Virus record (IMG/VR): IMGVR_UViG_3300045971_000188
DNA: 64,000 bases
From: a virus
Reading direction: 5' to 3' (one strand)
Of the stretch, positions 1-64,000 are shown piece by piece. A model generated the notes under the pieces. The model worked only from the letters and a program-made list of their open reading frames with translations, did not search any database and was not told where the DNA came from. Positions within the stretch are counted from its first letter, which is position 1. Each line of letters starts with the position of its first letter. Made by a program: the position numbers and the translations under genes.

Positions 1-25
1 TGGGCAGCGTGAGGGGTGTTGTTTA

Positions 26-1129
26 TTAGATACTGAAGTCGCAGGTAATTACACCAAAGTCTTCAGTAGATTTATCATAGATAGAGTAAAATACAGGTTT
101 CAAGAAACCGAACATTTTATCAATGTTTACACCAGGAGAAGAATCATAGTTGAACCATTTTTCTGACCATTCAGGAGCACCCAAGTCAGCGAAACCAAGG
201 GCTTGAGCACCACATAACAATAATCTAGAACCATCAACCAAACCGCCTGCACCCCATTTAGTAGTAGCACCTAAAGTATTATACACTAAACGATGTTCAT
301 GGAATACCAAGCCATCAATAGTTACGATACCACCAGTGAACCAAGGTGAGTTAGTACCATCTTTCAATGCTAAGTTGGTAACAGCACGTTGATAGTTATC
401 ATCTTTTTTGAGTTGAGCTAAACCTTCTGGACGAATGAAGCAAACATAGTATTCTTTGCCACCAACATTCAAAGGTTTGACGTAATGAGTTTTAGCATAA
501 ACAACTAAATCAACTACAGCTTTGTAGGTGAGAGTATCAGTTGCTGCTAAGTCAGCATTGGTTTTACCCATAGCTGCTGTATACAATTTAGCACCTGACC
601 ATACCAATCCACGTTTAGCAGAAGGGGCAGTTACATTAGCAGCAAAGGCTAAAGTAGAGAATGCACCTGAGGTACGAGCAGCACCATTGTTAGCGTAAGC
701 ATAAGAAATACCTGAGAGGGTAAGGAATGCCAATTGATCCATTCTGTTAGCTAACCAATATGCCAAACGATCTTTAGCATTTTCTCTGAAGTTTACAACT
801 GTCTTTTGTTCTGCTAATTTACCTTTTTGACGTACACCATGACTGATCAAATCAATAGTGATCTTTTGGTTGTAGGTCATCATTTCTTCTTCATTGCCTT
901 CTCTTTCATTGTCTCCGATGACACCATCATCAACTAAGTCGGCTAACAGATGCATGATAACTAATTCACCACGTTCTGTTTTTGTTAACTCTGTAATTCT
1001 TTGAATGACTGCATCTGACCCACCAGTAAATTTATTGATGAAAGTCAAGTCACGAGCTGCTTGCCAAAGGTCTTTTGACCATACCATTTTTTGATCGGCT
1101 GTTAATGCAGCAAAATTAGTTAATGCCAT
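26..1129 (-). CDS. Major capsid protein, N4-gp56/DUF4043-like
   Basis: 367 aa; N-terminus MALTNFAALT..W..D.W..AR...FINKF and C-terminal LCGAQALGFAD...NIDKMFGFLKP resemble the N4-gp56-type capsid family; lies downstream of portal and scaffold genes. Confidence 0.85.
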   Translation of the reverse strand: MALTNFAALTADQKMVWSKDLWQAARDLTFINKFTGGSDAVIQRITELTKTERGELVIMHLLADLVDDGVIGDNEREGNEEEMMTYNQKITIDLISHGVRQKGKLAEQKTVVNFRENAKDRLAYWLANRMDQLAFLTLSGISYAYANNGAARTSGAFSTLAFAANVTAPSAKRGLVWSGAKLYTAAMGKTNADLAATDTLTYKAVVDLVVYAKTHYVKPLNVGGKEYYVCFIRPEGLAQLKKDDNYQRAVTNLALKDGTNSPWFTGGIVTIDGLVFHEHRLVYNTLGATTKWGAGGLVDGSRLLLCGAQALGFADLGAPEWSEKWFNYDSSPGVNIDKMFGFLKPVFYSIYDKSTEDFGVITCDFSI

Positions 1130-1142
1130 TTTAGGTTCCTAT

Positions 1143-1577
1143 TTATATTATGTTTGATTTTATTAGATTGTCTTTTGCAGTTAGTATCTGTAAATTCCAA
1201 GGTACGTGCAAGCCACAAACAAGTTCGTTATTTAAGGGTATTATGTGATCTATGTGATGTTTAACTCCTGTAGTATCTGAAATAATCTTACATTCAAAAT
1301 AGAGATTTTTTATATCCTTCTTTTGTTCATCAGTAAGCCAAGGCGGTGTTGCATTTATTTTCATACAACATCTTATATTACTTTTATAAGTTGAATCTGA
1401 TATATGAGATAAATAATATCTGTTATCATATTCTTTTTTCTTAACTCTATTATTTATAATATACTCTCTATCCTTTAAATATCTACACTGTTTGCAACCA
1501 GACTTATATTTATCAGTTCCTTCATATTTATAAAAATTAGAGAGATCCTTATCTTCATTACATATCTTACATAGCAC
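1143..1577 (-). CDS. HNH homing endonuclease
   Basis: N-terminal CxxC...CxxC; C-terminal HHIDHIIPL...CGLHVPWNLQILTAKDNLIKSN. Confidence 0.8.
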   Translation of the reverse strand: MLCKICNEDKDLSNFYKYEGTDKYKSGCKQCRYLKDREYIINNRVKKKEYDNRYYLSHISDSTYKSNIRCCMKINATPPWLTDEQKKDIKNLYFECKIISDTTGVKHHIDHIIPLNNELVCGLHVPWNLQILTAKDNLIKSNII

Positions 1578-1649
1578 AACCTTTTATCTCCATAGTATTT
1601 CGGAACTATTTGCCGACCCTGTTATCGCTAGGGTATACGAAAGTTAAAC

Positions 1650-1723
1650 TGGCAGATCCTAGGTGACTCGAACACCTAATAGCTCCGTCAAAGGGAGATG
1701 TGTTACCATTACACTAAGGATCA
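1650..1723 (-). tRNA. tRNA-Gln (anticodon TTG) with encoded CCA
   Basis: Folded by hand: TGATCCT-TA-GTGT AATGGTA ACAC-A-TCTCC CT TTG AC GGAGC-TATT-AGGTG TTCGAGT CACCT-AGGATCT-G-CCA (74 nt); G73 discriminator. Confidence 0.9.
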
Positions 1724-1785
1724 ATAATTTGGTGGGTCTATTATAATGCCGGACCCAACGGCAGCTCCAGGATCACCAGAGCGAA

Positions 1786-2715
1786 TTAATCACCTCTAAG
1801 AATACTTTTCTCTTTAGCTGTGAGTTTACTGAAGTCCCTATCACTCATTGTATTAACATTTACCTTACCCATGTCAGAGGTACGAGTAGTAATCTTCTGT
1901 TTGGTAGGTTGCTGTTTAGATGCTAAGGCAGCTTTCTTTCCTGCTTCAGTCTTACGTTGATCACCTAAGCTAACTTTAGTACCCTCTTTCTTTTCATAGA
2001 GAGGTAATACTTTCTTGATGGCTAGTTGTAGTGATTCTACCTTACCCTTACCAGCTGCTAGATAACCTGCCAATAGAGTATTAACAGTTTCTACAGCCTC
2101 TTCATTGTAGGCTTTAGCCTTATGGTTAAGGAAGGGGTATTTAGCTTCCATGTTATTAATAGAACTTTCAAATCTTTCTTTCTCTAAGAGTTGAGAGCTC
2201 TGGGATTTAGCATTATCAGATGCCTCACTCTTAATACCACTAATCATCTCTTGTAAATCTTTTTGATGAAAGGCATTAATTTCATTGCGAAGTTTAGTGG
2301 CTTTAGTTATATCACCACCAATAATAAGATTAATATACTCCTCTTCAGCAGCATCATAATCATACTTAGGTACTTCAGGGGCTTTAGGTTCAGCGCGTTG
2401 CTGTTGTTGCTGAGAGTTATTAATTAGTTTCTCTAGCTGCTCTTCTAACCACAGATTCCTTTCATTTGCCTCCTTCATCCTATTGTTTATTTCATCAAAT
2501 CGTGATTTAGGTATTCGAGGTTCCTTTTTAGGTGGAGCTACTTCTTCCTCTTCTTCATAATCCTCGTCGTCACCTTCAGCTTCACCATCAGAGGAATCAT
2601 CCTCATCGGAATCCTCATCTTCACTTTCCTCTTCACCATCCAACTCTTCAACTTCATCTTCGTCAGATCCTTCAAAGAAATCACCACGATCTACTACTTC
2701 TTCTTCAATGCTCAT
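1786..2715 (-). CDS. Putative capsid scaffolding protein
   Basis: Very acidic N-terminus, IPKSRFDEIN coiled-coil motif, position between portal and MCP. Confidence 0.65.
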   Translation of the reverse strand: MSIEEEVVDRGDFFEGSDEDEVEELDGEEESEDEDSDEDDSSDGEAEGDDEDYEEEEEVAPPKKEPRIPKSRFDEINNRMKEANERNLWLEEQLEKLINNSQQQQQRAEPKAPEVPKYDYDAAEEEYINLIIGGDITKATKLRNEINAFHQKDLQEMISGIKSEASDNAKSQSSQLLEKERFESSINNMEAKYPFLNHKAKAYNEEAVETVNTLLAGYLAAGKGKVESLQLAIKKVLPLYEKKEGTKVSLGDQRKTEAGKKAALASKQQPTKQKITTRTSDMGKVNVNTMSDRDFSKLTAKEKSILRGD

Positions 2716-2796
2716 TTTTAGCCTTTATCGTTAATAACGGAAACACTCAATAACGCTTGAGAGGTGCGGGGTTAATTACATCCATGTAATCGGGGT

Positions 2797-4836
2797 TTAC
2801 ATCATACCTAGTTGTGGTTGTTGCCCTTGAACTTGGGGAGGAGAGAGAGGCATTTCATTTGCGCCTTCGCCTTGTTCCTCTTTGGGGTTCTCTATTGTAG
2901 CCATGAGTGCATCCAATATAGGGGCTAATCTAGGATTAGCAGCAATCAATACTGCAACGTCAGCAACTTGTTTTAAAGTTTCAGCATCCTTTTCTTTTGT
3001 TTTACCTTCCATCTCTTCTATAGTAGCCTTCATAGTTTCTACAGTTAATTGTAGTTGCTCTTTTTGTGCGTCTATAGTTTCTTGATCTGGAGCATTCTCC
3101 AGTTGTTTAGCTATCTCATTCTTACGTGAGAGAGTAGACATTCTTATCATCTCAGCATCAGGTATCATTACTCCATACTTCCTTAGTTCAACTGCTTGAG
3201 CAAACTGAGCATTTTGGAAGGTGATTTGAGTTGGTACATCTGCAATAACTACATCATACTTACCTATACTAACATCGTTGATGAGAGTAGGATCTTCTGT
3301 ACTTTGATCCTCTTGGTTAATCTTAACTGCATGTGGTACAGGTTTACCATTCTCATCTATACCTGTAATCATGAAGGTACGTTCTTGTGTATAGAATCCC
3401 TGTATCAATTTAAGGATTCTCTCAGCAATCATATTACGAGTTCTAAAGAGGTTATCTATAGGAGCTGCTAATTGAATGGCTGATTGATGTACCCTAGATT
3501 GAATAGCTGTACCAGATACTTCAGGACCTTTACCACCTTGGAAGGTTTCAGATACACCTGATATTAATCTAATCAGATCTATTCCTGATGTTACTAGATC
3601 CTTTAGACCCGTAGGGACTTGATTAGGTTCAATCTTAGCTGGAGGAGCTGATCCTTTACGATGCTCTAATACCAACCCTGTTTGTGATCCAACATCTACT
3701 AGATCTTCAGTATCCATGTTTACGAGACTATTCTCCTCTACAATCCATCCAGAGTTGGCAGTAGTGTTTACTACATGTAGAATCTGAGAGTAAACCTTAT
3801 TCAACATCTCCTGTGTTTTGATGAGGTTATCAACTATACCTAGCGTAACACCTCTTCTAAAATATGGAAAGTAAGGGACAATAGTAAAATGATCGTAAGG
3901 GCTCCACTCATCAAAGAGAACAACGTCCCTAGTAGATACAGTCCAGCGGATACGTTTAGTAACTTTCTTAATGATTTCATAACTATTATCCTTAGCAAAC
4001 TTAAGGCGATCTTTAGGCTTCATATCATCAGGTACAGGATAAAGATCACCTGCAGCTGGATCAAAGTAGAAATCCCTGTTTTGTACCTTCCAGAATTGTC
4101 TGTTTACTAGTCGAGCATGTTGTATATCATTAGAGTCTGTATAGAAGGCAGAGTAGTTATTGGTAGTACCAAATTTGTTCCTCTCTTCTTCCAACGAACC
4201 TCTACCAAAGTCAGCTTCTGCAGAGATATTGTTTTCTATTTCTCTCCACTTCTTAAGGCCATAGGTTTCCTTAATGTCATCGAAGGTCATCCAGCTAGTT
4301 ACCATTACATCAGCCCAGTCGTCTGGGTCATAGGATTTAGAGTCTGGGTCTGGCAATACATCTAGCGGGTCTAATGTTTCTATAGCAATATCACCATATA
4401 CATTCTCATTGAAATCCATTTTGACCTCAAAGTATCCTCGTTGTTGGATTAAACCATCGCTAAAGACTTGACTTTCTTTCCATGGAAACTTATTTTGATC
4501 TGTAACGAACATGGTAATCTTGGAGAGTATATCTGATATACCTTGATCATCTTGCTCTCTAGGCTTGTAAGACACATCCATCCTGGATTGGGTTTGGTAG
4601 CCTATAATGGTATTGACTGTAGAGAAGATAATGTTTTCTTCTAGTACTGGTCGACCCATAGCTTCTAAGGTTTGTTTATCTTGGTCAGTCCATTGCCTTC
4701 CGCCACCCAAATAAAAATTCTCATTAATCTTAGCTTGTTGCTGGTAAGATTGATGCCCACGCCGAAGTGCAAGCATATACCTCATCCAAGTCCTATTTGC
4801 TAAATCTCTATCGACTACAACCTGAAGATTACTCAT
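2797..4836 (-). CDS. Portal protein (P22 gp1-like)
   Basis: 679 aa; FYLGGGRQW, DPLDVLPDPD, PYFPYF, GIVDNLIKTQEMLNK and KYDVVI motifs; downstream of TerL. Confidence 0.85.
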   Translation of the reverse strand: MSNLQVVVDRDLANRTWMRYMLALRRGHQSYQQQAKINENFYLGGGRQWTDQDKQTLEAMGRPVLEENIIFSTVNTIIGYQTQSRMDVSYKPREQDDQGISDILSKITMFVTDQNKFPWKESQVFSDGLIQQRGYFEVKMDFNENVYGDIAIETLDPLDVLPDPDSKSYDPDDWADVMVTSWMTFDDIKETYGLKKWREIENNISAEADFGRGSLEEERNKFGTTNNYSAFYTDSNDIQHARLVNRQFWKVQNRDFYFDPAAGDLYPVPDDMKPKDRLKFAKDNSYEIIKKVTKRIRWTVSTRDVVLFDEWSPYDHFTIVPYFPYFRRGVTLGIVDNLIKTQEMLNKVYSQILHVVNTTANSGWIVEENSLVNMDTEDLVDVGSQTGLVLEHRKGSAPPAKIEPNQVPTGLKDLVTSGIDLIRLISGVSETFQGGKGPEVSGTAIQSRVHQSAIQLAAPIDNLFRTRNMIAERILKLIQGFYTQERTFMITGIDENGKPVPHAVKINQEDQSTEDPTLINDVSIGKYDVVIADVPTQITFQNAQFAQAVELRKYGVMIPDAEMIRMSTLSRKNEIAKQLENAPDQETIDAQKEQLQLTVETMKATIEEMEGKTKEKDAETLKQVADVAVLIAANPRLAPILDALMATIENPKEEQGEGANEMPLSPPQVQGQQPQLGMM

Positions 4837-5339
4837 TTGTTACCCTTTTGTAAGTTTATAATTGCGGGAATTACTCGCAGATTGTTTGGTATATGTAGAC
4901 CAGACACAAACTTACCTTGTAATGGTATGATATGATCTACATGAAATTTTATCCCTAAGCAATTAGATAACCTATTAGATAGCTTATATAAAGCCTCTAT
5001 TTGCTTTAAATCAGATTTAGATAGCCAAGATGGAGTTCTTTCTAGCTTACTGGCTCGTCTCTTAGACCACATTGCAACATGCTTTGGCCTAAGATCTTCC
5101 CAATTATTCTTTCTATACTCTTTTTGCCTCTCTCTACATTCACTGTGATTGTTGGAGTAATACTTTTTGCAACTTTCTGATTTCTTACTAGGATTATTTT
5201 TGTAGTATGTTTTTACTCGTTTAGCACAACAAGCCTTACACTTATTATGAAAGCCCCACTTACTTCCCTTATTTCTTGTGAACTCTGTAAATTCCTTTTC
5301 TTCACCACAACAAGTACAAGCTTTAGTCAGTATCAACAT
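4833..5339 (-). CDS. HNH homing endonuclease (paralog of 1143-1577)
   Basis: CTCC/CKAC Zn motifs, TPSWL, FHVDHIIPLQG..VSGLHIPNNLRVIPAIINLQKGN. Confidence 0.8.
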   Translation of the reverse strand: MLILTKACTCCGEEKEFTEFTRNKGSKWGFHNKCKACCAKRVKTYYKNNPSKKSESCKKYYSNNHSECRERQKEYRKNNWEDLRPKHVAMWSKRRASKLERTPSWLSKSDLKQIEALYKLSNRLSNCLGIKFHVDHIIPLQGKFVSGLHIPNNLRVIPAIINLQKGNK

Positions 5340-5365
5340 ATATTATAAGGTATCTCAAAATAAAG

Positions 5366-5394
5366 TTAGAGTACAATAAGTTAGAGTAAGTTCC
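5366..5394 (-). promoter_or_regulatory. sigmaE/AlgU-type promoter GGAACTT-N17-TCTAA
   Basis: Exact consensus in the 56-bp gap between TerL and HNH/portal, oriented with the late genes. Confidence 0.7.
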
Positions 5395-5395
5395 C

Positions 5396-6733
5396 TTAGG
5401 CCACCCTCCAATTCTTCGTATGTAAGGTTTTAATCTTATCCTTAAGGAAATCACTGCGATAAGATCTGGATTTAGGCATTGATATACCGATAGCTAAGTA
5501 TCTGAAAGCATCTGCCCCATCACTTGCCCAATTATGATTTGGTTGGTCCTTAAACATTTGCCCTTTCTCATCCCAAACTTTGGTATAATTACGGAGAGCA
5601 TCTAGACCTGTAGAGCACTTAACCTTATCAAAGTGACATTGAGGTAAGATCATTCTCACTGCATTTATCCCTTCAGATACTGGCAGTTTAGATAGCACAT
5701 TCAATCTAGTGCCTTTAAATAACTCTTCAGCTACTTCATATCGGGTTCTGCCACTACCAAACTCTATATTAACAATGTCATGAGGAAAGTTGTGAGTCTT
5801 GTAGACATAATTCTTAGATTGTAGGACTTTGGCATAATGCTCTATCCCTTTGTTACATGCGGTATAGTAATCTACTACATGGATCTCCTTACCCATAACC
5901 TGAGTGAACCAGATTGAGGTAGCATCTCCACAACCTATATCCCACCAAGTTTCTACAGGGGCTGAAGGATCATGAAGTACTTTCCCTATCTGGCCATTCT
6001 TCTCTAGTTCTTCAATGTGAGAGAGATAGTAGAAGCCTTGAGCATTAGCAGTCCAAGAGTTATAGTATTCTTGTTGTATCAACTCTTCACTCATTCCAGA
6101 GTCCCTTTCTTCCTGAATCATCTCATCGGATACATACCTATTACCCTGCTCATCAAAGGTTTCTAGAACATTATAGTTCTGTACAAACCAATTTTGATTT
6201 TTGATAGCCATTTGGGTTAGATCGTAGAAATGGTTCTTGCCGTTTGTAGAGGAGTTGAAAGCAGCCCAACCATTATTCTCTACTAAGATAGGCCTGATAA
6301 TATTCCATGCCTTAGGGTTTTGGAAAGCAAACTCAGAGAATACACAACCAACTGGATTAGATCCACGTACCTTATCAAACTTATCAGTACCCATGATTTG
6401 AATGACACTTCCATTAGTTAATACTATCTTCATGTCGGTACTATTTTTACTTTGGACTAGAGGCTCTGGAATATGATCTAAGAACTTAAAACCCCCACCA
6501 TCAATCCCATCCCAAATTACCCGTCTACCTTGGGCATACTCAGGGAAGAAGTAGTAATATACCCCTTTCCTCTTAAGAGCTTCTTTGACAGTCAAATTAA
6601 ACATTGTCTTGTCCTTTCCTGCCCTTCTGTGGTATATGGCAATTAGCCTTTTAAACCCTGAGTCTCTAGCAGTCATCAATTCACGTTGATAGGTACGAGG
6701 TTCAAAGCAATAAGGTATCTGTATTATACCCAT
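5396..6733 (-). CDS. terL: Terminase large subunit
   Basis: Walker A-like HRRAGKDK, Walker B VFSEFA, nuclease-domain WWDIG and HNWASDGADAFRY. Confidence 0.9.
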   Translation of the reverse strand: MGIIQIPYCFEPRTYQRELMTARDSGFKRLIAIYHRRAGKDKTMFNLTVKEALKRKGVYYYFFPEYAQGRRVIWDGIDGGGFKFLDHIPEPLVQSKNSTDMKIVLTNGSVIQIMGTDKFDKVRGSNPVGCVFSEFAFQNPKAWNIIRPILVENNGWAAFNSSTNGKNHFYDLTQMAIKNQNWFVQNYNVLETFDEQGNRYVSDEMIQEERDSGMSEELIQQEYYNSWTANAQGFYYLSHIEELEKNGQIGKVLHDPSAPVETWWDIGCGDATSIWFTQVMGKEIHVVDYYTACNKGIEHYAKVLQSKNYVYKTHNFPHDIVNIEFGSGRTRYEVAEELFKGTRLNVLSKLPVSEGINAVRMILPQCHFDKVKCSTGLDALRNYTKVWDEKGQMFKDQPNHNWASDGADAFRYLAIGISMPKSRSYRSDFLKDKIKTLHTKNWRVA

Positions 6734-7341
6734 ATCTCACCTCTACTACATTTATAACCTTTATGCATCTTATAGAGCCCATTTGCTACTCGTAACATAG
6801 TACTATTATCTAAGTTATTGTCTTTGCAGTATTTGTTTAAACCACCAAATAATTCTATAACCTCTCCGGTTGGTGTAGTAACTATAAACAATTTAGATCC
6901 ATTTTGGAATCTATTTATAAATGAATCACGCATTTTTTGTTTTGTCTCTTCAGAGTGCTTACTACCATACCTATGATTTAGTTCTTTTGGCAATCCTTTT
7001 TGCTTACAATTATTGGATATTTTTAATCTAGTTTCTATTGAGGGCTTTGAATTCTTTCCACCTGTTTGAAGATTATACCCATTAGGTGCTAAAGTATTAT
7101 ATTCCTTAATAAAGTACTCTTCTAGATTATTTGCCTCATCTGTTGTTAGATTATCCTTTAATATTTCGTGCTTAAAAGAGTCCCACCCGTACTTATTTAT
7201 AGCGTTATGGAATGCAAAAAGCTTCTTACGATTTGGGTTCTTATGCTGAGTACACCTTCTATTGTAATTATTAGTTTGCCCAATATACTTCTTACCTGAA
7301 GGTGATGTGTGGCAATAAATAAGATACTCTTTATCTTGCAT
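6724..7341 (-). CDS. GIY-YIG homing endonuclease with NUMOD3-like motif
   Basis: LIYCHT..SGKKYIGQTNNYNRR..QH, EE.FI..YNT..PNGYNL, HSEETKQKMR. Confidence 0.85.
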   Translation of the reverse strand: MQDKEYLIYCHTSPSGKKYIGQTNNYNRRCTQHKNPNRKKLFAFHNAINKYGWDSFKHEILKDNLTTDEANNLEEYFIKEYNTLAPNGYNLQTGGKNSKPSIETRLKISNNCKQKGLPKELNHRYGSKHSEETKQKMRDSFINRFQNGSKLFIVTTPTGEVIELFGGLNKYCKDNNLDNSTMLRVANGLYKMHKGYKCSRGEIWV

Positions 7342-7349
7342 TTTATTCC

Positions 7350-7508
7350 TTAGTCAATATACTCTGAACTTAAAAGATGACCCCTAAACTCAGATATGTC
7401 ACATTCATATATCTTATACCCTTTAAACATCATTTCTAATTTATGTTTATTGAAGGAGCCTTTAGTATAAAGTTTACCTCTATTTGCTATGATATAATAT
7501 ACTTTCAT
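7350..7508 (-). CDS. Small hypothetical protein (52 aa, not in ORF track)
   Basis: Hand-translated MKVYYIIANRGKLYTKGSFNKHKLEMMFKGYKIYECDISEFRGHLLSSEYID; fills the gap in the late operon. Confidence 0.5.
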   Translation of the reverse strand: MKVYYIIANRGKLYTKGSFNKHKLEMMFKGYKIYECDISEFRGHLLSSEYID

Positions 7509-7513
7509 TTAGA

Positions 7514-7726
7514 TTACTCTACAGCATTCTTGGCTTTACCTACATTACCACCTACAATATTTATGTACTTATGAATAATAGAGTATACACCCTCTCCCTC
7601 AGGTACTGGTAATACTGCTGATAGCCAAGCGGCTCCACCAGATACTGAGAGCATCAAAGCCCCTAGAGAAGTCATAAGAACCTGGAGATTATTGGTTATG
7701 CTAATTACTTGATCTATGATTTCCAT
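7514..7726 (-). CDS. Small membrane protein, holin-like
   Basis: 70 aa, one long hydrophobic segment, basic C-terminus NVGKAKNA. Confidence 0.45.
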   Translation of the reverse strand: MEIIDQVISITNNLQVLMTSLGALMLSVSGGAAWLSAVLPVPEGEGVYSIIHKYINIVGGNVGKAKNAVE

Positions 7727-8112
7727 TAGGGATTCCTATTATGTTGTTCAAACTGTTGAATATCAGAGGCTGTCTCATGGATTTGAGAGGTAATGAAGGT
7801 ATGATAACCCCAGAGTCCTGCCAAGGAGGTGGTTGCAAATGCAGCACCTAACAACACTGTTTTGATGGCAATGTTTATTGAGGTAGTTAGCTTGGCTAAA
7901 GTAATATTTAGCTCATTCAATCCATCAACTAAAGTAACTATCTTTTTGGTTGTATCTATTTGAAATGCTTCTAGATAAGCCACCCTTCTTTCCAACTCCT
8001 CGGTTAATCTGTGATATCCATCACTACGCCTATCTACTTGTCCAGAACGTCTATCTTCCTCATTCATATTCACATTATAATCCTCTAGGGGGTATAAAGA
8101 TAATAGCTCCAT
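7726..8112 (-). CDS. Membrane protein, holin/antiholin-like
   Basis: Charged DRR repeats, coiled coil, then one TM helix (IAIKTVLLGAAFATTSLAGLWGY). Confidence 0.45.
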   Translation of the reverse strand: MELLSLYPLEDYNVNMNEEDRRSGQVDRRSDGYHRLTEELERRVAYLEAFQIDTTKKIVTLVDGLNELNITLAKLTTSINIAIKTVLLGAAFATTSLAGLWGYHTFITSQIHETASDIQQFEQHNRNP

Positions 8113-8198
8113 AGGGCCTTTTCCCTTTTTGTCTATTAACTATAGGTTACTATCTCCATGTATTTGTCTAGTAACCTTATACTAGTTGTTAAAGTAGG

Positions 8199-8226
8199 TA
8201 AGACCAGTGGTTTGGGGTTAAGTTCA
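8199..8226 (-). promoter_or_regulatory. sigmaE/AlgU-type promoter TGAACTT-N16-TCTTA
   Basis: Consensus match in the intergenic gap upstream of the holin-like genes and TerL. Confidence 0.65.
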
Positions 8227-8229
8227 TTA

Positions 8230-8547
8230 TTACCAGGGTAGGCCAGTTTGAACTTGAGCACGTTGGATATATGCCTCTAACTCACCTAGGGCCTGCTCTT
8301 CATTAGTGTTTGAGGGATTGCCGTCATCATCTACCACAGTAAACATTCCTTTAATCCAGTTTACTACTCTCTCCTCATTTAACTCTTCAAAAGGGATAAT
8401 ATTAGATTTAGGTGGAGCAAAGGCAGTATGAAAGATAGGGGTGTTACTATTAACACCATCATCAGCTGTTATAGTATAGCAGGCGAATATAATTATTCCT
8501 TCTGCATTACGTTGTAGTTCTTTGATGGAGTAGGTATAAGTTATCAT
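8230..8547 (-). CDS. Small tail-fibre-associated protein
   Basis: MITYTYSIKELQR...IPFEELNEERVVNWIK...GLPW pattern typical of genes following fibre genes. Confidence 0.45.
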   Translation of the reverse strand: MITYTYSIKELQRNAEGIIIFACYTITADDGVNSNTPIFHTAFAPPKSNIIPFEELNEERVVNWIKGMFTVVDDDGNPSNTNEEQALGELEAYIQRAQVQTGLPW

Positions 8548-8831
8548 AATAATAGAGATGAGATAGTGGAAAGGTAAATAGGAAGGAAGAGGTTATAGAA
8601 GAGACTGTGGAAATCCCAAGATCTTTTAGTTAAGGTAGCCCACCAAGGCATATTAGCTCTAAGACCAGAAGAGTAGTGTTCTATATATCTATATTCGGCT
8701 TGAGCATGTTCTCTACCTATAAAGAAGATAGCAGAGGCCCAGACAAATAAAAGGGGATAACCCAAGCTCCAGCCTATAGCTAACATTAACAAGGAGAGAA
8801 AGGTGTGTTCTAGTTCAAATAGTAGTTTCAT
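8544..8831 (-). CDS. Small multi-pass membrane protein
   Basis: Hydrophobic; GREHAQAEYRYIE...RANMPWW motif of a family usually adjacent to tailspike/fibre genes. Confidence 0.5.
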   Translation of the reverse strand: MKLLFELEHTFLSLLMLAIGWSLGYPLLFVWASAIFFIGREHAQAEYRYIEHYSSGLRANMPWWATLTKRSWDFHSLFYNLFLPIYLSTISSLLL

Positions 8832-8834
8832 TAA

Positions 8835-11222
8835 TTAAGTCCAGAAAGTAGGTCCAGATTTAGCTTTAGTTCCAAGAGAGGTTGATTGGTAGTGAATATC
8901 AATAAATAAGATAAAAGGCTCATTAGGAGTACCACCAGTTATAGTAGGTATGGTAGTCATTGTGAAGTTTACACCTAATATACCATCTGGTTCTAATAAA
9001 GCAGTATCTAAGAGGGTGGCTGAACCACCTGCAGAGGATAATTGCACTTCTTCTAAACGATGTTGATAACGAGGGGTTGTTGCTATATTTACAGTATTGT
9101 AGGTAGAGGTAATAGTTTTTTCAGCAGAGAAGGTAGCTTGATTATGGCCTTTGGCATAGGTATATGCAAATGTAGCTACAATATTGCCAGAGATAGCAGT
9201 ACCATTATGGGACCAATGATAATGAATATAGAGATCAGTACCCATTGCATAATCATGAGGTAAATGAAACTCTATATCTGCTTTGTCAGTGGCAGAAAAT
9301 GCCCATCGTCTAACACTGCCCCCCATAAAGGCAGAGAGAGTAGGAGCATTAGCCTCTGCAGCATCTACATTGATATTACCAATAAGATCGCGCCAAGGAT
9401 AGGTAGGAGTTATTGAGTCTACTTTAATACCAGTGGTATTAGCTTTATCTAAGATAAGGGTGTTGGCTATGGTAGTTGCACCTGCCAAATAGTTAGCAGC
9501 ACTACCTGACATATAAAGGTTATATCGGCCCGCAGCAGCTGATAAACTACCACTAAACCCATAGTTATTGGTAGCGCCTACCATTGAAGATATGGCAGCA
9601 AAACCATACTGAGAAGTAACAGTAGCAGATGCCCCAAATGTACCTTGACCTGCTGCATAATTATATAAAACAGGTAATGTAAAAACTGCATCTTCAACAA
9701 CATGAGCTGTACGAAATAAATAGGTTTGGGCAGTTACATCAGATCTTATAGTAGGGCTAATATACATCCCATAGGCTGTAGTAGCACCTGTTACACTCCC
9801 ACTTAATAGAAGTCTTTGTGAAACTGCTGAGCTTACTCCTATACCAACATTACCTGTTGAACCAATCTCAAATCGTTGTGCAGAGTTAGTAGAGAGATTT
9901 AAGGTATTGGTTGTACGAGAGTACATCCCATTAGTAGGGATAGTGGCTGAATTAGGGATAAAAGAGTCAGCAGTTACTGGTCCAGTAAAAGTAGGAGACT
10001 CAAGGAAGGCAAGAGTTTTCCTAGCTGCTCCTGTAGTGGTAGTTGCATAAAAAGCATCCGTCAAAAACTCTATGGCTCCTGCTTCTGGAGTGGTTAGAAG
10101 AGGGCCTGAAGTAAGTTTTAGTGGAGCTGTGTTAGCTGTTGCGCTACCCGCTTTTAGGTGCAAGAAAGAGGTAGGTGTAGAAACTCCAATACCTATTTTA
10201 CCACTAGCCTTTATAACCATTTTTTCTGTGCGAGCTCCTCCAGTAGTTTCAGAGGTTACAAATGAAATTCGTTGGGGGACGACACCGGCTGAAGGAGTTC
10301 CATCCACTCTAAAATCAATAGCAGCAGTACCTTGAGTAGCTACTCCATCATATGCAGCAGATAAGAAACTTAAAACTTGATCACTATCCGCGACTATTGT
10401 AGGGGCAGCTAACGTACCTCTAGCCTTAACCCCTTTAAATACAGGACGTGCAGTTGCAGAAGAGTTTGCAGCGATAATAGAAAGTCCAGGAGCACCTGTT
10501 TGAGTGCTGATCACCTCATAATCTGTGGTAATTAACGTGGCTGCAGGTATATTACCATCTGATATGTGGAGAGGGGAAACTGGGGTGTTTAGAACAGTCC
10601 CTATACCTACAGTAGTAAACGCAGCAGTGGCTGGAAACGTACCCTCGGGACCTTGAATACCTTGAGGACCTGTAGCACCAGTAAATCCTCTATCACCTTG
10701 AGGTCCTATATCACCTTGAATACCCTGAGAACCTGTAGGACCTGTGGGACCAGTAGGACCTATATCCCCTTTAACTCCTTGTATTCCCTGAACACCTTGG
10801 ATACCTCTAGGCCCAGTATCTCCAGTAATGCCAGTATCACCCCTGGGCCCTATAGGTCCTTGAGGTCCTGTAGAGCCAGTAGATCCTTGAGGTCCTGTAG
10901 AGCCAGTAGCTCCTATCAATCCTTGAACACCTTGAATACCCTGAGGTCCTATATCGCCTTGAGGACCTTGAGTACCTGTATTACCTTGGACACCTTGATC
11001 TCCCTTTTCTCCTTGGATACCTTGGATACCTTGAATACCTTGGATACCTTGAGGTCCTATATCCCCTTGATCCCCTTTTGCAACTGCTGTGCCAGGTATA
11101 CCTTGAGGGCCCTGTGGTCCTTGAATGCCTTGTGGTCCTTGAGTGGCTGCTGCAATAACAACAGAACTGGATGAATCAGCAATTATTGTGTAACCCTCGG
11201 CACTGACAGAAATATTAGCCAT
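8835..11222 (-). CDS. Collagen-like tail/head fibre protein
   Basis: Long G-X-Y run, then GxVGIG shaft repeats ([23 protein letters not shown]) and a C-terminal globular domain. Confidence 0.75.
10645..11150 (-). repeat. Collagen G-X-Y coding repeats (GPQGIQG etc.)
   Basis: 9-bp periodic sequence such as ccttgaata/ccttggata/ccttgaggt. Confidence 0.9.
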
Positions 11223-11235
11223 TATTTTTCCTATA

Positions 11236-11640
11236 TTATTTAGTTACTTCTTCAGAGGGGAGTAATACACCTTTTACAAATGGAAGAATTTGAGTGGATG
11301 GATCTATTAGTTCTATATCAAAGAGATAGGTGGTATCTGCAGAGAGAGAAGCGGTTTGAGTATCTGTTATTAGGAGTTTGATACCATAGGCTCCTACCAC
11401 CTCACTTCCATCTGATAAGTTGGCAGTACCTGTTATAATTTCTAGGCCACCTTTAGTTTGATCATCTAGATCTAAAATGGGGGAAGAGGAGTAAGAGATT
11501 CTTACTTGCATTCTAGCATGATACCCAGTCAAATTAATGATGGTATTAGATGGAGATAGATAGTAGAAAGTGGGTGTTAGATCTTTACCTTTATCAAACT
11601 TTATGGTGACTGAAGGTGCTCTTAGATCAAGTGTTGGCAT
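11236..11640 (-). CDS. Virion structural/adaptor-like protein
   Basis: beta-rich 134 aa; [13 protein letters not shown]...YLFDIEL...VKGVL pattern common upstream of fibre genes. Confidence 0.5.
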
Positions 11641-12133
11641 TTGAGTAATCCTCTATAACAATATTTAGGGGTAGAGGAGTGGTGGAGTGATCCTCAATTT
11701 CTTCTATTTTCTCTTTTACTTCTAACTCTCTAGGACCATAATTAATAATTTGAATGGTATGAGATACATCCTCCTTTTTCTCTGTGAACATACCTAAATG
11801 TTTTCCAAGGATCTGTAGGGCCTGAATACGGGCAGCATGATTCGATCCATTACCTTCTCGAGTAGCTTCTTTTAGGAGTTGAGAAAGAATTAGTTCTGGA
11901 GTGAGGGATAAGGCTTCTGCTTGCTCCTGTAACTTCAGGGAAATATGAAATTTGATATTCTCTTTTCGGGAGTAGGGGTTATCTGAGGGGTAGTGTTTTA
12001 GACCAGGATTAACTGATTGGTATGCCTTAGGATGGGAGAGAGTGTTTAGATAGACCCGTACATACAATTTTTCTAGAGCATTTAGGCGTGGGGTAGAGTA
12101 GGAAACTACTTCCCCTTCTTCTTTAGTTTCCAT
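11627..12133 (-). CDS. terS: Terminase small subunit
   Basis: ARIQALQILGKHLGMFTEK motif characteristic of phage TerS proteins. Confidence 0.65.
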   Translation of the reverse strand: METKEEGEVVSYSTPRLNALEKLYVRVYLNTLSHPKAYQSVNPGLKHYPSDNPYSRKENIKFHISLKLQEQAEALSLTPELILSQLLKEATREGNGSNHAARIQALQILGKHLGMFTEKKEDVSHTIQIINYGPRELEVKEKIEEIEDHSTTPLPLNIVIEDYSNANT

Positions 12134-12137
12134 AATT

Positions 12138-13346
12138 CTACAACAGTCCTGCTAATTTATTTGGTTTTAGTGCTTTGGGATAATAACTGATTCTACTAAT
12201 GTTTGCTACGCCACCTGAAGATAGGAAGAGGGTGGTGGGGTTGGTAATGCCTGTAAATTCAGTTGGAGAGGATAGGGTATTTGCATTTACTAGGTAAGTG
12301 CTTCCTGATTTAGAGGAGAAGTTATAGTAAAGGGCATATTTAGATGTAGTATCTAAGGTTTGATTAAGCCCACCTAGGTTATAGGGGGCACTAAAAGCTG
12401 AACCACTAGCTGTTATCACAAAAGTCCCTTGATCAGGGTTATACCAAGACAGATTTGTAAAACTTAAGGAGTCTGCAGCTCTAGTTACTGGTGCAGAGGC
12501 TGTTGATCTATAAGAGGATAGATAGTTCTTAGCTTCAAACTGACCTCCCCACATATAAATACCTGAAGTTAAATCACCAGAAAAGGTGTATAAAGGTACT
12601 CTACCATCATAATCAACATTCATTACAGCTATTGCCATTGCCCCTGTAGCACTAGTAGAGGTTGCAGTAGCAGTTAAGGATATTCTATACCAACCAGTAG
12701 CTAATTGGGGGGAGATTGAGTAAGTAAAATTGCCAGGACCCTTATGACCCATGGTCCCATTAGTTAAATTAAAGTTTACCCATGTATCCACACTATCAAA
12801 GCCAGTATTACCAAAGAGTTGGATATAGTTATAGCCTGCAACCTTCACAAAGAAAGAGGTGGTATAGGTAGTACCTGAGGTAACTGATCTGGTTTGTTGA
12901 CCTCTGTGGTATGAGACTGCTCCATTTGGTATATTCTTATCAGCTGCTAAAACACCATCAGGGGCGGAGGCATAATTTGGGGAGATAGTGTTATTATTAA
13001 ATGACCATGCTACATTATCAAATGCACCACTCTGAATAAAATCATTGGAAGTAGATCCTTCGCATAAAAGAGTGATTGGCAGAGAAATAGGTGATCCATC
13101 ACTCAATACATTACTATAAACTCCTGCCCCTACCCTTCTGGCATATTGGTATCTAATTTCATCTACAGTAGCAGTTACTAAAATAGGATTATCACCTGCA
13201 ACTGCATTAGAGGCATAGGCCATAAGAACAGTGTTGCTGGCGCGTGTATTAGTTAGGAGGGTGGTAGAAGGTGTTTTACTAAAATCTAGGTCTAGGGTGG
13301 GATGGGGTGAGGAAGAAAGTAGAACCGTTCTCTTTGGATTAATCAT
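12138..13346 (-). CDS. Head/tail spike-fibre protein with carbohydrate-binding-like domain
   Basis: TRAS, LLCEGSTSN, GWYRIS, YMWGGQFEA..YLSSY.ST...VTRAAD motifs. Confidence 0.55.
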   Translation of the reverse strand: MINPKRTVLLSSSPHPTLDLDFSKTPSTTLLTNTRASNTVLMAYASNAVAGDNPILVTATVDEIRYQYARRVGAGVYSNVLSDGSPISLPITLLCEGSTSNDFIQSGAFDNVAWSFNNNTISPNYASAPDGVLAADKNIPNGAVSYHRGQQTRSVTSGTTYTTSFFVKVAGYNYIQLFGNTGFDSVDTWVNFNLTNGTMGHKGPGNFTYSISPQLATGWYRISLTATATSTSATGAMAIAVMNVDYDGRVPLYTFSGDLTSGIYMWGGQFEAKNYLSSYRSTASAPVTRAADSLSFTNLSWYNPDQGTFVITASGSAFSAPYNLGGLNQTLDTTSKYALYYNFSSKSGSTYLVNANTLSSPTEFTGITNPTTLFLSSGGVANISRISYYPKALKPNKLAGLL

Positions 13347-13347
13347 A

Positions 13348-13962
13348 TTACATCCCTAAGATATAGAGGGTTATGTTCTTAACTGCAGCAGAGGTAGGAG
13401 TAAAGCCGGTAGCAGTTACTAAATAGCCCCATAGGGACGTAGTACCACCTATCTGGAAATCATAATCTAAACCAGTTTGCTGCACATATAGAGTACTACC
13501 AAAGTCAGAGGGACTACCTAAATCTACATAACCTAAATAGATGGTTCTATCACCTGCCGACAGATCCCAGGAGGCTGAGTCTACTAGAGCAGAGGGAGGT
13601 AGGGCAGAGTATAGATGAAGTCTAAAAGAGGTCATACCAGCAGGAACTGGGCCCACATCAACTTTAAGTCTAGTACCTGTTACCCTGATTACACTACCTA
13701 CATTACCTATTAATGGAAGCTCTAAGGCAGCTGTAGTGGAGGTAGAGGGTCCTATAACATCACCTGATAGATAGGCTAAAGAATCGGAGGGACGAGCAAA
13801 AGATTTGGAGACTTTAGTGGTGGTAGAGGTAGGAGAGACTGTAGAGTTAGAAGTATTACTAGATACTAAAGTAACTTGCATCACTCCATTATCATCACAG
13901 CGAGCTATTCTAATGGGAGAGTTATCTGAGTCTTTTTGTAGAGTGGTAGATAGTTTGTTCAT
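13348..13962 (-). CDS. Putative virion structural protein
   Basis: FARPSDSLAYLSGDVIG motif; S/T-rich; late operon. Confidence 0.45.
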   Translation of the reverse strand: MNKLSTTLQKDSDNSPIRIARCDDNGVMQVTLVSSNTSNSTVSPTSTTTKVSKSFARPSDSLAYLSGDVIGPSTSTTAALELPLIGNVGSVIRVTGTRLKVDVGPVPAGMTSFRLHLYSALPPSALVDSASWDLSAGDRTIYLGYVDLGSPSDFGSTLYVQQTGLDYDFQIGGTTSLWGYLVTATGFTPTSAAVKNITLYILGM

Positions 13963-13987
13963 TAATTTTCCTAGGAATAAGGGAGGG

Positions 13988-14019
13988 GGTGTCTACAGCC
14001 CAAGGAGACTATAGACACC
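13988..14019 (-). terminator. Intergenic 11-bp RNA hairpin (attenuator or processing site)
   Basis: Minus strand GGTGTCTATAG...CTGTAGACACC with one G-U pair; no clear U-tract. Confidence 0.4.
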
Positions 14020-14024
14020 TATAT

Positions 14025-14267
14025 TTAAGCTAGATCATACATTATTGTGTCTTTAACATCAGACAATAATCCTCCCATCTTAGTTCCTACTTCAAAGGCT
14101 TTAGATAAGAGCTTGGATAGTTCTATTTCAAATGATTTTTTTACTATAATCAAAGCAGCGTCTTGATCTGCTTGGGTTGTATAATCTACCATACAAGCTG
14201 GTAGAACCATATTAAATAGGTTATCTGTTTCTTCTGGGGTTAAGGTGATATCATGTTTTATTTTCAT
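14025..14267 (-). CDS. Hypothetical protein
   Basis: 80-aa ORF, coupled to neighbours in the late operon. Confidence 0.6.
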   Translation of the reverse strand: MKIKHDITLTPEETDNLFNMVLPACMVDYTTQADQDAALIIVKKSFEIELSKLLSKAFEVGTKMGGLLSDVKDTIMYDLA

Positions 14268-14610
14268 AGGCTGCCTTTAATTCTGCTACAAACAGTTTGA
14301 TGCAGTCTGATCCTCCAGGAGTCTGTAAGAAGACAGGAAGATACTTTTGGACGGAGGAAGAAGAAAGCCATACCTGCTCCTCAGGAGTTAAAGACAAACC
14401 AATTATCTCTAAGATACTCATTTCTTTCTTAGGAGTGTTGGATGCAATAAGCTTTCTTATCTCCGTTAGTTCGTTAGCTAAAGCAGCTTTTACCGCCTCT
14501 TGAATCTGTGTTGATAAATCAGATTGGACTACAGGGACTGTAGGGACTACGGGTTTGGTGCTTGCTTTTAGCGCTTCTAGCTGTTGGGTAAGTCTATCCA
14601 GGTGTGACAT
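14251..14610 (-). CDS. Hypothetical helical protein
   Basis: 119-aa ORF directly downstream of the 314-aa G/N/Q-rich gene. Confidence 0.65.
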   Translation of the reverse strand: MSHLDRLTQQLEALKASTKPVVPTVPVVQSDLSTQIQEAVKAALANELTEIRKLIASNTPKKEMSILEIIGLSLTPEEQVWLSSSSVQKYLPVFLQTPGGSDCIKLFVAELKAAYENKT

Positions 14611-14716
14611 ATTGTTCTCACTTCAAATCAATTAGACCGTATCTAACTTCAGTTGGGGTAGAGGTCATGTAGATAAATTCGAGTTCATCGTCTCCATCTA
14701 CATTGACCCAGTCGCT

Positions 14717-15661
14717 TCACGCTCTTACGTTAGTAGAACTTTGTTGACCTGCAGATCCTGACATAGTACCTAAGTTAACAATGTTAGCTTTGGCAACTTG
14801 TAATTCACTTACCAAAGTGTTTAGCAGTTGGTTAGTTAAGATTGCTTGTTGTTGAGCTTGAGATTGTGCTTGAGCTTGATTGACGACTGTAGTTACTTCA
14901 ACACCTGATTTGGTGAAGCGATGATCACTAAGGGCCTCAGCCAATTTATTTTCAGCTACCACTATCTGTCTGTTGAGAGCAGCAGTGTTAATATCTTGGA
15001 TTAGAGCACGAGTTTTGTCACCATCAGTATTAATAGCTACGAGGGTAGCATACTTACTGTCGATTACGTTTTGGTTGATTGCGTTGGTTTGTGATAATAC
15101 TAAGTTGTTAGTACCTGCAGTTGCATTAACTACACTAACCCCTAAGATACCAGCAGATTCTGCAATGTGAGTGTTGGTAACACCTTGCCCTAAGGCAACT
15201 GCAGTAGCTACTTCACTTACATCTTTAGCTAAACCAGCACTAGTTTGTAGCATAGAGATCTGACCTTGCAGATTCTGTACTTGAGAGATGGTGTTAGCAT
15301 CTGTTACTGCTTTAGTAATTTGAGATTGACCATTTAGATTGGAGATAGTGTTTTGTGCTATAGCTAATTGTACTTGGCCTTCAGCACCCCAAATCTCACC
15401 TTTTAGAGTACCTAGAGTTTGAGAGTTTAAACCATCAGATACAATCCCTTGTACAGCAGCTGTATCTAAAGTGTTGTTATTACCATTTCTATTACCAAAC
15501 ATATTACCATTGTTCAAGAGTGAACCTAAAATCAATCCACCAATCAAACCACCTTCATTATCACCACCAAACAAATTACCCATATTATCACCACCATTTA
15601 AAAGAGAAGAAAGATTACCACCATCACTGGTGGCAGTTGTTGTTTCAGAGAGTACAGCCAT
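14717..15661 (-). CDS. Gly/Asn/Gln-rich long coiled-coil protein with N-terminal glycine-zipper segment
   Basis: GGLIGGLILGSLL, AINTDGDKTRALIQ, QAQAQSQAQQQ; strong AGGAG RBS. Confidence 0.7.
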   Translation of the reverse strand: MAVLSETTTATSDGGNLSSLLNGGDNMGNLFGGDNEGGLIGGLILGSLLNNGNMFGNRNGNNNTLDTAAVQGIVSDGLNSQTLGTLKGEIWGAEGQVQLAIAQNTISNLNGQSQITKAVTDANTISQVQNLQGQISMLQTSAGLAKDVSEVATAVALGQGVTNTHIAESAGILGVSVVNATAGTNNLVLSQTNAINQNVIDSKYATLVAINTDGDKTRALIQDINTAALNRQIVVAENKLAEALSDHRFTKSGVEVTTVVNQAQAQSQAQQQAILTNQLLNTLVSELQVAKANIVNLGTMSGSAGQQSSTNVRA

Positions 15662-15821
15662 ATTTATCTCCTATTGTAGAGAAGGACTCTACGTCCTTTA
15701 GGGATAATCCCCTAAACTATTAACTCCGTGTCAGGCCATGATCAATCCAAACTTCCCTTACTCTTTCCCGCTTCCTTTATCTGTGGCTTACTAATTTTAA
15801 AACTTTTAATACTTTAAATCT

Positions 15822-16094
15822 TTAGGCAGTTTTATACTTCTTAGAAGCATTTTTACTTCTAGGATAACTTCGATTATCTGCTTTGGTTGTTACCTTTAGG
15901 TTAGAGGGAGAGTTATCTAAAGCATTTCCACTCTTATGATCAACATCCAATCCGTCTCCTAACCTTACTTTCCCCTTCTTGGCTAGTCCATATCTAGCTC
16001 TTCCTCGAGCAGCCCTCTTTTTCTTTTGGGTAGGACTAGACTCATATTTAGCTTCTTGCTTATAATCTCTGATGTAGTTAGGGGATGAGGGCAT
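15822..16094 (-). CDS. Small HNH-type protein, first late gene
   Basis: RDYKQE...RAARGRAR...GDGLDVDHK..NALDNSPSNL.V...DNRS. Confidence 0.7.
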   Translation of the reverse strand: MPSSPNYIRDYKQEAKYESSPTQKKKRAARGRARYGLAKKGKVRLGDGLDVDHKSGNALDNSPSNLKVTTKADNRSYPRSKNASKKYKTA

Positions 16095-16123
16095 AATGTT
16101 CTCTTAGTTTATTTCAATAAGGG

Positions 16124-16151
16124 TTAGATTAGGATTAGAGAATTAAGTTCC
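16124..16151 (-). promoter_or_regulatory. sigmaE/AlgU-type promoter GGAACTT-N16-TCTAA
   Basis: Perfect consensus about 30 bp upstream of the first late gene. Confidence 0.75.
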
Positions 16152-16308
16152 ATACCTATAGTTACCTATAATTCTAATTACCTTAATCTATAGGTATATC
16201 CTTTAGTATATTACTTAGTTACTATAATAAAGATCTATAGTAATTACCTTATTATCTTATTAGAGTATATAGTATTATATCCATAGGTACTATAAGGTAC
16301 TAATAGAG

Positions 16309-16345
16309 TACCTATAGATATATAGTTACCTTAGGATCCGGCAGT
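16309..16345 (-). repeat. Conserved promoter-proximal element, copy 1
   Basis: Minus strand ACTGCCGGATCCTAAGGTAACTATATATCTATAGGTA. Confidence 0.75.
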
Positions 16346-16352
16346 ATAGCCT

Positions 16353-16381
16353 TTAGACTATCGAAGTAATACTTTGGTTCC
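16353..16381 (-). promoter_or_regulatory. sigmaE-like promoter GGAACCA-N17-TCTAA
   Basis: Near-consensus ECF promoter 7 nt upstream of element copy 1. Confidence 0.5.
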
Positions 16382-16783
16382 ATTTTAAATTTAAAGTAAA
16401 TTTCTATATTTTTATTTTTAAATTTTAAGAACTGGAATAAGGAACTATAGGTACTACCAATCTTATTTGCTTCGCTACAAATGATACTGGTATAGGACCT
16501 ATAATTACCTTAAAAACTTTAAGGTATTGTCAGCTTCTTCTTTCTCTTTCTTTACTCTTAATTACCGCCCGAAGTGGTCGCTTTCTCTGAAAGCTCAAAG
16601 AGCTTGATGGCAACTGGGAGATGATGGCTAACCTATTGATTTCTATAGGGCTATTGTTTTCTGCTATTTCTATTTTTATATTTTGGTAAATAGAGAGACT
16701 GTGGGTCCGATTATATAGTACTCATTGAATCGACAGGTACCCTCCCTAACCCAATCCCCTACCTTTTGACATATTCCACTTCT

Positions 16784-16848
16784 AGAACTGTTAGAACTAT
16801 TAAAACTCTTTTAACATGCAGAACTGTTAGAAGCTGACAGAGCTGGAG
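16784..16848. repeat. Short 9-bp periodic repeats (AGAACTGTT/AGAACTATT/AAAACTCTT)
   Basis: Five units in exact 9-bp register at 16784-16828 (the fourth, TTAACATGC, degenerate), then two degenerate units. Confidence 0.5.
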
Positions 16849-17613
16849 ACGTAGAGGATTGGCCTGTAGATTGCTACAGATTCTATTGGGAATCGTTATG
16901 TACCGAGGGTTACAGCGGGACTGGGTGTCAGATATCCCTACCAACTCACTTTACTCTTATATACTATAATCCCTTGATTTGGGAGGGCTTGTATTGTCCA
17001 GTAGATCTACTAGAATATGAAGTGTCAGACGGAACATTGTTTGACAAGTTGTTTAGGTAGTTGTTAGAGGTTGTACTCCCTACTCTTTCAACTATAATAT
17101 GTTTGTAGGCAGGACGCTTGCATGTAGTACAACAGGGTAGCTGGTAGGCGGTAACTACTATTGAATGTGACAGATTCATTGATACATCAAAACCCCAAGC
17201 CTCGCTAGGAGTAACATACCATACTTAATTGCTGGTAGTAGGACTAGTAGAGAGATAATATAGGCTGGGTCATACTCTAGTAATGTTTAAAGCATTGTCT
17301 AGGGTATTAGTGGAAACCCGAAAGATTTGTAGGGTTAGAGTGCCGTGGGCGGCATCGTGTTAGGTCTATAGGCATATTGTGTCTACAGTAATACCTACAT
17401 ATTGAGAGTGACTAGGGATTATTTATAACCTTGAAAGCTAGCAATTAACACTTTGAGCAGAAAAAAGGAGCAATATAAATATATTGTAAGTGATAGGAAG
17501 TCTTACACATCAAATGAGGTTAGTTGATAACATACAGCAGATTAGCAAAAAAACTGTAGACTCTAACGGTTTGATAAAAATTCCTAAAGGATGACTTTAG
17601 GTAATTAAATAAA

Positions 17614-17710
17614 AGGTGGGAATGGTGACTAAGAAGTTCACTAGCACTGTAGATATCTAGCAAGTATCTGGCAGTGCTTTCGTGTGTCCACGCTTTCTGT
17701 AACTCCACCT
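17614..17710 (+). ncRNA. Candidate multibranch structured RNA in the early leader
   Basis: Closing stem AGGTGGG/TCCACCT encloses three hairpins, including a 13-bp AGCACTGTAGATA/TATCTGGCAGTGCT arm; G-U pairs favour the plus strand. Confidence 0.35.
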
Positions 17711-17781
17711 AGTTTAATTCTGTAGTATCTTTAATAAGGGTATTATGGAATAAAGACTAACCATTAACTTGGAGTAATAAA

Positions 17782-17928
17782 ATGACTAACAAACAATTGT
17801 TGGAGCTTGCAATTAAAATATATGGGCTCAACGTAAAATTCTACTTTCACAATGTCAACCATAAAATGGTGATATTAGTAGAATCAATAGATAACCAACT
17901 CATTAGAGAAGTAAAATGGATGAAATAA
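17782..17928 (+). CDS. Small early protein (48 aa, not in track)
   Basis: GGAG RBS, ATG; overlaps the next ORF. Confidence 0.55.
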   Translation: MTNKQLLELAIKIYGLNVKFYFHNVNHKMVILVESIDNQLIREVKWMK

Positions 17929-18050
17929 ATTACCCTGAATACCACTACGGTAATGTAGTGTACTATATCTACAAATCAATCCATCTTTGGTATAAAGTAG
18001 ATGGATTGATAGACGGTAAGTTTAGTGAAACCGTTTATATGCCTAGATAA
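17916..18050 (+). CDS. Small early protein (44 aa, not in track)
   Basis: MDEINYPEYHYGNVVYYIYK...; overlaps the previous ORF. Confidence 0.5.
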   Translation: MDEINYPEYHYGNVVYYIYKSIHLWYKVDGLIDGKFSETVYMPR

Positions 18051-18053
18051 TAC

Positions 18054-18073
18054 TTACCCATAGGTACTATTAG
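18054..18073. repeat. 20-bp direct repeat TTACCCATAGGTACTATTAG, copy 1
   Basis: Identical to 19812-19831; intergenic. Confidence 0.85.
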
Positions 18074-18307
18074 AACTAATAAAACTCTAGTAGTATCTAT
18101 CAATAAGTGCTATTTCATAGATACCTAGTCCTAGCTATTAGGACTTAAAAGATAATAGATAACCTTGAGAAAGTTATTAGGTGAAACCGTAAGATCCACT
18201 ACACCCCTCTAAATATTAACCCTTAGTCCCCTTAGCCTTATAGGTTTAGGATACTAACAGATAATATTTATTATCACTTTATTAATCCTTAAATTGGAAG
18301 GTGTATC

Positions 18308-19012
18308 ATGGCACAAACAGACAAACAAAAAGCGGTGGCAATGGCAGCTATTGACCTTAAGTTGACAGAACTCAATAAGGCAATCAACACCATTCAAGGT
18401 AATGTTCATGACGTTATGATTATGACTTGCATTTATGCTTGGCAAAATAATGATGCTGACATTGTATCTAAGGTTCTCAACAACTTAACAGGAGTTAAAG
18501 GTTCATTCAGGGTTGAAAGTGTAGCCTACTGGTTCAAACAAATAGCAGGTATGAACTGTACTTTCAACGAAAAATTGGATAAGTACACAACCAAGTTTTG
18601 CAAGGCTGGTGAGTATGCTAGCAGTCATGGTGTAATCTTTAGCTTTGACAAAGCACATTTAGCTGTCCTTAAACTTGACAAAAACAGGTTCTGGAAGATA
18701 GCCCCTATCACTATAAAGGAACTGAAACTCCAAGATGATATTGCTAAAGTTACAGGCAATGCTGAGATACAACTGGCCCGTAGTTTTGCCGCTGGTCACA
18801 TTGATCAAGCTGCCTTATCTCTCCATATTGCCGGCATGGTAGCTCGCATTACTAACCTTGCTAACACTGGCAAGACTAAAGAATGGCTGGAAGAGTTTTA
18901 TACTCAGCATCCAGAACAAAAGCCAGCAGTTACTCTTGACCTTGTAGAAGCTGAATTGGCTGCCCTGGCTAAAGCTGAATTGGAAGCTGAGCTGGAAGAG
19001 TTGGAGGCTTAA
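18308..19012 (+). CDS. Conserved early phage protein of unknown function
   Basis: GGAAGG RBS; helical; pattern NDADIVSKVLNNL...RVESVAYWFKQIAG resembles early proteins of T7/SP6/PaP3-like phages. Confidence 0.6.
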   Translation: MAQTDKQKAVAMAAIDLKLTELNKAINTIQGNVHDVMIMTCIYAWQNNDADIVSKVLNNLTGVKGSFRVESVAYWFKQIAGMNCTFNEKLDKYTTKFCKAGEYASSHGVIFSFDKAHLAVLKLDKNRFWKIAPITIKELKLQDDIAKVTGNAEIQLARSFAAGHIDQAALSLHIAGMVARITNLANTGKTKEWLEEFYTQHPEQKPAVTLDLVEAELAALAKAELEAELEELEA

Positions 19013-19060
19013 CATAAACATAGTCATGTTGCCTAATATGGCTTGATTATAATTAATACT

Positions 19061-19133
19061 ATACCCTTAGTTTACATTAGATACTCTAAGGGTATCATTA
19101 TTTAAAGGTATTAAATTAGTATCTTTAAATAAT
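19061..19133 (+). other. Tandem intergenic hairpins (10-bp and 14-bp stems)
   Basis: ATACCCTTAG/CTAAGGGTAT and ATTATTTAAAGGTA/TATCTTTAAATAAT. Confidence 0.55.
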
Positions 19134-19162
19134 GAATTAAAATTAAATCTTAGGAGAATAAA

Positions 19163-19300
19163 ATGTACCGTATTCTTTTTAAACCAATCACCTCTAAAAC
19201 TTGGGTTCAATCCTCAGAGTTTAAAAAGGTAGATTACTCTCTCTCTCAAGCTCAAAAGATTGTTAGCTCCCATCCTTCACATCGCTTTGCTAAGTCTTAA
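19163..19300 (+). CDS. Small basic early protein (45 aa, not in track)
   Basis: AGGAG RBS; TAATG coupling to the next ORF. Confidence 0.55.
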   Translation: MYRILFKPITSKTWVQSSEFKKVDYSLSQAQKIVSSHPSHRFAKS

Positions 19301-19518
19301 TGATCACTTTAGAAATGATAAGGGACAGATTAATCCTAGAGTTTACAAACCAGCGTAATCAGCAAGGCTTCTATGTCCCTTTAGCTACCACCTTCTCACC
19401 TACCCTAAAGGGTTACATAAAAGAACGAAAGTTAAGTGATGACCAGTTGAGAAGGGTTATGTTATTAGCCATTGATAAATTACCAGCTTTGGAGTACCCT
19501 AATGAAACAAAGTATTAA
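19300..19518 (+). CDS. Hypothetical early protein
   Basis: Coupled ORF in the early operon. Confidence 0.55.
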   Translation: MITLEMIRDRLILEFTNQRNQQGFYVPLATTFSPTLKGYIKERKLSDDQLRRVMLLAIDKLPALEYPNETKY

Positions 19519-19811
19519 AGATGAGCGCAGTAAAATTAATGCAGCTCGTATGAAACAAGTGATTGCTCGTATTAAAGTTCAGGCTATCTTGGATCGCCAA
19601 CCCTAGCCACACCACTACTATCAGGATGCCCTAAAGGAGGTTTATATGTAGCCTTGGCTATACACAATAAGCGTACAGGAACTGCCCCCTGCTGAAACTA
19701 ATAACTAATAGAGATATATAAGTTGTAGGTACAATACACTCAAAACCTTCACTAATTGTTGACACCTAAGTGGTATTACGAGTCAAGCTGGATAACCATA
19801 ACCAGCACTAA

Positions 19812-19831
19812 TTACCCATAGGTACTATTAG
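19812..19831. repeat. 20-bp direct repeat, copy 2
   Basis: Identical to 18054-18073; intergenic. Confidence 0.85.
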
Positions 19832-20082
19832 TATCTATAGTTAATTATTAAATAATAAATCCCTCAAATGAGGGCTTGTAAAGCACGATAGGAGAACGGA
19901 ATGCTAGCTTTTGATTACAATAAGGCATCACAATGGCACATGATTATGAGCAGGGATAACATAACTCCTGTTCGTTTCCCCCAATTTGATCTACCTTACC
20001 CTCAACCAGATGATGAAGACACTAAAGTTCTCCATGAATCTGCCCATTATTTTAATCGTGTATTACCTGAATAAGGAGTGAA

Positions 20083-20364
20083 ATGCTTTTATCTAATCAA
20101 ATTATAGTTTGTCCTAAAGGTGAGCTAGAGAGATATATACCCTTAAGGCTCACCATCCCTCCTCACCAAACCATAACTCTCTATAGAAAAGGGAATATTA
20201 CCCTCTTTTATAAGACAGGTGAGTTCTTTAATCCAAACCCAAGTATCTGGGAGCATATCATCATTACTACAATCAATAGAGATCTTAATGAGATTAATGT
20301 GCTGGAAGTAATTGCTGAACCTTACTCCCCCTCTGGTATAGAGGTATGTGATTATGACTGTTAA
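20083..20364 (+). CDS. Hypothetical early protein
   Basis: AAGGAG RBS. Confidence 0.55.
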   Translation: MLLSNQIIVCPKGELERYIPLRLTIPPHQTITLYRKGNITLFYKTGEFFNPNPSIWEHIIITTINRDLNEINVLEVIAEPYSPSGIEVCDYDC

Positions 20365-20548
20365 CAGTAGCCTACAAATGGTGCAAACCCTCAACACTAA
20401 TACCGTTAGTTATGTCAAAGATATTGATGGATTGTATAGAGTAGTAATAAGGAATAACCTTAATCAAGTTATCTTTGATCGTCCATCTTATCCATCACTC
20501 TACTCGGCAGTTAAAGATGCTATTTTATTCGAGGAGAATAACAAATGA
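20348..20548 (+). CDS. Hypothetical early protein
   Basis: Overlap-coupled ORF. Confidence 0.5.
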   Translation: MIMTVNSSLQMVQTLNTNTVSYVKDIDGLYRVVIRNNLNQVIFDRPSYPSLYSAVKDAILFEENNK

Positions 20549-20712
20549 AAGAAATAGTAATAACAACATTCATATGGACATTAGTAATAATGGCTGCCAA
20601 TTCAGCTCTAACCACCCAACCTTTACCTAAGTCCCAACCTATCCCTCATCAACGCTTAGATTGCAGTAATGAGCAATGGCACGCAAGCATACCTTGTTCG
20701 TATGAGATATGA
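20545..20712 (+). CDS. Small secreted/membrane protein (55 aa, not in track)
   Basis: GAGGAG RBS; MKEIVITTFIWTLVIMAANSA signal-like N-terminus; two Cys; ends ...CSYEI. Confidence 0.55.
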   Translation: MKEIVITTFIWTLVIMAANSALTTQPLPKSQPIPHQRLDCSNEQWHASIPCSYEI

Positions 20713-20844
20713 AAACCTACAAAATTGAGAGTAGGTACAGTGATGTGCCTTACTTTGTAGTATACACAGATAACTTAGATCTATTTAAGTTATTTACTGG
20801 CCCAAGATGCAAAATAACAGATATCACCCCTGAAACTGGAGAAG

Positions 20845-21150
20845 ATGATGAGTAAAAGATTAGTACACCCTAAAGGCCCGAGTAATATGTTACCTGCTTT
20901 TAGTTTAGCTGTGTTAAAGGATGGTAAACCTGCCCTTCAACGCTTTCAAGGATTCACTGGTTACAATGGCTGGCGCTTGCATCCTACTCGTGGTTGGAAG
21001 AAGATGGAGGGGTATATAGCAACTACTAAATCTGAGGTACTTAAACAACATACTACCTCTAAACCTAATGAACTGAGTGAGGTAGATGCAGAACTGCAGG
21101 CACTACTATCAGATCTTCCTGAAGATGTATTGGAGGGTGAGTTGTGTTAG
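20845..21150 (+). CDS. Hypothetical early protein
   Basis: GGAG RBS; in operon. Confidence 0.55.
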   Translation: MMSKRLVHPKGPSNMLPAFSLAVLKDGKPALQRFQGFTGYNGWRLHPTRGWKKMEGYIATTKSEVLKQHTTSKPNELSEVDAELQALLSDLPEDVLEGELC

Positions 21151-21229
21151 GTATAGTATTAGCATTAGGTATGATAACTATAATTACTATATGTATCTTA
21201 TCTAGTTAATAAGGAATAACTATAAGAAC

Positions 21230-21268
21230 TACTTATAGATACTATAGATCCCCTCAGGCTCTGGCAGT
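21230..21268 (-). repeat. Conserved promoter-proximal element, copy 2
   Basis: Minus strand ACTGCCAGAGCCTGAGGGGATCTATAGTATCTATAAGTA. Confidence 0.75.
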
Positions 21269-21274
21269 GGGGTT

Positions 21275-21303
21275 ATTATAACACGCCTTCCCTAATTTGT
21301 CAA
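21275..21303 (-). promoter_or_regulatory. Perfect sigma70 promoter, antisense to early genes
   Basis: TTGACA-N17-TATAAT with extended -10 TG; predicted +1 at A21268. Confidence 0.8.
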
Positions 21304-21313
21304 CCCCTATACT

Positions 21314-21598
21314 ATGTTCGATTTATTTAAAGCTAAACACTCCCGCAAACTGCCAGTAAATGAGAGGGTAGAGTGGGTCATTGAATCTCGTCATTTACCT
21401 AAAACCCACGCTATCCACTATTTTCCTAGGGATCATGGAGGATTTATAGATTATGATGAGTCTGCTGATTACAATGGGATATTAGTAGACTACTCAGGGA
21501 TAGTAACTGATGAAGAACATGCAGCCTTTGAGAGACAACGACCTAATAAATTACCTAAATACGAATCTGAATTAACCTTAGTTCCATTAGGTTGTTAA
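21314..21598 (+). CDS. Hypothetical protein
   Basis: 94-aa ORF; start uncertain. Confidence 0.5.
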   Translation: MFDLFKAKHSRKLPVNERVEWVIESRHLPKTHAIHYFPRDHGGFIDYDESADYNGILVDYSGIVTDEEHAAFERQRPNKLPKYESELTLVPLGC

Positions 21599-21614
21599 AA
21601 TAATTGGAGGATTT

Positions 21615-21797
21615 ATGAATCTCGAAGCTCAGTTTAAAAGAGAGAGAGACTTTAAAAAACAAGTTATTACTCAATGTAATAGATATTGGTACATTCGTAA
21701 ACAAACTATTACCCAATGTAATGAAGAAAAGGTTGCTATTAATAAAGACTTAGCCAAAGTTAATAGCTTTAGTCGCCCTTGGCAAGTATTCCTTTAG
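21615..21797 (+). CDS. Hypothetical protein
   Basis: GGAGG RBS. Confidence 0.55.
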   Translation: MNLEAQFKRERDFKKQVITQCNRYWYIRKQTITQCNEEKVAINKDLAKVNSFSRPWQVFL

Positions 21798-21809
21798 GAG
21801 GAAACTAAC

Positions 21810-21992
21810 GTGTCAGCTCTAAAATTAAAGAATAAGTTTGATCAAGTAATTTATACTGGTCAAATGCCAATTATTAAAGATGTAAAGAGTGTCTATAGTC
21901 ATAGTGAAGGCTTTATGACTGGCACTATCTCTCTCCACTCTAAAAAGGTGAAGGTATCTTGTACTCGCGGTTTATGGAGAATCAATGAATAA
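21810..21992 (+). CDS. Hypothetical protein
   Basis: AGGAGG RBS, GTG start. Confidence 0.55.
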   Translation: MSALKLKNKFDQVIYTGQMPIIKDVKSVYSHSEGFMTGTISLHSKKVKVSCTRGLWRINE

Positions 21993-22185
21993 TGTATTTA
22001 AAGCGATTACTTATCCAGCCTATCTCATAGGTCACATTCAAGTAGTTCTCATCACTAAGGCTATCTTACTTGCCTTTAAAGGTATACTCAAACTTATCTC
22101 CTTTAAAAAAAAGTAGGGAAAATAGTTAAGGCATATGGGATATGCATAAAGTATATGTCCTTGTCTTATTGGCACTACACCAAAT

Positions 22186-22500
22186 ATGAGAGAAATACTG
22201 GGGACTTTAAAATCCCTAAGTTTGATATTAAAGAATGAGGTATTTATGGACGCAATTACTCAATACTCCTCCACCCTAAAGCACCTTAAAAAGGAGTGTA
22301 GGAAAGTAGCTCTAAAGCTAAGATCAACTCGCAAAACCAAAGTGGCCTGTGAAGATGCAGGTTATCTAATGTATTACCCCCATTTACTCTCTGATCTCAT
22401 TGATCTATCAGATACTAAACGTATCATTAGAAAGGATATCAGAGTTTATTCACAACTTTTAAAAGAAGAACTTAAAGATGAACATATTAAAGCTATCTAA
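22186..22500 (+). CDS. Hypothetical basic protein
   Basis: ORF in operon; true start may be the internal ATG after GAGG. Confidence 0.5.
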   Translation: MREILGTLKSLSLILKNEVFMDAITQYSSTLKHLKKECRKVALKLRSTRKTKVACEDAGYLMYYPHLLSDLIDLSDTKRIIRKDIRVYSQLLKEELKDEHIKAI

Positions 22501-22996
22501 ACAACATGCCTTACCCTTTGCTACTGCCTGGGCTAACGAACTATCAAAAATTACTGGTATCTATCACACTGCCATTCGTAATGAAGATGATACTGCCTGG
22601 ATTGTAACGGCTACCTATGGCAAAATAGTATCTGATAACTTTGGTAAGAAATAATGAACACTCAATACCTTGGTAAGACCGCAACTCCTCCTCGACGCCT
22701 CCAATTCTCTACTTACTCCTATAAAACAGGAGAGTCTTTAGTAGCTAAACAGTGCTGGTTTGAGTCTGTAGATCCAAATCATGAATACCATCGGGCAAGA
22801 CAACTTAAAATATTGGAGTCATGATGTCACTCTTCGTAATTATAGCCAGCTTTGTGGCTGGATGTGTAGTAGGTAAATCCTTTAGTTCTAATAAACTATT
22901 GGAAGATTTAATTAAGGAGGCAAACGATGTTCATTGATGTAATGATTAATGTACTCTTATTAGCAATAGGGGTATTCATAGGTATACTAATAGGTA

Positions 22997-23233
22997 TTGA
23001 TGCTACTGTTAGAGATGAAGAAGATGATTAATATAGATACAGTCTATAAGGTAGGCAATAGAACCTTCTCTACTTACCTTGAAGCTAAAAAAGAGGAGGA
23101 GGTACAATCAATACTGGCCTGTTGTTATGGTTATCGAGATAACTTAGTATCAGATAATGGTAGTACTAATGCTCGATCATTGTTGTATAGATTATTAGAG
23201 CACCACGACATTCAACCAAAGAGGAAAGGATAA
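22997..23233 (+). CDS. Hypothetical protein
   Basis: Coupled to the GGCT gene. Confidence 0.5.
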   Translation: MMLLLEMKKMINIDTVYKVGNRTFSTYLEAKKEEEVQSILACCYGYRDNLVSDNGSTNARSLLYRLLEHHDIQPKRKG

Positions 23234-23649
23234 TGAGTAAATGTAGTGTAGCAGTCTACGGAACCCTTAAGAAAACCCAGTCCAATCATGGACTACTATC
23301 AGGTTCCAAGTTTGTAGGGGTAGGTACTACACCAGCCTCCTACTCCCTGCTTGAGCTTGGGTCATTCCCTGGAGCTATCTGGGGTAATCATCAGTTAATG
23401 GTTGAGGTATATGAGGTTGATGATCGGATACTGGCTAGGTTAGATAGATTAGAAGGTCATCCTTCATTCTATGAACGTCATTTAATTCAGGTTAAAATGG
23501 ATGATGAAGGAGAAGGAAGTGAGGTTAAGGAGGCATGGCTTTACACTATAGCTCACCTTGGCTCTAACTACTCTCATCGTCCTGAGTGTGTTGATAAAGA
23601 CCATCTTAATCGAATTGATTGGAGTTACAAACGTGCGAATAATTGGTAA
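23233..23649 (+). CDS. Gamma-glutamyl cyclotransferase (GGCT/AIG2-like)
   Basis: VAVYGTLKK..SNH.LL, GSFPG, VEVYEVDD..L..LD.LEGHP.FY.R. Confidence 0.85.
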   Translation: MSKCSVAVYGTLKKTQSNHGLLSGSKFVGVGTTPASYSLLELGSFPGAIWGNHQLMVEVYEVDDRILARLDRLEGHPSFYERHLIQVKMDDEGEGSEVKEAWLYTIAHLGSNYSHRPECVDKDHLNRIDWSYKRANNW

Positions 23650-23851
23650 GTTAAAGGTTGTAGGTTACTTTCTAACCTTAGCCACCTTAGCATTAGTGGT
23701 AAGCCTAAGGGATCTATATCAGGCTCTTAAGGAGGTATGATGCTTCACAAGTTCTTATTGTTCATAACAAAACCCTTAGTTAAGAGAAGGATAGCTACAT
23801 ATTGCTACCCTTACTCTGAAGCTATGTACTTTAATCTCAGGGAGTATTTAC

Positions 23852-24676
23852 ATGATATTAGTACAACACCAAAAATACTCTAAAGGTCTAAAGACTAACG
23901 GTCCTTTGGATGTATCAGGTACTCGTTTAGCTCAAGCCTTAGATATAAGGGTATACACGCCACGTATTAAATGTAGGAATAGCAATAGATCAATCATTAA
24001 TTATGGCTGCTCCTATATACCTTGGCTTAGCCCTAATCAAGTGATCTACAATAAACCTGAGGCTATCATTAAAGCCTGTAACAAAATAGCTACCTTTGCT
24101 CAATTAACACAAAGTGAAGTGCCTATTCCCCACTGGACTCACTTAAAAATTGCTGCAGAATTATGGTTTGAAGTACCTAAGGCTATAGTATTTTGCAGAA
24201 CAATCATTAATGGTTCTAAGGGTAAGGGGATTGTAGTAGCTCGAAAGATAGAAGAGTTGGTAGATGCACCTCTCTATACCCTATACATCCCCAAGAATGA
24301 GGAATATAGAGTACACGTAGCCTTCAATAAAGCTATTCATATCCAAAAGAAATTGAAACTTACCCCTCAGGAATTAGAGAATAGAGGTATCACTGACACT
24401 AACCCCTTAGTTCGTAATAGCTCTAATGGGTATGTCTTCTCTTCTAATCTCACCTTTGAATACGAAGAGGATGGTAGCTATACAGACACTAAATACTTCT
24501 GGCTTACTGAGTATGCAATCAAAGCTGTTCGTAGCTTAGGTTTAGATTTTGGTGCTGTAGATTTGATTGTAGGTAAAGATGGTAAATGCTATGTACTTGA
24601 AGTTAATACCGCGCCTGCTTTAGAGGAGCCCACGCTCTCTAAATATAAGAATGCTATAAATGAAAATATCTCATGA
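23852..24676 (+). CDS. ATP-grasp peptide ligase (RimK-like, phiEco32-type)
   Basis: NKIATF, GSKGKGI, EYRVHV, FGAVDL...YVLEVNTAPAL. Confidence 0.85.
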   Translation: MILVQHQKYSKGLKTNGPLDVSGTRLAQALDIRVYTPRIKCRNSNRSIINYGCSYIPWLSPNQVIYNKPEAIIKACNKIATFAQLTQSEVPIPHWTHLKIAAELWFEVPKAIVFCRTIINGSKGKGIVVARKIEELVDAPLYTLYIPKNEEYRVHVAFNKAIHIQKKLKLTPQELENRGITDTNPLVRNSSNGYVFSSNLTFEYEEDGSYTDTKYFWLTEYAIKAVRSLGLDFGAVDLIVGKDGKCYVLEVNTAPALEEPTLSKYKNAINENIS

Positions 24677-25259
24677 AGAGTTATTAAATACGCTTAATTA
24701 CGATAGTGAAAGTGGTATATTTACTTGGTTAATTAAGCCTTGCAGTAATGTTATAATTAACTCAATTGCTGGATGTATTCGAGGTGATGGATATATCTCT
24801 ATAAGATTTAATAAAACTACTTACTTAGCTCATAGATTAGCATGGTTTTACCACTTTGGTATATGGCCTGAATTAAACATAGATCACATAGATACTATTA
24901 AACACCATAACTTTATAAGTAATTTAAGGGAGTGTACTCAATCAGAAAATAATCAAAACCAAACAAAGGCATCAATTAGAAGTAAGAGTGGATTTCTAGG
25001 AGTATCTTATGATAAAAGATATAATAGTTATCTAGCAAGAATAGAGATAGATAATAAAAGATTTTATCTTGGAAGTTACAAAACGCCTGAAGAAGCACAT
25101 CAAGTTTATCTAAAAGCAAAGCAAGAATTACACCCCTATTCCAACTGTTTCCTAGGAGGAAATAATGAACCCAATCGTAAAAGTATTTATCTATCAAGTT
25201 GTAGTGGGAGTTGTAATGCTCCTTATCTTATTAGCAATCAAAGCGGTGGCTTAACATGA
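24660..25259 (+). CDS. HNH endonuclease with AP2-like C-terminal domain
   Basis: YLAHRLAWFY...IDHID..KHHN.ISNLRE; SGFLGVS...YLARI...YLGSYKTPEEAHQVY. Confidence 0.85.
   Translation: MKISHEELLNTLNYDSESGIFTWLIKPCSNVIINSIAGCIRGDGYISIRFNKTTYLAHRLAWFYHFGIWPELNIDHIDTIKHHNFISNLRECTQSENNQNQTKASIRSKSGFLGVSYDKRYNSYLARIEIDNKRFYLGSYKTPEEAHQVYLKAKQELHPYSNCFLGGNNEPNRKSIYLSSCSGSCNAPYLISNQSGGLT
25165..25254 (+). CDS. Nested 29-aa single-TM peptide (not in track)
   Basis: AGGAGG RBS then ATG; MNPIVKVFIYQVVVGVVMLLILLAIKAVA. Confidence 0.55.
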   Translation: MNPIVKVFIYQVVVGVVMLLILLAIKAVA

Positions 25260-25756
25260 AAGAAAGAATATCTCATGAGAGATTGTTAGAACTATTAGAT
25301 TATAATAGTGACTCTGGGATATTTACTAGAAGAATAACAGCAGGTGGTCAAGTAATAGGTGATAGAGTAGGTGCTATTACTACTAAAGGGTATTTATATA
25401 CTTCTGTAGACACTAGAAAGTATATGTGCCACGTATTAGCTTGGTTCTATCACTATAAAGCATGGCCTACTAATCAAATAGATCATATAGATCGAGTTAA
25501 AACTCACAATTGGATAAGTAATTTACAGGATGTGACACAAAATGTTAATCAACATAATAGAATTATCCCTAGAAAAGATAATAAAAGTGGTTTTATAGGC
25601 GTATCTTTCTATCCTAAACTTAATAAATTTGCGGCAAAGATAAGGGTTAATAAAATGGGTATACATCTGGGTTATCATAATACACCCGAAGAAGCACATC
25701 AAGCATACTTAAATGCTAAAGCAATATATCATCCATCATTTACACTAGAGGTATAA
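25256..25756 (+). CDS. HNH endonuclease with AP2-like domain (paralog)
   Basis: YMCHVLAWFY..IDHIDR..THN.ISNLQDV; SGFIGVS..HLGYHNTPEEAHQAY. Confidence 0.85.
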   Translation: MKERISHERLLELLDYNSDSGIFTRRITAGGQVIGDRVGAITTKGYLYTSVDTRKYMCHVLAWFYHYKAWPTNQIDHIDRVKTHNWISNLQDVTQNVNQHNRIIPRKDNKSGFIGVSFYPKLNKFAAKIRVNKMGIHLGYHNTPEEAHQAYLNAKAIYHPSFTLEV

Positions 25757-25758
25757 CA

Positions 25759-26595
25759 ATGAATACTAAGTTTTTAACAGTGGGTTCGGACCCAGAAAGT
25801 TTTTTACGCAACTCTAAAGGTGAATTGGTGAGTGCCATAGGTTTAATTCCAGGCACTAAATCATCTCCCTTTAAAACAACTAATGGTAGCATTCAACATG
25901 ATAACATACTTGCAGAATTTAATTCTAGACCATCCAATACTCTTCTTGAATTTATTAATAATCATAGACTTATCATTGGCGATCTTAATAGTATACTCAA
26001 TCCTTTGGATCTTAAGCTAGACTTTATAGCAAGTGCTATGTGTTCAGATGAACTACTATCAGATCCAATAGCTAAGGTAGCAGGTTGTGATCCTGATTAT
26101 AACGCATGGCTTTTATGCAGGAACAATCCTGTCTCTTATACCTATACTAGTCTGAGGGCTGCTGGTGGACATGTACACATTGCTTTTGACCAATCCGTTA
26201 ACAATCCTAAAGCCCGTATTGATTTTGTTAGGGCTCTTGACATGGTACTGGGCGTTCCAAGTGTTGTTGTCGATAATGATAATGCCAGAAGAACAGTTTA
26301 TGGTAAAGCGGGTTCATTCCGCCCAAAAGATACTATCAATTTCAATGATGATATTGGCCCTGACCCTTATGATGGTGTAGAGTATCGTACCCTCTCTAAC
26401 TTCTGGTTACGCTCTGAGTCCCTCATGGAGTTCGTCTGGAATGGAGTTGAAAGAGTTTACAATAATCTTGAAGAATTGAGTGAAAGGGCAGAGTTCTATA
26501 AAGATGCAATCATTGATATTATCAATACTGGCAATTCAGCTAAGGCAGATTTATTCTGCAGAGTAGAAGGTATCTATGCTCCAGGCACAATTTGA
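25759..26595 (+). CDS. phiEco32-like COOH-NH2 ligase type 2
   Basis: VGSDPESF, QHDNILAEFN, AGCDPDYNAW, AAGGHVH, YGKAGSFRPK, GVEYRTLSNFW. Confidence 0.85.
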   Translation: MNTKFLTVGSDPESFLRNSKGELVSAIGLIPGTKSSPFKTTNGSIQHDNILAEFNSRPSNTLLEFINNHRLIIGDLNSILNPLDLKLDFIASAMCSDELLSDPIAKVAGCDPDYNAWLLCRNNPVSYTYTSLRAAGGHVHIAFDQSVNNPKARIDFVRALDMVLGVPSVVVDNDNARRTVYGKAGSFRPKDTINFNDDIGPDPYDGVEYRTLSNFWLRSESLMEFVWNGVERVYNNLEELSERAEFYKDAIIDIINTGNSAKADLFCRVEGIYAPGTI

Positions 26596-27619
26596 GTCAC
26601 TATCTGGCCCACAACTCAAGTTTTTCTCTAAGTATCTTAGAAGTACCCTAAGGCTTTGGGACTTTAGCTCTGATCAGATAGATGCTATAAAGTGGTATGG
26701 AAATATAGGTATGACTGAAGCCTTACCTCCTCTTTGGTTTCTTGGGACGAATGCATATATTAATTCAGGTATATCTATCTCTAGTAATCCACCTATAACC
26801 CCAACCCCCTCACCTTATAACCCCATGACCCCTATAGACATAGCAGCTCTCTTTGATGATGAGCCTGAATATGAAGATGGGGGGAATGAAGATGGGGGGA
26901 ATGAAGATGGGGATGAAGAGGATGTTTATGGATCATCCCCTCAGCCCTTAGATGCTAATAGAGAAACCTCTCATGATCTACAGGTAAAATATTTACATAC
27001 CTATGGCCTATTAGAAGGTAAGCCAGTATATATTACAGATATTGTTTCTAGTTCTGCTTCCCTTAAAGGTTATAAAATCTATACTCATACCCTTGGGGAG
27101 GATGGTAGTTTTATAGCCAGTGGTATCTCCCAAGATATAAATGATTTTAATATGGTAATCCCTAAACTTGGGTACATCAATCACTCTAACCTTACTATCT
27201 ACTTAGAGCGTAAGCATAAGAAGAATAGTCCTAGCAGGTACAGAAGGGGATTAAGGGCTGATACCCTTATTATTACCAATCCATCAGCTGCTGAGTATAA
27301 GGAAGCCTATTCCTCTTCTGATCCATATAGTACCTATGATTATGGTGAAGAAAAAGTTTTACAAAAGATATTATACTCTCTTTTCTTTCCTGTTCATTAC
27401 CCTTATCCTCAGGCCCTTGCATCTCTCTTAGAGTTTAAGAGATTGAGTTGTGCCATATCAGCCACCTTCTCGCTATCTCTTGACTTTAAGACTAACAAGA
27501 TTGTATTATATCGCAATCAGTTTGCCATTGGTCATTACAATCAGAAAGCATTAGGGATTATTTTAACAACAGATCTATTTAAAGATGAGGTCATAGCATC
27601 GGGAGTTATAGTCAAATGA
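26576..27619 (+). CDS. Hypothetical protein of the ligase cluster with acidic linker
   Basis: 347 aa; internal 15-bp tandem repeat encoding EDGGN. Confidence 0.6.
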   Translation: MLQAQFESLSGPQLKFFSKYLRSTLRLWDFSSDQIDAIKWYGNIGMTEALPPLWFLGTNAYINSGISISSNPPITPTPSPYNPMTPIDIAALFDDEPEYEDGGNEDGGNEDGDEEDVYGSSPQPLDANRETSHDLQVKYLHTYGLLEGKPVYITDIVSSSASLKGYKIYTHTLGEDGSFIASGISQDINDFNMVIPKLGYINHSNLTIYLERKHKKNSPSRYRRGLRADTLIITNPSAAEYKEAYSSSDPYSTYDYGEEKVLQKILYSLFFPVHYPYPQALASLLEFKRLSCAISATFSLSLDFKTNKIVLYRNQFAIGHYNQKALGIILTTDLFKDEVIASGVIVK

Positions 27620-28593
27620 CAGAGAAAATTGCAAGACTCTTAGGTAAACAAATAGACGCTAAGCGTTATATGGAGTCTACAAAGTTAGTGAGTAGTACAA
27701 TAGGGGTAGGTGTTGAGCTGGAGCTTGAGAACATTGAGTATATGCAGCATTTTCCTGGTATGGGTTATCCTAATATCTTTGGGTTATGGAAGGCAGTACA
27801 TGATGGTAGCTTAAGGGAGGGTACTGAGTACACTTTTAATGGTCCATTGGTTGGTATTAATATAGCTGATGCCCTAGATGTTATGCAGGAGTTCTTGGGG
27901 GTATATCGACGCTATGAGTTACCTGCTAAGATAACAGATAGATGTTCAGTACACGTTCACCTAGATGTATCTGATTTAGATAAAGATCAATTAAATAATC
28001 TAATTCAGGTATACTATTTAGTTGAAAGAATACTATTTCAGTACATCAACCCCCTTCGTATCAAAAACAATTATTGTAGGGCTCTAACTGACTCCTCTTT
28101 CAAGTATACCCTTAAGAATCTCTTGAAGAATCAAAGTTCCTATGATCTCATCCATATCATTAAGAATGAATGTGATAAGTACTCAGCCTTAAATGTGCTG
28201 CCTGTATCTCACTTTGGTAGTGTAGAATTTCGGCATCATCATGGTACTCTAGAGATGAATAGGATTTTGGAGTGGATTAATATTATTATGAGTATTAAGG
28301 TAACATCCCTTAACTATCCTATTGAAGAGCTATTAGGTATATACAAAGAGAAGGGTAGTCTGGATTTATTACAAACTATCTTCCAAGGCTCACTACTATC
28401 AGATCTTGAAATCATTAATTCACTTTTTGATTATGATCGTTTAGTGTTTATGGGTGTATCAGACCTAAAAGAAATACATAATATGGATGAGCTCAAAGCT
28501 TTGAATACTGCCAATGCTCGAGGTAGAAAGAGTAAGAACAGAATCTTCTTAGATTCCTTCAAAAAAGAAAACAATTTAATGGGAAGTGAATAA
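27616..28593 (+). CDS. Amidoligase (glutamine-synthetase-like COOH-NH2 ligase)
   Basis: IGVGVELELE, HDGSL, RCSVHVH, KYSALN, GSVEFR. Confidence 0.85.
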   Translation: MTEKIARLLGKQIDAKRYMESTKLVSSTIGVGVELELENIEYMQHFPGMGYPNIFGLWKAVHDGSLREGTEYTFNGPLVGINIADALDVMQEFLGVYRRYELPAKITDRCSVHVHLDVSDLDKDQLNNLIQVYYLVERILFQYINPLRIKNNYCRALTDSSFKYTLKNLLKNQSSYDLIHIIKNECDKYSALNVLPVSHFGSVEFRHHHGTLEMNRILEWINIIMSIKVTSLNYPIEELLGIYKEKGSLDLLQTIFQGSLLSDLEIINSLFDYDRLVFMGVSDLKEIHNMDELKALNTANARGRKSKNRIFLDSFKKENNLMGSE

Positions 28594-29958
28594 ATGTGCG
28601 GATTAATCGGCGTTATAAACAGAGAAAAGGTGATAGGAAACTCTGAGAAACTCTTAAAATTCTTTTATCAAGGGTTATATTGTGATGCTGTTAGAGGTCA
28701 ACATGGTACTGGTATATGCGCTGTAGAGGATGATGGAACCTATAGAATGTTTAAGAGGGCATTAGCCTCAGCAGATTTCATAGAGCTGTCAACTGCCAAG
28801 AAGATTATGAGTGACAATAACAATGTGTTTCTGCTAGGTCATAATCGACATGCAACCTATGGGCAACATACCGACGATAATTCTCATCCATTCGTCAATG
28901 ATAACATTACTCTTTTCCATAATGGTACTCTCACCTCTCACTCTTCCCTTAATCCTGGTAAGACCTTTAGTGTAGACTCCAATGCAATCTCCTATCTCCT
29001 CTCTAATACTGATGATACCATCACCGATCTAGAGAAGTTGAGGGGCGCATTTGCTTTAGTCTGGTATGATGATATTGATGAGTCTCTTAACTTTGCTCGT
29101 AACAATGATAGAACCCTATTCTTAGCAACTATCAAAAACTCTCAGTCCATACTCTATGCTTCTGAAAAGGGTATGATTGAGTGGTTAGCCCAAAGAAATA
29201 GTATTGAGATAGATGAGATCAAACCATTGGCAGCAGGTATCCTACTCTCTTTCCCTTTAGATCCTACTAGAAAAGCTAAGTCCAAGACCTTTAAGATCTA
29301 TACTGCACCAATAACTAATAACTACTACCAAAAAACCTACTTTTATCCTGGTCCAGCTGTGGTGATTGATGGGGTTAAGGTCAATGATGTTATTATAGTT
29401 GACAATATAACTTGGCAGCCTTATAATGGTGGTATGCCTGTTAAAGATGTAGTTCGCTATGGTTATCTGAAGTGTGAGTATAAGAAGGGTGTGTGCTTTC
29501 ATGTTGCAGGCACTTCTGAATCAGAGTCTAAAAAGTATTTGGGTAAAATATATAGTCTACAGGTACAATCAGTAACATCAGCCAATGCAGGTTATGGTAA
29601 ATTGTTGGAAGAGATTACAGAAAACGATTTATTGGAATATTCTCTCCTTAAAATGGAAAAGGAAAAGGTGATAGACATACAATCAAAAAAGGAAGAAGAA
29701 AAGGTAGAAGACGTAAAAAAGCTGGGTTATACCCCACTGACTAAAGATGAATTGGATATTGATTCAGAGGATGAGGGCTATATAATGGTACAAGGTCCGG
29801 GAGGTAAGTTTATCTCTGAACCTGATTTTTTAAAAAAAGTTCATGGTGGGTGCAGTAATTGTTCGGATGATATTATCGTGGATGATGCCCCAAACATAAA
29901 GTGGGACTATGAGAATAGCCCGTTCTGTTCAGATTGTGCAGCATTTTATAATTTATAA
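28594..29958 (+). CDS. Class II (Ntn) glutamine amidotransferase with C-terminal Zn-ribbon
   Basis: MCGLIG N-terminal Cys nucleophile, RGQHGTG, GHNRHAT, HPF, HNGTL; CxxC...CxxC tail. Confidence 0.9.
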   Translation: MCGLIGVINREKVIGNSEKLLKFFYQGLYCDAVRGQHGTGICAVEDDGTYRMFKRALASADFIELSTAKKIMSDNNNVFLLGHNRHATYGQHTDDNSHPFVNDNITLFHNGTLTSHSSLNPGKTFSVDSNAISYLLSNTDDTITDLEKLRGAFALVWYDDIDESLNFARNNDRTLFLATIKNSQSILYASEKGMIEWLAQRNSIEIDEIKPLAAGILLSFPLDPTRKAKSKTFKIYTAPITNNYYQKTYFYPGPAVVIDGVKVNDVIIVDNITWQPYNGGMPVKDVVRYGYLKCEYKKGVCFHVAGTSESESKKYLGKIYSLQVQSVTSANAGYGKLLEEITENDLLEYSLLKMEKEKVIDIQSKKEEEKVEDVKKLGYTPLTKDELDIDSEDEGYIMVQGPGGKFISEPDFLKKVHGGCSNCSDDIIVDDAPNIKWDYENSPFCSDCAAFYNL

Positions 29959-30910
29959 TTTAGGAAAGACAATGTTAAAACAAGTAAAATTAAAAGTAAT
30001 AACTGAAGACAACTATTACAACCAAATCTCCCAGACCTCTGAGATTCACTGGTCCTTTTTAAACAGGGTAAAGGGAGATAAATGGAGCTTCCAAGAGCTC
30101 TTTTTGAAGGTTAAATGTAGAGAGTACCTTGGGGATTTAGTGGTTTGTGGTAACTTGGATATTGATGTGCCAATGATCTATGGTATGTCCTTAAGGAAGA
30201 AAAGAATCTCTATCAAGGAGACACTACTATCAGTATCCCTGTATCAAGAGAGTGTGCCTACTTTCATTAAGAACATGAAGTATCTGCGTAGAATTGAGAA
30301 ATCTATGGGTATCCCAATGACTCGTATTTACTCCACTCAACATCAAGGTGCTTTTGATACTCGTTTGGTATTGATAGGTGATAAAAAGTGGGTATCATCT
30401 CCCCTCCTCATCTCTATTTATTCCCTGATAATTAGAGCAATGACCTATTCACTTAGAGGCAATTCATTCAAGAGCCATATCAAAGCATTGGTCATTAGTT
30501 CTTGGAGTTATGGCAATGATGCTCAAGCTTTCAAGACTATAGATAGAAATGGAGTAGATCTGATTCACCTCCTCCAAAATATTGATAAGGTAATCTCTGA
30601 TAATCCATTAACCGGATTAAATGATGAGAATCTTCGTGCTGATAAACGCCTTTTAACTGCTGAATATCAAAATGTTGTGTTAAACTATGAGGGCCACAGT
30701 CATTCTTGGTGTATGTCAAACAATCATAGTCAGCATGGCATCATCAACTTTGTAGATGGTGTGAACTATACCAACTCTAGAGGCCATAGAAAAAATTATG
30801 GTATTAATAGTAGTTGGGTTAATAACTATATCCAGCTTATTAAAGATGAAAAAGAACTAATTTCCAATCCAGTTGTCCAACCTATTCCGGCTTATAGTTT
30901 AGAGTGGTAG
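29909..30910 (+). CDS. Hypothetical protein
   Basis: Long ORF; true start probably MLKQVK at about 29972. Confidence 0.6.
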   Translation: MRIARSVQIVQHFIIYNLGKTMLKQVKLKVITEDNYYNQISQTSEIHWSFLNRVKGDKWSFQELFLKVKCREYLGDLVVCGNLDIDVPMIYGMSLRKKRISIKETLLSVSLYQESVPTFIKNMKYLRRIEKSMGIPMTRIYSTQHQGAFDTRLVLIGDKKWVSSPLLISIYSLIIRAMTYSLRGNSFKSHIKALVISSWSYGNDAQAFKTIDRNGVDLIHLLQNIDKVISDNPLTGLNDENLRADKRLLTAEYQNVVLNYEGHSHSWCMSNNHSQHGIINFVDGVNYTNSRGHRKNYGINSSWVNNYIQLIKDEKELISNPVVQPIPAYSLEW

Positions 30911-30934
30911 GATAGGCATTAATGAAGGTAGGGT

Positions 30935-32587
30935 ATGTCAGAGAAAGAGAGTATTTATATTGAAAATGTAGGCTGTCCTGAGTGTGGCAGCAGTGATGCT
31001 GTAGGTGTTTACAAAAGGGATGATGGAAGTATCTACGGGAATTGTTTTAGTTGTGGAAAGTATATACCGGAGCCTTATGGAGCTGAAGAACCTGAAGTAA
31101 TTGAAGAAGATGTAGAGTTTGAAGAGGAGGAAATTATCCCTGAGATACCCTCTTCCTTCAACAAACTTATGTCTCGTGGAATATCTAAAGAGGTCTGCGA
31201 GAAATATGGAGTTAAATCTATCCTTAATAAAGCTGGAATTGATGAGGTTCACTTTTATCCTCACTACAACAAAACAGGAGAGCGCTTTGATTGTAAAAGG
31301 GTAGTGGAAGGCAAGAAGTTTAGTTGGTCGGGCAAACCTAAAGACTTAGAGTTCTTTGGTCAGAGACTATGTGGTTCAGGTGGCAAGATGATACTGGTCA
31401 CTGAGGGGGTATTAGATGCTCTAGCAGCTACAGAAATGTTGGCTAAGTGTGATAAGCAGTATAGAGTTTGTAGTATCATTAATGGTGCATCAGCTGCCAT
31501 AAAAGACTTCAAGAACAACTATGAATGGATTAATAGCTTTGAGTCTATCTTCCTAGCCTTTGATCAGGATGAACCAGGCCAGAAGCATATCCAGGAAATC
31601 TCTAATCTCTTTAGTCCCAATAAAGTTAAGAACATAATCTATTCTGAGAATGATCCTAATGATATGTTGGTTAGAGGTAAGCACAAAGAGTTTCTGCAGG
31701 CTATATTCTCTGCTAAAGAGTCTAGACCTACAGGTATTGTAAGTGTTGATGATATCTTTGATGAAGCTATTAAACCGCCAGTTATGGGCAAGTCATTCCC
31801 TTGGCATACCTTAACTGAATGTACCTATGGCTACCGAACTGGTGAGATCTGGGGGGTAGGTGCAGGTTCTGGCTGTGGTAAGACAGAGTGGTTTAAAGAG
31901 ATGATTAATCATACCATCTACCATCATAAAGAAGTGGCTGGTGTGATATTCCTGGAAGAACCAGCTGCCAAAACTCTCAAGGTACTAGCAGGAAAGAGAG
32001 TTAACAAACGCTTTCATATTCCTCAGGATAAAGGAGGAGATTGGACAGTAGAAGAATTGGTAGATGGTATTAATGATTTGAAGGGTAAGGTGTTTCTTTA
32101 CAATCACTTTGGCTCTAAGGACTGGGAATCCATTAAATCTAAAATTAAATTTATGGTGGTAGGGTTAGGTGTTAAAACTATCTATCTCGATCACTTAACT
32201 GCATTGGTAGCACAGGAAGATAATGAATATAAAGCACTTAATAAACTCATGGAAGAAATGTCTAGCCTTTGTCAAGAGCTTGATTGTACTATATTTTACG
32301 TCAGTCATCTACGTAAAGCGTCTGGCACTCCACATGAAGAAGGGGGAAGGGTTACAGCAGATCAATTTAAAGGAAGTGGAGCAATTGTCTTCTGGTCTAA
32401 CTTCCTCATTGGTCTCGAAAGAAACCAGCAAGCTGCAGATGAAGACGAAAGAAATACAACAACTCTCAGAGTTCTTAAAGACCGAAATACGGGACTAGCA
32501 ACTGGTGTAACCTTTGAGTTAAGTTATAACCATGATACTGGTAGATGGATGGAGAAGGATAATGATGAATTTAATGAGGCATTTTAG
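30935..32587 (+). CDS. T7 gp4-like DNA primase-helicase
   Basis: CPECGSSD..CFSC Zn finger, TOPRIM VTEGVLDA and FDQDEPG, SF4 helicase GAGSGCGKT, IYLDHL, VSHLRK. Confidence 0.92.
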   Translation: MSEKESIYIENVGCPECGSSDAVGVYKRDDGSIYGNCFSCGKYIPEPYGAEEPEVIEEDVEFEEEEIIPEIPSSFNKLMSRGISKEVCEKYGVKSILNKAGIDEVHFYPHYNKTGERFDCKRVVEGKKFSWSGKPKDLEFFGQRLCGSGGKMILVTEGVLDALAATEMLAKCDKQYRVCSIINGASAAIKDFKNNYEWINSFESIFLAFDQDEPGQKHIQEISNLFSPNKVKNIIYSENDPNDMLVRGKHKEFLQAIFSAKESRPTGIVSVDDIFDEAIKPPVMGKSFPWHTLTECTYGYRTGEIWGVGAGSGCGKTEWFKEMINHTIYHHKEVAGVIFLEEPAAKTLKVLAGKRVNKRFHIPQDKGGDWTVEELVDGINDLKGKVFLYNHFGSKDWESIKSKIKFMVVGLGVKTIYLDHLTALVAQEDNEYKALNKLMEEMSSLCQELDCTIFYVSHLRKASGTPHEEGGRVTADQFKGSGAIVFWSNFLIGLERNQQAADEDERNTTTLRVLKDRNTGLATGVTFELSYNHDTGRWMEKDNDEFNEAF

Positions 32588-33439
32588 GTGAAGAAAGTTT
32601 ATATAATAGATGTGCCTTTATACATTGAATATACCACCAAACCATCATCCTATAAACCATACGACACCTATTATTTAATAACAAAGGTATATGTACCTAA
32701 TAGTGGGATTGATGTAGCTCCTATTATAGGTGAAAGTACTAGGATTATGATTGAAAATGAATTGAGGAAATTAGATGAAGAAACTAAGTAATACTCCAGT
32801 AGAGGGATGGTTAGTGTGGTATAGTGAATATGAGATACATCCAGTACTCTTTTACTATAAACCTACCAGACCAGAAGATTACTATCGAATTGATAGTGTG
32901 TTAATAATGAATAACCCAAAGGAACAAGATGAGTAACCATATTGTAGACACAGATCTATTTCAAGCAGTATTCAGGATGATAGAGAAAGAGAATGAGGAT
33001 CAGTACTTAGTTAAAACTTTAGCTGAAAAAGCTGTTATTACTCAATTAGAACCTGAAGTATTCTCCTTAAACTTTGGGAATGGATTTATTGTAAGTATCG
33101 TTGGAGATTTGGAGATCTATAGATTAATCTCTACTAATCCATTAGTATATTGTAATGGAGAAGATGAGAGTACTAAGCTTAGCGGGGATAGAGTTTACTT
33201 CTATCTGAAAAGAATATTAGATTTGGTGAGGTATGGAAGATAGTATGTTTATTAAAAAGATTAAATCACCTAACCAACCCTTCTCGCCTTTCCACTTAAT
33301 ATTGGAGATGCATTGTCCTGCAGATCGTCAAGATCTAAATGATATTTTACATGATTATGTTACTAGATATCCTAATCAAACTACAGATAGGATTATTTTA
33401 GCTAAAAGAATTCTTAAGCTACTGGGACCTGATGAATAG
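32588..33439 (+). other. Run of small hypothetical ORFs (32588-32791, 32929-33243, 33233-33439 and one short ORF between)
   Basis: Tightly coupled plus-strand ORFs. Confidence 0.5.
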
Positions 33440-33965
33440 ATTAGTATTTGATATTGAGGCTAATGGTTTGCTGGATGATGTGAGTGAGGTATGGTGTATA
33501 TCATTTAAGAATATAGATACTCAAGACTCCATGACACTTTCAGGGGATACTTTAACTTCCGATAATATTCGTCAAGCCTTTAGTTTAAAAGATAGGATTA
33601 TAGGCCACAACATTATAGGGTATGATCTACCCCTCCTAAACCAAATGTATGGGATAGATCTAATAAATCTCTTAGGTAAAGAAGCAATAGTAGACACCCT
33701 CATTCTCTCTCAAACCCTCAATCCAGATAGAGAGTTACCTGGGGGTTGCCCAACTACTATCAGGAATCCAGTTACCCTCCGTTCTAAGATGATTGGTCCA
33801 CATGGCTTGGAGGCTTGGGGTTATAGAGTAGGTAATAGGAAGATTGAGATACACGACTGGCGTACCTTCACTCCTGAGATAATTGAGAGGTGTGAGGTGG
33901 ATGTTTTAATTAATGAGAAAGTATACTATGCTTTACTTAAGGAGGCTGGACTTGAAGCTTTATGA
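33432..33965 (+). CDS. DNA polymerase 3'-5' exonuclease domain (stand-alone gene)
   Basis: Exo I FDIE, Exo II GHNIIGYDL, HGLEAWGYR, Exo III RCEVDV. Confidence 0.88.
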   Translation: MNRLVFDIEANGLLDDVSEVWCISFKNIDTQDSMTLSGDTLTSDNIRQAFSLKDRIIGHNIIGYDLPLLNQMYGIDLINLLGKEAIVDTLILSQTLNPDRELPGGCPTTIRNPVTLRSKMIGPHGLEAWGYRVGNRKIEIHDWRTFTPEIIERCEVDVLINEKVYYALLKEAGLEAL

Positions 33966-34654
33966 TTTACCTAGAAACACCTACTTTACTTTGGTGGGAG
34001 ACGATAGCAAAGAAATATTCTTCTTTGAGAGGATAGATGGTATGTACTCATTTTGTAGAGCTTCATCTAACCAAGCTGTACATTTCTCTGCAACTGCTGA
34101 GGTAGAATTACTTGATCACTAAAAATCAAAATATACCATTTAAGTGTTCCAAAAATTATCATGGAATATGTATGCATCTTTGTTTGGAGGGATCTAGTGG
34201 TACTTTAGCTAAACCCTTTTGTAATCTGTATGGCACAGATACCGAAAGAGTAGTAGATATTTGCACTAAATATAAACCCAAAAACAAATGAAATGTATAC
34301 CTTGTAGATTTAAATGGCATGAAAGGTATGGGAAGTGTAGTTGTAAATTCATATGGGAGAAACCTAAATGGAAAATAAGATTGGTGAGTTAATTAGTATA
34401 CTTACTATTAATTTAGATTATTATATCCTTTGGTTCTGGACAGTTTATATTGTAGTTAAGAGGTTCTAATGAATAGGAGGATAGAGTGGTTGTTAATGCT
34501 TCGAGATCGTTGTTATGATAGATTACATAGGATAAAGGAGGATTATGAATTATATCCAGAAGATCCTCCAATATTTAATCTTGATCAAACTAAAAAGGAT
34601 ATGGCTAGAATAAAGTGTAAACTCAATCAAGAGCGACAGAAATGGCTACCATAG
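33952..34654 (+). other. Four small ORFs between the exonuclease and polymerase genes, two Cys-rich
   Basis: Hand translation shows coupled ORFs (LKLYDLPRNT..., LITKNQ..C..H..C.H.C..C..C, MKCIPC..CSC, MNRRIEW...). Confidence 0.5.
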
Positions 34655-36003
34655 ATTGGAGAGAGGCATTTGCCCTAGAAAGAGATGTGTCTATACTAAT
34701 TAGAGAACAGGAGAGATCTGGAGTTTACTTTAACATTGGTAAGGCTAAGTACTACATCTCCCTCCTTGAAAAGATGAAGGACGAGAAATATGATTTGATT
34801 AGGCCGCACTTAGGTTACGATCTTATTAATCTCGAAAAGAAAATTAAAGAGGGTTTTACTAACTTAGAGATATATACATATGTTAAAAAGATTTATCTCA
34901 AAAATGGAAAGTTTACTACATCTGTCATTAATCATTACCCTAACAATCCTGATATTGTTGGAGGTCCTTTTAGTAGAGTATGCTTAGAAGAACCTTCTAT
35001 ATCTAAACGTGGCTTAATAATTAAGCAACTCCTAAAAATGGGTTGGGTTCCTGAAGAGTTTACAGAAAAAGGGCAACCTAAGCTCACCAACAAAGATGGG
35101 CCTGTTCCTACTCTAGATAAGGTGGGTGATTTTGGGAAAGATTTAAGTCTATGGTACATTTACTCACACAGACAATCTCAGATATCTGGATTCTTACCTC
35201 ATGTTAGTAAAGATGGTAGGATAGCAGCTCAGATGAATACTGTAGGAACAAACACGTATCGCTGTGCACATAAAATAGTTGCAAACATACCACGTCCCAC
35301 TTCTACCTTTGGAAAAGAAATGAGACAGCTTTTTTGTGTACCTAATGGAAGAAGATTTGTAGGTGCTGATGCTTCAGGTTTAGAACTGAGGATGTTAGCT
35401 CACCACCTAAATGATAAAGATTATATAGATCAAATACTTAATGGAGATGTGCATTCATACAACCAACAATTAGCGGGGCTGCAAACTAGAGACCAAAGTA
35501 AAACTTTTATTTACGCCTTCCTTTATGGGGCAGGTGTGACCAAATTAGGTAGTATTGTTGGTGGTGGTATTAAGCAAGGTAAGATATTGCAAGAGCAGTT
35601 TTTTGCTGCCTTACCATCATTAGCAGTGCTATCTAATAAAGTTAAGGGTTTTGCAGAAAAAAGAGGCTACTTACCCTCTATAGATGGTAGAAAGATAAGA
35701 GTAAGAAGTTGGGAAGGGAAAGTGCTAGTGCACACTGCTTTAAACTGTCTCTTACAAGCTAATGGTAGTATTGTAGTAAAAAGAGCAATGCTTATAGCTA
35801 ATGAAGAAATAAAGCGTAGAGCTTTGGATGCCTTTCAAATCTTGTTCTACCATGACGAATTAGCTTTTGAGACTTCAGAAGAATGTGCTGAAGAGGTAGG
35901 TCTTATCATCAAAGATTCCTTTAGGTTAGCTGGAGAATACTATAACTTAAACATACCTATTGATGGTGAATATAAAATAGGATTAGATTGGTCAATACAT
36001 TAA
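34642..36003 (+). CDS. polA: Family A DNA polymerase, polymerase domain (Tyr762 type)
   Basis: Motif A GADASGLELRMLAH, motif B SKTFIYAFLYG, motif C YHDE. Confidence 0.92.
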   Translation: MATIDWREAFALERDVSILIREQERSGVYFNIGKAKYYISLLEKMKDEKYDLIRPHLGYDLINLEKKIKEGFTNLEIYTYVKKIYLKNGKFTTSVINHYPNNPDIVGGPFSRVCLEEPSISKRGLIIKQLLKMGWVPEEFTEKGQPKLTNKDGPVPTLDKVGDFGKDLSLWYIYSHRQSQISGFLPHVSKDGRIAAQMNTVGTNTYRCAHKIVANIPRPTSTFGKEMRQLFCVPNGRRFVGADASGLELRMLAHHLNDKDYIDQILNGDVHSYNQQLAGLQTRDQSKTFIYAFLYGAGVTKLGSIVGGGIKQGKILQEQFFAALPSLAVLSNKVKGFAEKRGYLPSIDGRKIRVRSWEGKVLVHTALNCLLQANGSIVVKRAMLIANEEIKRRALDAFQILFYHDELAFETSEECAEEVGLIIKDSFRLAGEYYNLNIPIDGEYKIGLDWSIH

Positions 36004-36144
36004 TGAATATTAAAGACTTAGAAAATAAATTAGATATACTAAATATACAAATGCAATCGTTACAACATCGCCTAAAAGCTTTGGGTGGTGAGTTTGATTC
36101 TACTCAACGCCAGTTGTATAGGGCTAGATTAAAGGAAGAACAAA

Positions 36145-36345
36145 GTGAACATTCGGTTTAACGAGGCTATAGTGGATGAACCTGAAGAGGAGATAGAGGA
36201 GGAGCCTGAAGAGTATGATGATACTTGTACTCACTGCTCCGGTACAGGTGAGGGTAGAACAGAATACCAGAGCTGTGTGTACTGTAGAGGGTCTGGTAGA
36301 AATCCTAAACAATCCTCAGATGACTATTGGGACTATGATGATTAA
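36145..36345 (+). CDS. Small acidic protein with DnaJ-type CxxCxGxG Zn-finger repeats
   Basis: CTHCSGTG...CVYCRGSG. Confidence 0.6.
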   Translation: MNIRFNEAIVDEPEEEIEEEPEEYDDTCTHCSGTGEGRTEYQSCVYCRGSGRNPKQSSDDYWDYDD

Positions 36346-36557
36346 AAATAACCAAGATCAAATAATAACTGAACTAAGGAAAAAGATGAATAGAGAAATG
36401 ACAGGACAAGATTTAGTAAATATTGCCTCAGAGACTGTAAGTACAGTAGAAGGTGGCTTTGGATTAGGATTGGAGTATGAGGATATTGTGGATGTGGTCT
36501 GTGAGTTATTCATAGAGAAGTTTGGGGTAGTCTTGATACCAGAAGAGATTACAGTAC

Positions 36558-36586
36558 TTGACAAATTAGAATGAGGGTGGTATAAT
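36558..36586 (+). promoter_or_regulatory. Perfect sigma70 promoter for the SSB/nucleotide-metabolism genes
   Basis: TTGACA-N17-TATAAT with TG extended -10. Confidence 0.8.
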
Positions 36587-36620
36587 GTATCCAAGATCTT
36601 ATAAATCGTTTAGGAATACT

Positions 36621-36764
36621 ATGAAGGCTGTGGGTTTATTGGTAGTAGTGGTTGGTGGGTTTGTAGTATTACTAATTGGGATGGGTGAGTTCTTACCAGA
36701 CTTCCAGCTTGATGAGAATCACTATGATCTTTGTGAGTGTTTAGCAAATAGTTGTAGAAGATAA
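36621..36764 (+). CDS. 47-aa single-TM protein with Cys-rich tail (not in track)
   Basis: AGGA RBS; MKAVGLLVVVVGGFVVLLIGMG...CECLANSCRR. Confidence 0.5.
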   Translation: MKAVGLLVVVVGGFVVLLIGMGEFLPDFQLDENHYDLCECLANSCRR

Positions 36765-36941
36765 AATGAGTATAGAAACAACAAAAGTGAGTAAGTGCAA
36801 TTGTGATAACCCTGGTCAGGATAAGTTACATGGCACTAAGAATAGAGTATTCAATCAAACCTCAAAGTCCTCTCAGAAGAAAGGTGAAACTGGGGAATTT
36901 CGATGCAGTGTGTGTAACGTAACTGTAAAACTTATTAACTA

Positions 36942-37415
36942 ATGATAACAGCAGATAGACTAAAAGAACTATTGTACTATGATAGCTATACTGGAATCTT
37001 TACTAGGAAATTAAGAACAGGAAGAACAGTTCATATTGGTGATATTGCTGGTGGAATTGGATCTGATGGTTACATCTCAATTAGTATAGACAATGAAAGG
37101 TATAGAGCACATAGATTAGCTTGGTTATATTCATATGGACATTGGCCTATAAATCAAATAGATCATATTAATGGTAAGCGAGATGATAATAGAATAGATA
37201 ACTTAAGAGATGTATCTGCTCTAGGTAATGCAAGAAACCAGACTATACCAAAAAGTGGCAGCACTACGGGGTATATAGGTGTCTTTAAAAAGAGAAATAA
37301 ATTTATAGCCTGTATAGGCATGAATTATAAAAAGATTCATATAGGCACATTTAGTACAGCTGAAGAAGCTAGTGAAGCCTATCAATCTTACAAACAAAAA
37401 TTACATACAATTTAA
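36942..37415 (+). CDS. HNH endonuclease with AP2-like domain (third paralog)
   Basis: YRAHRLAWLY..IDHINGKRDDNRIDNLRDV; TGYIGV..HIGTFSTAEEASEAY. Confidence 0.85.
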   Translation: MITADRLKELLYYDSYTGIFTRKLRTGRTVHIGDIAGGIGSDGYISISIDNERYRAHRLAWLYSYGHWPINQIDHINGKRDDNRIDNLRDVSALGNARNQTIPKSGSTTGYIGVFKKRNKFIACIGMNYKKIHIGTFSTAEEASEAYQSYKQKLHTI

Positions 37416-37430
37416 TTAGGAAAAATAAAG

Positions 37431-37919
37431 ATGGCAATATTAAGAAATGTACCTGTCCAATGGGCTTCAGTAACTAAACCTAACATCCAATTCGAGCCAG
37501 CATGGGAAATACAAGTTACTCTTACCACAGAGCAAGCCAAAGAATTGGTAGCAGAAGCTAAAGCTATTAACCCTAAGGGTATCAAGATTAAAAATGAGGA
37601 TGATGGTACTAAAACCTATCGCTTCAAAAGGAAGGTTAAGAAGGCTGATGGTGTCACTGAGAATAAAGCTCCAGTGGTATGTGGTCCTGGTGGGAAAGAT
37701 GATGTATTTGATAAGTTGATAGGTAATGGCAGCATCTGTAATATCCAATATGGATTTGCAGCCTATGATAATAAGTTTGGTAAGGGCGTTGTATCTGATC
37801 TGAAGGGTGTACAGGTTATTGTTCATGTACCATTTGGTGTGCAAGATGGTGATGAGTTTGGTGCTACAGATTCTACTCCACCCAAAAAAGATGAAAGCTA
37901 TGATGATGGTGACTTCTAG
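37431..37919 (+). CDS. Single-stranded DNA-binding protein (T7 gp2.5-like)
   Basis: OB-fold-like pattern, IGNGS, LKGVQVI, acidic tail ending in Phe (DDGDF). Confidence 0.7.
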   Translation: MAILRNVPVQWASVTKPNIQFEPAWEIQVTLTTEQAKELVAEAKAINPKGIKIKNEDDGTKTYRFKRKVKKADGVTENKAPVVCGPGGKDDVFDKLIGNGSICNIQYGFAAYDNKFGKGVVSDLKGVQVIVHVPFGVQDGDEFGATDSTPPKKDESYDDGDF

Positions 37920-37988
37920 CCTCTAACCACTCCCTGAATAAACTATAGCCAAGGATGGCTCCTTAAAACTAATGTTGAGAAATATTAA

Positions 37989-38189
37989 ATGTCAATTAAA
38001 GAAACAAAAAATTACGTATTGGTAGTAGCAAATAATAAAGATAAAACTGGATTTAGCTATCAGATAGTGAACAAAGAGCACAAGGTTATTGAGATAGAGA
38101 CTACTCTGTTGCCCCAAGCCCTTAGTCACATTGTGGATCTTCAGGAAGCTTTAGATGCTTGGAGTACACCAGCAACCCTTAGAGCATGA
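37989..38189 (+). CDS. Hypothetical protein
   Basis: Coupled to the exonuclease gene. Confidence 0.55.
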   Translation: MSIKETKNYVLVVANNKDKTGFSYQIVNKEHKVIEIETTLLPQALSHIVDLQEALDAWSTPATLRA

Positions 38190-39073
38190 GTAGGGTATGC
38201 TTGATTGATGGTGATGAGATAGCCTACAAAGTAGCCCTTAGATACCAACAGACTTGGTGGTGTACAGTTGATAAGGGTATGGTACTTCATCGCTTTAAGA
38301 ATAAAGAAGAAGCTGTAGAGTCTATAGGTAATAACCAAGAACTAGATCTAATCCAAGAGGTAGAGGCATTAGCCCCTAATGGTATGGAGGATATGATTGA
38401 CACTTATATCTCTGGAATACTATTAGCGACTAATGCTACCGATCTTAGATTGTATTTGTCAGGTTGTTGTAACTTTAGGTATCCCTTTGCAACTCTCACT
38501 CCCTATAAAGGTAATAGAGTCAAAGAGAATAAACCTATCTATTTAGAACAAGTAAAGAATGAATTGAGAGATAGAGGTGCTGAATCTTTAGACTTCTTAG
38601 AGGCTGATGATATGATGTCATCGGGAATATCACTCTTTAAAGATTCAGTGATTTGTAGTACTGACAAGGACTTAAGAACAGTTCCTTCTCTTAACTTCAA
38701 CATTTCTACTAAACTCCTTCAAGAAATTAAACCTGAGGTAGCTCGTTACAACTTCTTTAAACAATTGTTGATTGGTGATACTACAGACGCTATTCCCTCA
38801 CCATTCAACCTAGGTGAAGTAGGAGCCGAGAAGTTCTTAAGGTCGCTGAATGGATATGGTAAAGAGAGGGACTACTATCAGGCAATTGTCCCATTCTATC
38901 AAGGGTGGTTAAATAAAAAAGATAAAGATGGCAACTACAAAACTAAATGGTACAATAATAACTTGGATATCCATGATATCCTCTTTGAAATTGGTAATCT
39001 ACTCTGGATGCGGAGAACAAGAGATGAAAGTGAGAGATGGAATGTACCATTGGACTTTAAAGCAAATGTGTAA
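38186..39073 (+). CDS. 5'-3' exonuclease/RNase H (T7 gp6-like)
   Basis: LIDGDEIAY, YKGNR, LEADD, STDKDLRTVP, QLLIGDTTDAIP..GEVGAEK. Confidence 0.88.
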   Translation: MSRVCLIDGDEIAYKVALRYQQTWWCTVDKGMVLHRFKNKEEAVESIGNNQELDLIQEVEALAPNGMEDMIDTYISGILLATNATDLRLYLSGCCNFRYPFATLTPYKGNRVKENKPIYLEQVKNELRDRGAESLDFLEADDMMSSGISLFKDSVICSTDKDLRTVPSLNFNISTKLLQEIKPEVARYNFFKQLLIGDTTDAIPSPFNLGEVGAEKFLRSLNGYGKERDYYQAIVPFYQGWLNKKDKDGNYKTKWYNNNLDIHDILFEIGNLLWMRRTRDESERWNVPLDFKANV

Positions 39074-39254
39074 ACCTAAGAAGAAAGAAGAAGTTAAGCC
39101 TTGTCCCAACTGTACAGAAGGTAATGGAGTAGTTAGAAGTAACTATGGAGCACGTATGATGGTAAATGGTAAAACAAAACATCTAGGATATTTCTTAACA
39201 GTTCAAGATGCTGAAAGAGCATACATCAATTATAAGGAGACTCTTAGTGCCTAA
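39066..39254 (+). CDS. Small protein with CxxC and isolated AP2-like domain
   Basis: C-terminal part of track ORF 38928-39254: CPNC then YGARMMVNGKTKHLGYFLTVQDAERAY. Confidence 0.5.
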   Translation: MCKPKKKEEVKPCPNCTEGNGVVRSNYGARMMVNGKTKHLGYFLTVQDAERAYINYKETLSA

Positions 39255-39678
39255 GAGGATATCAAAGAACCCGATGAAACAAACTAATTGGGCTCAGTAT
39301 AAATCTACTCAACTTCGTAGTTCTTGGAGATCTAGAGCCATGAAATATGGGGAAAATTTAGATAACATACCTACTCGTATAGAGATACAAGCATGGTTAG
39401 AAGCTCAGCAGCCTATCTCTTGTTATATAGCTGGTACATTTATAAGTACAGAGGTTGTTGAGGTAGATCATAAGATCCCAATTTGTAGAGGTGGTAGTTT
39501 TGCCCTAGATAATATGGGCTGTACCTCCAGGTACTACAATAATGTAAAGGGCTCTATGACTGAAGAGGAGTTTAGATCCCTACTGAAAACTGTTAAAACT
39601 TGGGAGGATAAGGGTGATGCACTCTTCAAAAGGTTAATGGCCTCCAATCACATCTACTCTAAATTTAGAAGGAAGTAA
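39208..39678 (+). CDS. HNH endonuclease (possible resolvase at the T7 gp3-equivalent position)
   Basis: CYIAG...VDHKIPICRGG...DNMGCTSRYYNNVKG. Confidence 0.75.
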   Translation: MLKEHTSIIRRLLVPKRISKNPMKQTNWAQYKSTQLRSSWRSRAMKYGENLDNIPTRIEIQAWLEAQQPISCYIAGTFISTEVVEVDHKIPICRGGSFALDNMGCTSRYYNNVKGSMTEEEFRSLLKTVKTWEDKGDALFKRLMASNHIYSKFRRK

Positions 39679-39679
39679 A

Positions 39680-40363
39680 ATGAATATAAATGAAGTACTT
39701 AAAGCAATTAATGAAGCACAGAGATTTATAAATAAGGCAGATGCTTATATTGAAGCTGAGAGAGGTAAAAGTGCAAGTTATCTTATAATCCCTAAAGAAT
39801 CTGGTGCTCTTAGAAGGAGTAGTATGGATCTAACAAGGGCTTTAGCGGAACTTAGAAAATGAATAAAATTAAAGATGCCCTATACCTCTTAGATACCATC
39901 AGAGAAATGTTGTTGATGGAGAGTATACACGGAGGTAGTTTATATGGGTTGGATGAGTACTCACAGCCTATTATTATTTTAAATGAGTGTATGAAACGAC
40001 TGGAGAAAGAAGAATGATGAAATTAATAGCAGATATAGTAATACTGGCAGCAATCTTTCTCTTCTTTTACTTTATAAATGTAGAGAGAAAGAAGTAGTGC
40101 TGACTTTGGTAGGGGATACAGATACAAAAGAAGCAAAGAAGTGCTTTAGGATAACCTACACTTCTGGGGAGGTAGAGGTAATACTAGCTACTTCTCTAGG
40201 GGTTACAGAGGACTTAGGGGGATTTGTTACTTTCTATATAGAAAACAGGATATTTGAAGAGGAGTTGGTGTGTTTAGTAAATCAATCTACAATCAGAAAA
40301 ATAGAGACTATTGTAGCACCTAAGGTTACTTTTATAGTTAATGGAGAGAAGAGGTATGAATGA
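39680..40363 (+). other. Small hypothetical ORFs (39680-39862, 40097-40363 and short ORFs between)
   Basis: Coupled plus-strand ORFs. Confidence 0.5.
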
Positions 40364-40953
40364 TTGTTAGAAAACTAAGTGAATATGGAAGAGAGGAGGC
40401 TCTATTAGGCTTATCTCTCTCCTTCTATGATCACCAAGACAATATACAAGACTGGTGGTACGAGAGTGGTAAGGAGGTTAAAGCAGCTAAACAAGCAGGG
40501 GTTCTAGCCTTTAAAGGTTTAGGGCATAACAAATACCTTGCAAGTATAGGTGTCTGGTTGTACATACAGGCTGCTAGATGCTGGTGGTCTGAGTTTGATA
40601 CCTATAAAGTTGGAGTTACAGCTAACTCTTCTTCTACCATGCATACCCTTTCCCGTAGGCAAACAAATGAAAACGATTTTGAACAAGGTACTTCTTTATC
40701 TTCTATTGAGGCATTCAACTCTTGCCTTCAAGATTATAAAGATCCTGAATCTACTTTCTATCACGATATAACCCGACTAAAACTTAATTTACCTGAGGGT
40801 TGGTTGCAGGAGAGACAAGTGTTTTGTAACTATATGTCCCTTCAAAATATTATTAAACAACGAACTGGTCATCGACTAGATTACTGGGATATCTTTTGTG
40901 ATAGAGTATTAGAACAAGTAGATTATCCAGAATTATTAAAGGAACAAGAATGA
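40360..40953 (+). CDS. ThyX-like flavin-dependent thymidylate synthase family protein
   Basis: GHNKYL..I.V...I.A.R.WWSEFDTY.VG.T.NSSSTMH; LPEGWLQ.R...NY.SL.NI..QR..HRL..W; canonical RHR motif not seen. Confidence 0.6.
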   Translation: MIVRKLSEYGREEALLGLSLSFYDHQDNIQDWWYESGKEVKAAKQAGVLAFKGLGHNKYLASIGVWLYIQAARCWWSEFDTYKVGVTANSSSTMHTLSRRQTNENDFEQGTSLSSIEAFNSCLQDYKDPESTFYHDITRLKLNLPEGWLQERQVFCNYMSLQNIIKQRTGHRLDYWDIFCDRVLEQVDYPELLKEQE

Positions 40954-41363
40954 AAGAGACAATATATTTTTCAGATGGAAGTTATAAGTATGTATTCCCA
41001 GAGCCTAAAGTACCTGAAGTAGCTGGAGGAATAACTTTAGTCGACTCTATTAACCCTCATATACCTGGAGCCAAGTTAGACTCCGAGAAGCCTATGATGG
41101 ATTTGGTATTTGGTGATTTCTCTAAGGCACTGGTAGAGGTAACTAAGGTAGGAACTATGGGAGCTAAGAAATACAGTGAACATGGTTGGCTGGAAGTACC
41201 TGATGCTAAAACCCGTTATCTATCAGCTATGCAGCGTCACTATTACAATCATAAAGATAGTGATATAAATGATGTGGACGATGAATCTCACTTACTCCAC
41301 TTAGCTCACATGGCTTGGAATGCTTTGGCCTCACTAGAGCTTCACCTTAGGACTCTAGGATGA
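40950..41363 (+). CDS. dATP/dGTP diphosphohydrolase-like (DUF5664) protein
   Basis: GAKLDSEKP, AL.EV.KV...GA.KY..HGW, RY..AM.RH, HLAH.AWNAL. Confidence 0.8.
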   Translation: MKETIYFSDGSYKYVFPEPKVPEVAGGITLVDSINPHIPGAKLDSEKPMMDLVFGDFSKALVEVTKVGTMGAKKYSEHGWLEVPDAKTRYLSAMQRHYYNHKDSDINDVDDESHLLHLAHMAWNALASLELHLRTLG

Positions 41364-41716
41364 TCACTACAACTCTTCTCTGTCTTACTCTAAACATATA
41401 TCATGAGAGCAGAGGAGAATCTATAGAAACCCAAGAGGCAGTAGCTACCATTACCCTAAACAGATCTAAGAAATTAGGGAAGGGTGTTTGTAAGGTAGTC
41501 TACACTCCCTCAGCTTTCTCTTGGACTCGACATGGCTCCATGAAGATAAGGGATAAGGTAGCCTTTGAGAGAGCTAAGAGAGTGGCAGAAGGGTGTCTAA
41601 GGGGTAGGGTTAATGGTAAGGTGGGTGACAGACTTTACTTTAACGAGAAGAGATTAGGTAAACGATTTAAAACTAAACATAAACCTATTGTTATAGGTAA
41701 ACTAATAATGTATTAA
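41360..41716 (+). CDS. SleB-like cell wall hydrolase
   Basis: CLTLNIYHESRGE..Q.AVA...LNR...C.VVY...AFSW; IGKLIMY. Confidence 0.85.
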   Translation: MITTTLLCLTLNIYHESRGESIETQEAVATITLNRSKKLGKGVCKVVYTPSAFSWTRHGSMKIRDKVAFERAKRVAEGCLRGRVNGKVGDRLYFNEKRLGKRFKTKHKPIVIGKLIMY

Positions 41717-41724
41717 GGAAATAA

Positions 41725-43698
41725 ATGAATAAGAAACCTTCGGCGCGAGCAGAAATAATAACACGTAGAACCTATAATAGAAATTTGAATGATGAAGGTA
41801 CTAAGTTTGAAACATGGGAACAAACAGTAGATAGAGTTATCTTTCATCAAGAGTGGCTATGGACTAGAGCTAAGAAAAGTATACTGTCTGAAGAAGAAGC
41901 AGAGGAGTTAGAGCAACTCAGACTCTTAATGCTATCTAGAAAAATGAGCGTATCCGGTAGAACTCTCTGGCTAGGGGGTACTGAGGTAGCTCGAAAAAGA
42001 GAGGCATCACAGTTCAATTGTGCTCATACCTATGTTGAAACTGTATATGACGTAGTAGATTGTCTATGGCTATTATTGCAGGGGTGTGGTGTAGGATTCA
42101 CTCCAGTAATAGGAAGTTTAAACGGCTTCTCTAAACCAATAAAAGAGATAGAAGTAATTAGATCAGTTAGGACATGTAAAGGTGGTGATGAGAACAATTC
42201 AGAGGAGTGGGATTCAACCAACAGAATTTGGACAATTAGAGTTGGAGATAGTGCAGAAGCTTGGGCCAAAAGTATTGGCAAGTTGCTTGCTGGAAAGTAT
42301 CCCGCCAATAAACTTATACTCGATTACTCAAGTATACGGCCTGCTGGCGAGCGTCTTAAAGGTTACGGATGGATATCATCAGGGGATGCATCAATAAGTA
42401 CTGCCTATTCTGCCATTGCCACTATCATGAATAAGAGAGCTGGCAGCCTATTGACAGCTATAGATATATTGGATATACTCAACTGGTTAGGTACTGTTCT
42501 TTCGTCCCGTAGATCAGCTGAGATTGCCTTGATGGATGCCTCTAATCCTGAATGGAGAGCATTTGTAACTGCCAAGAAAGATATTGATGTTGCAGGTAAC
42601 TACCAACGCTATCAATCCAATAATTCTTTAGTATTCTATACCAAACCAAGCTATGAGAGATTAACAGAAATCTTTGACTTGATGATAGAATCTGGTGGGT
42701 CAGAGCCAGGATTTATAAATGGTGAAGCAGCTTTAAGAAGAGCCCCTTGGTTCAAAGGTGTTAATCCATGTGGAGAGATACTCTTAGGTAACAAATCATT
42801 CTGTAATTTAGTAGAGGTTGATGTAGGTAAGTTTCATGGTAATGATTCAGGACTTAGAGAAGCTATTATTATTGCAGCTCGAGCTAACTACAGACAGACC
42901 TGTGTTAATTTAGAAGATGGAATACTGCAGGAGGCTTGGCATTTAAACAATGAGTTCCTAAGGTTATGTGGTGTAGGTATTACAGGTATAGCACGTAGAC
43001 CTGACTTAAATGAATATGACTACACTAACCTCCAAAGAATAGCTACAAGTGCAGCTTATGGTATGGCAGAAGAATTAAATACCCCTTACCCCAAGAATGT
43101 AACTACAGTTAAACCATCTGGTACTCTCTCTAAGATTATGGATACTACTGAAGGAGTTCATACCCCCCTTGGTAGGTACATATTTAACAATGTCAACTTT
43201 GGGAAGCATGATCCTTTACTATCCAAGTTGAAAGACGCTGGCTATAAGGTACTACCTAATCCTGCAGATAGAGAAGGTGTGTTAGTAACTTTTCCGGTAT
43301 GTTGGGAAGATGTAGATTTTACTGAAGTTAATGGTACTCTAATCAACACTACCTCTGCTGTAGATCAGTTGAAGAAGTATAAGCTCCTCCAGAACAATTG
43401 GACCCAGCATAATACCTCAGTAACTATTTCCTATGATCTGGATGAAGTAGAGTCTATTAAAGAGTGGTTATTATCTAATTGGAATAGTTATGTAGGCGTA
43501 TCCTTTATTTATCGTACAGATCCTACTAAAACTGCTAAGGACTTAGGTTATCTATACCTACCCCAGGAAGTAGTTACTAAAGAGGTCTTTGAAGAATATG
43601 CTGCCCGATTAGAACCAGTAAGTATAGATGAAGGTACTGACTCATTCTTTGAGTTAGAAAGTGATGAATGTATTTCAGGTGTGTGCCCAGTAAAATGA
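41725..43698 (+). CDS. nrdJ: Class II (B12-dependent, monomeric RTPR-type) ribonucleotide reductase
   Basis: RRTYNR, GRTLWLGG, FNC, GVNPCGEI, CNL, TTVKPSGTLS, C-terminal CxxGxCP. Confidence 0.9.
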   Translation: MNKKPSARAEIITRRTYNRNLNDEGTKFETWEQTVDRVIFHQEWLWTRAKKSILSEEEAEELEQLRLLMLSRKMSVSGRTLWLGGTEVARKREASQFNCAHTYVETVYDVVDCLWLLLQGCGVGFTPVIGSLNGFSKPIKEIEVIRSVRTCKGGDENNSEEWDSTNRIWTIRVGDSAEAWAKSIGKLLAGKYPANKLILDYSSIRPAGERLKGYGWISSGDASISTAYSAIATIMNKRAGSLLTAIDILDILNWLGTVLSSRRSAEIALMDASNPEWRAFVTAKKDIDVAGNYQRYQSNNSLVFYTKPSYERLTEIFDLMIESGGSEPGFINGEAALRRAPWFKGVNPCGEILLGNKSFCNLVEVDVGKFHGNDSGLREAIIIAARANYRQTCVNLEDGILQEAWHLNNEFLRLCGVGITGIARRPDLNEYDYTNLQRIATSAAYGMAEELNTPYPKNVTTVKPSGTLSKIMDTTEGVHTPLGRYIFNNVNFGKHDPLLSKLKDAGYKVLPNPADREGVLVTFPVCWEDVDFTEVNGTLINTTSAVDQLKKYKLLQNNWTQHNTSVTISYDLDEVESIKEWLLSNWNSYVGVSFIYRTDPTKTAKDLGYLYLPQEVVTKEVFEEYAARLEPVSIDEGTDSFFELESDECISGVCPVK

Positions 43699-44127
43699 TA
43701 GACTCAAGATATTATATAGAATACCTACCCCTAATGAAAACCCATGTAATCCGTGATAACCATCAGCCTAAATTAGTTAAGCTGGTAGAACATTGGGAAG
43801 ATGCAATAATGATTTTAGATAATCTCACTAAGGAATATAATGAAAAAAATAAGTAAGAAACAATTTAAGCTAGCAATCACTGCAGTATCTAATGGAGTTT
43901 ATTACTCTGCCAATCCAGATAGACAAGAGGTGCTGCAAGACGCTGCTATCTCTGACCTAAAAGATCTAAGTCCAGAGGAGAAAGAGAAGTACATGGAGCT
44001 GCGGGAGTTTGGTAAGAACCTTTATTTAGTATATCCTAAGGGTACTACAGAAGATGAGGTATTACTGGAATATGTAGATACAGTCTTCAACTTTATTAAG
44101 AAGGAGGAAGATAATGAAGGTATTTGA
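43668..44127 (+). other. Two small hypothetical ORFs (43668-43856, 43840-44127)
   Basis: Coupled ORFs. Confidence 0.5.
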
Positions 44128-44265
44128 AGGTAGTTATTCAGAAGAAAAGATCTATGAAGACTTAACAGACGATATATTCGTAGTGTTAAGTGATGCAGAC
44201 TATATCCCTGAAAGTCCTCAAGGAATCAAGTCAGGTACATTTACAATTTCAATTGACTGGGAGAG

Positions 44266-44424
44266 ATGATGTTAAAGATGATAATGTTTATAGGTTGGTG
44301 TGTGGTTGGAATAGAGTTGTTTATCGGCTTGAACATACTAGTCTCTCAAGATAATCCTTGTTCTACATTTACCCATCATCCAGCTGCTTGTAGCTCAGAT
44401 CTTACTCAAGATATAGGTAAATAG
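44266..44424 (+). CDS. 52-aa single-TM protein with a Cys pair (not in track)
   Basis: GGGAG RBS; MMLKMIMFIGWCVVGIELFIGLNILV...PC...AC. Confidence 0.5.
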   Translation: MMLKMIMFIGWCVVGIELFIGLNILVSQDNPCSTFTHHPAACSSDLTQDIGK

Positions 44425-44506
44425 GAGAAGTGTCATTGCAAAGGTAAAAATTAACTATGACCAACAAAAATCTTGGTTTGATACTCCTACAGGCACACCA
44501 GAAGAG

Positions 44507-45061
44507 ATGGGGGAAGCGTTTGAAGTAGCATCTAGTTATATGTATAAACTATTGGACTACTCAGATAAAAAGGAGGAGATACCTGATGATGTACTAGCTA
44601 AGGAGAGAAGGATCTTTTCTTTCTGTAAGGTAGGTCCTAGGGCTGGCTACTTTAGGTTAGATCCAATGAGCAAGTTGGTAAGTGCAGATGTATTGTATAT
44701 GCTAACCTCTACCCTACCTGCCAAGTATATAGCTGCTAAATTTGGGATGTGTGAGAGGAAAGTTAGAGCTATTAGATGTGGAGAGACGGAGGAGTGGTAT
44801 TGGGAGTATCTATTGATCAGACGATTAAAAACGATAATTCGAGCTACCTACAGACTCTCCAAGAAGACTACTAGCTCTGCAGCCTATTCCCTTTCTAAGT
44901 TGGTAGGTATAGATAAGTATGAAATACTACTCTATGCTTCAGGTAAATATAAGTTAGTCAGACTTCGTAAGGATATAATTAAACCTAAAGAGTATGATGA
45001 ACTAGTTAAGAATAAAACATTAGATATTATATATCCCATTAAACAAATAGAATTATTATGA
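44507..45061 (+). CDS. Putative HTH DNA-binding protein; frame open upstream to 44417
   Basis: PAKYIAAKFGMCERKVRAIRCG helix-turn-helix pattern. Confidence 0.55.
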   Translation: MGEAFEVASSYMYKLLDYSDKKEEIPDDVLAKERRIFSFCKVGPRAGYFRLDPMSKLVSADVLYMLTSTLPAKYIAAKFGMCERKVRAIRCGETEEWYWEYLLIRRLKTIIRATYRLSKKTTSSAAYSLSKLVGIDKYEILLYASGKYKLVRLRKDIIKPKEYDELVKNKTLDIIYPIKQIELL

Positions 45062-45282
45062 TAGAAAGATTTTTAAGAGTGCAAGAACAAAAAGAAGTTC
45101 TTAAAGAAAGAATAAAGTTACTCGAGAGACTACTGGGCAGTAGCAATCAATGTAAAGAAGATTTAATATTAGTTATTAAAGATATGAATAATGCCCTTAA
45201 TCATAAAGAAGAAGAGCTAACTCATGTATCTGATAGACTTAATAGACTATATACTCTTAAGGGTAATGGAGGATGGGACTAA
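45058..45282 (+). CDS. Small coiled-coil protein, last middle gene
   Basis: Heptad pattern. Confidence 0.55.
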   Translation: MIERFLRVQEQKEVLKERIKLLERLLGSSNQCKEDLILVIKDMNNALNHKEEELTHVSDRLNRLYTLKGNGGWD

Positions 45283-45359
45283 GGGATAACTAAATAAAGA
45301 TCTATATGTCTATAGGTACTATATAGTTATATTAATAAGATATATAATAACTAAATAAC

Positions 45360-45398
45360 TACCTATAGATATATAGATTCACCCTAGGCTACCGCAGT
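45360..45398 (-). repeat. Conserved promoter-proximal element, copy 3
   Basis: Minus strand ACTGCGGTAGCCTAGGGTGAATCTATATATCTATAGGTA. Confidence 0.75.
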
Positions 45399-45404
45399 GA
45401 GGTT

Positions 45405-45433
45405 ATTATACCACACCTTTTCCATTTTGTCAA
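45405..45433 (-). promoter_or_regulatory. Perfect sigma70 promoter, antisense to middle genes
   Basis: TTGACA-N17-TATAAT with TG extension; predicted +1 at A45398. Confidence 0.8.
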
Positions 45434-45455
45434 CCCCCCTAAATTTTAGGCAACA

Positions 45456-45495
45456 AAAAGCCCCTATAGATCACTTAAGATCTATAGGGGCTTTT
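45456..45495. terminator. Bidirectional intrinsic terminator between convergent operons
   Basis: Perfect 17-bp inverted repeat AAAAGCCCCTATAGATC/GATCTATAGGGGCTTTT giving U-tracts on both strands. Confidence 0.9.
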
Positions 45496-45496
45496 C

Positions 45497-48400
45497 TTAT
45501 TTTAGAGCATCCATCATTTGTCTTCTAATCATTTTCTCTCTAGTATTAAGTTCCTTAATCTTATTGACCTTGTTAGCTTCATTACGATCCATAAAGACTT
45601 TACTACGAAGGGTAGCAACTTCCTTAAGTCTAGCTTCAAATCCTAGCCTACGGTTAGCTCTTCCAGCCTCTACATTAACTGCAGTAGCTCTAAAGCCAGT
45701 GATATCAGAGACTGCTTGGCCTGGAGTAAATTTGATATTACCAAAGCGATCTGTGGTAGGCTTATCTTTGAATGCATCATACATCTTAGCAAACCAACCG
45801 TGACTACTAAGCCATGCAGGTGTAACCATATTATAGGCATATAACATTGACTCTCCTACCTGCTGCGAAGCAGATGCTCCAGGAGTAACAATATCTCTGC
45901 CAGTAAAATCATCTTTACCTGAAAGCATTGCAGCTATACCAGTTGGAGTAGGACCACCTAAGAACCCAAATTGGTTAAGAGCAGTACCTACAGACTTCAC
46001 TGAAGTTGATACAGGACTTTCACCTCCATCCTCTACAAAGTTCTCATAGATCTTACGAGCTGCAGTACTATACTGACTCCAAGGAATCATATAATCCAAT
46101 CCTAAAATCTGAGGTCTACCTTTGGCATCTTTAAATGGAAGGTAGGCAACTCCGGGATTCAGACGCTGATAGTCTGTAAGGCTCGAATTAAATTTGGCTA
46201 TATCATCATCATCCCAATCATTAAACGCCATTGCTATCATAGTCATAAGGGCTGGAAGGGTAGCATACTGAGCAAACTTGATGGGGTGATTAACCATTGC
46301 TCTGATAGCAGCAGGCCCTGCCTTATAGCTAAAGGTAATAAATGGTGAACCAAAAGGAATACGTCTTAAGGTTTTCACCATACCATTAACTTGACTATAA
46401 TCAAAGATAGCATCGTTAGCGTGAGCAGCTGCCTTAGCTAAAAGTATCTGAGCTAAATTAGGTTCTAAGGATTTGTACCCCCGGGGGTATTTTTCTTTGT
46501 TCTGCTCTTCCCAAATATTAAGATAGTCTCTCATTGCTACAGTCTTAAATGCACCTTCAACTAAACTATAAGATTTAGAAGTCGCTGCACCTACCTTACC
46601 TGCCATCATCTTACCAACACTAATCAACCTTTCATCTAAAAAGTGAAGTTGTTTATCTAAACTACTCCCTCCATTTCTAGCTTCAAATCTTCGTTTAGCG
46701 TCTGCCAGATCAGAACCATAGGTACTTTGTAAGTCTTGAAGTTCAATAGCACTCCAAGTACTTCCAAATAAACCATACTTTGTTGCTAACTTCCAGTACT
46801 CACTTTGCTTCCCTGATATAGAACTATGAATTTCTTCATGTAACATACCAATCAACTTCATTTTGTTAGTGGAGGTAGATAGATCCAGTAATGAAAAGTT
46901 ACCCATCACGTTTCTAACCCAAGACCCAGGATTAAGAGCTACCATACTCATCTTCCAAAGCTGATTGATCCTTTCTAAAGTACCTCCTCTAGCAAAGAAC
47001 TTCTCAATGTTATTCTTATCTGAGAGGTTATAGGCAGAAGTAACAGCATCTAGATCATTGGCAATTTCCTTACGGACCCACTTATTACTTAAAGCACCCA
47101 TTTGTTTCTTATTAGGGAGTCGTACATATTTCTCTAACAAGAATTTACTAGGATCTTCTGCATTAGTTTCACCTTTCTTCTTGGCAGACTCATAAGCCTC
47201 TCTCAACATTGCAGCTTCTGCAGTTGCTACCTCAGCTATATTCTTATCTAAGATAACTGTATTAGCTCTAAGTTCTTCAATTAATTTATCTTTACCTTCA
47301 GTACCAAACTCAGAGGTATGATTCTTATCGTGCATATCCAATATAAACTTATTTTGTTCTAGTTGTTCATAAGCCTGCTCTAAAGTTAGTTTACCTCTAC
47401 GACCAGGGTACTTAATTTTAATATCCTTAGCCATAACCCAATACAAGTTATTCTTAGCACTCATCTTACCTATGGTATCAAACATCTGGAGTAGAACCTG
47501 ATCTCGAGCCATAGTGCCTAGAGTTTCTGGTATTAAGAATTTAACATCTTTGATTTCTCCTAAAGCCAGTTTTTCTCTATCAGATAAATTAGATCTCTTC
47601 TTCCACCAAGACATTACAGAAGTTTTCTTGTTTGATCCTTTATACTGATCTATATACTTCATGTAAACTACATGCAAATATTGGTCTTCATTAGCCTCAT
47701 AGGACTCATCACTAATCATACCCATTTCATGAAGGGTTGCACCAATAGTCCTAATAGATTCTTTAGCCTTAATGATGTTAGCTCTTTGGATAGGAGTAAC
47801 TGGCATTAGGGCAGGATCAGATCCTTTGGTTGTCATGTACTCAAAGACTGCTTGGTTCTGCATAGAATTAAGGTTTCTAATAGAAGCTACAAATCCTTTA
47901 ACATACTCCTCAGCTTGCGATATCTCCCCTTTAAAGATAGTACCCATAGCTTCATAAGCCTGTTGGGAATTCAAGTTACCTAGAGCTTTAAAGGCTGATA
48001 GAATTGAATTGTTATTGATAGATTCATTAAGCTTCTCCCAGAACCTAGATCTTACATTTTCTGTTTGAGATCCAAATCCACTCATAACTCCATTATGGAA
48101 TACTTGTAGATCCTCTATGCGACTGGGGGTATAAGGGTTTACTATTTCCTCTTGAACCAACTGACCTACACTCTCCATTACTTCCCCTGAAGAGTTGTTA
48201 GGAGTAGGCTGTAGTTTAGTAACTAAAGGAGATGTTCCGATTCTAGTGCTACCAAAGAGAGCATCAGGATTAATGATAGAGAAGGTATTATCAATAGATT
48301 GAGCTACTAATTTAGCCAAGTCCAAGTTAGAGATGTGATCAAAGGTATTACCAAATACACTTCTTAAAAGGTGTTTAATCTTACCTAAAAAGAGTTTAAG

Positions 48401-51400
48401 CCAACCCTGTCTTTCTTTACTAATAGCAATCCTATTATTAACTTGAGCATCACTCATACCCATACCAACCATTCTTTCCATGAACTCTTGAGAGGCTACG
48501 TAATCCTTAGCTAACTCAGCCATATACTCATCACCTAGTTGAATAGCAATATCTCTAGGTATAATAACACCCTCATGAACAATCCGTGATCCTCCGCTCT
48601 TCTTCCAGTAATCATTAATTAATCTATCTTTCTCTAATTGAGATAACTTAGTGGAGTAGTTAGTGATGTGTTTAATATTCCAGTTCTCTAAGTAACTACT
48701 CCATCTCTTAGATAAATCTAGGATAGACTTAATCATCTTAGGGTTATTGGAGAGAAGGTTCATTATGAAGTTATCATACTTATCTTTGGTACTAAACAGA
48801 TCTCTGAAGCCATAGTGACCTACAGTTTCATGAGCTAAAGTATCTATCATCAGTTGTTTGTTAACCATCAGACTTCCGTTAATATAAACTCTACCTTTAA
48901 CCAATCTACCCATAGCATCCTTAGAGGCTTCTACATGAATACCACCTACTGTATTTGAAGCAGATCGAGTGGTTATACCATTAGCAGCTAGTTCTGTGGG
49001 GGAGAAAGAAGTTAAGAAGATTATATCTACCTTAGAGTTTGTATGGGCCGATAGCATCTCTACAAAGTCATCAAACACACCTTTCTTGTCATAGGCCACC
49101 ACTTCATGACCAAACATATCTATAGTAGTCTCAGAGATAGTATTACCATTCTCATCTACATAGGTTAAGGTATCTCCAGAGAGAGTAGGCACTACTTCAC
49201 CTTGACTTTGAGTAGAACTCATAGTAACCAATTGAGCTTTAAGTTCTGCAATCTTAGCACGAGCCTCAGCTTTCTCTTGGGGAGTAGCAGTCTTGGAAGT
49301 ATTGATAGCACGTTGTGTATTAATTGCATATTCCAAATCTAGAATAGCATCTTCATGCACCTGAGCTTTCTTAGTATCAAGGACAGGTACTATTTCTTCT
49401 ACTTCATCCTCTATCACACTAGCTAAATCTTGGAGTGAAGGTTCTAGGTCGGCTTCTACCACTATTTCTGCTTTAGTATTCTTTAGGGCAGAGTCTTTAG
49501 ATACTTTATTAAGTAAGCTATCAAAATGGGAAGTATCACCTTCAGGTAATGAGTTCTTAAAGTTATTAATTACTTTATTGAGAGCTTGTTTGTCCTCTCC
49601 TGCTCTAAGATCTAAGTTACCCTTAGGGGTAGTTTCAGTCTTTTTGGTTCTAGGTTTACTAACTTTCTTAGTAGCTTTAGGAGCAGCCTCAGCTAATATA
49701 GCATCCCTGATGGAAGTAGCTTGTACCACCTCAGAAGCAATAGCAGTCATATCAATCTTGTGGGGACCACCTGCATTCCTACTATCCTTCTCAGCTTCTA
49801 GTTGAGCCATGAGAGAGGAGATGTGGGAGTTAAGATAGGTTACTTGTATCTCTTGTTCTTCTGTTATACTCAGTTCTGCTTTAAGCTGACGAGTGGTTGC
49901 AGGTTTACGAGGTTTAGTTACTTTCTCTTTCTGAGCAGCAGCTACCTTTTGAGCATTAGTTACCTTAGGTTCTACTTTAACCTCTGGAACAACGAAGGCA
50001 TCAGGCTCTCTATTCTTTTCAGTTCTACCCTCTTGTTTAATTGACTCGGGGTTCTTAAGGAGAATGTAAGAGTGGGAACCATGTCCTTCTTTATTGTTAA
50101 TGTATTTAATACCATCAACCCCTAAGATACTTAGAGTCTTAGCTAGCTCATGGTTTACCTTAGCAATCCTACCTTTAGGATCTAAAGACATTTTAGCAAT
50201 ACGATAGGCATTAACCAGTTTAGTCTTTTGAGCTTCCCAGTAATCAACCCCCTTTTTGTCTGTAGGTATTACCTTATCCTTCAGCGCTTTAATAATATCT
50301 GGAGTCTGCCATGAATCTAGGTCAGGTAGTTCTACAAAGTTGGAGGTGTCTATTTGGGTAGATACAATATTATTTTTGTTAGAGGTTTCAGCTATATATT
50401 TAGCAGTTGCTTCATCACCTAAGTGTATACCAAAGTCAGTAGATTTAGATACATCTAGATTCTCAAATTGAGCAGGAGTAGCATGGTAAAGAGTAGTCCT
50501 ATTATCTTCTACCTTAACTTCAGGCACAGCTCCACCTTGGGTTATGACAGGTGCACCTTGAGTCTTAGCAGCTCTACCTACCCTAAATGCTTCACCATCC
50601 TCTGAACGATTAGTAGTATCTGAATCTACTCCAGGAATAACAGCACCAGTGCCTTCTGCTAAATCATAGAGGGCTGAGGCGACACCTTTCCTTCTCCACT
50701 TCTCGTCTACATTTACTGTAGGCTCGGTATCATATTGATCTAAACGATAAGACAATAGACCTATTCTGTTTCCCTCACCATCAAATGCACCCACCAATCC
50801 ATTGTTCTCATCATCCTGTAGGTTTACTAAGTGTACTTCTTCTCCAGTCTTTAGGGTTACTTTATTAGTTTTATCCTCAATGAAAGCAGAGGTTAATTGT
50901 TTTTTAGCTTCTTGGGTAGAGGAAAGACCAGTGGTTTTAATTGCTCTATTGTCTACAGGAGCTTCAGGTGTTACAGGAGCTTCAGGAGTTACAACCTCTT
51001 CAGGTTTAGTTAATCCAAAATCTTCATGAGTACCTACACCAACTTCCACCAACCTTTGTTTAGAGGTATCAGTTAATTCTCTAATAGGTAATTGAGAGAG
51101 GCCGTCTGTATGTAGTTCGTCTTGATTAAGAGTGGTAGGCTCTGTAGTTACTATAGGTTCTATTGGAGCTGTAGGTTCAACCACAGGCTGAGTTTCTACT
51201 TTACTACTATCAGCTTCAAAGTTAGTGCCTACCTTATTAGCATCATACCCCCTCATAATATCTAAAGGTCTAGTAATCTTATTACCAGCTTCATCTACAT
51301 AATCTTCTCCACCTACACTCTTAACAGGAATACCTGTGGTAGTTAGATGGGTAGGTTGAAAGATACTGCTATCAGTTTTGGTTTGGTTCTTTGCAGCTTC

Positions 51401-52759
51401 TCGTTGTTGAATAGAAGAGAGAAGGTTATGGGCATTATCAATTTGTTTAAGAGCTGCTTCAGCTTCTTGTACCTTAACATGATCAGCTACTTTACCCTCA
51501 GGGGTATGGGTCCTCTCATTTAAGGAATTACGGATTGCATTAACCTGTTTCAGATAATCTTCGTTGGAGGTATCAGGTTGAGTAGAGTGTAAAGCATCAT
51601 AGGTATTGATAAGTTTAGCAATATCTTTGTTGACTATAGGCTTACCAGTGTTCATGTCAATAGCATCACTAGTAATCTTAGGAAGTTCTTTCTTTTCTCT
51701 AGGACCAAAGACAGAAGAGGCAGCATGTACCCCACCCATCATACCACCACTTAACCCACCTACCAATCCACCTTCTATCGCAGAGTTGATAACTCCTTTC
51801 ATTGGATCTATAGAGGCATCTCCATACTTCTTATTGGCTAAGTTTTGGATAAGGGTTTCATTATAAGATTGTGGGGCTTCTTGAGCCATTTCAGAGAGGG
51901 CATCTTTACCTAGGGTCTTAACTAGATTCTTAGTGACTGATCCAAAACCTTTAGTCAAAGCTCCGCCAGTAGCATCATTAGCTTCTCTAATTATATTACC
52001 TAAAGCACCACCACCAGTTATAATACCTAAGGCCCCTGTAGAAGCTACAGTCTTACCGTACACATCAGATGCAATTTGATCAGCCATATCCTTCTTGGCT
52101 AGTTCTTCTCTTTGCTCTAATGGGAGTAATGAATCTTGTTTAGCTACAGACTTCTGGAACTCTGGATTAGTACGATAGGTTTCTATAGGAACATTAAGAG
52201 CTTCCTGCCTAGACTGAGATGCATTCTGAGAACCTGCTTCCAATCCTTCAATACCACCTGAGGCATATGCACCTACCACACCAGCAGTCTTATCAGCTAC
52301 TCCTAAAGCTTTCATCCCTTTAGAGATACCCATACCTGGAGCAGCCATAGCTAAAATACCAGGAGTAGACTCAACTAACTGACCACCTAGTTTTCTAAGA
52401 GAAGGTATGGTAAAATTGCCTTGGTCATCAAAGGTAGGTACGGCATCTACTTTCTGCTGTTCAGGAGACAGGTGGCTCAGTATCTTCTCTGAGGTTTGAG
52501 CACCTTCAGTTTGCCATTGGGTAGCTGTATATCTAGGAATTATTCCCAGTTTAGCACCTTGTTCAATTAACCCTGAACCTTCATTAATAGTACCTGCCAG
52601 AAACTTTCTACCGTAGTCGCCTGCAACCCCACTAGATTGATTTGAGGTATCTTGAGTGGTTACAGGAGTAGAGAAGGCACTAGCAACGGCGCTATCAATA
52701 TCGCTAGTAGTTCCAAGTTTAGTTTTTGAGGGTGCAGCTTTTTGGCCTAAAGTAATCAT
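45497..52759 (-). CDS. Giant internal virion/ejection (polyvalent) protein, 2420 aa
   Basis: Size and position after the tail genes; GNAT motif VDEKWRRKGVASALY, ART-like YHAT..GIHLG..GVDGIKYIN.KEG..SYI, metallopeptidase-like HETVGH. Confidence 0.75.
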   Translation of the reverse strand: MITLGQKAAPSKTKLGTTSDIDSAVASAFSTPVTTQDTSNQSSGVAGDYGRKFLAGTINEGSGLIEQGAKLGIIPRYTATQWQTEGAQTSEKILSHLSPEQQKVDAVPTFDDQGNFTIPSLRKLGGQLVESTPGILAMAAPGMGISKGMKALGVADKTAGVVGAYASGGIEGLEAGSQNASQSRQEALNVPIETYRTNPEFQKSVAKQDSLLPLEQREELAKKDMADQIASDVYGKTVASTGALGIITGGGALGNIIREANDATGGALTKGFGSVTKNLVKTLGKDALSEMAQEAPQSYNETLIQNLANKKYGDASIDPMKGVINSAIEGGLVGGLSGGMMGGVHAASSVFGPREKKELPKITSDAIDMNTGKPIVNKDIAKLINTYDALHSTQPDTSNEDYLKQVNAIRNSLNERTHTPEGKVADHVKVQEAEAALKQIDNAHNLLSSIQQREAAKNQTKTDSSIFQPTHLTTTGIPVKSVGGEDYVDEAGNKITRPLDIMRGYDANKVGTNFEADSSKVETQPVVEPTAPIEPIVTTEPTTLNQDELHTDGLSQLPIRELTDTSKQRLVEVGVGTHEDFGLTKPEEVVTPEAPVTPEAPVDNRAIKTTGLSSTQEAKKQLTSAFIEDKTNKVTLKTGEEVHLVNLQDDENNGLVGAFDGEGNRIGLLSYRLDQYDTEPTVNVDEKWRRKGVASALYDLAEGTGAVIPGVDSDTTNRSEDGEAFRVGRAAKTQGAPVITQGGAVPEVKVEDNRTTLYHATPAQFENLDVSKSTDFGIHLGDEATAKYIAETSNKNNIVSTQIDTSNFVELPDLDSWQTPDIIKALKDKVIPTDKKGVDYWEAQKTKLVNAYRIAKMSLDPKGRIAKVNHELAKTLSILGVDGIKYINNKEGHGSHSYILLKNPESIKQEGRTEKNREPDAFVVPEVKVEPKVTNAQKVAAAQKEKVTKPRKPATTRQLKAELSITEEQEIQVTYLNSHISSLMAQLEAEKDSRNAGGPHKIDMTAIASEVVQATSIRDAILAEAAPKATKKVSKPRTKKTETTPKGNLDLRAGEDKQALNKVINNFKNSLPEGDTSHFDSLLNKVSKDSALKNTKAEIVVEADLEPSLQDLASVIEDEVEEIVPVLDTKKAQVHEDAILDLEYAINTQRAINTSKTATPQEKAEARAKIAELKAQLVTMSSTQSQGEVVPTLSGDTLTYVDENGNTISETTIDMFGHEVVAYDKKGVFDDFVEMLSAHTNSKVDIIFLTSFSPTELAANGITTRSASNTVGGIHVEASKDAMGRLVKGRVYINGSLMVNKQLMIDTLAHETVGHYGFRDLFSTKDKYDNFIMNLLSNNPKMIKSILDLSKRWSSYLENWNIKHITNYSTKLSQLEKDRLINDYWKKSGGSRIVHEGVIIPRDIAIQLGDEYMAELAKDYVASQEFMERMVGMGMSDAQVNNRIAISKERQGWLKLFLGKIKHLLRSVFGNTFDHISNLDLAKLVAQSIDNTFSIINPDALFGSTRIGTSPLVTKLQPTPNNSSGEVMESVGQLVQEEIVNPYTPSRIEDLQVFHNGVMSGFGSQTENVRSRFWEKLNESINNNSILSAFKALGNLNSQQAYEAMGTIFKGEISQAEEYVKGFVASIRNLNSMQNQAVFEYMTTKGSDPALMPVTPIQRANIIKAKESIRTIGATLHEMGMISDESYEANEDQYLHVVYMKYIDQYKGSNKKTSVMSWWKKRSNLSDREKLALGEIKDVKFLIPETLGTMARDQVLLQMFDTIGKMSAKNNLYWVMAKDIKIKYPGRRGKLTLEQAYEQLEQNKFILDMHDKNHTSEFGTEGKDKLIEELRANTVILDKNIAEVATAEAAMLREAYESAKKKGETNAEDPSKFLLEKYVRLPNKKQMGALSNKWVRKEIANDLDAVTSAYNLSDKNNIEKFFARGGTLERINQLWKMSMVALNPGSWVRNVMGNFSLLDLSTSTNKMKLIGMLHEEIHSSISGKQSEYWKLATKYGLFGSTWSAIELQDLQSTYGSDLADAKRRFEARNGGSSLDKQLHFLDERLISVGKMMAGKVGAATSKSYSLVEGAFKTVAMRDYLNIWEEQNKEKYPRGYKSLEPNLAQILLAKAAAHANDAIFDYSQVNGMVKTLRRIPFGSPFITFSYKAGPAAIRAMVNHPIKFAQYATLPALMTMIAMAFNDWDDDDIAKFNSSLTDYQRLNPGVAYLPFKDAKGRPQILGLDYMIPWSQYSTAARKIYENFVEDGGESPVSTSVKSVGTALNQFGFLGGPTPTGIAAMLSGKDDFTGRDIVTPGASASQQVGESMLYAYNMVTPAWLSSHGWFAKMYDAFKDKPTTDRFGNIKFTPGQAVSDITGFRATAVNVEAGRANRRLGFEARLKEVATLRSKVFMDRNEANKVNKIKELNTREKMIRRQMMDALK

Positions 52760-52766
52760 TACGATC

Positions 52767-54296
52767 CTATTGTTGTAAACTCATTAATAGTTGTTTAACT
52801 TGATCTGGAGAAAGACCTAAGGCCTGAAGACGCTGTGCCCTCTTATTAACATCAGGTTCTCTTCTCATCCCTTCTGCTGTTTGTGGACCTACTATCTTAC
52901 CTAGGTGAGCGCCTAGATTTCCATTCTGTGAGGCAACAAACTCAAATGACTGAGCAGGGGACCAAGAGGTAGCCATGTTAGCAGGGTTATTGTATTGCTC
53001 ATTAATACTCTTATCAATATTAGATTGGGCTTTCTGAATTTCTATTGATTGATCATTTTGTTTATTGGTTTGAGTAGCTCCAAAGTTTCTTTCGTCTTTA
53101 GATATATCATAACCCAGTTTGGCATTAGCAGATTGAGTAGAAAGCTTATTACCTTCTGCTGTAACATCTTGACCCCTCTTAGTAGTCTCATTGCCTAACT
53201 GTTCTAACCAACCTTTCTTATTTGCTATGAATCCAGACATATCCCCCCTAGATTGAGAGTCTAACATGGCTAACCTTAAGTTGTTAGCTGAATTAGGATT
53301 CTCATATTCTGCTCTAGTCAATCCACCTCTATAGGCATCATTATATCTTTGATCTGCCATAGCTGCTGACTCAGCCCTTAACCTAGCTCTCTCAGGATCA
53401 GCATTATTGGCAATAGTCTTATCTAAATCTGCTAATCTCTGAGGTGAGGAATTACCAAAGTTAGGGGAGGAAGAAGAGATAGAACCTCCTGCAACATTTA
53501 ATGTTTTAACCCCATTATTATTAGTCATGTAACTAGCACCACCTAATTGACCTAGGTTAGGGGTAGGTGTAGAGGAGATAGTATTCTGAGCAGCGGTTAC
53601 AGTACCTGCCCGAATAGGAGTCCCATTAGCACTAAGAAGAGCTATTGGTGAGGTAGTAGGCTCAGGAGTTAAAGGTGTTACAGGATTAATGTTAGAAGCT
53701 AAGGTAGGCCTATCTAAAGTTGTTAAGCCAGGATTAGATCCACGAGTAGCTGTTCTATCAGCTTCTATAGGTCTAGTAACAGGACCACCTCTAGTATTAA
53801 TAGTTTCAGTAGTAGGTAAAGCAGGGATGGTAGGTGTCGGAGATACAGCAGCAATAGGCTGTCCTGACTTATTCAACATACCATTGTTAGAACCTGTGGG
53901 GTAATTACCAAGGGTAGGAGCACCTGCAGGTTTAGGATTTGTACCTGCTGTATCCATTAGCTTATTAATTGATTGTAGACCAGAGTTAATCTCATTCTTT
54001 ACTGCATCTATTCTTTGAGTATTAAACTCTACCATAGGTGGCTTAGGGCCTGTAGGTAAAGGTGCATTAGGTTGATAGCTTACAGTTTGATTGGGAGTAG
54101 GAAACTTAGGTACTAAGTTATCTGCAGATGATCCAACCAAATCACCAACCGTTTGTGGCTTGGGTACATTAAAGTTATTAGAACCTAAGGCAGCAGTACT
54201 ATCACCACCAGCTCCACCAGCCCTTAATTGATTAATGGCAGGAGCTTTTATGTCCTTAGGTTTTTTAGTTTGATTGGGTGTATCGCCAAGAGCCAT
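52767..54296 (-). CDS. Internal virion (ejection) protein, Pro/Thr/Asn-rich
   Basis: Low-complexity 509 aa adjacent to the giant protein. Confidence 0.5.
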   Translation of the reverse strand: MALGDTPNQTKKPKDIKAPAINQLRAGGAGGDSTAALGSNNFNVPKPQTVGDLVGSSADNLVPKFPTPNQTVSYQPNAPLPTGPKPPMVEFNTQRIDAVKNEINSGLQSINKLMDTAGTNPKPAGAPTLGNYPTGSNNGMLNKSGQPIAAVSPTPTIPALPTTETINTRGGPVTRPIEADRTATRGSNPGLTTLDRPTLASNINPVTPLTPEPTTSPIALLSANGTPIRAGTVTAAQNTISSTPTPNLGQLGGASYMTNNNGVKTLNVAGGSISSSSPNFGNSSPQRLADLDKTIANNADPERARLRAESAAMADQRYNDAYRGGLTRAEYENPNSANNLRLAMLDSQSRGDMSGFIANKKGWLEQLGNETTKRGQDVTAEGNKLSTQSANAKLGYDISKDERNFGATQTNKQNDQSIEIQKAQSNIDKSINEQYNNPANMATSWSPAQSFEFVASQNGNLGAHLGKIVGPQTAEGMRREPDVNKRAQRLQALGLSPDQVKQLLMSLQQ

Positions 54297-54760
54297 TATT
54301 CTTTTCCTATATAGGGGTTATGATGTATACTATCTCTACTGAATAAGAAGGTAATATACTCCTCGGGAGACATAGTACTAACATCTTTAGTTGATAGGGG
54401 TTTAGAGTCTGATGAGGAGGGTATAGTTCCATCTAGCCCACTGTAATCACTGGTACTCCCATCCATAGGAGAAGTAGGTGATACTGAAACTGGAGATGGA
54501 GCAATACCCTTTAGTACACTTGGTTTGCCAGGATTATCCTCTCCATTGATGGGTTGTCTATCATTCCATCCAGGTAATCCCAGAGGCTCTCTACTACCAG
54601 TTGATCCCTGATTTGTATCCCAGGCTGGACTTTGTTGGTATGATGAGCCACCATAACTTCTAGATACTATTCCTAATCCTGGCGTCTCATCGGTTTGGTT
54701 GTTTTCATTTACTGATGAACCATAGTATTTATCTTTATAATTAGAGTCTCCTAATCTCAT
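54296..54760 (-). CDS. Putative internal virion protein
   Basis: Ser/Pro/Gly-rich, coupled. Confidence 0.45.
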   Translation of the reverse strand: MRLGDSNYKDKYYGSSVNENNQTDETPGLGIVSRSYGGSSYQQSPAWDTNQGSTGSREPLGLPGWNDRQPINGEDNPGKPSVLKGIAPSPVSVSPTSPMDGSTSDYSGLDGTIPSSSDSKPLSTKDVSTMSPEEYITFLFSRDSIHHNPYIGKE

Positions 54761-56617
54761 TTAGATGCCTTCGTAGCTATGTGATTCAGAAGCAGAGAGT
54801 GAAGCTTGACCTTGAGTTTGAGCAGATACATTAATTGCTTGGAGAGCAGAAGAGCCTATTTGAGCATACATGCTTCCAGCAGCTTTCCTGCCCTCTAGGG
54901 TAGCGTTATAAGAGGCTATCATAGACTGTAAGGTTACTTTAGCATTCTCTATGGCAATATCTGATTTATATTTGTTTTGTTGGATAGTATTATCTATATC
55001 CTTCAAGAGTACTTCAGCAGATGCTTTATTAAATCCTATCTGACTCATATAAATATCTGCTTCACCTTTATAAACATCTATTGCAGACTGGTAAATTAAC
55101 TGATCTGTTTGAACTTGTTTGATATATCCATCCATCTCTGCCGTAAACTTCTTGAGAAATAAATCTTCTATATCAACTTGAGTAGTAGCAGTTTTGATTG
55201 CAACATCACTTTGAGCAGAGTAAGCTTGGATTTTAGTAGCGAATGCCTTAACCTGTGAATCATAAACATCTACCTTTCCTAGTTCACCTTTAATTTGTTC
55301 TGAGTACATAGTATACTCAGAGGCTTTAGCTCTAACACCTTCAGCATATGCTTCAACCTGAGTCTTAAAGATTTGGAGTTTAAGTTGTTCTGCATCTATC
55401 CTAGATTTAACTGAGTCTATAATGGTCTTGTAGATATCAGCACCAGTCTTAACACCTTCTATCTGAGCAAGGTACATAGAAATAGTATTCTTATTTACTT
55501 CACTAATTAATCTTTGAGCATCTATTTCAGCCTTAAAGATCTCTATCTTTGCTAATTCAGCTTGTACCTTATAGTTAAAGGCAGCAGCATAGGCTTGATA
55601 GGCAGTTACTTCAGCAGTAAAGAGAGTTACTTGACTCTTGAATATCTCTATGGCAACATCTTGAGTATACTTAGCAACCTCAAAACTACGTTGATTAACA
55701 TTATTATTTTGTCTGATCAATACATCTTCTAAAGCAATGACTTGCTGAATAGAGTTCTTTAAGTTCTCTTGTTCTAACTCAGCTTGCTTTATCATTATCT
55801 CTCTACCCAAATCAATAAGTTTGGATTGAGTTTCTTGAACTACCTGAGTTAAAGCAGACATTTGAGAACCTGTAGGTCTACTAAAGCCTACCCCACTTCT
55901 CTCTACTAACAAAGTTCTTTCAGATTGTAGGGAGGCAGTCTGTTCTCTATCTCTCTCTCTATTCCATATTGCAGCTTCTACCACAGGAGGTAGACCAGTA
56001 GAACCTTGGAGCCTATAGATCAATAAGTCTTTAACATCTGTCAATAATTGGTCAGAGTAAGCAGACTCATTAAAGTTAAAGGTTATATCGGGTACTCTAA
56101 TTCCATTGGAAGTAGGGAAATCTAAGGAGAATATAGGTAAGACTATGGAAGCAGGGGTAGGTAAGTTTAGATCATATAAGCTAGGAACTGGGGGGAGGAC
56201 GTAGGTATAATCATCAGGGAAGTTAAAGTCAGTTTGGATGATATAATCTAAAGTTGGGAGGGTAGAAGAAAGAGGCGCAGGTACACTAGGAAAGTTAATG
56301 GAAGGTGGAGCAGTGGTAAAGGTAGGCGCTGACCCTATAGCAATTGTAGGTGTAGTAAATGGTGAAAGGGTAGGTATAGTTTTAGCAGCAACATTTAATA
56401 TGGGAGCTACAGGCGCATTAGGAGAGGTTAGAGTTATGTTGGAAGGAGTAACTAACATCTCCACTTCACTCTGATAATAAGGAGAGTAGAAGTAGTTTAA
56501 ATTATTAGCTATACTCTCAGCATGGGTGATTGCATTAGATGCATAACCATTAAGGGTAGTTAACCAACTATCTATATCAGGAACAGTTACTGAGATATCT
56601 ACATTATTTAAGGCCAT
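54761..56617 (-). CDS. Virion/ejection protein with long coiled coil
   Basis: Pro-rich N-terminal half, long helical C-terminal half. Confidence 0.55.
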   Translation of the reverse strand: MALNNVDISVTVPDIDSWLTTLNGYASNAITHAESIANNLNYFYSPYYQSEVEMLVTPSNITLTSPNAPVAPILNVAAKTIPTLSPFTTPTIAIGSAPTFTTAPPSINFPSVPAPLSSTLPTLDYIIQTDFNFPDDYTYVLPPVPSLYDLNLPTPASIVLPIFSLDFPTSNGIRVPDITFNFNESAYSDQLLTDVKDLLIYRLQGSTGLPPVVEAAIWNRERDREQTASLQSERTLLVERSGVGFSRPTGSQMSALTQVVQETQSKLIDLGREIMIKQAELEQENLKNSIQQVIALEDVLIRQNNNVNQRSFEVAKYTQDVAIEIFKSQVTLFTAEVTAYQAYAAAFNYKVQAELAKIEIFKAEIDAQRLISEVNKNTISMYLAQIEGVKTGADIYKTIIDSVKSRIDAEQLKLQIFKTQVEAYAEGVRAKASEYTMYSEQIKGELGKVDVYDSQVKAFATKIQAYSAQSDVAIKTATTQVDIEDLFLKKFTAEMDGYIKQVQTDQLIYQSAIDVYKGEADIYMSQIGFNKASAEVLLKDIDNTIQQNKYKSDIAIENAKVTLQSMIASYNATLEGRKAAGSMYAQIGSSALQAINVSAQTQGQASLSASESHSYEGI

Positions 56618-59600
56618 TATAATTTCCGACGAAGAACGATTGGGTAGAATTCTATAGACTCTAAATCAGTATCTGTAGAATTAGTTATTAATTCAAATTG
56701 AAAGTACCTACCTATTAATCCCTTACCAAATTTGACACGTTGAGTATGTAGATCCTTTATTTTGTTGGAGACTTTATAGTACACTGATGCCTTATTATCT
56801 ACAGACACCTTCACTATCATTTGATCTGATCCCACCCCTCCAATATACATATCAGGTATTTGTTTAAGGTTTGATGTACCAAAGTTGTAGGCCAATGTTT
56901 TTACTCTAGCCTCTATCACTTCTCCAGCATCTGTAGTACCACCATACTCATAGAGTCCTGATGAATTACCTAATAGATATTTACCATTAAAGAGAGTAGA
57001 ACACTTGAAAGAATAGTTGGTGTAGGTAGAGACAGAGTTGGTTTCTGTATTTAAGAGGTAGGCTAAATAGGTATCCTGTCCAGAGGCAGTAGGTATACTT
57101 ATTATAAATGAATCTAATAACGCATTATTGAAGATAGAGGTATGGAGAATGCTAGGATCTATTGCAACTGAATCTGCTAAAGATACCATGTGAATGTAGG
57201 TACTACCATCTTCTCCTAATACTGCTAGGTTCTCTAAGACCCTGTTTACCATGTTAAATAGGGTATCTAGCAAAACCTGGAGGCCCAAGTCTTCTGAAAT
57301 GCCTACTGCCAAACCATATCTTACAGAGTCTGCCAGTCTTATTACATCTATTATAGTACCTAGTACACTCCCAGATGTTTGGGTGGAGTCCAGAAAAGAT
57401 AATGTTTCTACAATATATTCTAGTTGGTGTATAATACCTGATAGAGTCGATAGGACACCTATGCTTTCAGAGATCACCAGAGTACTAGAATTTAAAAGAG
57501 AATCTAGTGCTCTGAGATACTCTGAGACTAATATTTTAGTTATAGATGGAGCAGAACTAGAATCTATAGATCTTATATTCTCAAATATGTTATGTACTTC
57601 TTTAAATAGAAGACTACCAGATAGAGCGAATGTTTCATTAATACTAATATATACAGTAGGTGATGATACCAATATCATAGTAGAATGAGGTGTAACTACT
57701 ATAGAAGAACTACCTGCTATTGATAAAGCTAAAGAGTGAAAAGTTATAGTAGAGCTAGGTATTATAGTTAAAGTAACACTTCCATTTATGGAGTTTTCTG
57801 TAGATGGTATAGGCTCAGTTATAGTACCTGCAGCTATAGCCCAATTTCCAGACCCAGGTAATGTTGTATCTGTCCAAGTAATACCATCAGGAGAGGTCAT
57901 GGCACTAGTTGAATTTATGGCTAAGGCACAAAATACTGCCCCATTCCAAGCGATAGCCCCCCAGATATCATTGGTACTAAAAGTTGTTTCAGTCCAAGTT
58001 ATACCATCTGTTGAAATTGCTCCATGTATCCATCCAGCAATAAGTGCACAAAATACTGAACCATTTGAAGCTATAGCTTGCCAATTATCACTTCTTGGTA
58101 GAGTTCTTTCAGTCCAAGTAATACCATCTGAGGAAGTTGCTACTACATTAGATCCTGCTCCAGGTAAAGCAAACATAGATCCTTTAGCAGCTATAACAGA
58201 CCATTCCCTTGAAGCAGGTAGGGTTCTTGCTGTCCAGGTTATACCATCTGGGGAAGTTGCAGCCTTATTTGTTACAGCTCCTAGTTTTGGTACTGTACAA
58301 AACACAGATCCATTCCAGGCTATCATTGCCCACCAGTCTACCGAAGGCAGTGTTCCAAGTGTCCAAGTAATACCATCTGGGGAAGTTGCAGATTTATTTG
58401 AATCTCCATAAACTATACAAAATACCGATCCATTCCAAGCTATACTAGTTACCCATCCTCCAGTTGTTGGAATTGTTCTTTCAGTCCAGGTAATACCATC
58501 AGATGAAGTGTAAACAAGATCAGCTGCCCCACTTGGAACACAAAATACTGAACCACTCCAAGCTATCCCTCCTATAAACTCAAGATTTGGGAAGGAACTT
58601 CTTGCAGTCCAAGTTGTACCATTTAGAGAGGTTGTTGAAACCCCTGTTGGAGCTACTGCACAAAAATTTAGGGGGGCTGGATCAGGGAAAGCTGCTGTGG
58701 GCGGGGTGAAACTGGTTACGTAACGTCCGACCCCCTTGGTGATTCTAAATTCGTCTATGTAATAGCCAGATCCCCAGTTAGGTGTAGGATCGCTTCCAAG
58801 GTTGCCAATAATCGGTCTGTTAGTACCGACGCTTAAATAATTATTACCGTCGGTATAGGTACTCCCTTCTTGTGAGCCATTCAGGAACAATTTTGTATTG
58901 CCAGACGACCTGGATGCTGCAACATGATACCAGACGTTTGCGACTAAAGGTGTACTTCCAATAATGGTTGCGCTCCCATTAGTCGAAAACCTAAGAACAT
59001 CTGATGAATCTACTAACAGGTTTATGTAATATCCTGTAGTACCAAGTGGCGTACCAGAAAATATGAATGCATAACTTCCCACAGCATCTCTGCGAATGAA
59101 AGCTTCAATCGTAAAATCACCTGTACCAAAGGTAAATGCACTTTCCCCATTTAGTTTTAAATAATCACCATTACCATCAAAATATGCACTAGCCCCTCCA
59201 AATTTACTTTGCGCCGTTGATATTGAGGCATTGCCAATAGGCGTAACGGTATATCCTGCATTGGAATTATCTGTAAAAGTGGTAGACCCATTAGTTCCAT
59301 CACAGTGCAGTAACAGGCTTACATTCGCACCATAAGGGTCGGTGGGGTCAGTTAATGTATATTCTTGTGATAAGGTATAGTCACCTGGATAAGTTGCACC
59401 CGATACTGTACAAAGTGTTTTCCATGTAGCGTTATCAGACGACCCCTCTACTACAAAGCCCGTGGGATACCGCCCTGAAAAATTCATGGGGGATAATTTA
59501 AAACCTGTTGCAGTAGTATTAGACCCAAAATCTAGTTTATACCAAAATGATGGATCTTGTGCTACTGATAAACCCCAAGTGCACCCTGAAAATAGACCAC

Positions 59601-59763
59601 CATCATTCAAACTATCTACAGTACCGGTTGGAGCACTACTCGCTGTAGGTGTGGCACCCGCAATACGAGTCCCTGCATTTACAATTTGAAATTCAGATAA
59701 ATTAAGTATATCTGTCAGCCCAGATATGCTTTTTAATCGGTAATATCTATAACTGACACTCAT
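56617..59763 (-). CDS. Multidomain tail/receptor-binding protein (discoidin-like, LamG, BNR/Asp-box propeller)
   Basis: YRYYRL; SLLLHCDGTNGSTTF.D...FGTGDFTIE..WYHVA...IDEFRITKGVGRY; repeated SPDGITWT. Confidence 0.75.
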   Translation of the reverse strand: MSVSYRYYRLKSISGLTDILNLSEFQIVNAGTRIAGATPTASSAPTGTVDSLNDGGLFSGCTWGLSVAQDPSFWYKLDFGSNTTATGFKLSPMNFSGRYPTGFVVEGSSDNATWKTLCTVSGATYPGDYTLSQEYTLTDPTDPYGANVSLLLHCDGTNGSTTFTDNSNAGYTVTPIGNASISTAQSKFGGASAYFDGNGDYLKLNGESAFTFGTGDFTIEAFIRRDAVGSYAFIFSGTPLGTTGYYINLLVDSSDVLRFSTNGSATIIGSTPLVANVWYHVAASRSSGNTKLFLNGSQEGSTYTDGNNYLSVGTNRPIIGNLGSDPTPNWGSGYYIDEFRITKGVGRYVTSFTPPTAAFPDPAPLNFCAVAPTGVSTTSLNGTTWTARSSFPNLEFIGGIAWSGSVFCVPSGAADLVYTSSDGITWTERTIPTTGGWVTSIAWNGSVFCIVYGDSNKSATSPDGITWTLGTLPSVDWWAMIAWNGSVFCTVPKLGAVTNKAATSPDGITWTARTLPASREWSVIAAKGSMFALPGAGSNVVATSSDGITWTERTLPRSDNWQAIASNGSVFCALIAGWIHGAISTDGITWTETTFSTNDIWGAIAWNGAVFCALAINSTSAMTSPDGITWTDTTLPGSGNWAIAAGTITEPIPSTENSINGSVTLTIIPSSTITFHSLALSIAGSSSIVVTPHSTMILVSSPTVYISINETFALSGSLLFKEVHNIFENIRSIDSSSAPSITKILVSEYLRALDSLLNSSTLVISESIGVLSTLSGIIHQLEYIVETLSFLDSTQTSGSVLGTIIDVIRLADSVRYGLAVGISEDLGLQVLLDTLFNMVNRVLENLAVLGEDGSTYIHMVSLADSVAIDPSILHTSIFNNALLDSFIISIPTASGQDTYLAYLLNTETNSVSTYTNYSFKCSTLFNGKYLLGNSSGLYEYGGTTDAGEVIEARVKTLAYNFGTSNLKQIPDMYIGGVGSDQMIVKVSVDNKASVYYKVSNKIKDLHTQRVKFGKGLIGRYFQFELITNSTDTDLESIEFYPIVLRRKL
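57880..58630 (-). repeat. About six BNR/Asp-box repeats of roughly 41 aa (S.DGITWT..T.P)
   Basis: Recurring gtccaagt/ggtaataccatc units at about 120-bp spacing. Confidence 0.8.
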
Positions 59764-59767
59764 TGGA

Positions 59768-60169
59768 TTAGGCTACTGTAATATTTGGGGTGATGGTATA
59801 GGTGTCGTTTTGAGCTAGGGTATAAGGGCCTGCAGTATCAACCTCAATTGCAATGATACGGGGGGTAGTACCCTTAGTTACTATAAAGTACCCATAGATA
59901 CTTCCAGTCATAGCAGAACCTGTAGCTGTAAATACTTGAGCAGCATAGGAAGCCACATCAGCAGTAATAGTCCAAGATGCGTCTGTTAAAGTTTTACGTG
60001 CATAACTACCACCTGTAGGTTCTGTGAGAGTGGCAGCAGTTATAGTTTCTGGGGCAGTGGTATTTGTAAATAGACCTAGATCTAAATTAGTACCTCTATC
60101 TACACTCGTATTTTTGAAGAGTAAATTAGCTACTAAGTTTTCGCCTTCATTGGGTAGTAAACCAGCCAT
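59768..60169 (-). CDS. Virion structural protein
   Basis: LPNEGENLVANLLF...LGLF...GGSYARK. Confidence 0.6.
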   Translation of the reverse strand: MAGLLPNEGENLVANLLFKNTSVDRGTNLDLGLFTNTTAPETITAATLTEPTGGSYARKTLTDASWTITADVASYAAQVFTATGSAMTGSIYGYFIVTKGTTPRIIAIEVDTAGPYTLAQNDTYTITPNITVA

Positions 60170-60208
60170 TGTATTTCCTTTGTAGATTGTTTAAGTGGGT
60201 ATATAGAG

Positions 60209-61822
60209 CTATAGTAGTGTTAGCGTCAGTGGAGTAACACTAAGTGGGATAGTGATTTCCCTATCAACCCTATAGTTATAAAATTTATGGGTTAAAATTA
60301 GTTTAGAGGTATCTATTAGTATTGTCATTGGGGAACCTCCAAAGGTATAACAAAATATAAAGGTTCTATTATCCAGTGCCATTTGAAAAGACAATAGGGA
60401 GTCTGCTCCATCTTTATATGTGTTGGCCATACTACCATCAATAAATACAGTAGAGATAGTAGATGTACTAATAACTGTATTCATTCCATTATATTCTATA
60501 TTTAAAGTTACGGTGTAAGCATCTCCAGTACGGACACGCTTTAGGTAGATAGTAAAATCTGTTGTGGTGGCAGACCCTACTCTTTTAATTGATTCAGAGT
60601 GAAGTACATTAATAGCTACCTCTTCATATGACCAAGATTCTGTATGAGTATCAGTCTTTGCGGGATCAGCATAATAAACCCAAGTTTGGTTAAGTACAGA
60701 GTTCCATAGAATTGGGTATTCCTTAATGGTGGTAAAGGTGTCTGAACTATCTAAAGATTTTATGATAGTCTTACCAGTCCTGTTTGTAGTACTACTTGAA
60801 GTTATATATCTAGTTATATACCCATCCTCTAAAACAGAAGTTGTAAATGATTCCCCAACACTAGATACAAAATAGTTATTAAAAATTACTACTACATTAT
60901 TATTTGTAACGACCACTTTTGTTATATATTCTTTAGGCTTTGCATAGGAAGATGATAATCGGCTATAGTCAGGAGTTTCTATAATCTCTTCTACATATGG
61001 AGTAACAGCCTCATTTCCAGTATATAGAGTGGTGGTTGTATGCGAAGTATAATCCCCACTAAAAATAATCTTCTTTAATGTTTGTATACCGCCTTCATCT
61101 CCATTTACTACATCTGTATAGTATAGAGTAATACCATCTTTTTTAAATCCCCAAAAGGTTACATTAAGGTAGATAATAGATAAATTTATAGATACTAGTA
61201 CAACCTTTCTAGGTGTTATTACTTCTAAAAAACAAATCTCTTTACCCTCAAACATCCTTGTTCCAATAATTATAGTATTACCACTTTTAATACAACAAAT
61301 AAGTGCCCTCAGAAGTGTGTTGCTAACTTCTCTATTATTATTATAAATTATATTAGCAGACCAATTAACTAGTTGTGTTGGTTCTGATAGAGAGTCTACC
61401 CAATAAGTAGATCTGGGCTTTATTTGATTACCTCCCCATAAAAATTCAAACTCTTGTATATTTGAAATACTATTTAGTTTAGTAAGATAATTTGGAATAT
61501 TTAGTGAACCATATCTATAGAATTTAAGAATGGGCGAAGATCTCACATCAACAGAGGTTACTAATAGTTCTAAGATTGGGTTTACAGAACTATAATTACC
61601 AAAGATTGATATATTGCCAGTTCTAAGGGAATAGTTTCCTTCTTTATAGGAACTTATCTTAATCAAAGAACCATCGGGCAGTGGTAAGGATCTAGAAACA
61701 AATGGAACTCCTGATATCTCAGCTTGCCTAGCAACAAACTGATAGAACTGCATAGCCCTAGATTTAAGGGCGGTAGCAGTATATTGATCACCAGTAAAAG
61801 AGATAGCAGGAGGTACAATCAT
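60209..61822 (-). CDS. Tail-associated protein
   Basis: 537 aa, beta-rich, in the tail operon. Confidence 0.5.
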   Translation of the reverse strand: MIVPPAISFTGDQYTATALKSRAMQFYQFVARQAEISGVPFVSRSLPLPDGSLIKISSYKEGNYSLRTGNISIFGNYSSVNPILELLVTSVDVRSSPILKFYRYGSLNIPNYLTKLNSISNIQEFEFLWGGNQIKPRSTYWVDSLSEPTQLVNWSANIIYNNNREVSNTLLRALICCIKSGNTIIIGTRMFEGKEICFLEVITPRKVVLVSINLSIIYLNVTFWGFKKDGITLYYTDVVNGDEGGIQTLKKIIFSGDYTSHTTTTLYTGNEAVTPYVEEIIETPDYSRLSSSYAKPKEYITKVVVTNNNVVVIFNNYFVSSVGESFTTSVLEDGYITRYITSSSTTNRTGKTIIKSLDSSDTFTTIKEYPILWNSVLNQTWVYYADPAKTDTHTESWSYEEVAINVLHSESIKRVGSATTTDFTIYLKRVRTGDAYTVTLNIEYNGMNTVISTSTISTVFIDGSMANTYKDGADSLLSFQMALDNRTFIFCYTFGGSPMTILIDTSKLILTHKFYNYRVDREITIPLSVTPLTLTLL

Positions 61823-61827
61823 AATTA

Positions 61828-62337
61828 TTAGATACTAGAGATAGTTAAGGTATAGGTTACATTTAATACATCAGCAGCCAGCATATTTCTTACTGATGCA
61901 AACTTAGAAGCAGCTGCTAACTTACCTGAAGTAGATGCTTTAGTTGATACTGAAGTTAGAAATGCACCATAGATAGCAATAGGCGAAGCAAAAGTGAAAA
62001 CAGCAGGTGATGCAGTATTAGTAATCACTTGACTTACAACTCCAGCATCAACCCATGCAACCCTAGCAGATTCTGAGTATTCAGAGGTAGCTTCATTAGC
62101 TACACCAACCCCAGGAAATGTAGCAGCTACATCAGATGCTTGAGGAGCGTAGTTATTTTTGAAGAGACCAATATACCAAGAGGTAATGGGTGAACCTGCA
62201 GAGAATGCAGAGTCTAGGGTATAATTCAAGCCTTCATTAACAACTATATTTTTCTCTTGCCAAGTATCAATAACTTCACCATCTCTAATTTGTTCGTAAG
62301 CAAAGACACCACCAATTTTAAGTTCTATTTCGTTCAT
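61828..62337 (-). CDS. Virion structural protein (distantly similar to 59768-60169)
   Basis: NIVVNEGLNYTL...WYIGLF...Y.ESAR...IYGAFL. Confidence 0.6.
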   Translation of the reverse strand: MNEIELKIGGVFAYEQIRDGEVIDTWQEKNIVVNEGLNYTLDSAFSAGSPITSWYIGLFKNNYAPQASDVAATFPGVGVANEATSEYSESARVAWVDAGVVSQVITNTASPAVFTFASPIAIYGAFLTSVSTKASTSGKLAAASKFASVRNMLAADVLNVTYTLTISSI

Positions 62338-62345
62338 TTGTTTTC

Positions 62346-63623
62346 CTATTTAATTATAATGCCATTACGGACGATTGTTGTTTCCACCAGATCTCCTACA
62401 ACTTGATTGTTAGGAGTGCTATTTGATTTCAACATTGAAAGGTATTGATTAATACCATTAGCCCTTAGAAACAATCCATTTCCAGAGTTTGAGTTTTCTA
62501 ATTCTACATTAGGGAGAGTTTGGTTTATTAAGGAGCCTTGTTCCTTTAAAGCATAAATACCTAGGTTGGTAGTTACTAACCAATAGTATTCACTGTTCAT
62601 CATAGGTTGTATAGAGTATATTCCAGGCACTTTAGTTCCCGTACCTTCTACTACCTCTGCAACATCTTTAGTTATTCTAGTAAAACTCTTAGGATCAGTT
62701 CCAGAGAGAAAGTAGAGTTTATCAGAGCCTATCCACACTCCAGACTCTAAAGGCATTACCTCTTTGATTCTAGTAGGAAATTCTATATAGTTCTCTGCTA
62801 AATTGAAGTGTTGATATTGATATTTCTCTGAGTACCATAAGATATTATCTTGGGCTACATAGATCCTACCGTTTTGATAACGAACTATTTGACCTGAGGG
62901 GGCTTTATCTAAATTAAAGGTTCTTAATGGATTAGATAGATTGGAAGCAGAAGAAATAGTAAAAGAGGAGTTAGGGAGGCATATACCAGAGTAATACAAT
63001 ACCCTACCATCTTGAGTAGAACAATATATTCGTGCATAAGCAATACTCGGATCTATTACATTAGCAAAGCTTGCTGTGATTCCTGAGGAGGAAGTGGATA
63101 GAGTAATAATTTGAGATTCGCTACAACCAGACTCTATCCCATCTATATTAACAAAGGTGTGATTGATCTGGTAATCTCCAGCATCCAAGTTGCCTGAAGT
63201 GATTGATAGGCCTAAAGTACCTTGGGTTTTAGTTATACCCCAAGTCTTTAGAAGACCATTATCTATGATACCAGTATAGCCTAGAGTAGAAAAGTAGATC
63301 TTATCATCTACCTCTTCAAAGGAGAGAGGGGAACCTGAGGGTAAGGTGAGTAATGGAGAGGAAAAGGAGTAATCTGAATAGACCTGAACCAATTCTCCAT
63401 CAACCACTGCATAGCACCCTAAGCCTGAGGTAGAGGCCCATAGCGCACTGATATTACCTGTAGTCAATAGAGTATAGCCGTGTCTCTTTTGTACGTTACC
63501 AGTCTTATCTACGTCAACATTTATGGCTGCTTTAAGGTAATCATCTGGTGTTGTCTGAGCTGAGTTGGTAGTATTAATACCCTTCCATTTATCGAAGGTT
63601 ACTACCTTGGGATGCATTGACAT
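62346..63623 (-). CDS. Tail tubular/DNA-stabilisation protein (P22 gp10-like)
   Basis: KGINT....PDDYL.AAINVDVD.TG...KR.GY N-terminal motif; ILWYSE. Confidence 0.65.
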   Translation of the reverse strand: MSMHPKVVTFDKWKGINTTNSAQTTPDDYLKAAINVDVDKTGNVQKRHGYTLLTTGNISALWASTSGLGCYAVVDGELVQVYSDYSFSSPLLTLPSGSPLSFEEVDDKIYFSTLGYTGIIDNGLLKTWGITKTQGTLGLSITSGNLDAGDYQINHTFVNIDGIESGCSESQIITLSTSSSGITASFANVIDPSIAYARIYCSTQDGRVLYYSGICLPNSSFTISSASNLSNPLRTFNLDKAPSGQIVRYQNGRIYVAQDNILWYSEKYQYQHFNLAENYIEFPTRIKEVMPLESGVWIGSDKLYFLSGTDPKSFTRITKDVAEVVEGTGTKVPGIYSIQPMMNSEYYWLVTTNLGIYALKEQGSLINQTLPNVELENSNSGNGLFLRANGINQYLSMLKSNSTPNNQVVGDLVETTIVRNGIIIK

Positions 63624-63733
63624 TAGTAACCTCCATCACCAGTATTGTACTGACCAAGTTTAGGTAGGGAAGGTGGTGGTAGCTTAGGCTTCTTAGGTTT
63701 AAAAGTCTTTTGTTTACGTACAGTCTTAGCCAT
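63623..63733 (-). CDS. 36-aa Lys/Pro-rich peptide (not in track)
   Basis: MAKTVRKQKTFKPKKPKLPPPSLPKLGQYNTGDGGY; TAATG coupling to the next gene. Confidence 0.55.
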   Translation of the reverse strand: MAKTVRKQKTFKPKKPKLPPPSLPKLGQYNTGDGGY

Positions 63734-63734
63734 C

Positions 63735-64000
63735 TTAATATCCTGAGTTTTGATTAGAGCCTGAATTTAAACCTGTTCTACGACCATAACTAGGTTGAGA
63801 GATACCACCATAATTAATGGCTCTATTAGCTGTCTTAGATTTTCTCATTGTGCCATAGGCTGACAGAAATGGAAACTCTTGATCAAACAAAGCTAGATAT
63901 GTACCAGCCCTTTTAGGATCTAGGGTATTAGCCTCATCTTTCATATAACACAAATGAGCAGCATAGAACAACATTGGTAAATGAAACTCTACCCTCAACT
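63735..64000 (-). CDS. C-terminal part of head-tail adaptor/tail tubular A protein (truncated by the window)
   Basis: EFHLPMLFYAAHLCYMKDEA.T.DP.RA..Y...F; frame runs off the window edge. Confidence 0.55.
   Translation of the reverse strand, partial: LRVEFHLPMLFYAAHLCYMKDEANTLDPKRAGTYLALFDQEFPFLSAYGTMRKSKTANRAINYGGISQPSYGRRTGLNSGSNQNSGY

Follow-up and report, generated by a model that had tools for sequence, protein, structure and literature searches.

Predicted ECF-type promoters ahead of the late genes of a freshwater phage in which no sigma factor is recognised

The window analysed here, a stretch of 64,000 nt, covers ~96% of the 66.9 kb genome of an uncultured freshwater phage of virulent type. 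The remaining 2.9 kb were recovered from identical contigs through a look-up of the capsid protein and correspond to five virion genes. On the minus strand of the window, four intergenic sites resembling two-box promoters (sites A to D) lie ahead of late genes, and their letters read exactly as a preliminary description had given them (Table 1). The portal gene had been described as directly following site B, but an endonuclease VII/HNH gene comes first. We also found a related site inside the portal gene and two candidate internal sites, one of them in the second late arm. The gene downstream of site C had no homologue in IMG/VR, and the genes that flank the candidate site at 14059..14087 had no counterpart in the relatives compared. 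A CTATAGGTA repeat adjoins the -35 box of site A. The boxes of site D can be aligned with those of two perfect sigma70 promoters, which bear out the earlier remark that such promoters occur elsewhere in the window, and all three are followed by the same 37-39-bp leader; in this alignment an A falls 7 nt after the TCTAA of site D.

Table 1. Promoter-like sites and associated genes in the window.
Feature	Motif or product	Position	Strand	Context
Site D	GGAACCA-N17-TCTAA	16353..16381	-	Late operon, predicted distal promoter; first late gene 259 nt downstream
Site A	GGAACTT-N16-TCTAA	16124..16151	-	Predicted proximal promoter, 29 nt upstream of the ATG of the first late gene
First late gene	90 aa, HNH-like	15822-16094
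Candidate internal site	GGAACTA-N17-TCTGA	14059..14087	-	97 nt before gene 13348-13962; pattern match only
Site C	TGAACTT-N16-TCTTA	8199..8226	-	117-bp gap; downstream 128-aa, 70-aa and 52-aa genes, GIY-YIG gene, TerL
Site B	GGAACTT-N17-TCTAA	5366..5394	-	56-bp gap, TerL to endonuclease VII/HNH gene, then portal
Endonuclease VII/HNH gene	168 aa	4833-5339		Directly after site B, ahead of portal
Portal-internal site	TGAACCT-N17-TCTAA	3603..3631	-	Conserved codons in portal loci
Candidate internal site	GGAACTA-N17-TCTAA	54402..54430	-	Sense, second late arm; pattern match only
Virion gene	509 aa	52767-54296		106 nt downstream of the candidate site at 54402..54430
Two perfect sigma70 promoters		about 21303 and 45433	-	Leader common with site D
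Helix-turn-helix protein	184 aa	44507..45061	+	Candidate phage regulator, conserved in all five genomes compared
Early protein	234 aa	18308..19012	+	Next to the control region; winged-helix-like core

The motif was strongly enriched over shuffled controls, as the preliminary description had led one to expect. The pattern GAACTT-N15-18-TCTNA gave 8 matches, while 1.20 were expected and none of 100 shuffles reached 8. With [GT]GAAC[TC][TA]-N16/17-TC[TC]NA and 500 dinucleotide shuffles, we counted 8 matches on the minus strand and 0 on the plus strand (1.04 and 0.78 expected, respectively), and a pattern built from the relatives only still recovered 5 matches against 0.5 expected. The excess was sharpest in the 1,359 nt of late intergenic DNA in sense orientation, which held 4 matches against 0.022 expected (Poisson P about 1e-8). 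All eight strict matches lie on the late strand, seven of them in sense within late regions, although the strict pattern carries some background, since some matches are intragenic or antisense (28113-28140, and several in relatives). A scan of positions 1-20000 for sigma70-type promoters showed no excess (53 found, 61 expected), in agreement with the earlier statement that the late genes have no good sigma70 promoters.

A near-identity DNA search with 12 kb of the genome against 50,697 phage records returned no match, and the relatives were found through protein searches. They form a clade of freshwater podophages with genomes of 63-67 kb; MW202615.1 and G005 are the complete relatives that we used, and several of the IMG/VR loci are near-duplicates. 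The first late gene was found in 46 loci; most of these belong to other phage types, in which no gap precedes the gene, and were left out of the comparison. The GTDB genomes yielded only a distant, high-GC Halopseudomonas prophage (capsid gene 66% identical, 61% GC), which is no evidence of the host.

Conservation of the motif in related phages, for which the preliminary description had called, was evident: in seven related genomes with diverged flanks and spacers, a box pair of the form (T/G)GAACT(T/A)-N16/17-TC(T/C)NA stands at the head of the late operon. Orthologues of the proximal site lie 31-40 nt upstream of the orthologous gene in MW202615.1, G002 and G003, and distal sites occur at the position of site D in G003, G001/G004, G005 and G006. 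Site B has an orthologue in the locus L067, whose portal is 91% identical: both boxes are kept and the spacer is fully different. Across the 19 sites that we collected, the -10 box is always TC(T/C)(A/T)A, with a variable base after it, but the sites were gathered with a pattern, so that conservation of the core is partly built in. In 17 of the 19, the second base ahead of the box is an A, at a position on which no selection had been made, and a G usually precedes TCTAA. The motif stays constant across portal identities down to 58% and GC contents of 31-44%, while the operator-like CTATAGGTA repeats are lineage-specific, which fits a reader that evolves slowly.

The 38 portal loci contained 28 sense and 7 antisense matches, many of them at gene boundaries. 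About 20 of these loci carried the portal-internal site at the same codons, and the codons GAA, GGT and CTA were jointly kept in about 16 of 23 distinct versions, compared with 6.8% expected from codon usage. Their joint retention above this expectation points to a constraint on synonymous codons at the site. It was absent in G001 (IMGVR_UViG_3300045994_000147), a lineage with a sigma of its own. This genome encodes a FliA-like sigma gene, whose nearest clusters are in Pseudomonadota, the phylum where sigmaE/AlgU occurs, and retains an ECF-type site ahead of the first late gene. A perfect sigma28 promoter, TAAAGTT-N11-GCCGATA, lies about 25 nt further upstream, and a second perfect sigma28 promoter precedes the sigma gene itself. 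Together, the FliA-like sigma and the sigma28 promoters indicate that sigma usage shifts within the clade.

We detected no sigma or RNA polymerase domain among the about 90 ORFs of the window using three HMM libraries (Pfam, PHROGs and NCBIfam), including no match to Sigma70 r2/r4 or TIGR02937, which upholds the earlier impression that neither is visible there. The preliminary description had also allowed for a phage ECF sigma encoded outside the window; this did not hold up, as the five virion genes of the remaining 2.9 kb contained no sigma domain (nor had any Pfam family on record) and six-frame HMM searches found no sigma in the complete relatives MW202615.1 and G005. Counterparts of phiEco32 gp36 or gp79 were likewise not detected in the phage. 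This absence refers to HMM and fold searches, which highly divergent phage sigmas such as T4 gp55 and phiEco32 gp36 could escape; gp36, for instance, has no region 4 (PMC8948821). The giant protein of 2420 aa was examined as a possible N4-like virion RNA polymerase: its match to phrog_2206 (E 1.2e-12) spans profile positions 227-542 of 3406 only, so that just the N-terminal part resembles the N4 family, and no Pfam family, PDB sequence match or polymerase domain was detected in it.

Two conserved DNA-binding candidates were examined as hidden sigmas, using PDB profile searches, AlphaFold models, Foldseek, VIA-align, hhalign and Atlas look-ups, and rejected in that role, as they gave only generic helix-turn-helix or winged-helix hints. 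The 184-aa protein, whose gene sits at the middle/late junction, was modelled with a pLDDT of 74 and had only weak generic helix-turn-helix fold matches, and hhalign of its family against a sigma gave a probability of 0.8%. The model of the 234-aa protein (pLDDT 81), which is conserved in MW202615.1, G005 and G006, had weak MarR-type structures as its best PDB matches (E above 0.7) and nothing sigma-like. The 234-aa gene at first seemed to be missing only from the sigma-bearing relative, but this anti-correlation was dropped: at the corresponding place, that relative encodes a 169-aa protein whose central stretch looks similar by eye. Both proteins could act as specificity factors.

In their architecture, the sites resemble the promoters of E. 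coli sigmaE and P. aeruginosa AlgU (ECF group 4). The E. coli sigmaE promoter is GGAACTT, 16 nt, TCAAA, with a discriminator of 5-6 nt (PMC1312014), and the likeness extends to the -35 GGAACTT, the spacer of 16-17 nt, the TCNAA-type -10 usually after a G, and the short discriminator (PMC1312014), with the qualification that this consensus may not be that of the host. Both boxes of this class were found in the phage, namely a GGAACTT-like -35 with invariant AAC and a TCNAA-like -10, 16-17 nt apart. Unlike in the sigmaE/AlgU regulon, the phage promoters would precede virion, packaging and lysis genes and not bacterial envelope-stress genes.

Phages with related gene content offer a second comparison. 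Salmonella phage 7-11 has late promoters of the form GTAAtg-N16-aCTA that are read by its own ECF-like sigma gp47, while the late promoter of phiEco32, tAATGTAtA, is a single element without a -35 box that is read by a phage-encoded sigma (PMC8948821). Our phage shares the ligase gene cluster and the SU10-type adaptor with both phiEco32 and 7-11. A repeated conserved element before late operons is present, as in these phages with a late sigma of their own (phiEco32 gp36, 7-11 gp47), and 7-11 is likewise a podophage with a two-box, ECF-style promoter and a 16-nt spacer; phiEco32 also makes its late switch through an alternative sigma on the host core polymerase. In contrast to 7-11, no sigma was recognised in our phage, MW202615.1 or G005, and the boxes are those of the cellular sigmaE consensus; in contrast to phiEco32, the sites have two boxes, and the motif matches neither tAATGTAtA nor GTAAtg-N16-aCTA. 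G001, of the same clade and with the same first late gene, has kept the ECF-type site and added its own FliA-like sigma and sigma28 promoters.

We are confident that the sites are real late promoters of the ECF type, while their reading by a host sigmaE-like factor is the most economical inference, at roughly even chances. An unrecognised phage factor might instead help to read them, either a very divergent sigma or a protein that, like T4 MotA/AsiA or gp55/gp33, redirects the host RNA polymerase; the 184-aa and 234-aa proteins or an unassigned small ORF would be the candidates. This seems to us rather unlikely. It gains from the phage-encoded late sigmas of phiEco32 and 7-11 and the genes shared with them, from the conservation of the 184-aa family in all five genomes and its place at the middle/late junction, from gp36 and gp55 as examples of phage sigmas that are not easily recognised, and from the repeat next to the -35 box of site A, where an activator might bind. 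However, no signal of sigma region 2 or 4 came from the HMM libraries or the six-frame searches of relatives, and the two protein models have no sigma-like fold. A non-homologous factor, moreover, must converge on the -35, the -10 and the spacing of sigmaE, and the promoters of phage sigmas differ even between the related phiEco32 and 7-11, whereas the motif here is constant across a deep clade.

It is improbable that the host sigma70 holoenzyme reads the sites as weak promoters with the help of an activator. In N4, the phage SSB activates late promoters that are weak sigma70 promoters, and our phage encodes a gp2.5-like SSB; the -35 of most relatives is TTGAAC, which agrees with TTGACA in 4 of 6 positions, and site D, which aligns with two consensus sigma70 promoters and their leader, points the same way. 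Yet in none of the 19 sites does the -10 carry the A at position 2 and the T at position 6 of TATAAT (A-11 and T-7), which are key bases for sigma70, the window's own sites have -35 GGAACTT, and conservation centres on GAAC and TCTAA, the ECF determinants. That the motifs are not promoters at all, being chance matches or sites for packaging or replication, is more doubtful still: the intragenic and antisense matches would agree with it, but against it, the motif is enriched and biased towards one strand, keeps its place ahead of the first late gene in seven genomes and conserves its two-box geometry while the spacers vary freely, and site D takes the place that true sigma70 promoters have before the same leader.

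What the sequences show is a motif that is enriched, conserved and biased in strand and position, in a phage without a recognisable sigma; that the sites act as promoters, which sigma reads them and how the timing is set are inferred. In the host-sigma reading, the late promoters would belong to the ECF (group 4) class of the sigmaE/AlgU kind, with -35 (T/G)GAACTT and -10 (G)TCTAA at a distance of 16-17 nt. Sites D and A would head the late operon as a tandem pair, and the further sites would start transcription anew ahead of the lysis/TerL and the endonuclease/portal blocks and, probably, within the portal gene. Because the phage and its close relatives encode no recognisable sigma or RNA polymerase, the host core RNA polymerase with a host sigmaE-like ECF sigma is the most likely reader. 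Late timing may come from the release or accumulation of the host sigma during infection, perhaps with a contribution from phage proteins that bind DNA at the phage-specific CTATAGGTA repeats and at the shared leader by sites A and D. Since sigmaE is normally sequestered, reliance on it would need an activation step; we found no phage gene for it, and the 55-aa ORF at 20545-20712, earlier proposed as a MucE-like trigger, had no detectable counterpart in four relatives.

The phages known to us switch to late genes by means of their own RNA polymerase, their own sigma, or activators and antiterminators that act on the host sigma70 enzyme. Literature searches, in which subscription journals were thinly covered, did not turn up any lytic phage described as transcribing its late genes with a host ECF sigma. 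For the clade as a whole, we tentatively suggest, as a possibility only a little short of even, that phages without a sigma-class factor keep their virion, packaging and lysis genes on host sigmaE/AlgU promoters, and that one lineage has begun to replace this dependence with a captured FliA-like sigma and a sigma28 promoter. The promoters are few, clearly delimited and conserved, and can thus be tested in vitro even though the natural host is uncultured. If true, the use of a host stress sigma by a lytic lineage would represent a further strategy for the late switch, and would explain why the sister lineage acquired a sigma of its own. It would also tie particle production to a host stress pathway, and phage yield to the state of the envelope, and host mutants in sigmaE or its anti-sigma would be predicted to show altered susceptibility to the phage.

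The preliminary description had read four minus-strand sites (A to D) as sigmaE/AlgU-type promoters of the late genes. All four were recovered by exact match when the sequence was re-read, and their boxes equal the AlgU consensus. The portal, which had been placed directly after site B, is preceded by a gene for a 168-aa endonuclease VII/HNH protein. The sites are very probably functional ECF-type late promoters.

Positions of the candidate promoters and of other features in the window and in related genomes
Feature	Position (strand)	Description
Site A	16151-16124 (-)	GGAACTT-N16-TCTAA; ends 29 nt upstream of the first late gene's ATG (90-aa HNH-like)
Site D	16381-16353 (-)	GGAACCA-N17-TCTAA; ~230 nt upstream of site A
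Site C	8226-8199 (-)	TGAACTT-N16-TCTTA; in the 117-bp gap before a small-gene block, a GIY-YIG homing endonuclease and TerL
Site B	5394-5366 (-)	GGAACTT-N17-TCTAA; in the 56-bp gap after TerL
Portal-internal copy	3631-3603	
Leader promoters	16290-16400, 21210-21320, 45340-45450 (-)	common 37-39-bp leader, short palindromes
CTATAGGTA clusters	16153-16453, 45310-45368	late control region and middle/late junction
2420-aa virion protein	45497-52759 (-)	
tRNA-Gln	1650-1723 (-)	anticodon UUG; between scaffold-like gene and capsid block
Inter-arm region	16500-18300	~1.8 kb between late and early arms; tiny ORFs only
Homing-endonuclease-type genes	4833-5339, 6724-7341, 1143-1577, 24660-25756, 36942-37415, 39208-39678	
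CGATA..GGTCGG..N..CCGAAA	1590-1660 (-); MW202615.1 ~12700-12760; G001 ~51370-51440; G002 ~100-180	non-coding, upstream of capsid gene block
Late-operon head sites in relatives		G003 two in tandem, 31 and 201 nt upstream; G002 33 nt; MW202615.1 ~40 nt; G001/G004 116 nt; G005 163 nt; G006 156 nt
FliA-like sigma gene	G001 25516-26235 (L049:1441-2160)	
Sigma28 promoters	G001 66204 (-), 25247 (+)	TAAAGTT-N11-GCCGATA
MW202615.1 capsid gene	12800-15042 (L001)	appears split by an insert with an endonuclease gene in it, suggestive of an intron; annotation here and at 4700-7585 looks unreliable
Bacterial locus L064	Halopseudomonas pachastrellae NZ_FOUD01000001.1, 98318-105406	61% GC contig; its capsid gene shares 66% identity with that of the window; likely prophage carrying a related head module

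The minus strand carries the genes for capsid, portal, TerL, TerS-like, tail fibre and virion proteins (1-16094 and 45497-64000), and the plus strand (18308-45282) those for a primase-helicase, a family A DNA polymerase, an exonuclease, a gp2.5-like SSB and a class II ribonucleotide reductase, together with an ATP-grasp/amidoligase/amidotransferase cluster of the phiEco32 type. The region between the arms had no Rfam match and may hold a regulatory RNA, an origin or genome ends. Free-standing homing-endonuclease-type genes are numerous (endonuclease VII/HNH, GIY-YIG, three HNH-AP2 and HNH_5), and several have no counterpart at the corresponding position in relatives; the gene lying between TerL and portal is preceded by a putative ECF-type promoter of its own, site B.

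The motif occurred above chance, as had been estimated by hand. The strict pattern ([GT]GAAC[TC][TA]-N16/17-TC[TC]NA) matched the minus strand 8 times against 1.04 expected from 500 dinucleotide-preserving shuffles, and had no match on the plus strand of the window; the loose pattern (GAACTT-N15-18-TCTNA) gave 8 matches against 1.2. A pattern derived from the relatives' sites alone found 5 (0.5 expected), and sense-oriented late intergenic DNA (1,359 nt) held 4 (0.022 expected). Seven of the eight strict matches were sense within the two late arms (16094-1 and 64000-45497), while the remaining one, antisense in the replication region, is probably background. A sigma70-type scan of the late region showed no excess, in line with the reported scarcity of convincing sigma70 promoters there, and the perfect sigma70 promoters noted elsewhere were located as two TTGACA-N17-TGnTATAAT promoters on the minus strand.

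These two consensus promoters, antisense into plus-strand genes, belong with site D to a set of three leftward promoters having a common element. In the alignment, two of the three element copies were preceded by the consensus sigma70 promoter and the third by site D, with GGAACC and TCTAA at the positions of the sigma70 -35 and -10 boxes and an A located 7 nt past TCTAA. Site D thus stands at a true promoter position; that the motifs are non-promoter elements seems very improbable.

Relatives were gathered via the first late gene and via the portal, and the whole contigs compared were those of G001 (66.9 kb, with terminal repeats), G005 (63.5 kb, rated 100% complete by CheckV), G006 (52 kb) and three fragments. 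The nearest GenBank record was MW202615.1, a circular 65,237-bp sequence of an uncultured podophage found in a Florida spring (TerL 76.5% identical), with no sigma annotated in the record. The same two boxes opened the late operon in every compared genome with an upstream gap, as two sites in tandem in the window, and spacers and flanks were unrelated from genome to genome. In L067, a locus with a portal 91% identical, site B recurs in the corresponding position; its two boxes are intact, and its spacer is completely different. Of the 19 collected sites, 17 had an A two bases ahead of the -35 box, and a G usually preceded TCTAA, both positions lying outside the pattern's selection.

The 38 portal loci gave 28 sense and 7 antisense matches, many of them where genes meet: ahead of TerL, ahead of portal or immediately behind it. 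Because several of the loci are near-duplicates, the counts overstate independence. The portal-internal copy was found at the same codons in relatives: GAA, GGT and the minor leucine codon CTA were kept together in ~16 of 23 distinct versions, against 6.8% from codon usage, and adjoining synonymous sites varied freely. The pattern is clear despite the near-duplicates.

No phage sigma or RNA polymerase had been visible, and the profile searches gave the same picture. Pfam (30 larger ORFs and 55 further ORFs of at least 45 aa) and PHROGs and NCBIfam (the 55 further ORFs) detected neither a sigma region 2 or 4 nor an RNA polymerase domain. In six frames, TIGR02937 returned nothing at E up to 10 in MW202615.1 and G005, while control genomes responded, and PF04542 and PF08281 returned nothing at E up to 10 in MW202615.1. 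Exact-protein matches placed the window on 66.7-66.9 kb contigs, and the 2.9 kb outside it, read from one such contig, encodes a 131-aa protein, an SU10-type adaptor, a DUF5856 protein (presumably Dps-like) and two proteins that we take from their sequences to be capsid-decoration-like. None has a sigma domain, and the suggested phage ECF sigma outside the window was therefore not found there.

Among individual candidates, the 2420-aa virion protein resembled N4-type virion RNA polymerases over their N-terminal, non-polymerase part (phrog_2206 positions 227-542 of 3406) and nowhere else; it matched no Pfam family or PDB sequence. A 184-aa protein present in all relatives (modelled with a generic helix-turn-helix) and a 234-aa early protein, also conserved (modelled with a winged-helix-like core), had no sigma likeness by fold or profile comparison.

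The spacer is unconserved and the two-box geometry fixed, which argues for a sigma-type reader rather than a single-subunit polymerase. We put the odds that a host ECF sigma is that reader at roughly even. The boxes are those of the E. coli sigmaE consensus (GGAACTT, preferred 16-nt spacer, TCAAA, 5-6 nt discriminator; PMC1312014), no phage sigma was found across complete genomes, and the motif is constant across phages with portals differing by up to 42% and GC from 31 to 44%. Counting against it, sigmaE would have to leave its anti-sigma and no release route was found; a 55-aa MucE-like trigger, a companion idea, was unsupported by conservation.

An unrecognised phage factor is a less likely reader, even though very divergent phage sigmas are notoriously hard to detect: even related phages have different promoters for the sigmas they encode (PMC8948821), whereas the motif here is constant. 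It is unlike the promoters of the phiEco32 (tAATGTAtA) and 7-11 (GTAAtg-N16-aCTA) sigmas (PMC4281155, PMC8948821). Activated sigma70 appears a poor candidate, as the -10 box lacks the required A at position 2 and T at position 6. Unlike the constant motif, the operator-like CTATAGGTA repeats that surround sites A and D are specific to the window phage and its closest relative. Six of seven exact copies cluster at the late control region and the middle/late junction, one adjoining the -35 box of site A; missing from more distant relatives, the repeat looks like an operator for a putative phage-specific DNA-binding protein.

A conserved non-coding element (CGATA..GGTCGG..N..CCGAAA, four genomes) may represent a structured 5' leader, or else a weak sigma28-like promoter.

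Two-box ECF-style late promoters are already known in phages bringing their own sigma, and our search, with incomplete literature coverage, found no report of a lytic phage whose late genes are run by a host ECF sigma. What sets this case apart is the canonical sigmaE-type consensus in genomes that lack a sigma throughout a conserved clade, together with a sister lineage that has captured a FliA-like sigma. That lineage, G001, encodes the sigma (TIGR02937, E 1e-32; no homologue in the window) and has two perfect sigma28 promoters, one lying ~25 nt ahead of the ECF-type site that heads the late operon and the other before its own sigma gene; it has lost the portal-internal ECF-type site. These features point to an alternative sigma choice for late genes evolving in the clade, whose sigma-less members look like the state with the sigma supplied from elsewhere.

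Follow-up and report, generated by a model that had tools for sequence, protein, structure and literature searches.

The short antisense RNAs closest to the arrangement described here, oop of phage lambda (from the pO promoter) and type I antitoxin RNAs with 3' overlap such as RatA/SR4, have defined terminators and structured ends. Sites of other kinds near the start of a transcript are the nut and qut sites of lambda and put of HK022, which are defined by RNA hairpins (boxB, the put hairpins) with covariation and have N and Q as cognate genes, qut being marked by a sigma70 pause element (a -10-like hexamer) early in the transcript; the T7 primary origin and T4 oriF/oriG, which consist of a promoter and an AT-rich unwinding element; and 5'-proximal Shine-Dalgarno-like stabilisers such as cryIIIA STAB-SD and the polypurine stabiliser of phage SP82. 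In lytic Pseudomonas podophages an antisense promoter (P001 of LUZ19) is conserved genus-wide in sequence and position, and its proposed role is to block or insulate transcription of genes on the opposite strand (PMC10914365). T4-type phages carry PeSLs, composite terminator/early-promoter cassettes with a sigma70-type promoter (PMC2839356, PMC4122927).

The DNA analysed here, called the window throughout, is a stretch of 64 kb from an uncultured freshwater podophage (IMGVR_UViG_3300045971_000188) and is present in 11 DNA runs from metagenomes of pond, wetland and river; among the runs listed for it there is none of RNA. With genes for a gp4-like primase-helicase and for PolA, the phage has a T7-type replisome; its late (leftward) operon takes up 16 kb of the window, and cumulative GC skew tracks gene orientation. 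A preliminary description had placed three copies of one element on the minus strand, and all three positions were borne out by reading out the sequence and by a pattern search of the window, which gave 3 matches against 0.00 expected from 100 shuffles (Table 1). A sequence model built on ten copies found no further copies in the window. The region 15700-21700 is covered by short Logan contigs only, which are uninformative on microdiversity, and no variants are listed within the elements.

Table 1. Positions of the elements, promoters and neighbouring features in the window
Feature	Start	End	Strand	Remarks
Second late-type promoter	16124	16151	-	directly ahead of the HNH gene (15822-16094), first of the late genes
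AT-rich tract behind copy 1	16152	16308	-	dense in CTATAG/TATAG palindromic words
Long inverted repeat (+24..+70)	16276	16322	-	copy 1 only; -23.1 kcal/mol, z -3.2
Copy 1 of the element, late-operon leader	16309	16345	-	module A +1..+21, module B +22..+37; search and model
Late-type (ECF-like) promoter of copy 1	16353	16381	-	GGAAC-N18-GTCTAA, 7 nt before copy 1
Hydrophobic micro-ORF, 21 codons	21144	21209	+	end of early operon; covered in full by predicted P2 RNA, +60..+125
Copy 2 of the element	21230	21268	-	pattern search and model
P2, consensus sigma70 promoter	21275	21303	-	12/12, TG-extended; antisense inside rightward gene block
HTH-like protein, conserved	44507	45061	+	gene nearest the copy-3 cassette
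Coiled-coil ORF, 74 aa	45058	45282	+	last middle-operon gene; predicted antisense target of P3
AT-rich CTATAG-word tract behind copy 3	45283	45359	-	window's least stable 80-bp duplex
Copy 3 of the element	45360	45398	-	pattern search and model
P3, consensus sigma70 promoter	45405	45433	-	12/12, TG-extended; convergent on end of middle operon
Bidirectional terminator, 17-bp	45456	45495	.	ends giant-protein gene and rightward middle operon; kept in relatives

Copies 2 and 3 are preceded by TTGACA-17-TGnTATAAT, and the minus strand of the window holds no 12/12 promoters except these two. As had been claimed, the first A of these copies is the 7th base after TATAAT, and copy 1 starts 7 bases after the late-type GTCTAA. 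Motifs of the form GGAAC..TCTWA occur seven times in the window, every time on the minus strand. The distance of 7 bases from the -10 hexamer is fixed in all eleven copies now known, behind two promoter classes, and on this point all three alternatives of the preliminary description, which had each tied the element to transcription start, are supported. The element divides into module A (+1..+21) and module B (+22..+37/38). Module A is GC-rich and contains the partial palindromes CCTNAGG, CCTAGG and GGATCC; it is not consistently palindromic, the centre differing among the three copies of the window. Module B consists of two CTATAG-type palindromic words spaced 8-10 bp apart, about one helical turn. 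A T7-type primase site was rejected, as it requires G at -1 where C or T stands here, and so was the C-terminus of a tiny ORF (TAA/TGA/TAG at +13..+15), the upstream frame being closed in copy 1. A phage-RNAP promoter of the T7/SP6-like or N4 hairpin type was also rejected: an RNAP gene was not found, and the giant protein has no Pfam match.

Eight additional copies lie on contigs of relatives, near proteins 37-77% identical to those of the window. Among orthologous copies the identity of module A is 0.81-1.00 and that of the promoter 0.77-0.91, the flanks being at background (about 0.55), and in every orthologous pair module A is better conserved than the promoter spacer. Module A of copy 2 is identical at 21/21 positions in L230, where the neighbouring protein is 66% identical; P2 is conserved in L230 and L232, and the arrangement at P3 recurs in L209, L208, L207, L226/L227 and L210. 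Copy 1 is about 96% conserved in L007 within a block of about 100 nt, the flanks being conserved to about 60-70%, and its promoter has the counterparts TGAAC..GTCAAA in L007 and TGAAC..GTCTAA in JADDYB/L213. When copy 1 was compared with copies 2 and 3, the promoter segment was at background (0.43-0.54), +1..+21 reached 0.71 and +22..+40 reached 0.79-0.84, the likeness of copy 1 to other copies starting exactly at +1. Since copy 1 matches copies 2 and 3 only from +1, the transcribed part is a separate module, and since it stands there behind a late-type promoter, this leader would not depend on promoter class. A start of the conserved sequence at the promoter +1, as first described, is shown by copy 1 alone; for copies 2 and 3 conservation extends from about -45 to +60 and takes in the promoter. 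A metagenome scan with the module-B pattern was unspecific, giving 120+ chance matches and a single real one, L007; scans of viral contigs and genome contigs for close copies elsewhere gave chance matches only, and a related-locus search with two neighbouring proteins gave no result. In PaP3-like Pseudomonas phages there are weak matches (E 0.08-0.9) to the promoter together with a sense leader containing CCTTAAGG, which is a resemblance only.

Copies 2 and 3 are not gene promoters: no ORF follows either of them, and each faces into the 3' end of a rightward operon, the early one at copy 2 and the middle one at copy 3, whose genes terminate 60-115 nt downstream of these copies. This convergent, ORF-less promoter geometry is repeated in L207, L208, L209, L226, L230 and L232. 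From their predicted starts, copies 2 and 3 and seven copies in relatives would have to produce untranslated antisense RNA, and copies 2 and 3 may well exert antisense control. The hydrophobic micro-ORF beneath copy 2 is conserved, with homologues in L232 and L230 and a length of 21-23 codons. At copy 3 the rightward 3' UTR traverses the cassette as far as the bidirectional terminator, and P3 directly follows the terminator of the leftward unit.

The reading that we favour, tentatively and somewhat short of an even chance, is that the element is a shared 5' leader of leftward transcripts and heads cis-antisense or collision RNAs. A few leftward transcripts would form a small family whose conserved first ~38 nt, a 5' leader or initial transcribed region, are the element, and copies 2 and 3 would belong to a portable cassette of ~110 bp made up of the consensus host sigma70 promoter and the leader. 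Host RNA polymerase starting at P2 or P3 would give an AU-rich RNA that is neither translated nor structured and that could pair with the operon's 3' end, its targets being the conserved hydrophobic micro-ORF at copy 2 and, at copy 3, first the final small ORF and after it the conserved HTH-like gene, and the leftward polymerase would collide head-on with rightward polymerases. The early and middle operons would likely be down-regulated or insulated, by analogy with a type I antitoxin or with oop of lambda. At copy 1 the leader would have come to follow a late-type promoter where the late operon begins. Module A would act as a strongly sequence-constrained, unstructured segment, and the array of CTATAG words from module B onward would most plausibly bind a phage DNA-binding protein, which would permit joint control of all three leftward starts. 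Transcription from the promoters, the antisense effect and the protein binding are what we infer from the sequence, geometry and conservation observed.

Copies 2 and 3 resemble oop and RatA/SR4 in having a strong, constitutive host-type promoter beyond a gene end that points back with no ORF behind it, and at copy 2 the putative target would be a small hydrophobic peptide gene. Unlike these RNAs, the transcripts proposed here, predicted from DNA sequence, have no terminator or fold, and their leader is common to three loci, one of them the sense leader of the late operon. P001 of LUZ19 is a phage-RNAP promoter, whereas the promoters here are of the host sigma70 consensus; a common transcribed leader, found also behind another promoter class, is a further difference from P001.

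An RNA family would be expected to covary and a DNA site to be strictly conserved; the orthologue identities and RNAalifold gave strict sequence conservation and no covariation. RNAalifold on 7 copies yielded a consensus fold of only -1.07 kcal/mol with 0 compensatory pairs, and for the antisense copies the folding of the leader is not stronger than that of shuffled sequences (z +0.2 to +1.9). Being unstructured, the leaders are suited to pairing. The only leader that folds significantly is that of copy 1, through an inverted repeat (Table 1) whose arms are conserved in L007. No terminator (GC-rich hairpin plus U-run) was found within 400 nt behind copies 2 and 3; the hairpins there are AU-rich, of 7 bp only and built from adjacent palindromic words. 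With Rfam 15 nothing at the loci came near the gathering score, even at a permissive threshold, tRNA-Gln being the only family in the window to reach threshold. Of the alternatives considered earlier, the 5' end of a small-RNA family comes closest: the ORF-less antisense promoters agree with it, but there is no fold, terminator or Rfam match.

A purine-rich, Shine-Dalgarno-like core (TAAGG/GAGGGG/AGGGTG) is located at +13..+20, and no start codon follows. In this it is like the Shine-Dalgarno-like stabilisers, the geometry being that of ordinary short phage leaders; unlike them, only about half of the copies have strong complementarity to the 16S tail. Pairing with the anti-Shine-Dalgarno sequence was rejected on the same ground, the energies of the copies spreading from -11 to -4 kcal/mol where the background has a median of -4.3. 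Two further candidates did not hold. As a trans-acting seed, module A gave best non-self duplexes of -27 to -30 kcal/mol, barely above the -20 to -27 of shuffled queries, and as a solitary CRISPR-repeat mimic (RNA anti-CRISPR) it has no hairpin, the genome-contig scan giving two chance matches and no arrays.

The preliminary description had also suggested a loading or pause site for an antiterminator of the nut/put/qut kind, by which a polymerase that has transcribed the leader would become termination-resistant, so that transcripts from the late promoter, and perhaps from P2 and P3, could extend over long distances. The leader does present a linear motif and, after it, a small hairpin of A and U, the 16-kb late operon opens with copy 1 and has weak terminator-like sites downstream on the minus strand, P3 comes right after a terminator, and a -10-like hexamer TATAGT is found near +23 in 4-5 of 10 copies. 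As with nut, qut and put, short conserved sites lie early in the transcribed region of more than one promoter per genome. Against this, there are neither conserved hairpins nor compensatory changes, hairpin potential being a trivial outcome of neighbouring palindromic words; the 58 proteins scanned include none of N/Q type; of the three sites only copy 1 heads an operon; and sigma70-dependent pausing is inapplicable to the ECF-type copy 1. We regard antitermination as the function of the element as very unlikely.

The DNA behind the elements is very AT-rich, as had been claimed: when the 80-bp windows of the 64 kb are ordered from the least stable duplex upward, these tracts take places 1, 2 and 4, at up to 4.4 SD below the mean. 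A promoter followed directly by such DNA would suit a transcription-activated origin of the type of the T7 primary origin or T4 oriF/oriG, in which the promoter fires into an unwinding element and the RNA or an R-loop primes replication. Here, too, there are several sites on one strand, and the T7-type primase-helicase and PolA are encoded. Antisense RNA that is not translated is prone to form R-loops (PMC5909445), and G runs lie at +15..+19 in most copies. However, the unwinding element is not always retained with the leader: L208 has no AT tract, the element abutting the stop codon of the HTH-like gene, where L209 has a tract of ~95 nt, and at copy 2 the tract is partly coding. Module A shows no G-over-C skew, and U-rich RNA would form weak hybrids. 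The relative MW202615 lacks the element, and an origin leaves the conserved, GC-rich 21-nt leader, which has no counterpart in the T7 and T4 origins, unexplained; those origins also differ in that the promoters here are for host RNAP. The R-loop origin of the preliminary description agrees with the easily melted DNA and the replisome and disagrees with the tracts of L208 and copy 2, and such an origin is in our view distinctly unlikely.

Clusters of TATAG/CTATA occur only in these tracts, where 250 bp contain 8-12 of these words, the mean being 1.3. In JADDYB another word, CTAWTAG, is found at equivalent loci, as expected if a binding protein had co-evolved. The protein encoded nearest to copy 3 has homologues of 205-211 aa with weak matches to HTH-type folds and features; its gene, which probably starts upstream of 44507 to judge by the length of the homologues, lies 0-700 nt from the cassette in all relatives. 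These observations may be accounted for by a DNA operator, in which module A, the CTATAG words that start at +22 or both would make up a site at +1..+40 for one phage regulator, the RNA being incidental, and up to the late switch the regulator would keep the three leftward promoters repressed or road-blocked. Strict sequence conservation with zero covariation, the partial palindromes of module A, the paired words of module B continuing into arrays, the change of word type between relatives and the constant adjacency of the HTH-like gene are all consistent with it. But the palindrome of module A is inconsistent and its centre shifts between copies; CCTNAGG alone is not specific, with 37 sites genome-wide; all copies hold to one orientation and to the exact +1 register although an operator needs neither; and a search of 58 phage proteins for a regulator gave no candidate, with no sigma, N/Q, RHH or Cro-like family. 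An operator as the whole explanation is, in our estimate, unlikely.

The cassettes also behave as exchange points. The copy-3 type is found at the copy-3 locus in L226 but at the copy-2 locus in L232, so that the cassette is independent of its locus, and small ORFs at the borders are gained and lost among relatives. The element is accessory, since it is missing or replaced in several relatives: MW202615 is without it, L210 has the promoter with a different leader, and JADDYB lacks it at the equivalents of copies 1 and 2. Leftward consensus promoters number 1-2 on the examined stretches of relatives, and JADDYB has 2, with the leader behind only one. Absence from close relatives in spite of conserved flanks had been named beforehand as counting against the element; MW202615 and L210 are in line with such absence, while five other relative lineages retain the element at the copy-3 junction. 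A PeSL-like recombination or shuffling cassette, in which promoter and leader would be a gene-conversion unit and the leader would have no function of its own, could explain why copies 2 and 3 share a block from about -45 to +60, why types swap between loci and why small ORFs come and go, and the terminator and promoter at copy 3 are themselves PeSL-like (PMC2839356, PMC4122927). With PeSLs the cassettes share short conserved promoter repeats, locus exchange, small-ORF indels and, at copy 3, an adjoining stem-loop. PeSLs, however, occur in many copies that run in the direction of the genes beside them and lack a conserved transcribed leader, whereas here there are 2-3 copies per genome, antisense or late and not flanking variable genes in sense orientation; +1..+21 is the best conserved part, module A surpassing the promoter spacer; and copy 1 shares the transcribed part only. 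Shuffling without a leader function is the most improbable of the readings considered.

The antisense role that we favour explains neither the constraint on the first 21 nt nor the need of the late operon for the leader. A more far-reaching reading, which we consider unlikely, is that at each of the three starts the leader tags either RNA polymerase or the nascent RNA/DNA, serving a processive antitermination sweep or R-loop origins. In the first version transcription from P3 and P2 would sweep leftward round the genome, silencing early and middle genes by collision and feeding the late genes; in the second, persistent R-loops in the adjoining unwinding elements would be origins for the T7-type replisome. 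If true, either version would amount to a host-RNAP-dependent switch or class of origin that has not been described before, defined by a conserved 21-nt unstructured leader.

Lytic phages make many antisense and leader-derived RNAs, almost none of which has a defined function. The element is under tighter constraint than the neighbouring proteins and is common to host-type and late-type promoters. Should it be only a recombining promoter cassette, PeSL-like shuffling would be documented outside the T4 group. For a phage that has no RNA polymerase of its own, the ~110 bp offer a compact handle for studying the possible timing or insulation of transcription, or the start of replication.

The window covers 64 kb of the genome of an uncultured podophage, whose full size is about 66.9 kb; the HTH-like protein described below is recorded on a contig of 66,882 bp. 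Genes in the window code for a P22-type portal, a gp4-like primase-helicase, PolA, ribonucleotide reductase, a phiEco32-like amidoligase/ATP-grasp cluster and a 2420-aa giant protein. Near-identical DNA was found in metagenomes from pond, wetland and river. A DNA-level search against GenBank phages gave no close match, and the nearest record is MW202615, with 75% portal identity. The late operon opens with a gene for a 90-aa HNH protein, both here and in the related genome JADDYB. CCGG sites are far rarer in the window than expected, at 16 instead of 81.

Coordinates of the element copies, their sigma70 promoters and the main genome features
Feature	Position	Strand	Remark
Element copy 1	16345-16309	-
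Element copy 2	21268-21230	-
Element copy 3	45398-45360	-
Promoter P2	21275-21303	-	ahead of copy 2
Promoter P3	45405-45433	-	ahead of copy 3
Hydrophobic micro-ORF, 21 codons	21144-21209	+	conserved in L232 (about 483-548) and L230 (about 2771-2842)
Leftward late genes	26-16094	-
Control region	16100-17780
Rightward early and middle genes	about 17780-45282	+
Leftward structural genes	from 45497	-
HNH_3+AP2 homing-endonuclease genes (n=3)	24660-25259, 25256-25756, 36942-37415	+
Small HNH genes (n=2)	15822-16094 (-), 39208-39678 (+)

The positions of the three element copies named in the preliminary description were borne out by reading out the sequence. The pattern search gave three matches against none expected, and a sequence model made from ten copies found no copy in the window beyond these three. 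The minus strand's only two 12/12 TG-extended sigma70 promoters precede copies 2 and 3, where the 7th base past TATAAT is the element's first A. Upstream of copy 1 lies GGAAC-N18-GTCTAA, followed by 7 bases; motifs of the GGAAC..GTCTAA type occur seven times in the window, always on the minus strand, and four of the seven fall between late genes. No sigma factor was found in the window. In the relative P0071, a gene lying between the MazG-like and DUF6378 genes codes for a protein of 223 aa that carries Sigma70_r2 and Sigma70_r4. A third 12/12 TG-extended promoter (36558-36586, plus strand), having a spacer that resembles those of P2 and P3, sits in sense orientation and without the element upstream of the HNH-AP2 gene 36942-37415.

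The element begins with a GC-rich module A (+1..+21, consensus ACTGC-N6-CCT-RR-GG), continues with module B (+22..+38), which holds two CTATAG-type words 8-10 bp apart, and is followed by an AT-rich tract of 0-115 nt. The block common to copies 2 and 3 takes in the promoter (about -45 to +60), and the likeness of copy 1 to the other copies starts at +1 only: identity is at background in the promoter segment (0.43-0.54), 0.71 in module A and 0.79-0.84 in module B. Copy 1 alone has an inverted repeat with 17-bp arms, at +24..+70. It also contains the only GGATCC of the whole window, in which CCTNAGG is enriched 4.7-fold (37 against 7.9), mostly within genes. One contig of run X8 joins 16035 to 16687, so that 651 bases including copy 1 and the HNH N-terminus are missing; at 80% likeness, this contig may come from another phage.

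Relatives were reached via the giant protein, the HTH-like protein and a 101-aa protein. A consensus promoter with the element was found at the copy-3 junction in L209 (a JADDYB locus), L208, L207 and L226/L227, with a partial copy, cut off by the contig end, in L228. In L210 another leader follows the promoter, and MW202615 has neither promoter nor element. At the copy-2 junction the element occurs in L230, where module A is identical at 21/21 positions next to a protein of 66% identity, and in L232, with a copy-3-type leader. Copy 1 is present in L007 within a block of about 100 nt that is about 96% identical; it was not found in JADDYB, which retains both late-type promoters and a word-rich tract. 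Among orthologous copies identity is 0.81-1.00 in module A, 0.77-0.91 in the promoter and about 0.55 in the flanks. The element is a genuine, conserved and non-random feature. That its +1 register is the same behind both promoter classes, that constraint centres on +1..+21 and that the cassettes do not depend on locus argue for a putative transcribed leader module. A recombining cassette resembling the PeSL terminator/early-promoter cassettes of T4-type phages (PMC2839356, PMC4122927) appears very improbable.

JADDYB's second leftward 12/12 promoter (L213 8479-8507, minus strand) lies in the early region at a position analogous to copy 2, and has an extremely AT-rich tract downstream without module A. 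Pseudomonas phage PaP3 (L257 1488-1600) has a sigma70 promoter whose -10 context, GTGTGGTATAATAACCTT, is near-identical; the sense leader behind it bears two ACCTTAAGGT palindromes and one CCTATAGG. The likeness to the element is weak (E 0.08-0.9).

No consensus structure was found across the copies (-1.07 kcal/mol, no compensatory pairs), and shuffled sequences folded at least as well as the antisense copies' leaders of 70 nt (z +0.2 to +1.9). The AU-rich 7-bp hairpins present in four copies are an automatic result of two palindromic words adjoining. Only about half the copies show strong complementarity to the 16S tail, no trans target stands out, a search of Rfam gave no match, and no intrinsic terminator was found within 400 nt. 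At the DNA level, the TATAG/CTATA clusters of the window are confined to the tracts, and in JADDYB two of these loci carry CTAWTAG words instead. This different word points to a DNA-binding protein that may co-evolve with the words. An operator common to the three promoters is unlikely; it would be compatible with a transcribed leader. The tracts are also the least stable duplex of the window (ranks 1, 2 and 4), as origins made of a promoter and an unwinding element would have; the tract is missing in L208, and is therefore dispensable; at that point L209 has one of about 95 nt. We consider such origins slightly less probable than the operator.

Neither copy 2 nor copy 3 heads a gene, and loading of an antiterminator at the element is improbable. 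P2 is placed between two rightward genes and directed into the end of gene 20845-21150 and the micro-ORF, which has a GTG start behind GGAGGG and overlaps the stop of that gene. The micro-ORF closes the early operon and is 21-23 codons long in the window, L232 and L230. Antisense RNA predicted to start at P2 would span all of it, a geometry like that of type I toxin-antitoxin systems; antisense RNAs at gene ends are known from lambda oop and type I antitoxins. Since P3 lies between the middle-operon end, where a 74-aa ORF stops at 45282, and a bidirectional terminator (45456-45495), it falls within a rightward 3' UTR. The conserved gene nearest P3 encodes an HTH-like protein of 184 aa (homologues 205-211 aa), for which fold and feature hits of HTH type are weak.

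The terminator, which follows the giant gene and has equivalents in L207, L210 and L226, keeps CCCCTATAG in both arms; the CTATAG word of the arms is the one filling the tracts. Upstream of the -35 in L230 and L232, CCCCC (minus strand) supplies the rightward gene that starts there with an AGGGGG ribosome site. At 21304-21316 the window has GGGG instead, as at copy 3, with loss of the ribosome site for 21314-21598, which looks like a gene-conversion scar.

From the way copies 2 and 3 are placed, their transcripts would act as cis-antisense RNA and/or by head-on collision against the early- and middle-operon ends. A leader module of such leftward transcripts is the reading we prefer, tentatively. 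Antisense promoters are known from lytic podophages (PMC10914365), and the element, with its putative mechanism, would add a new variant to phage antisense-promoter and leader elements.
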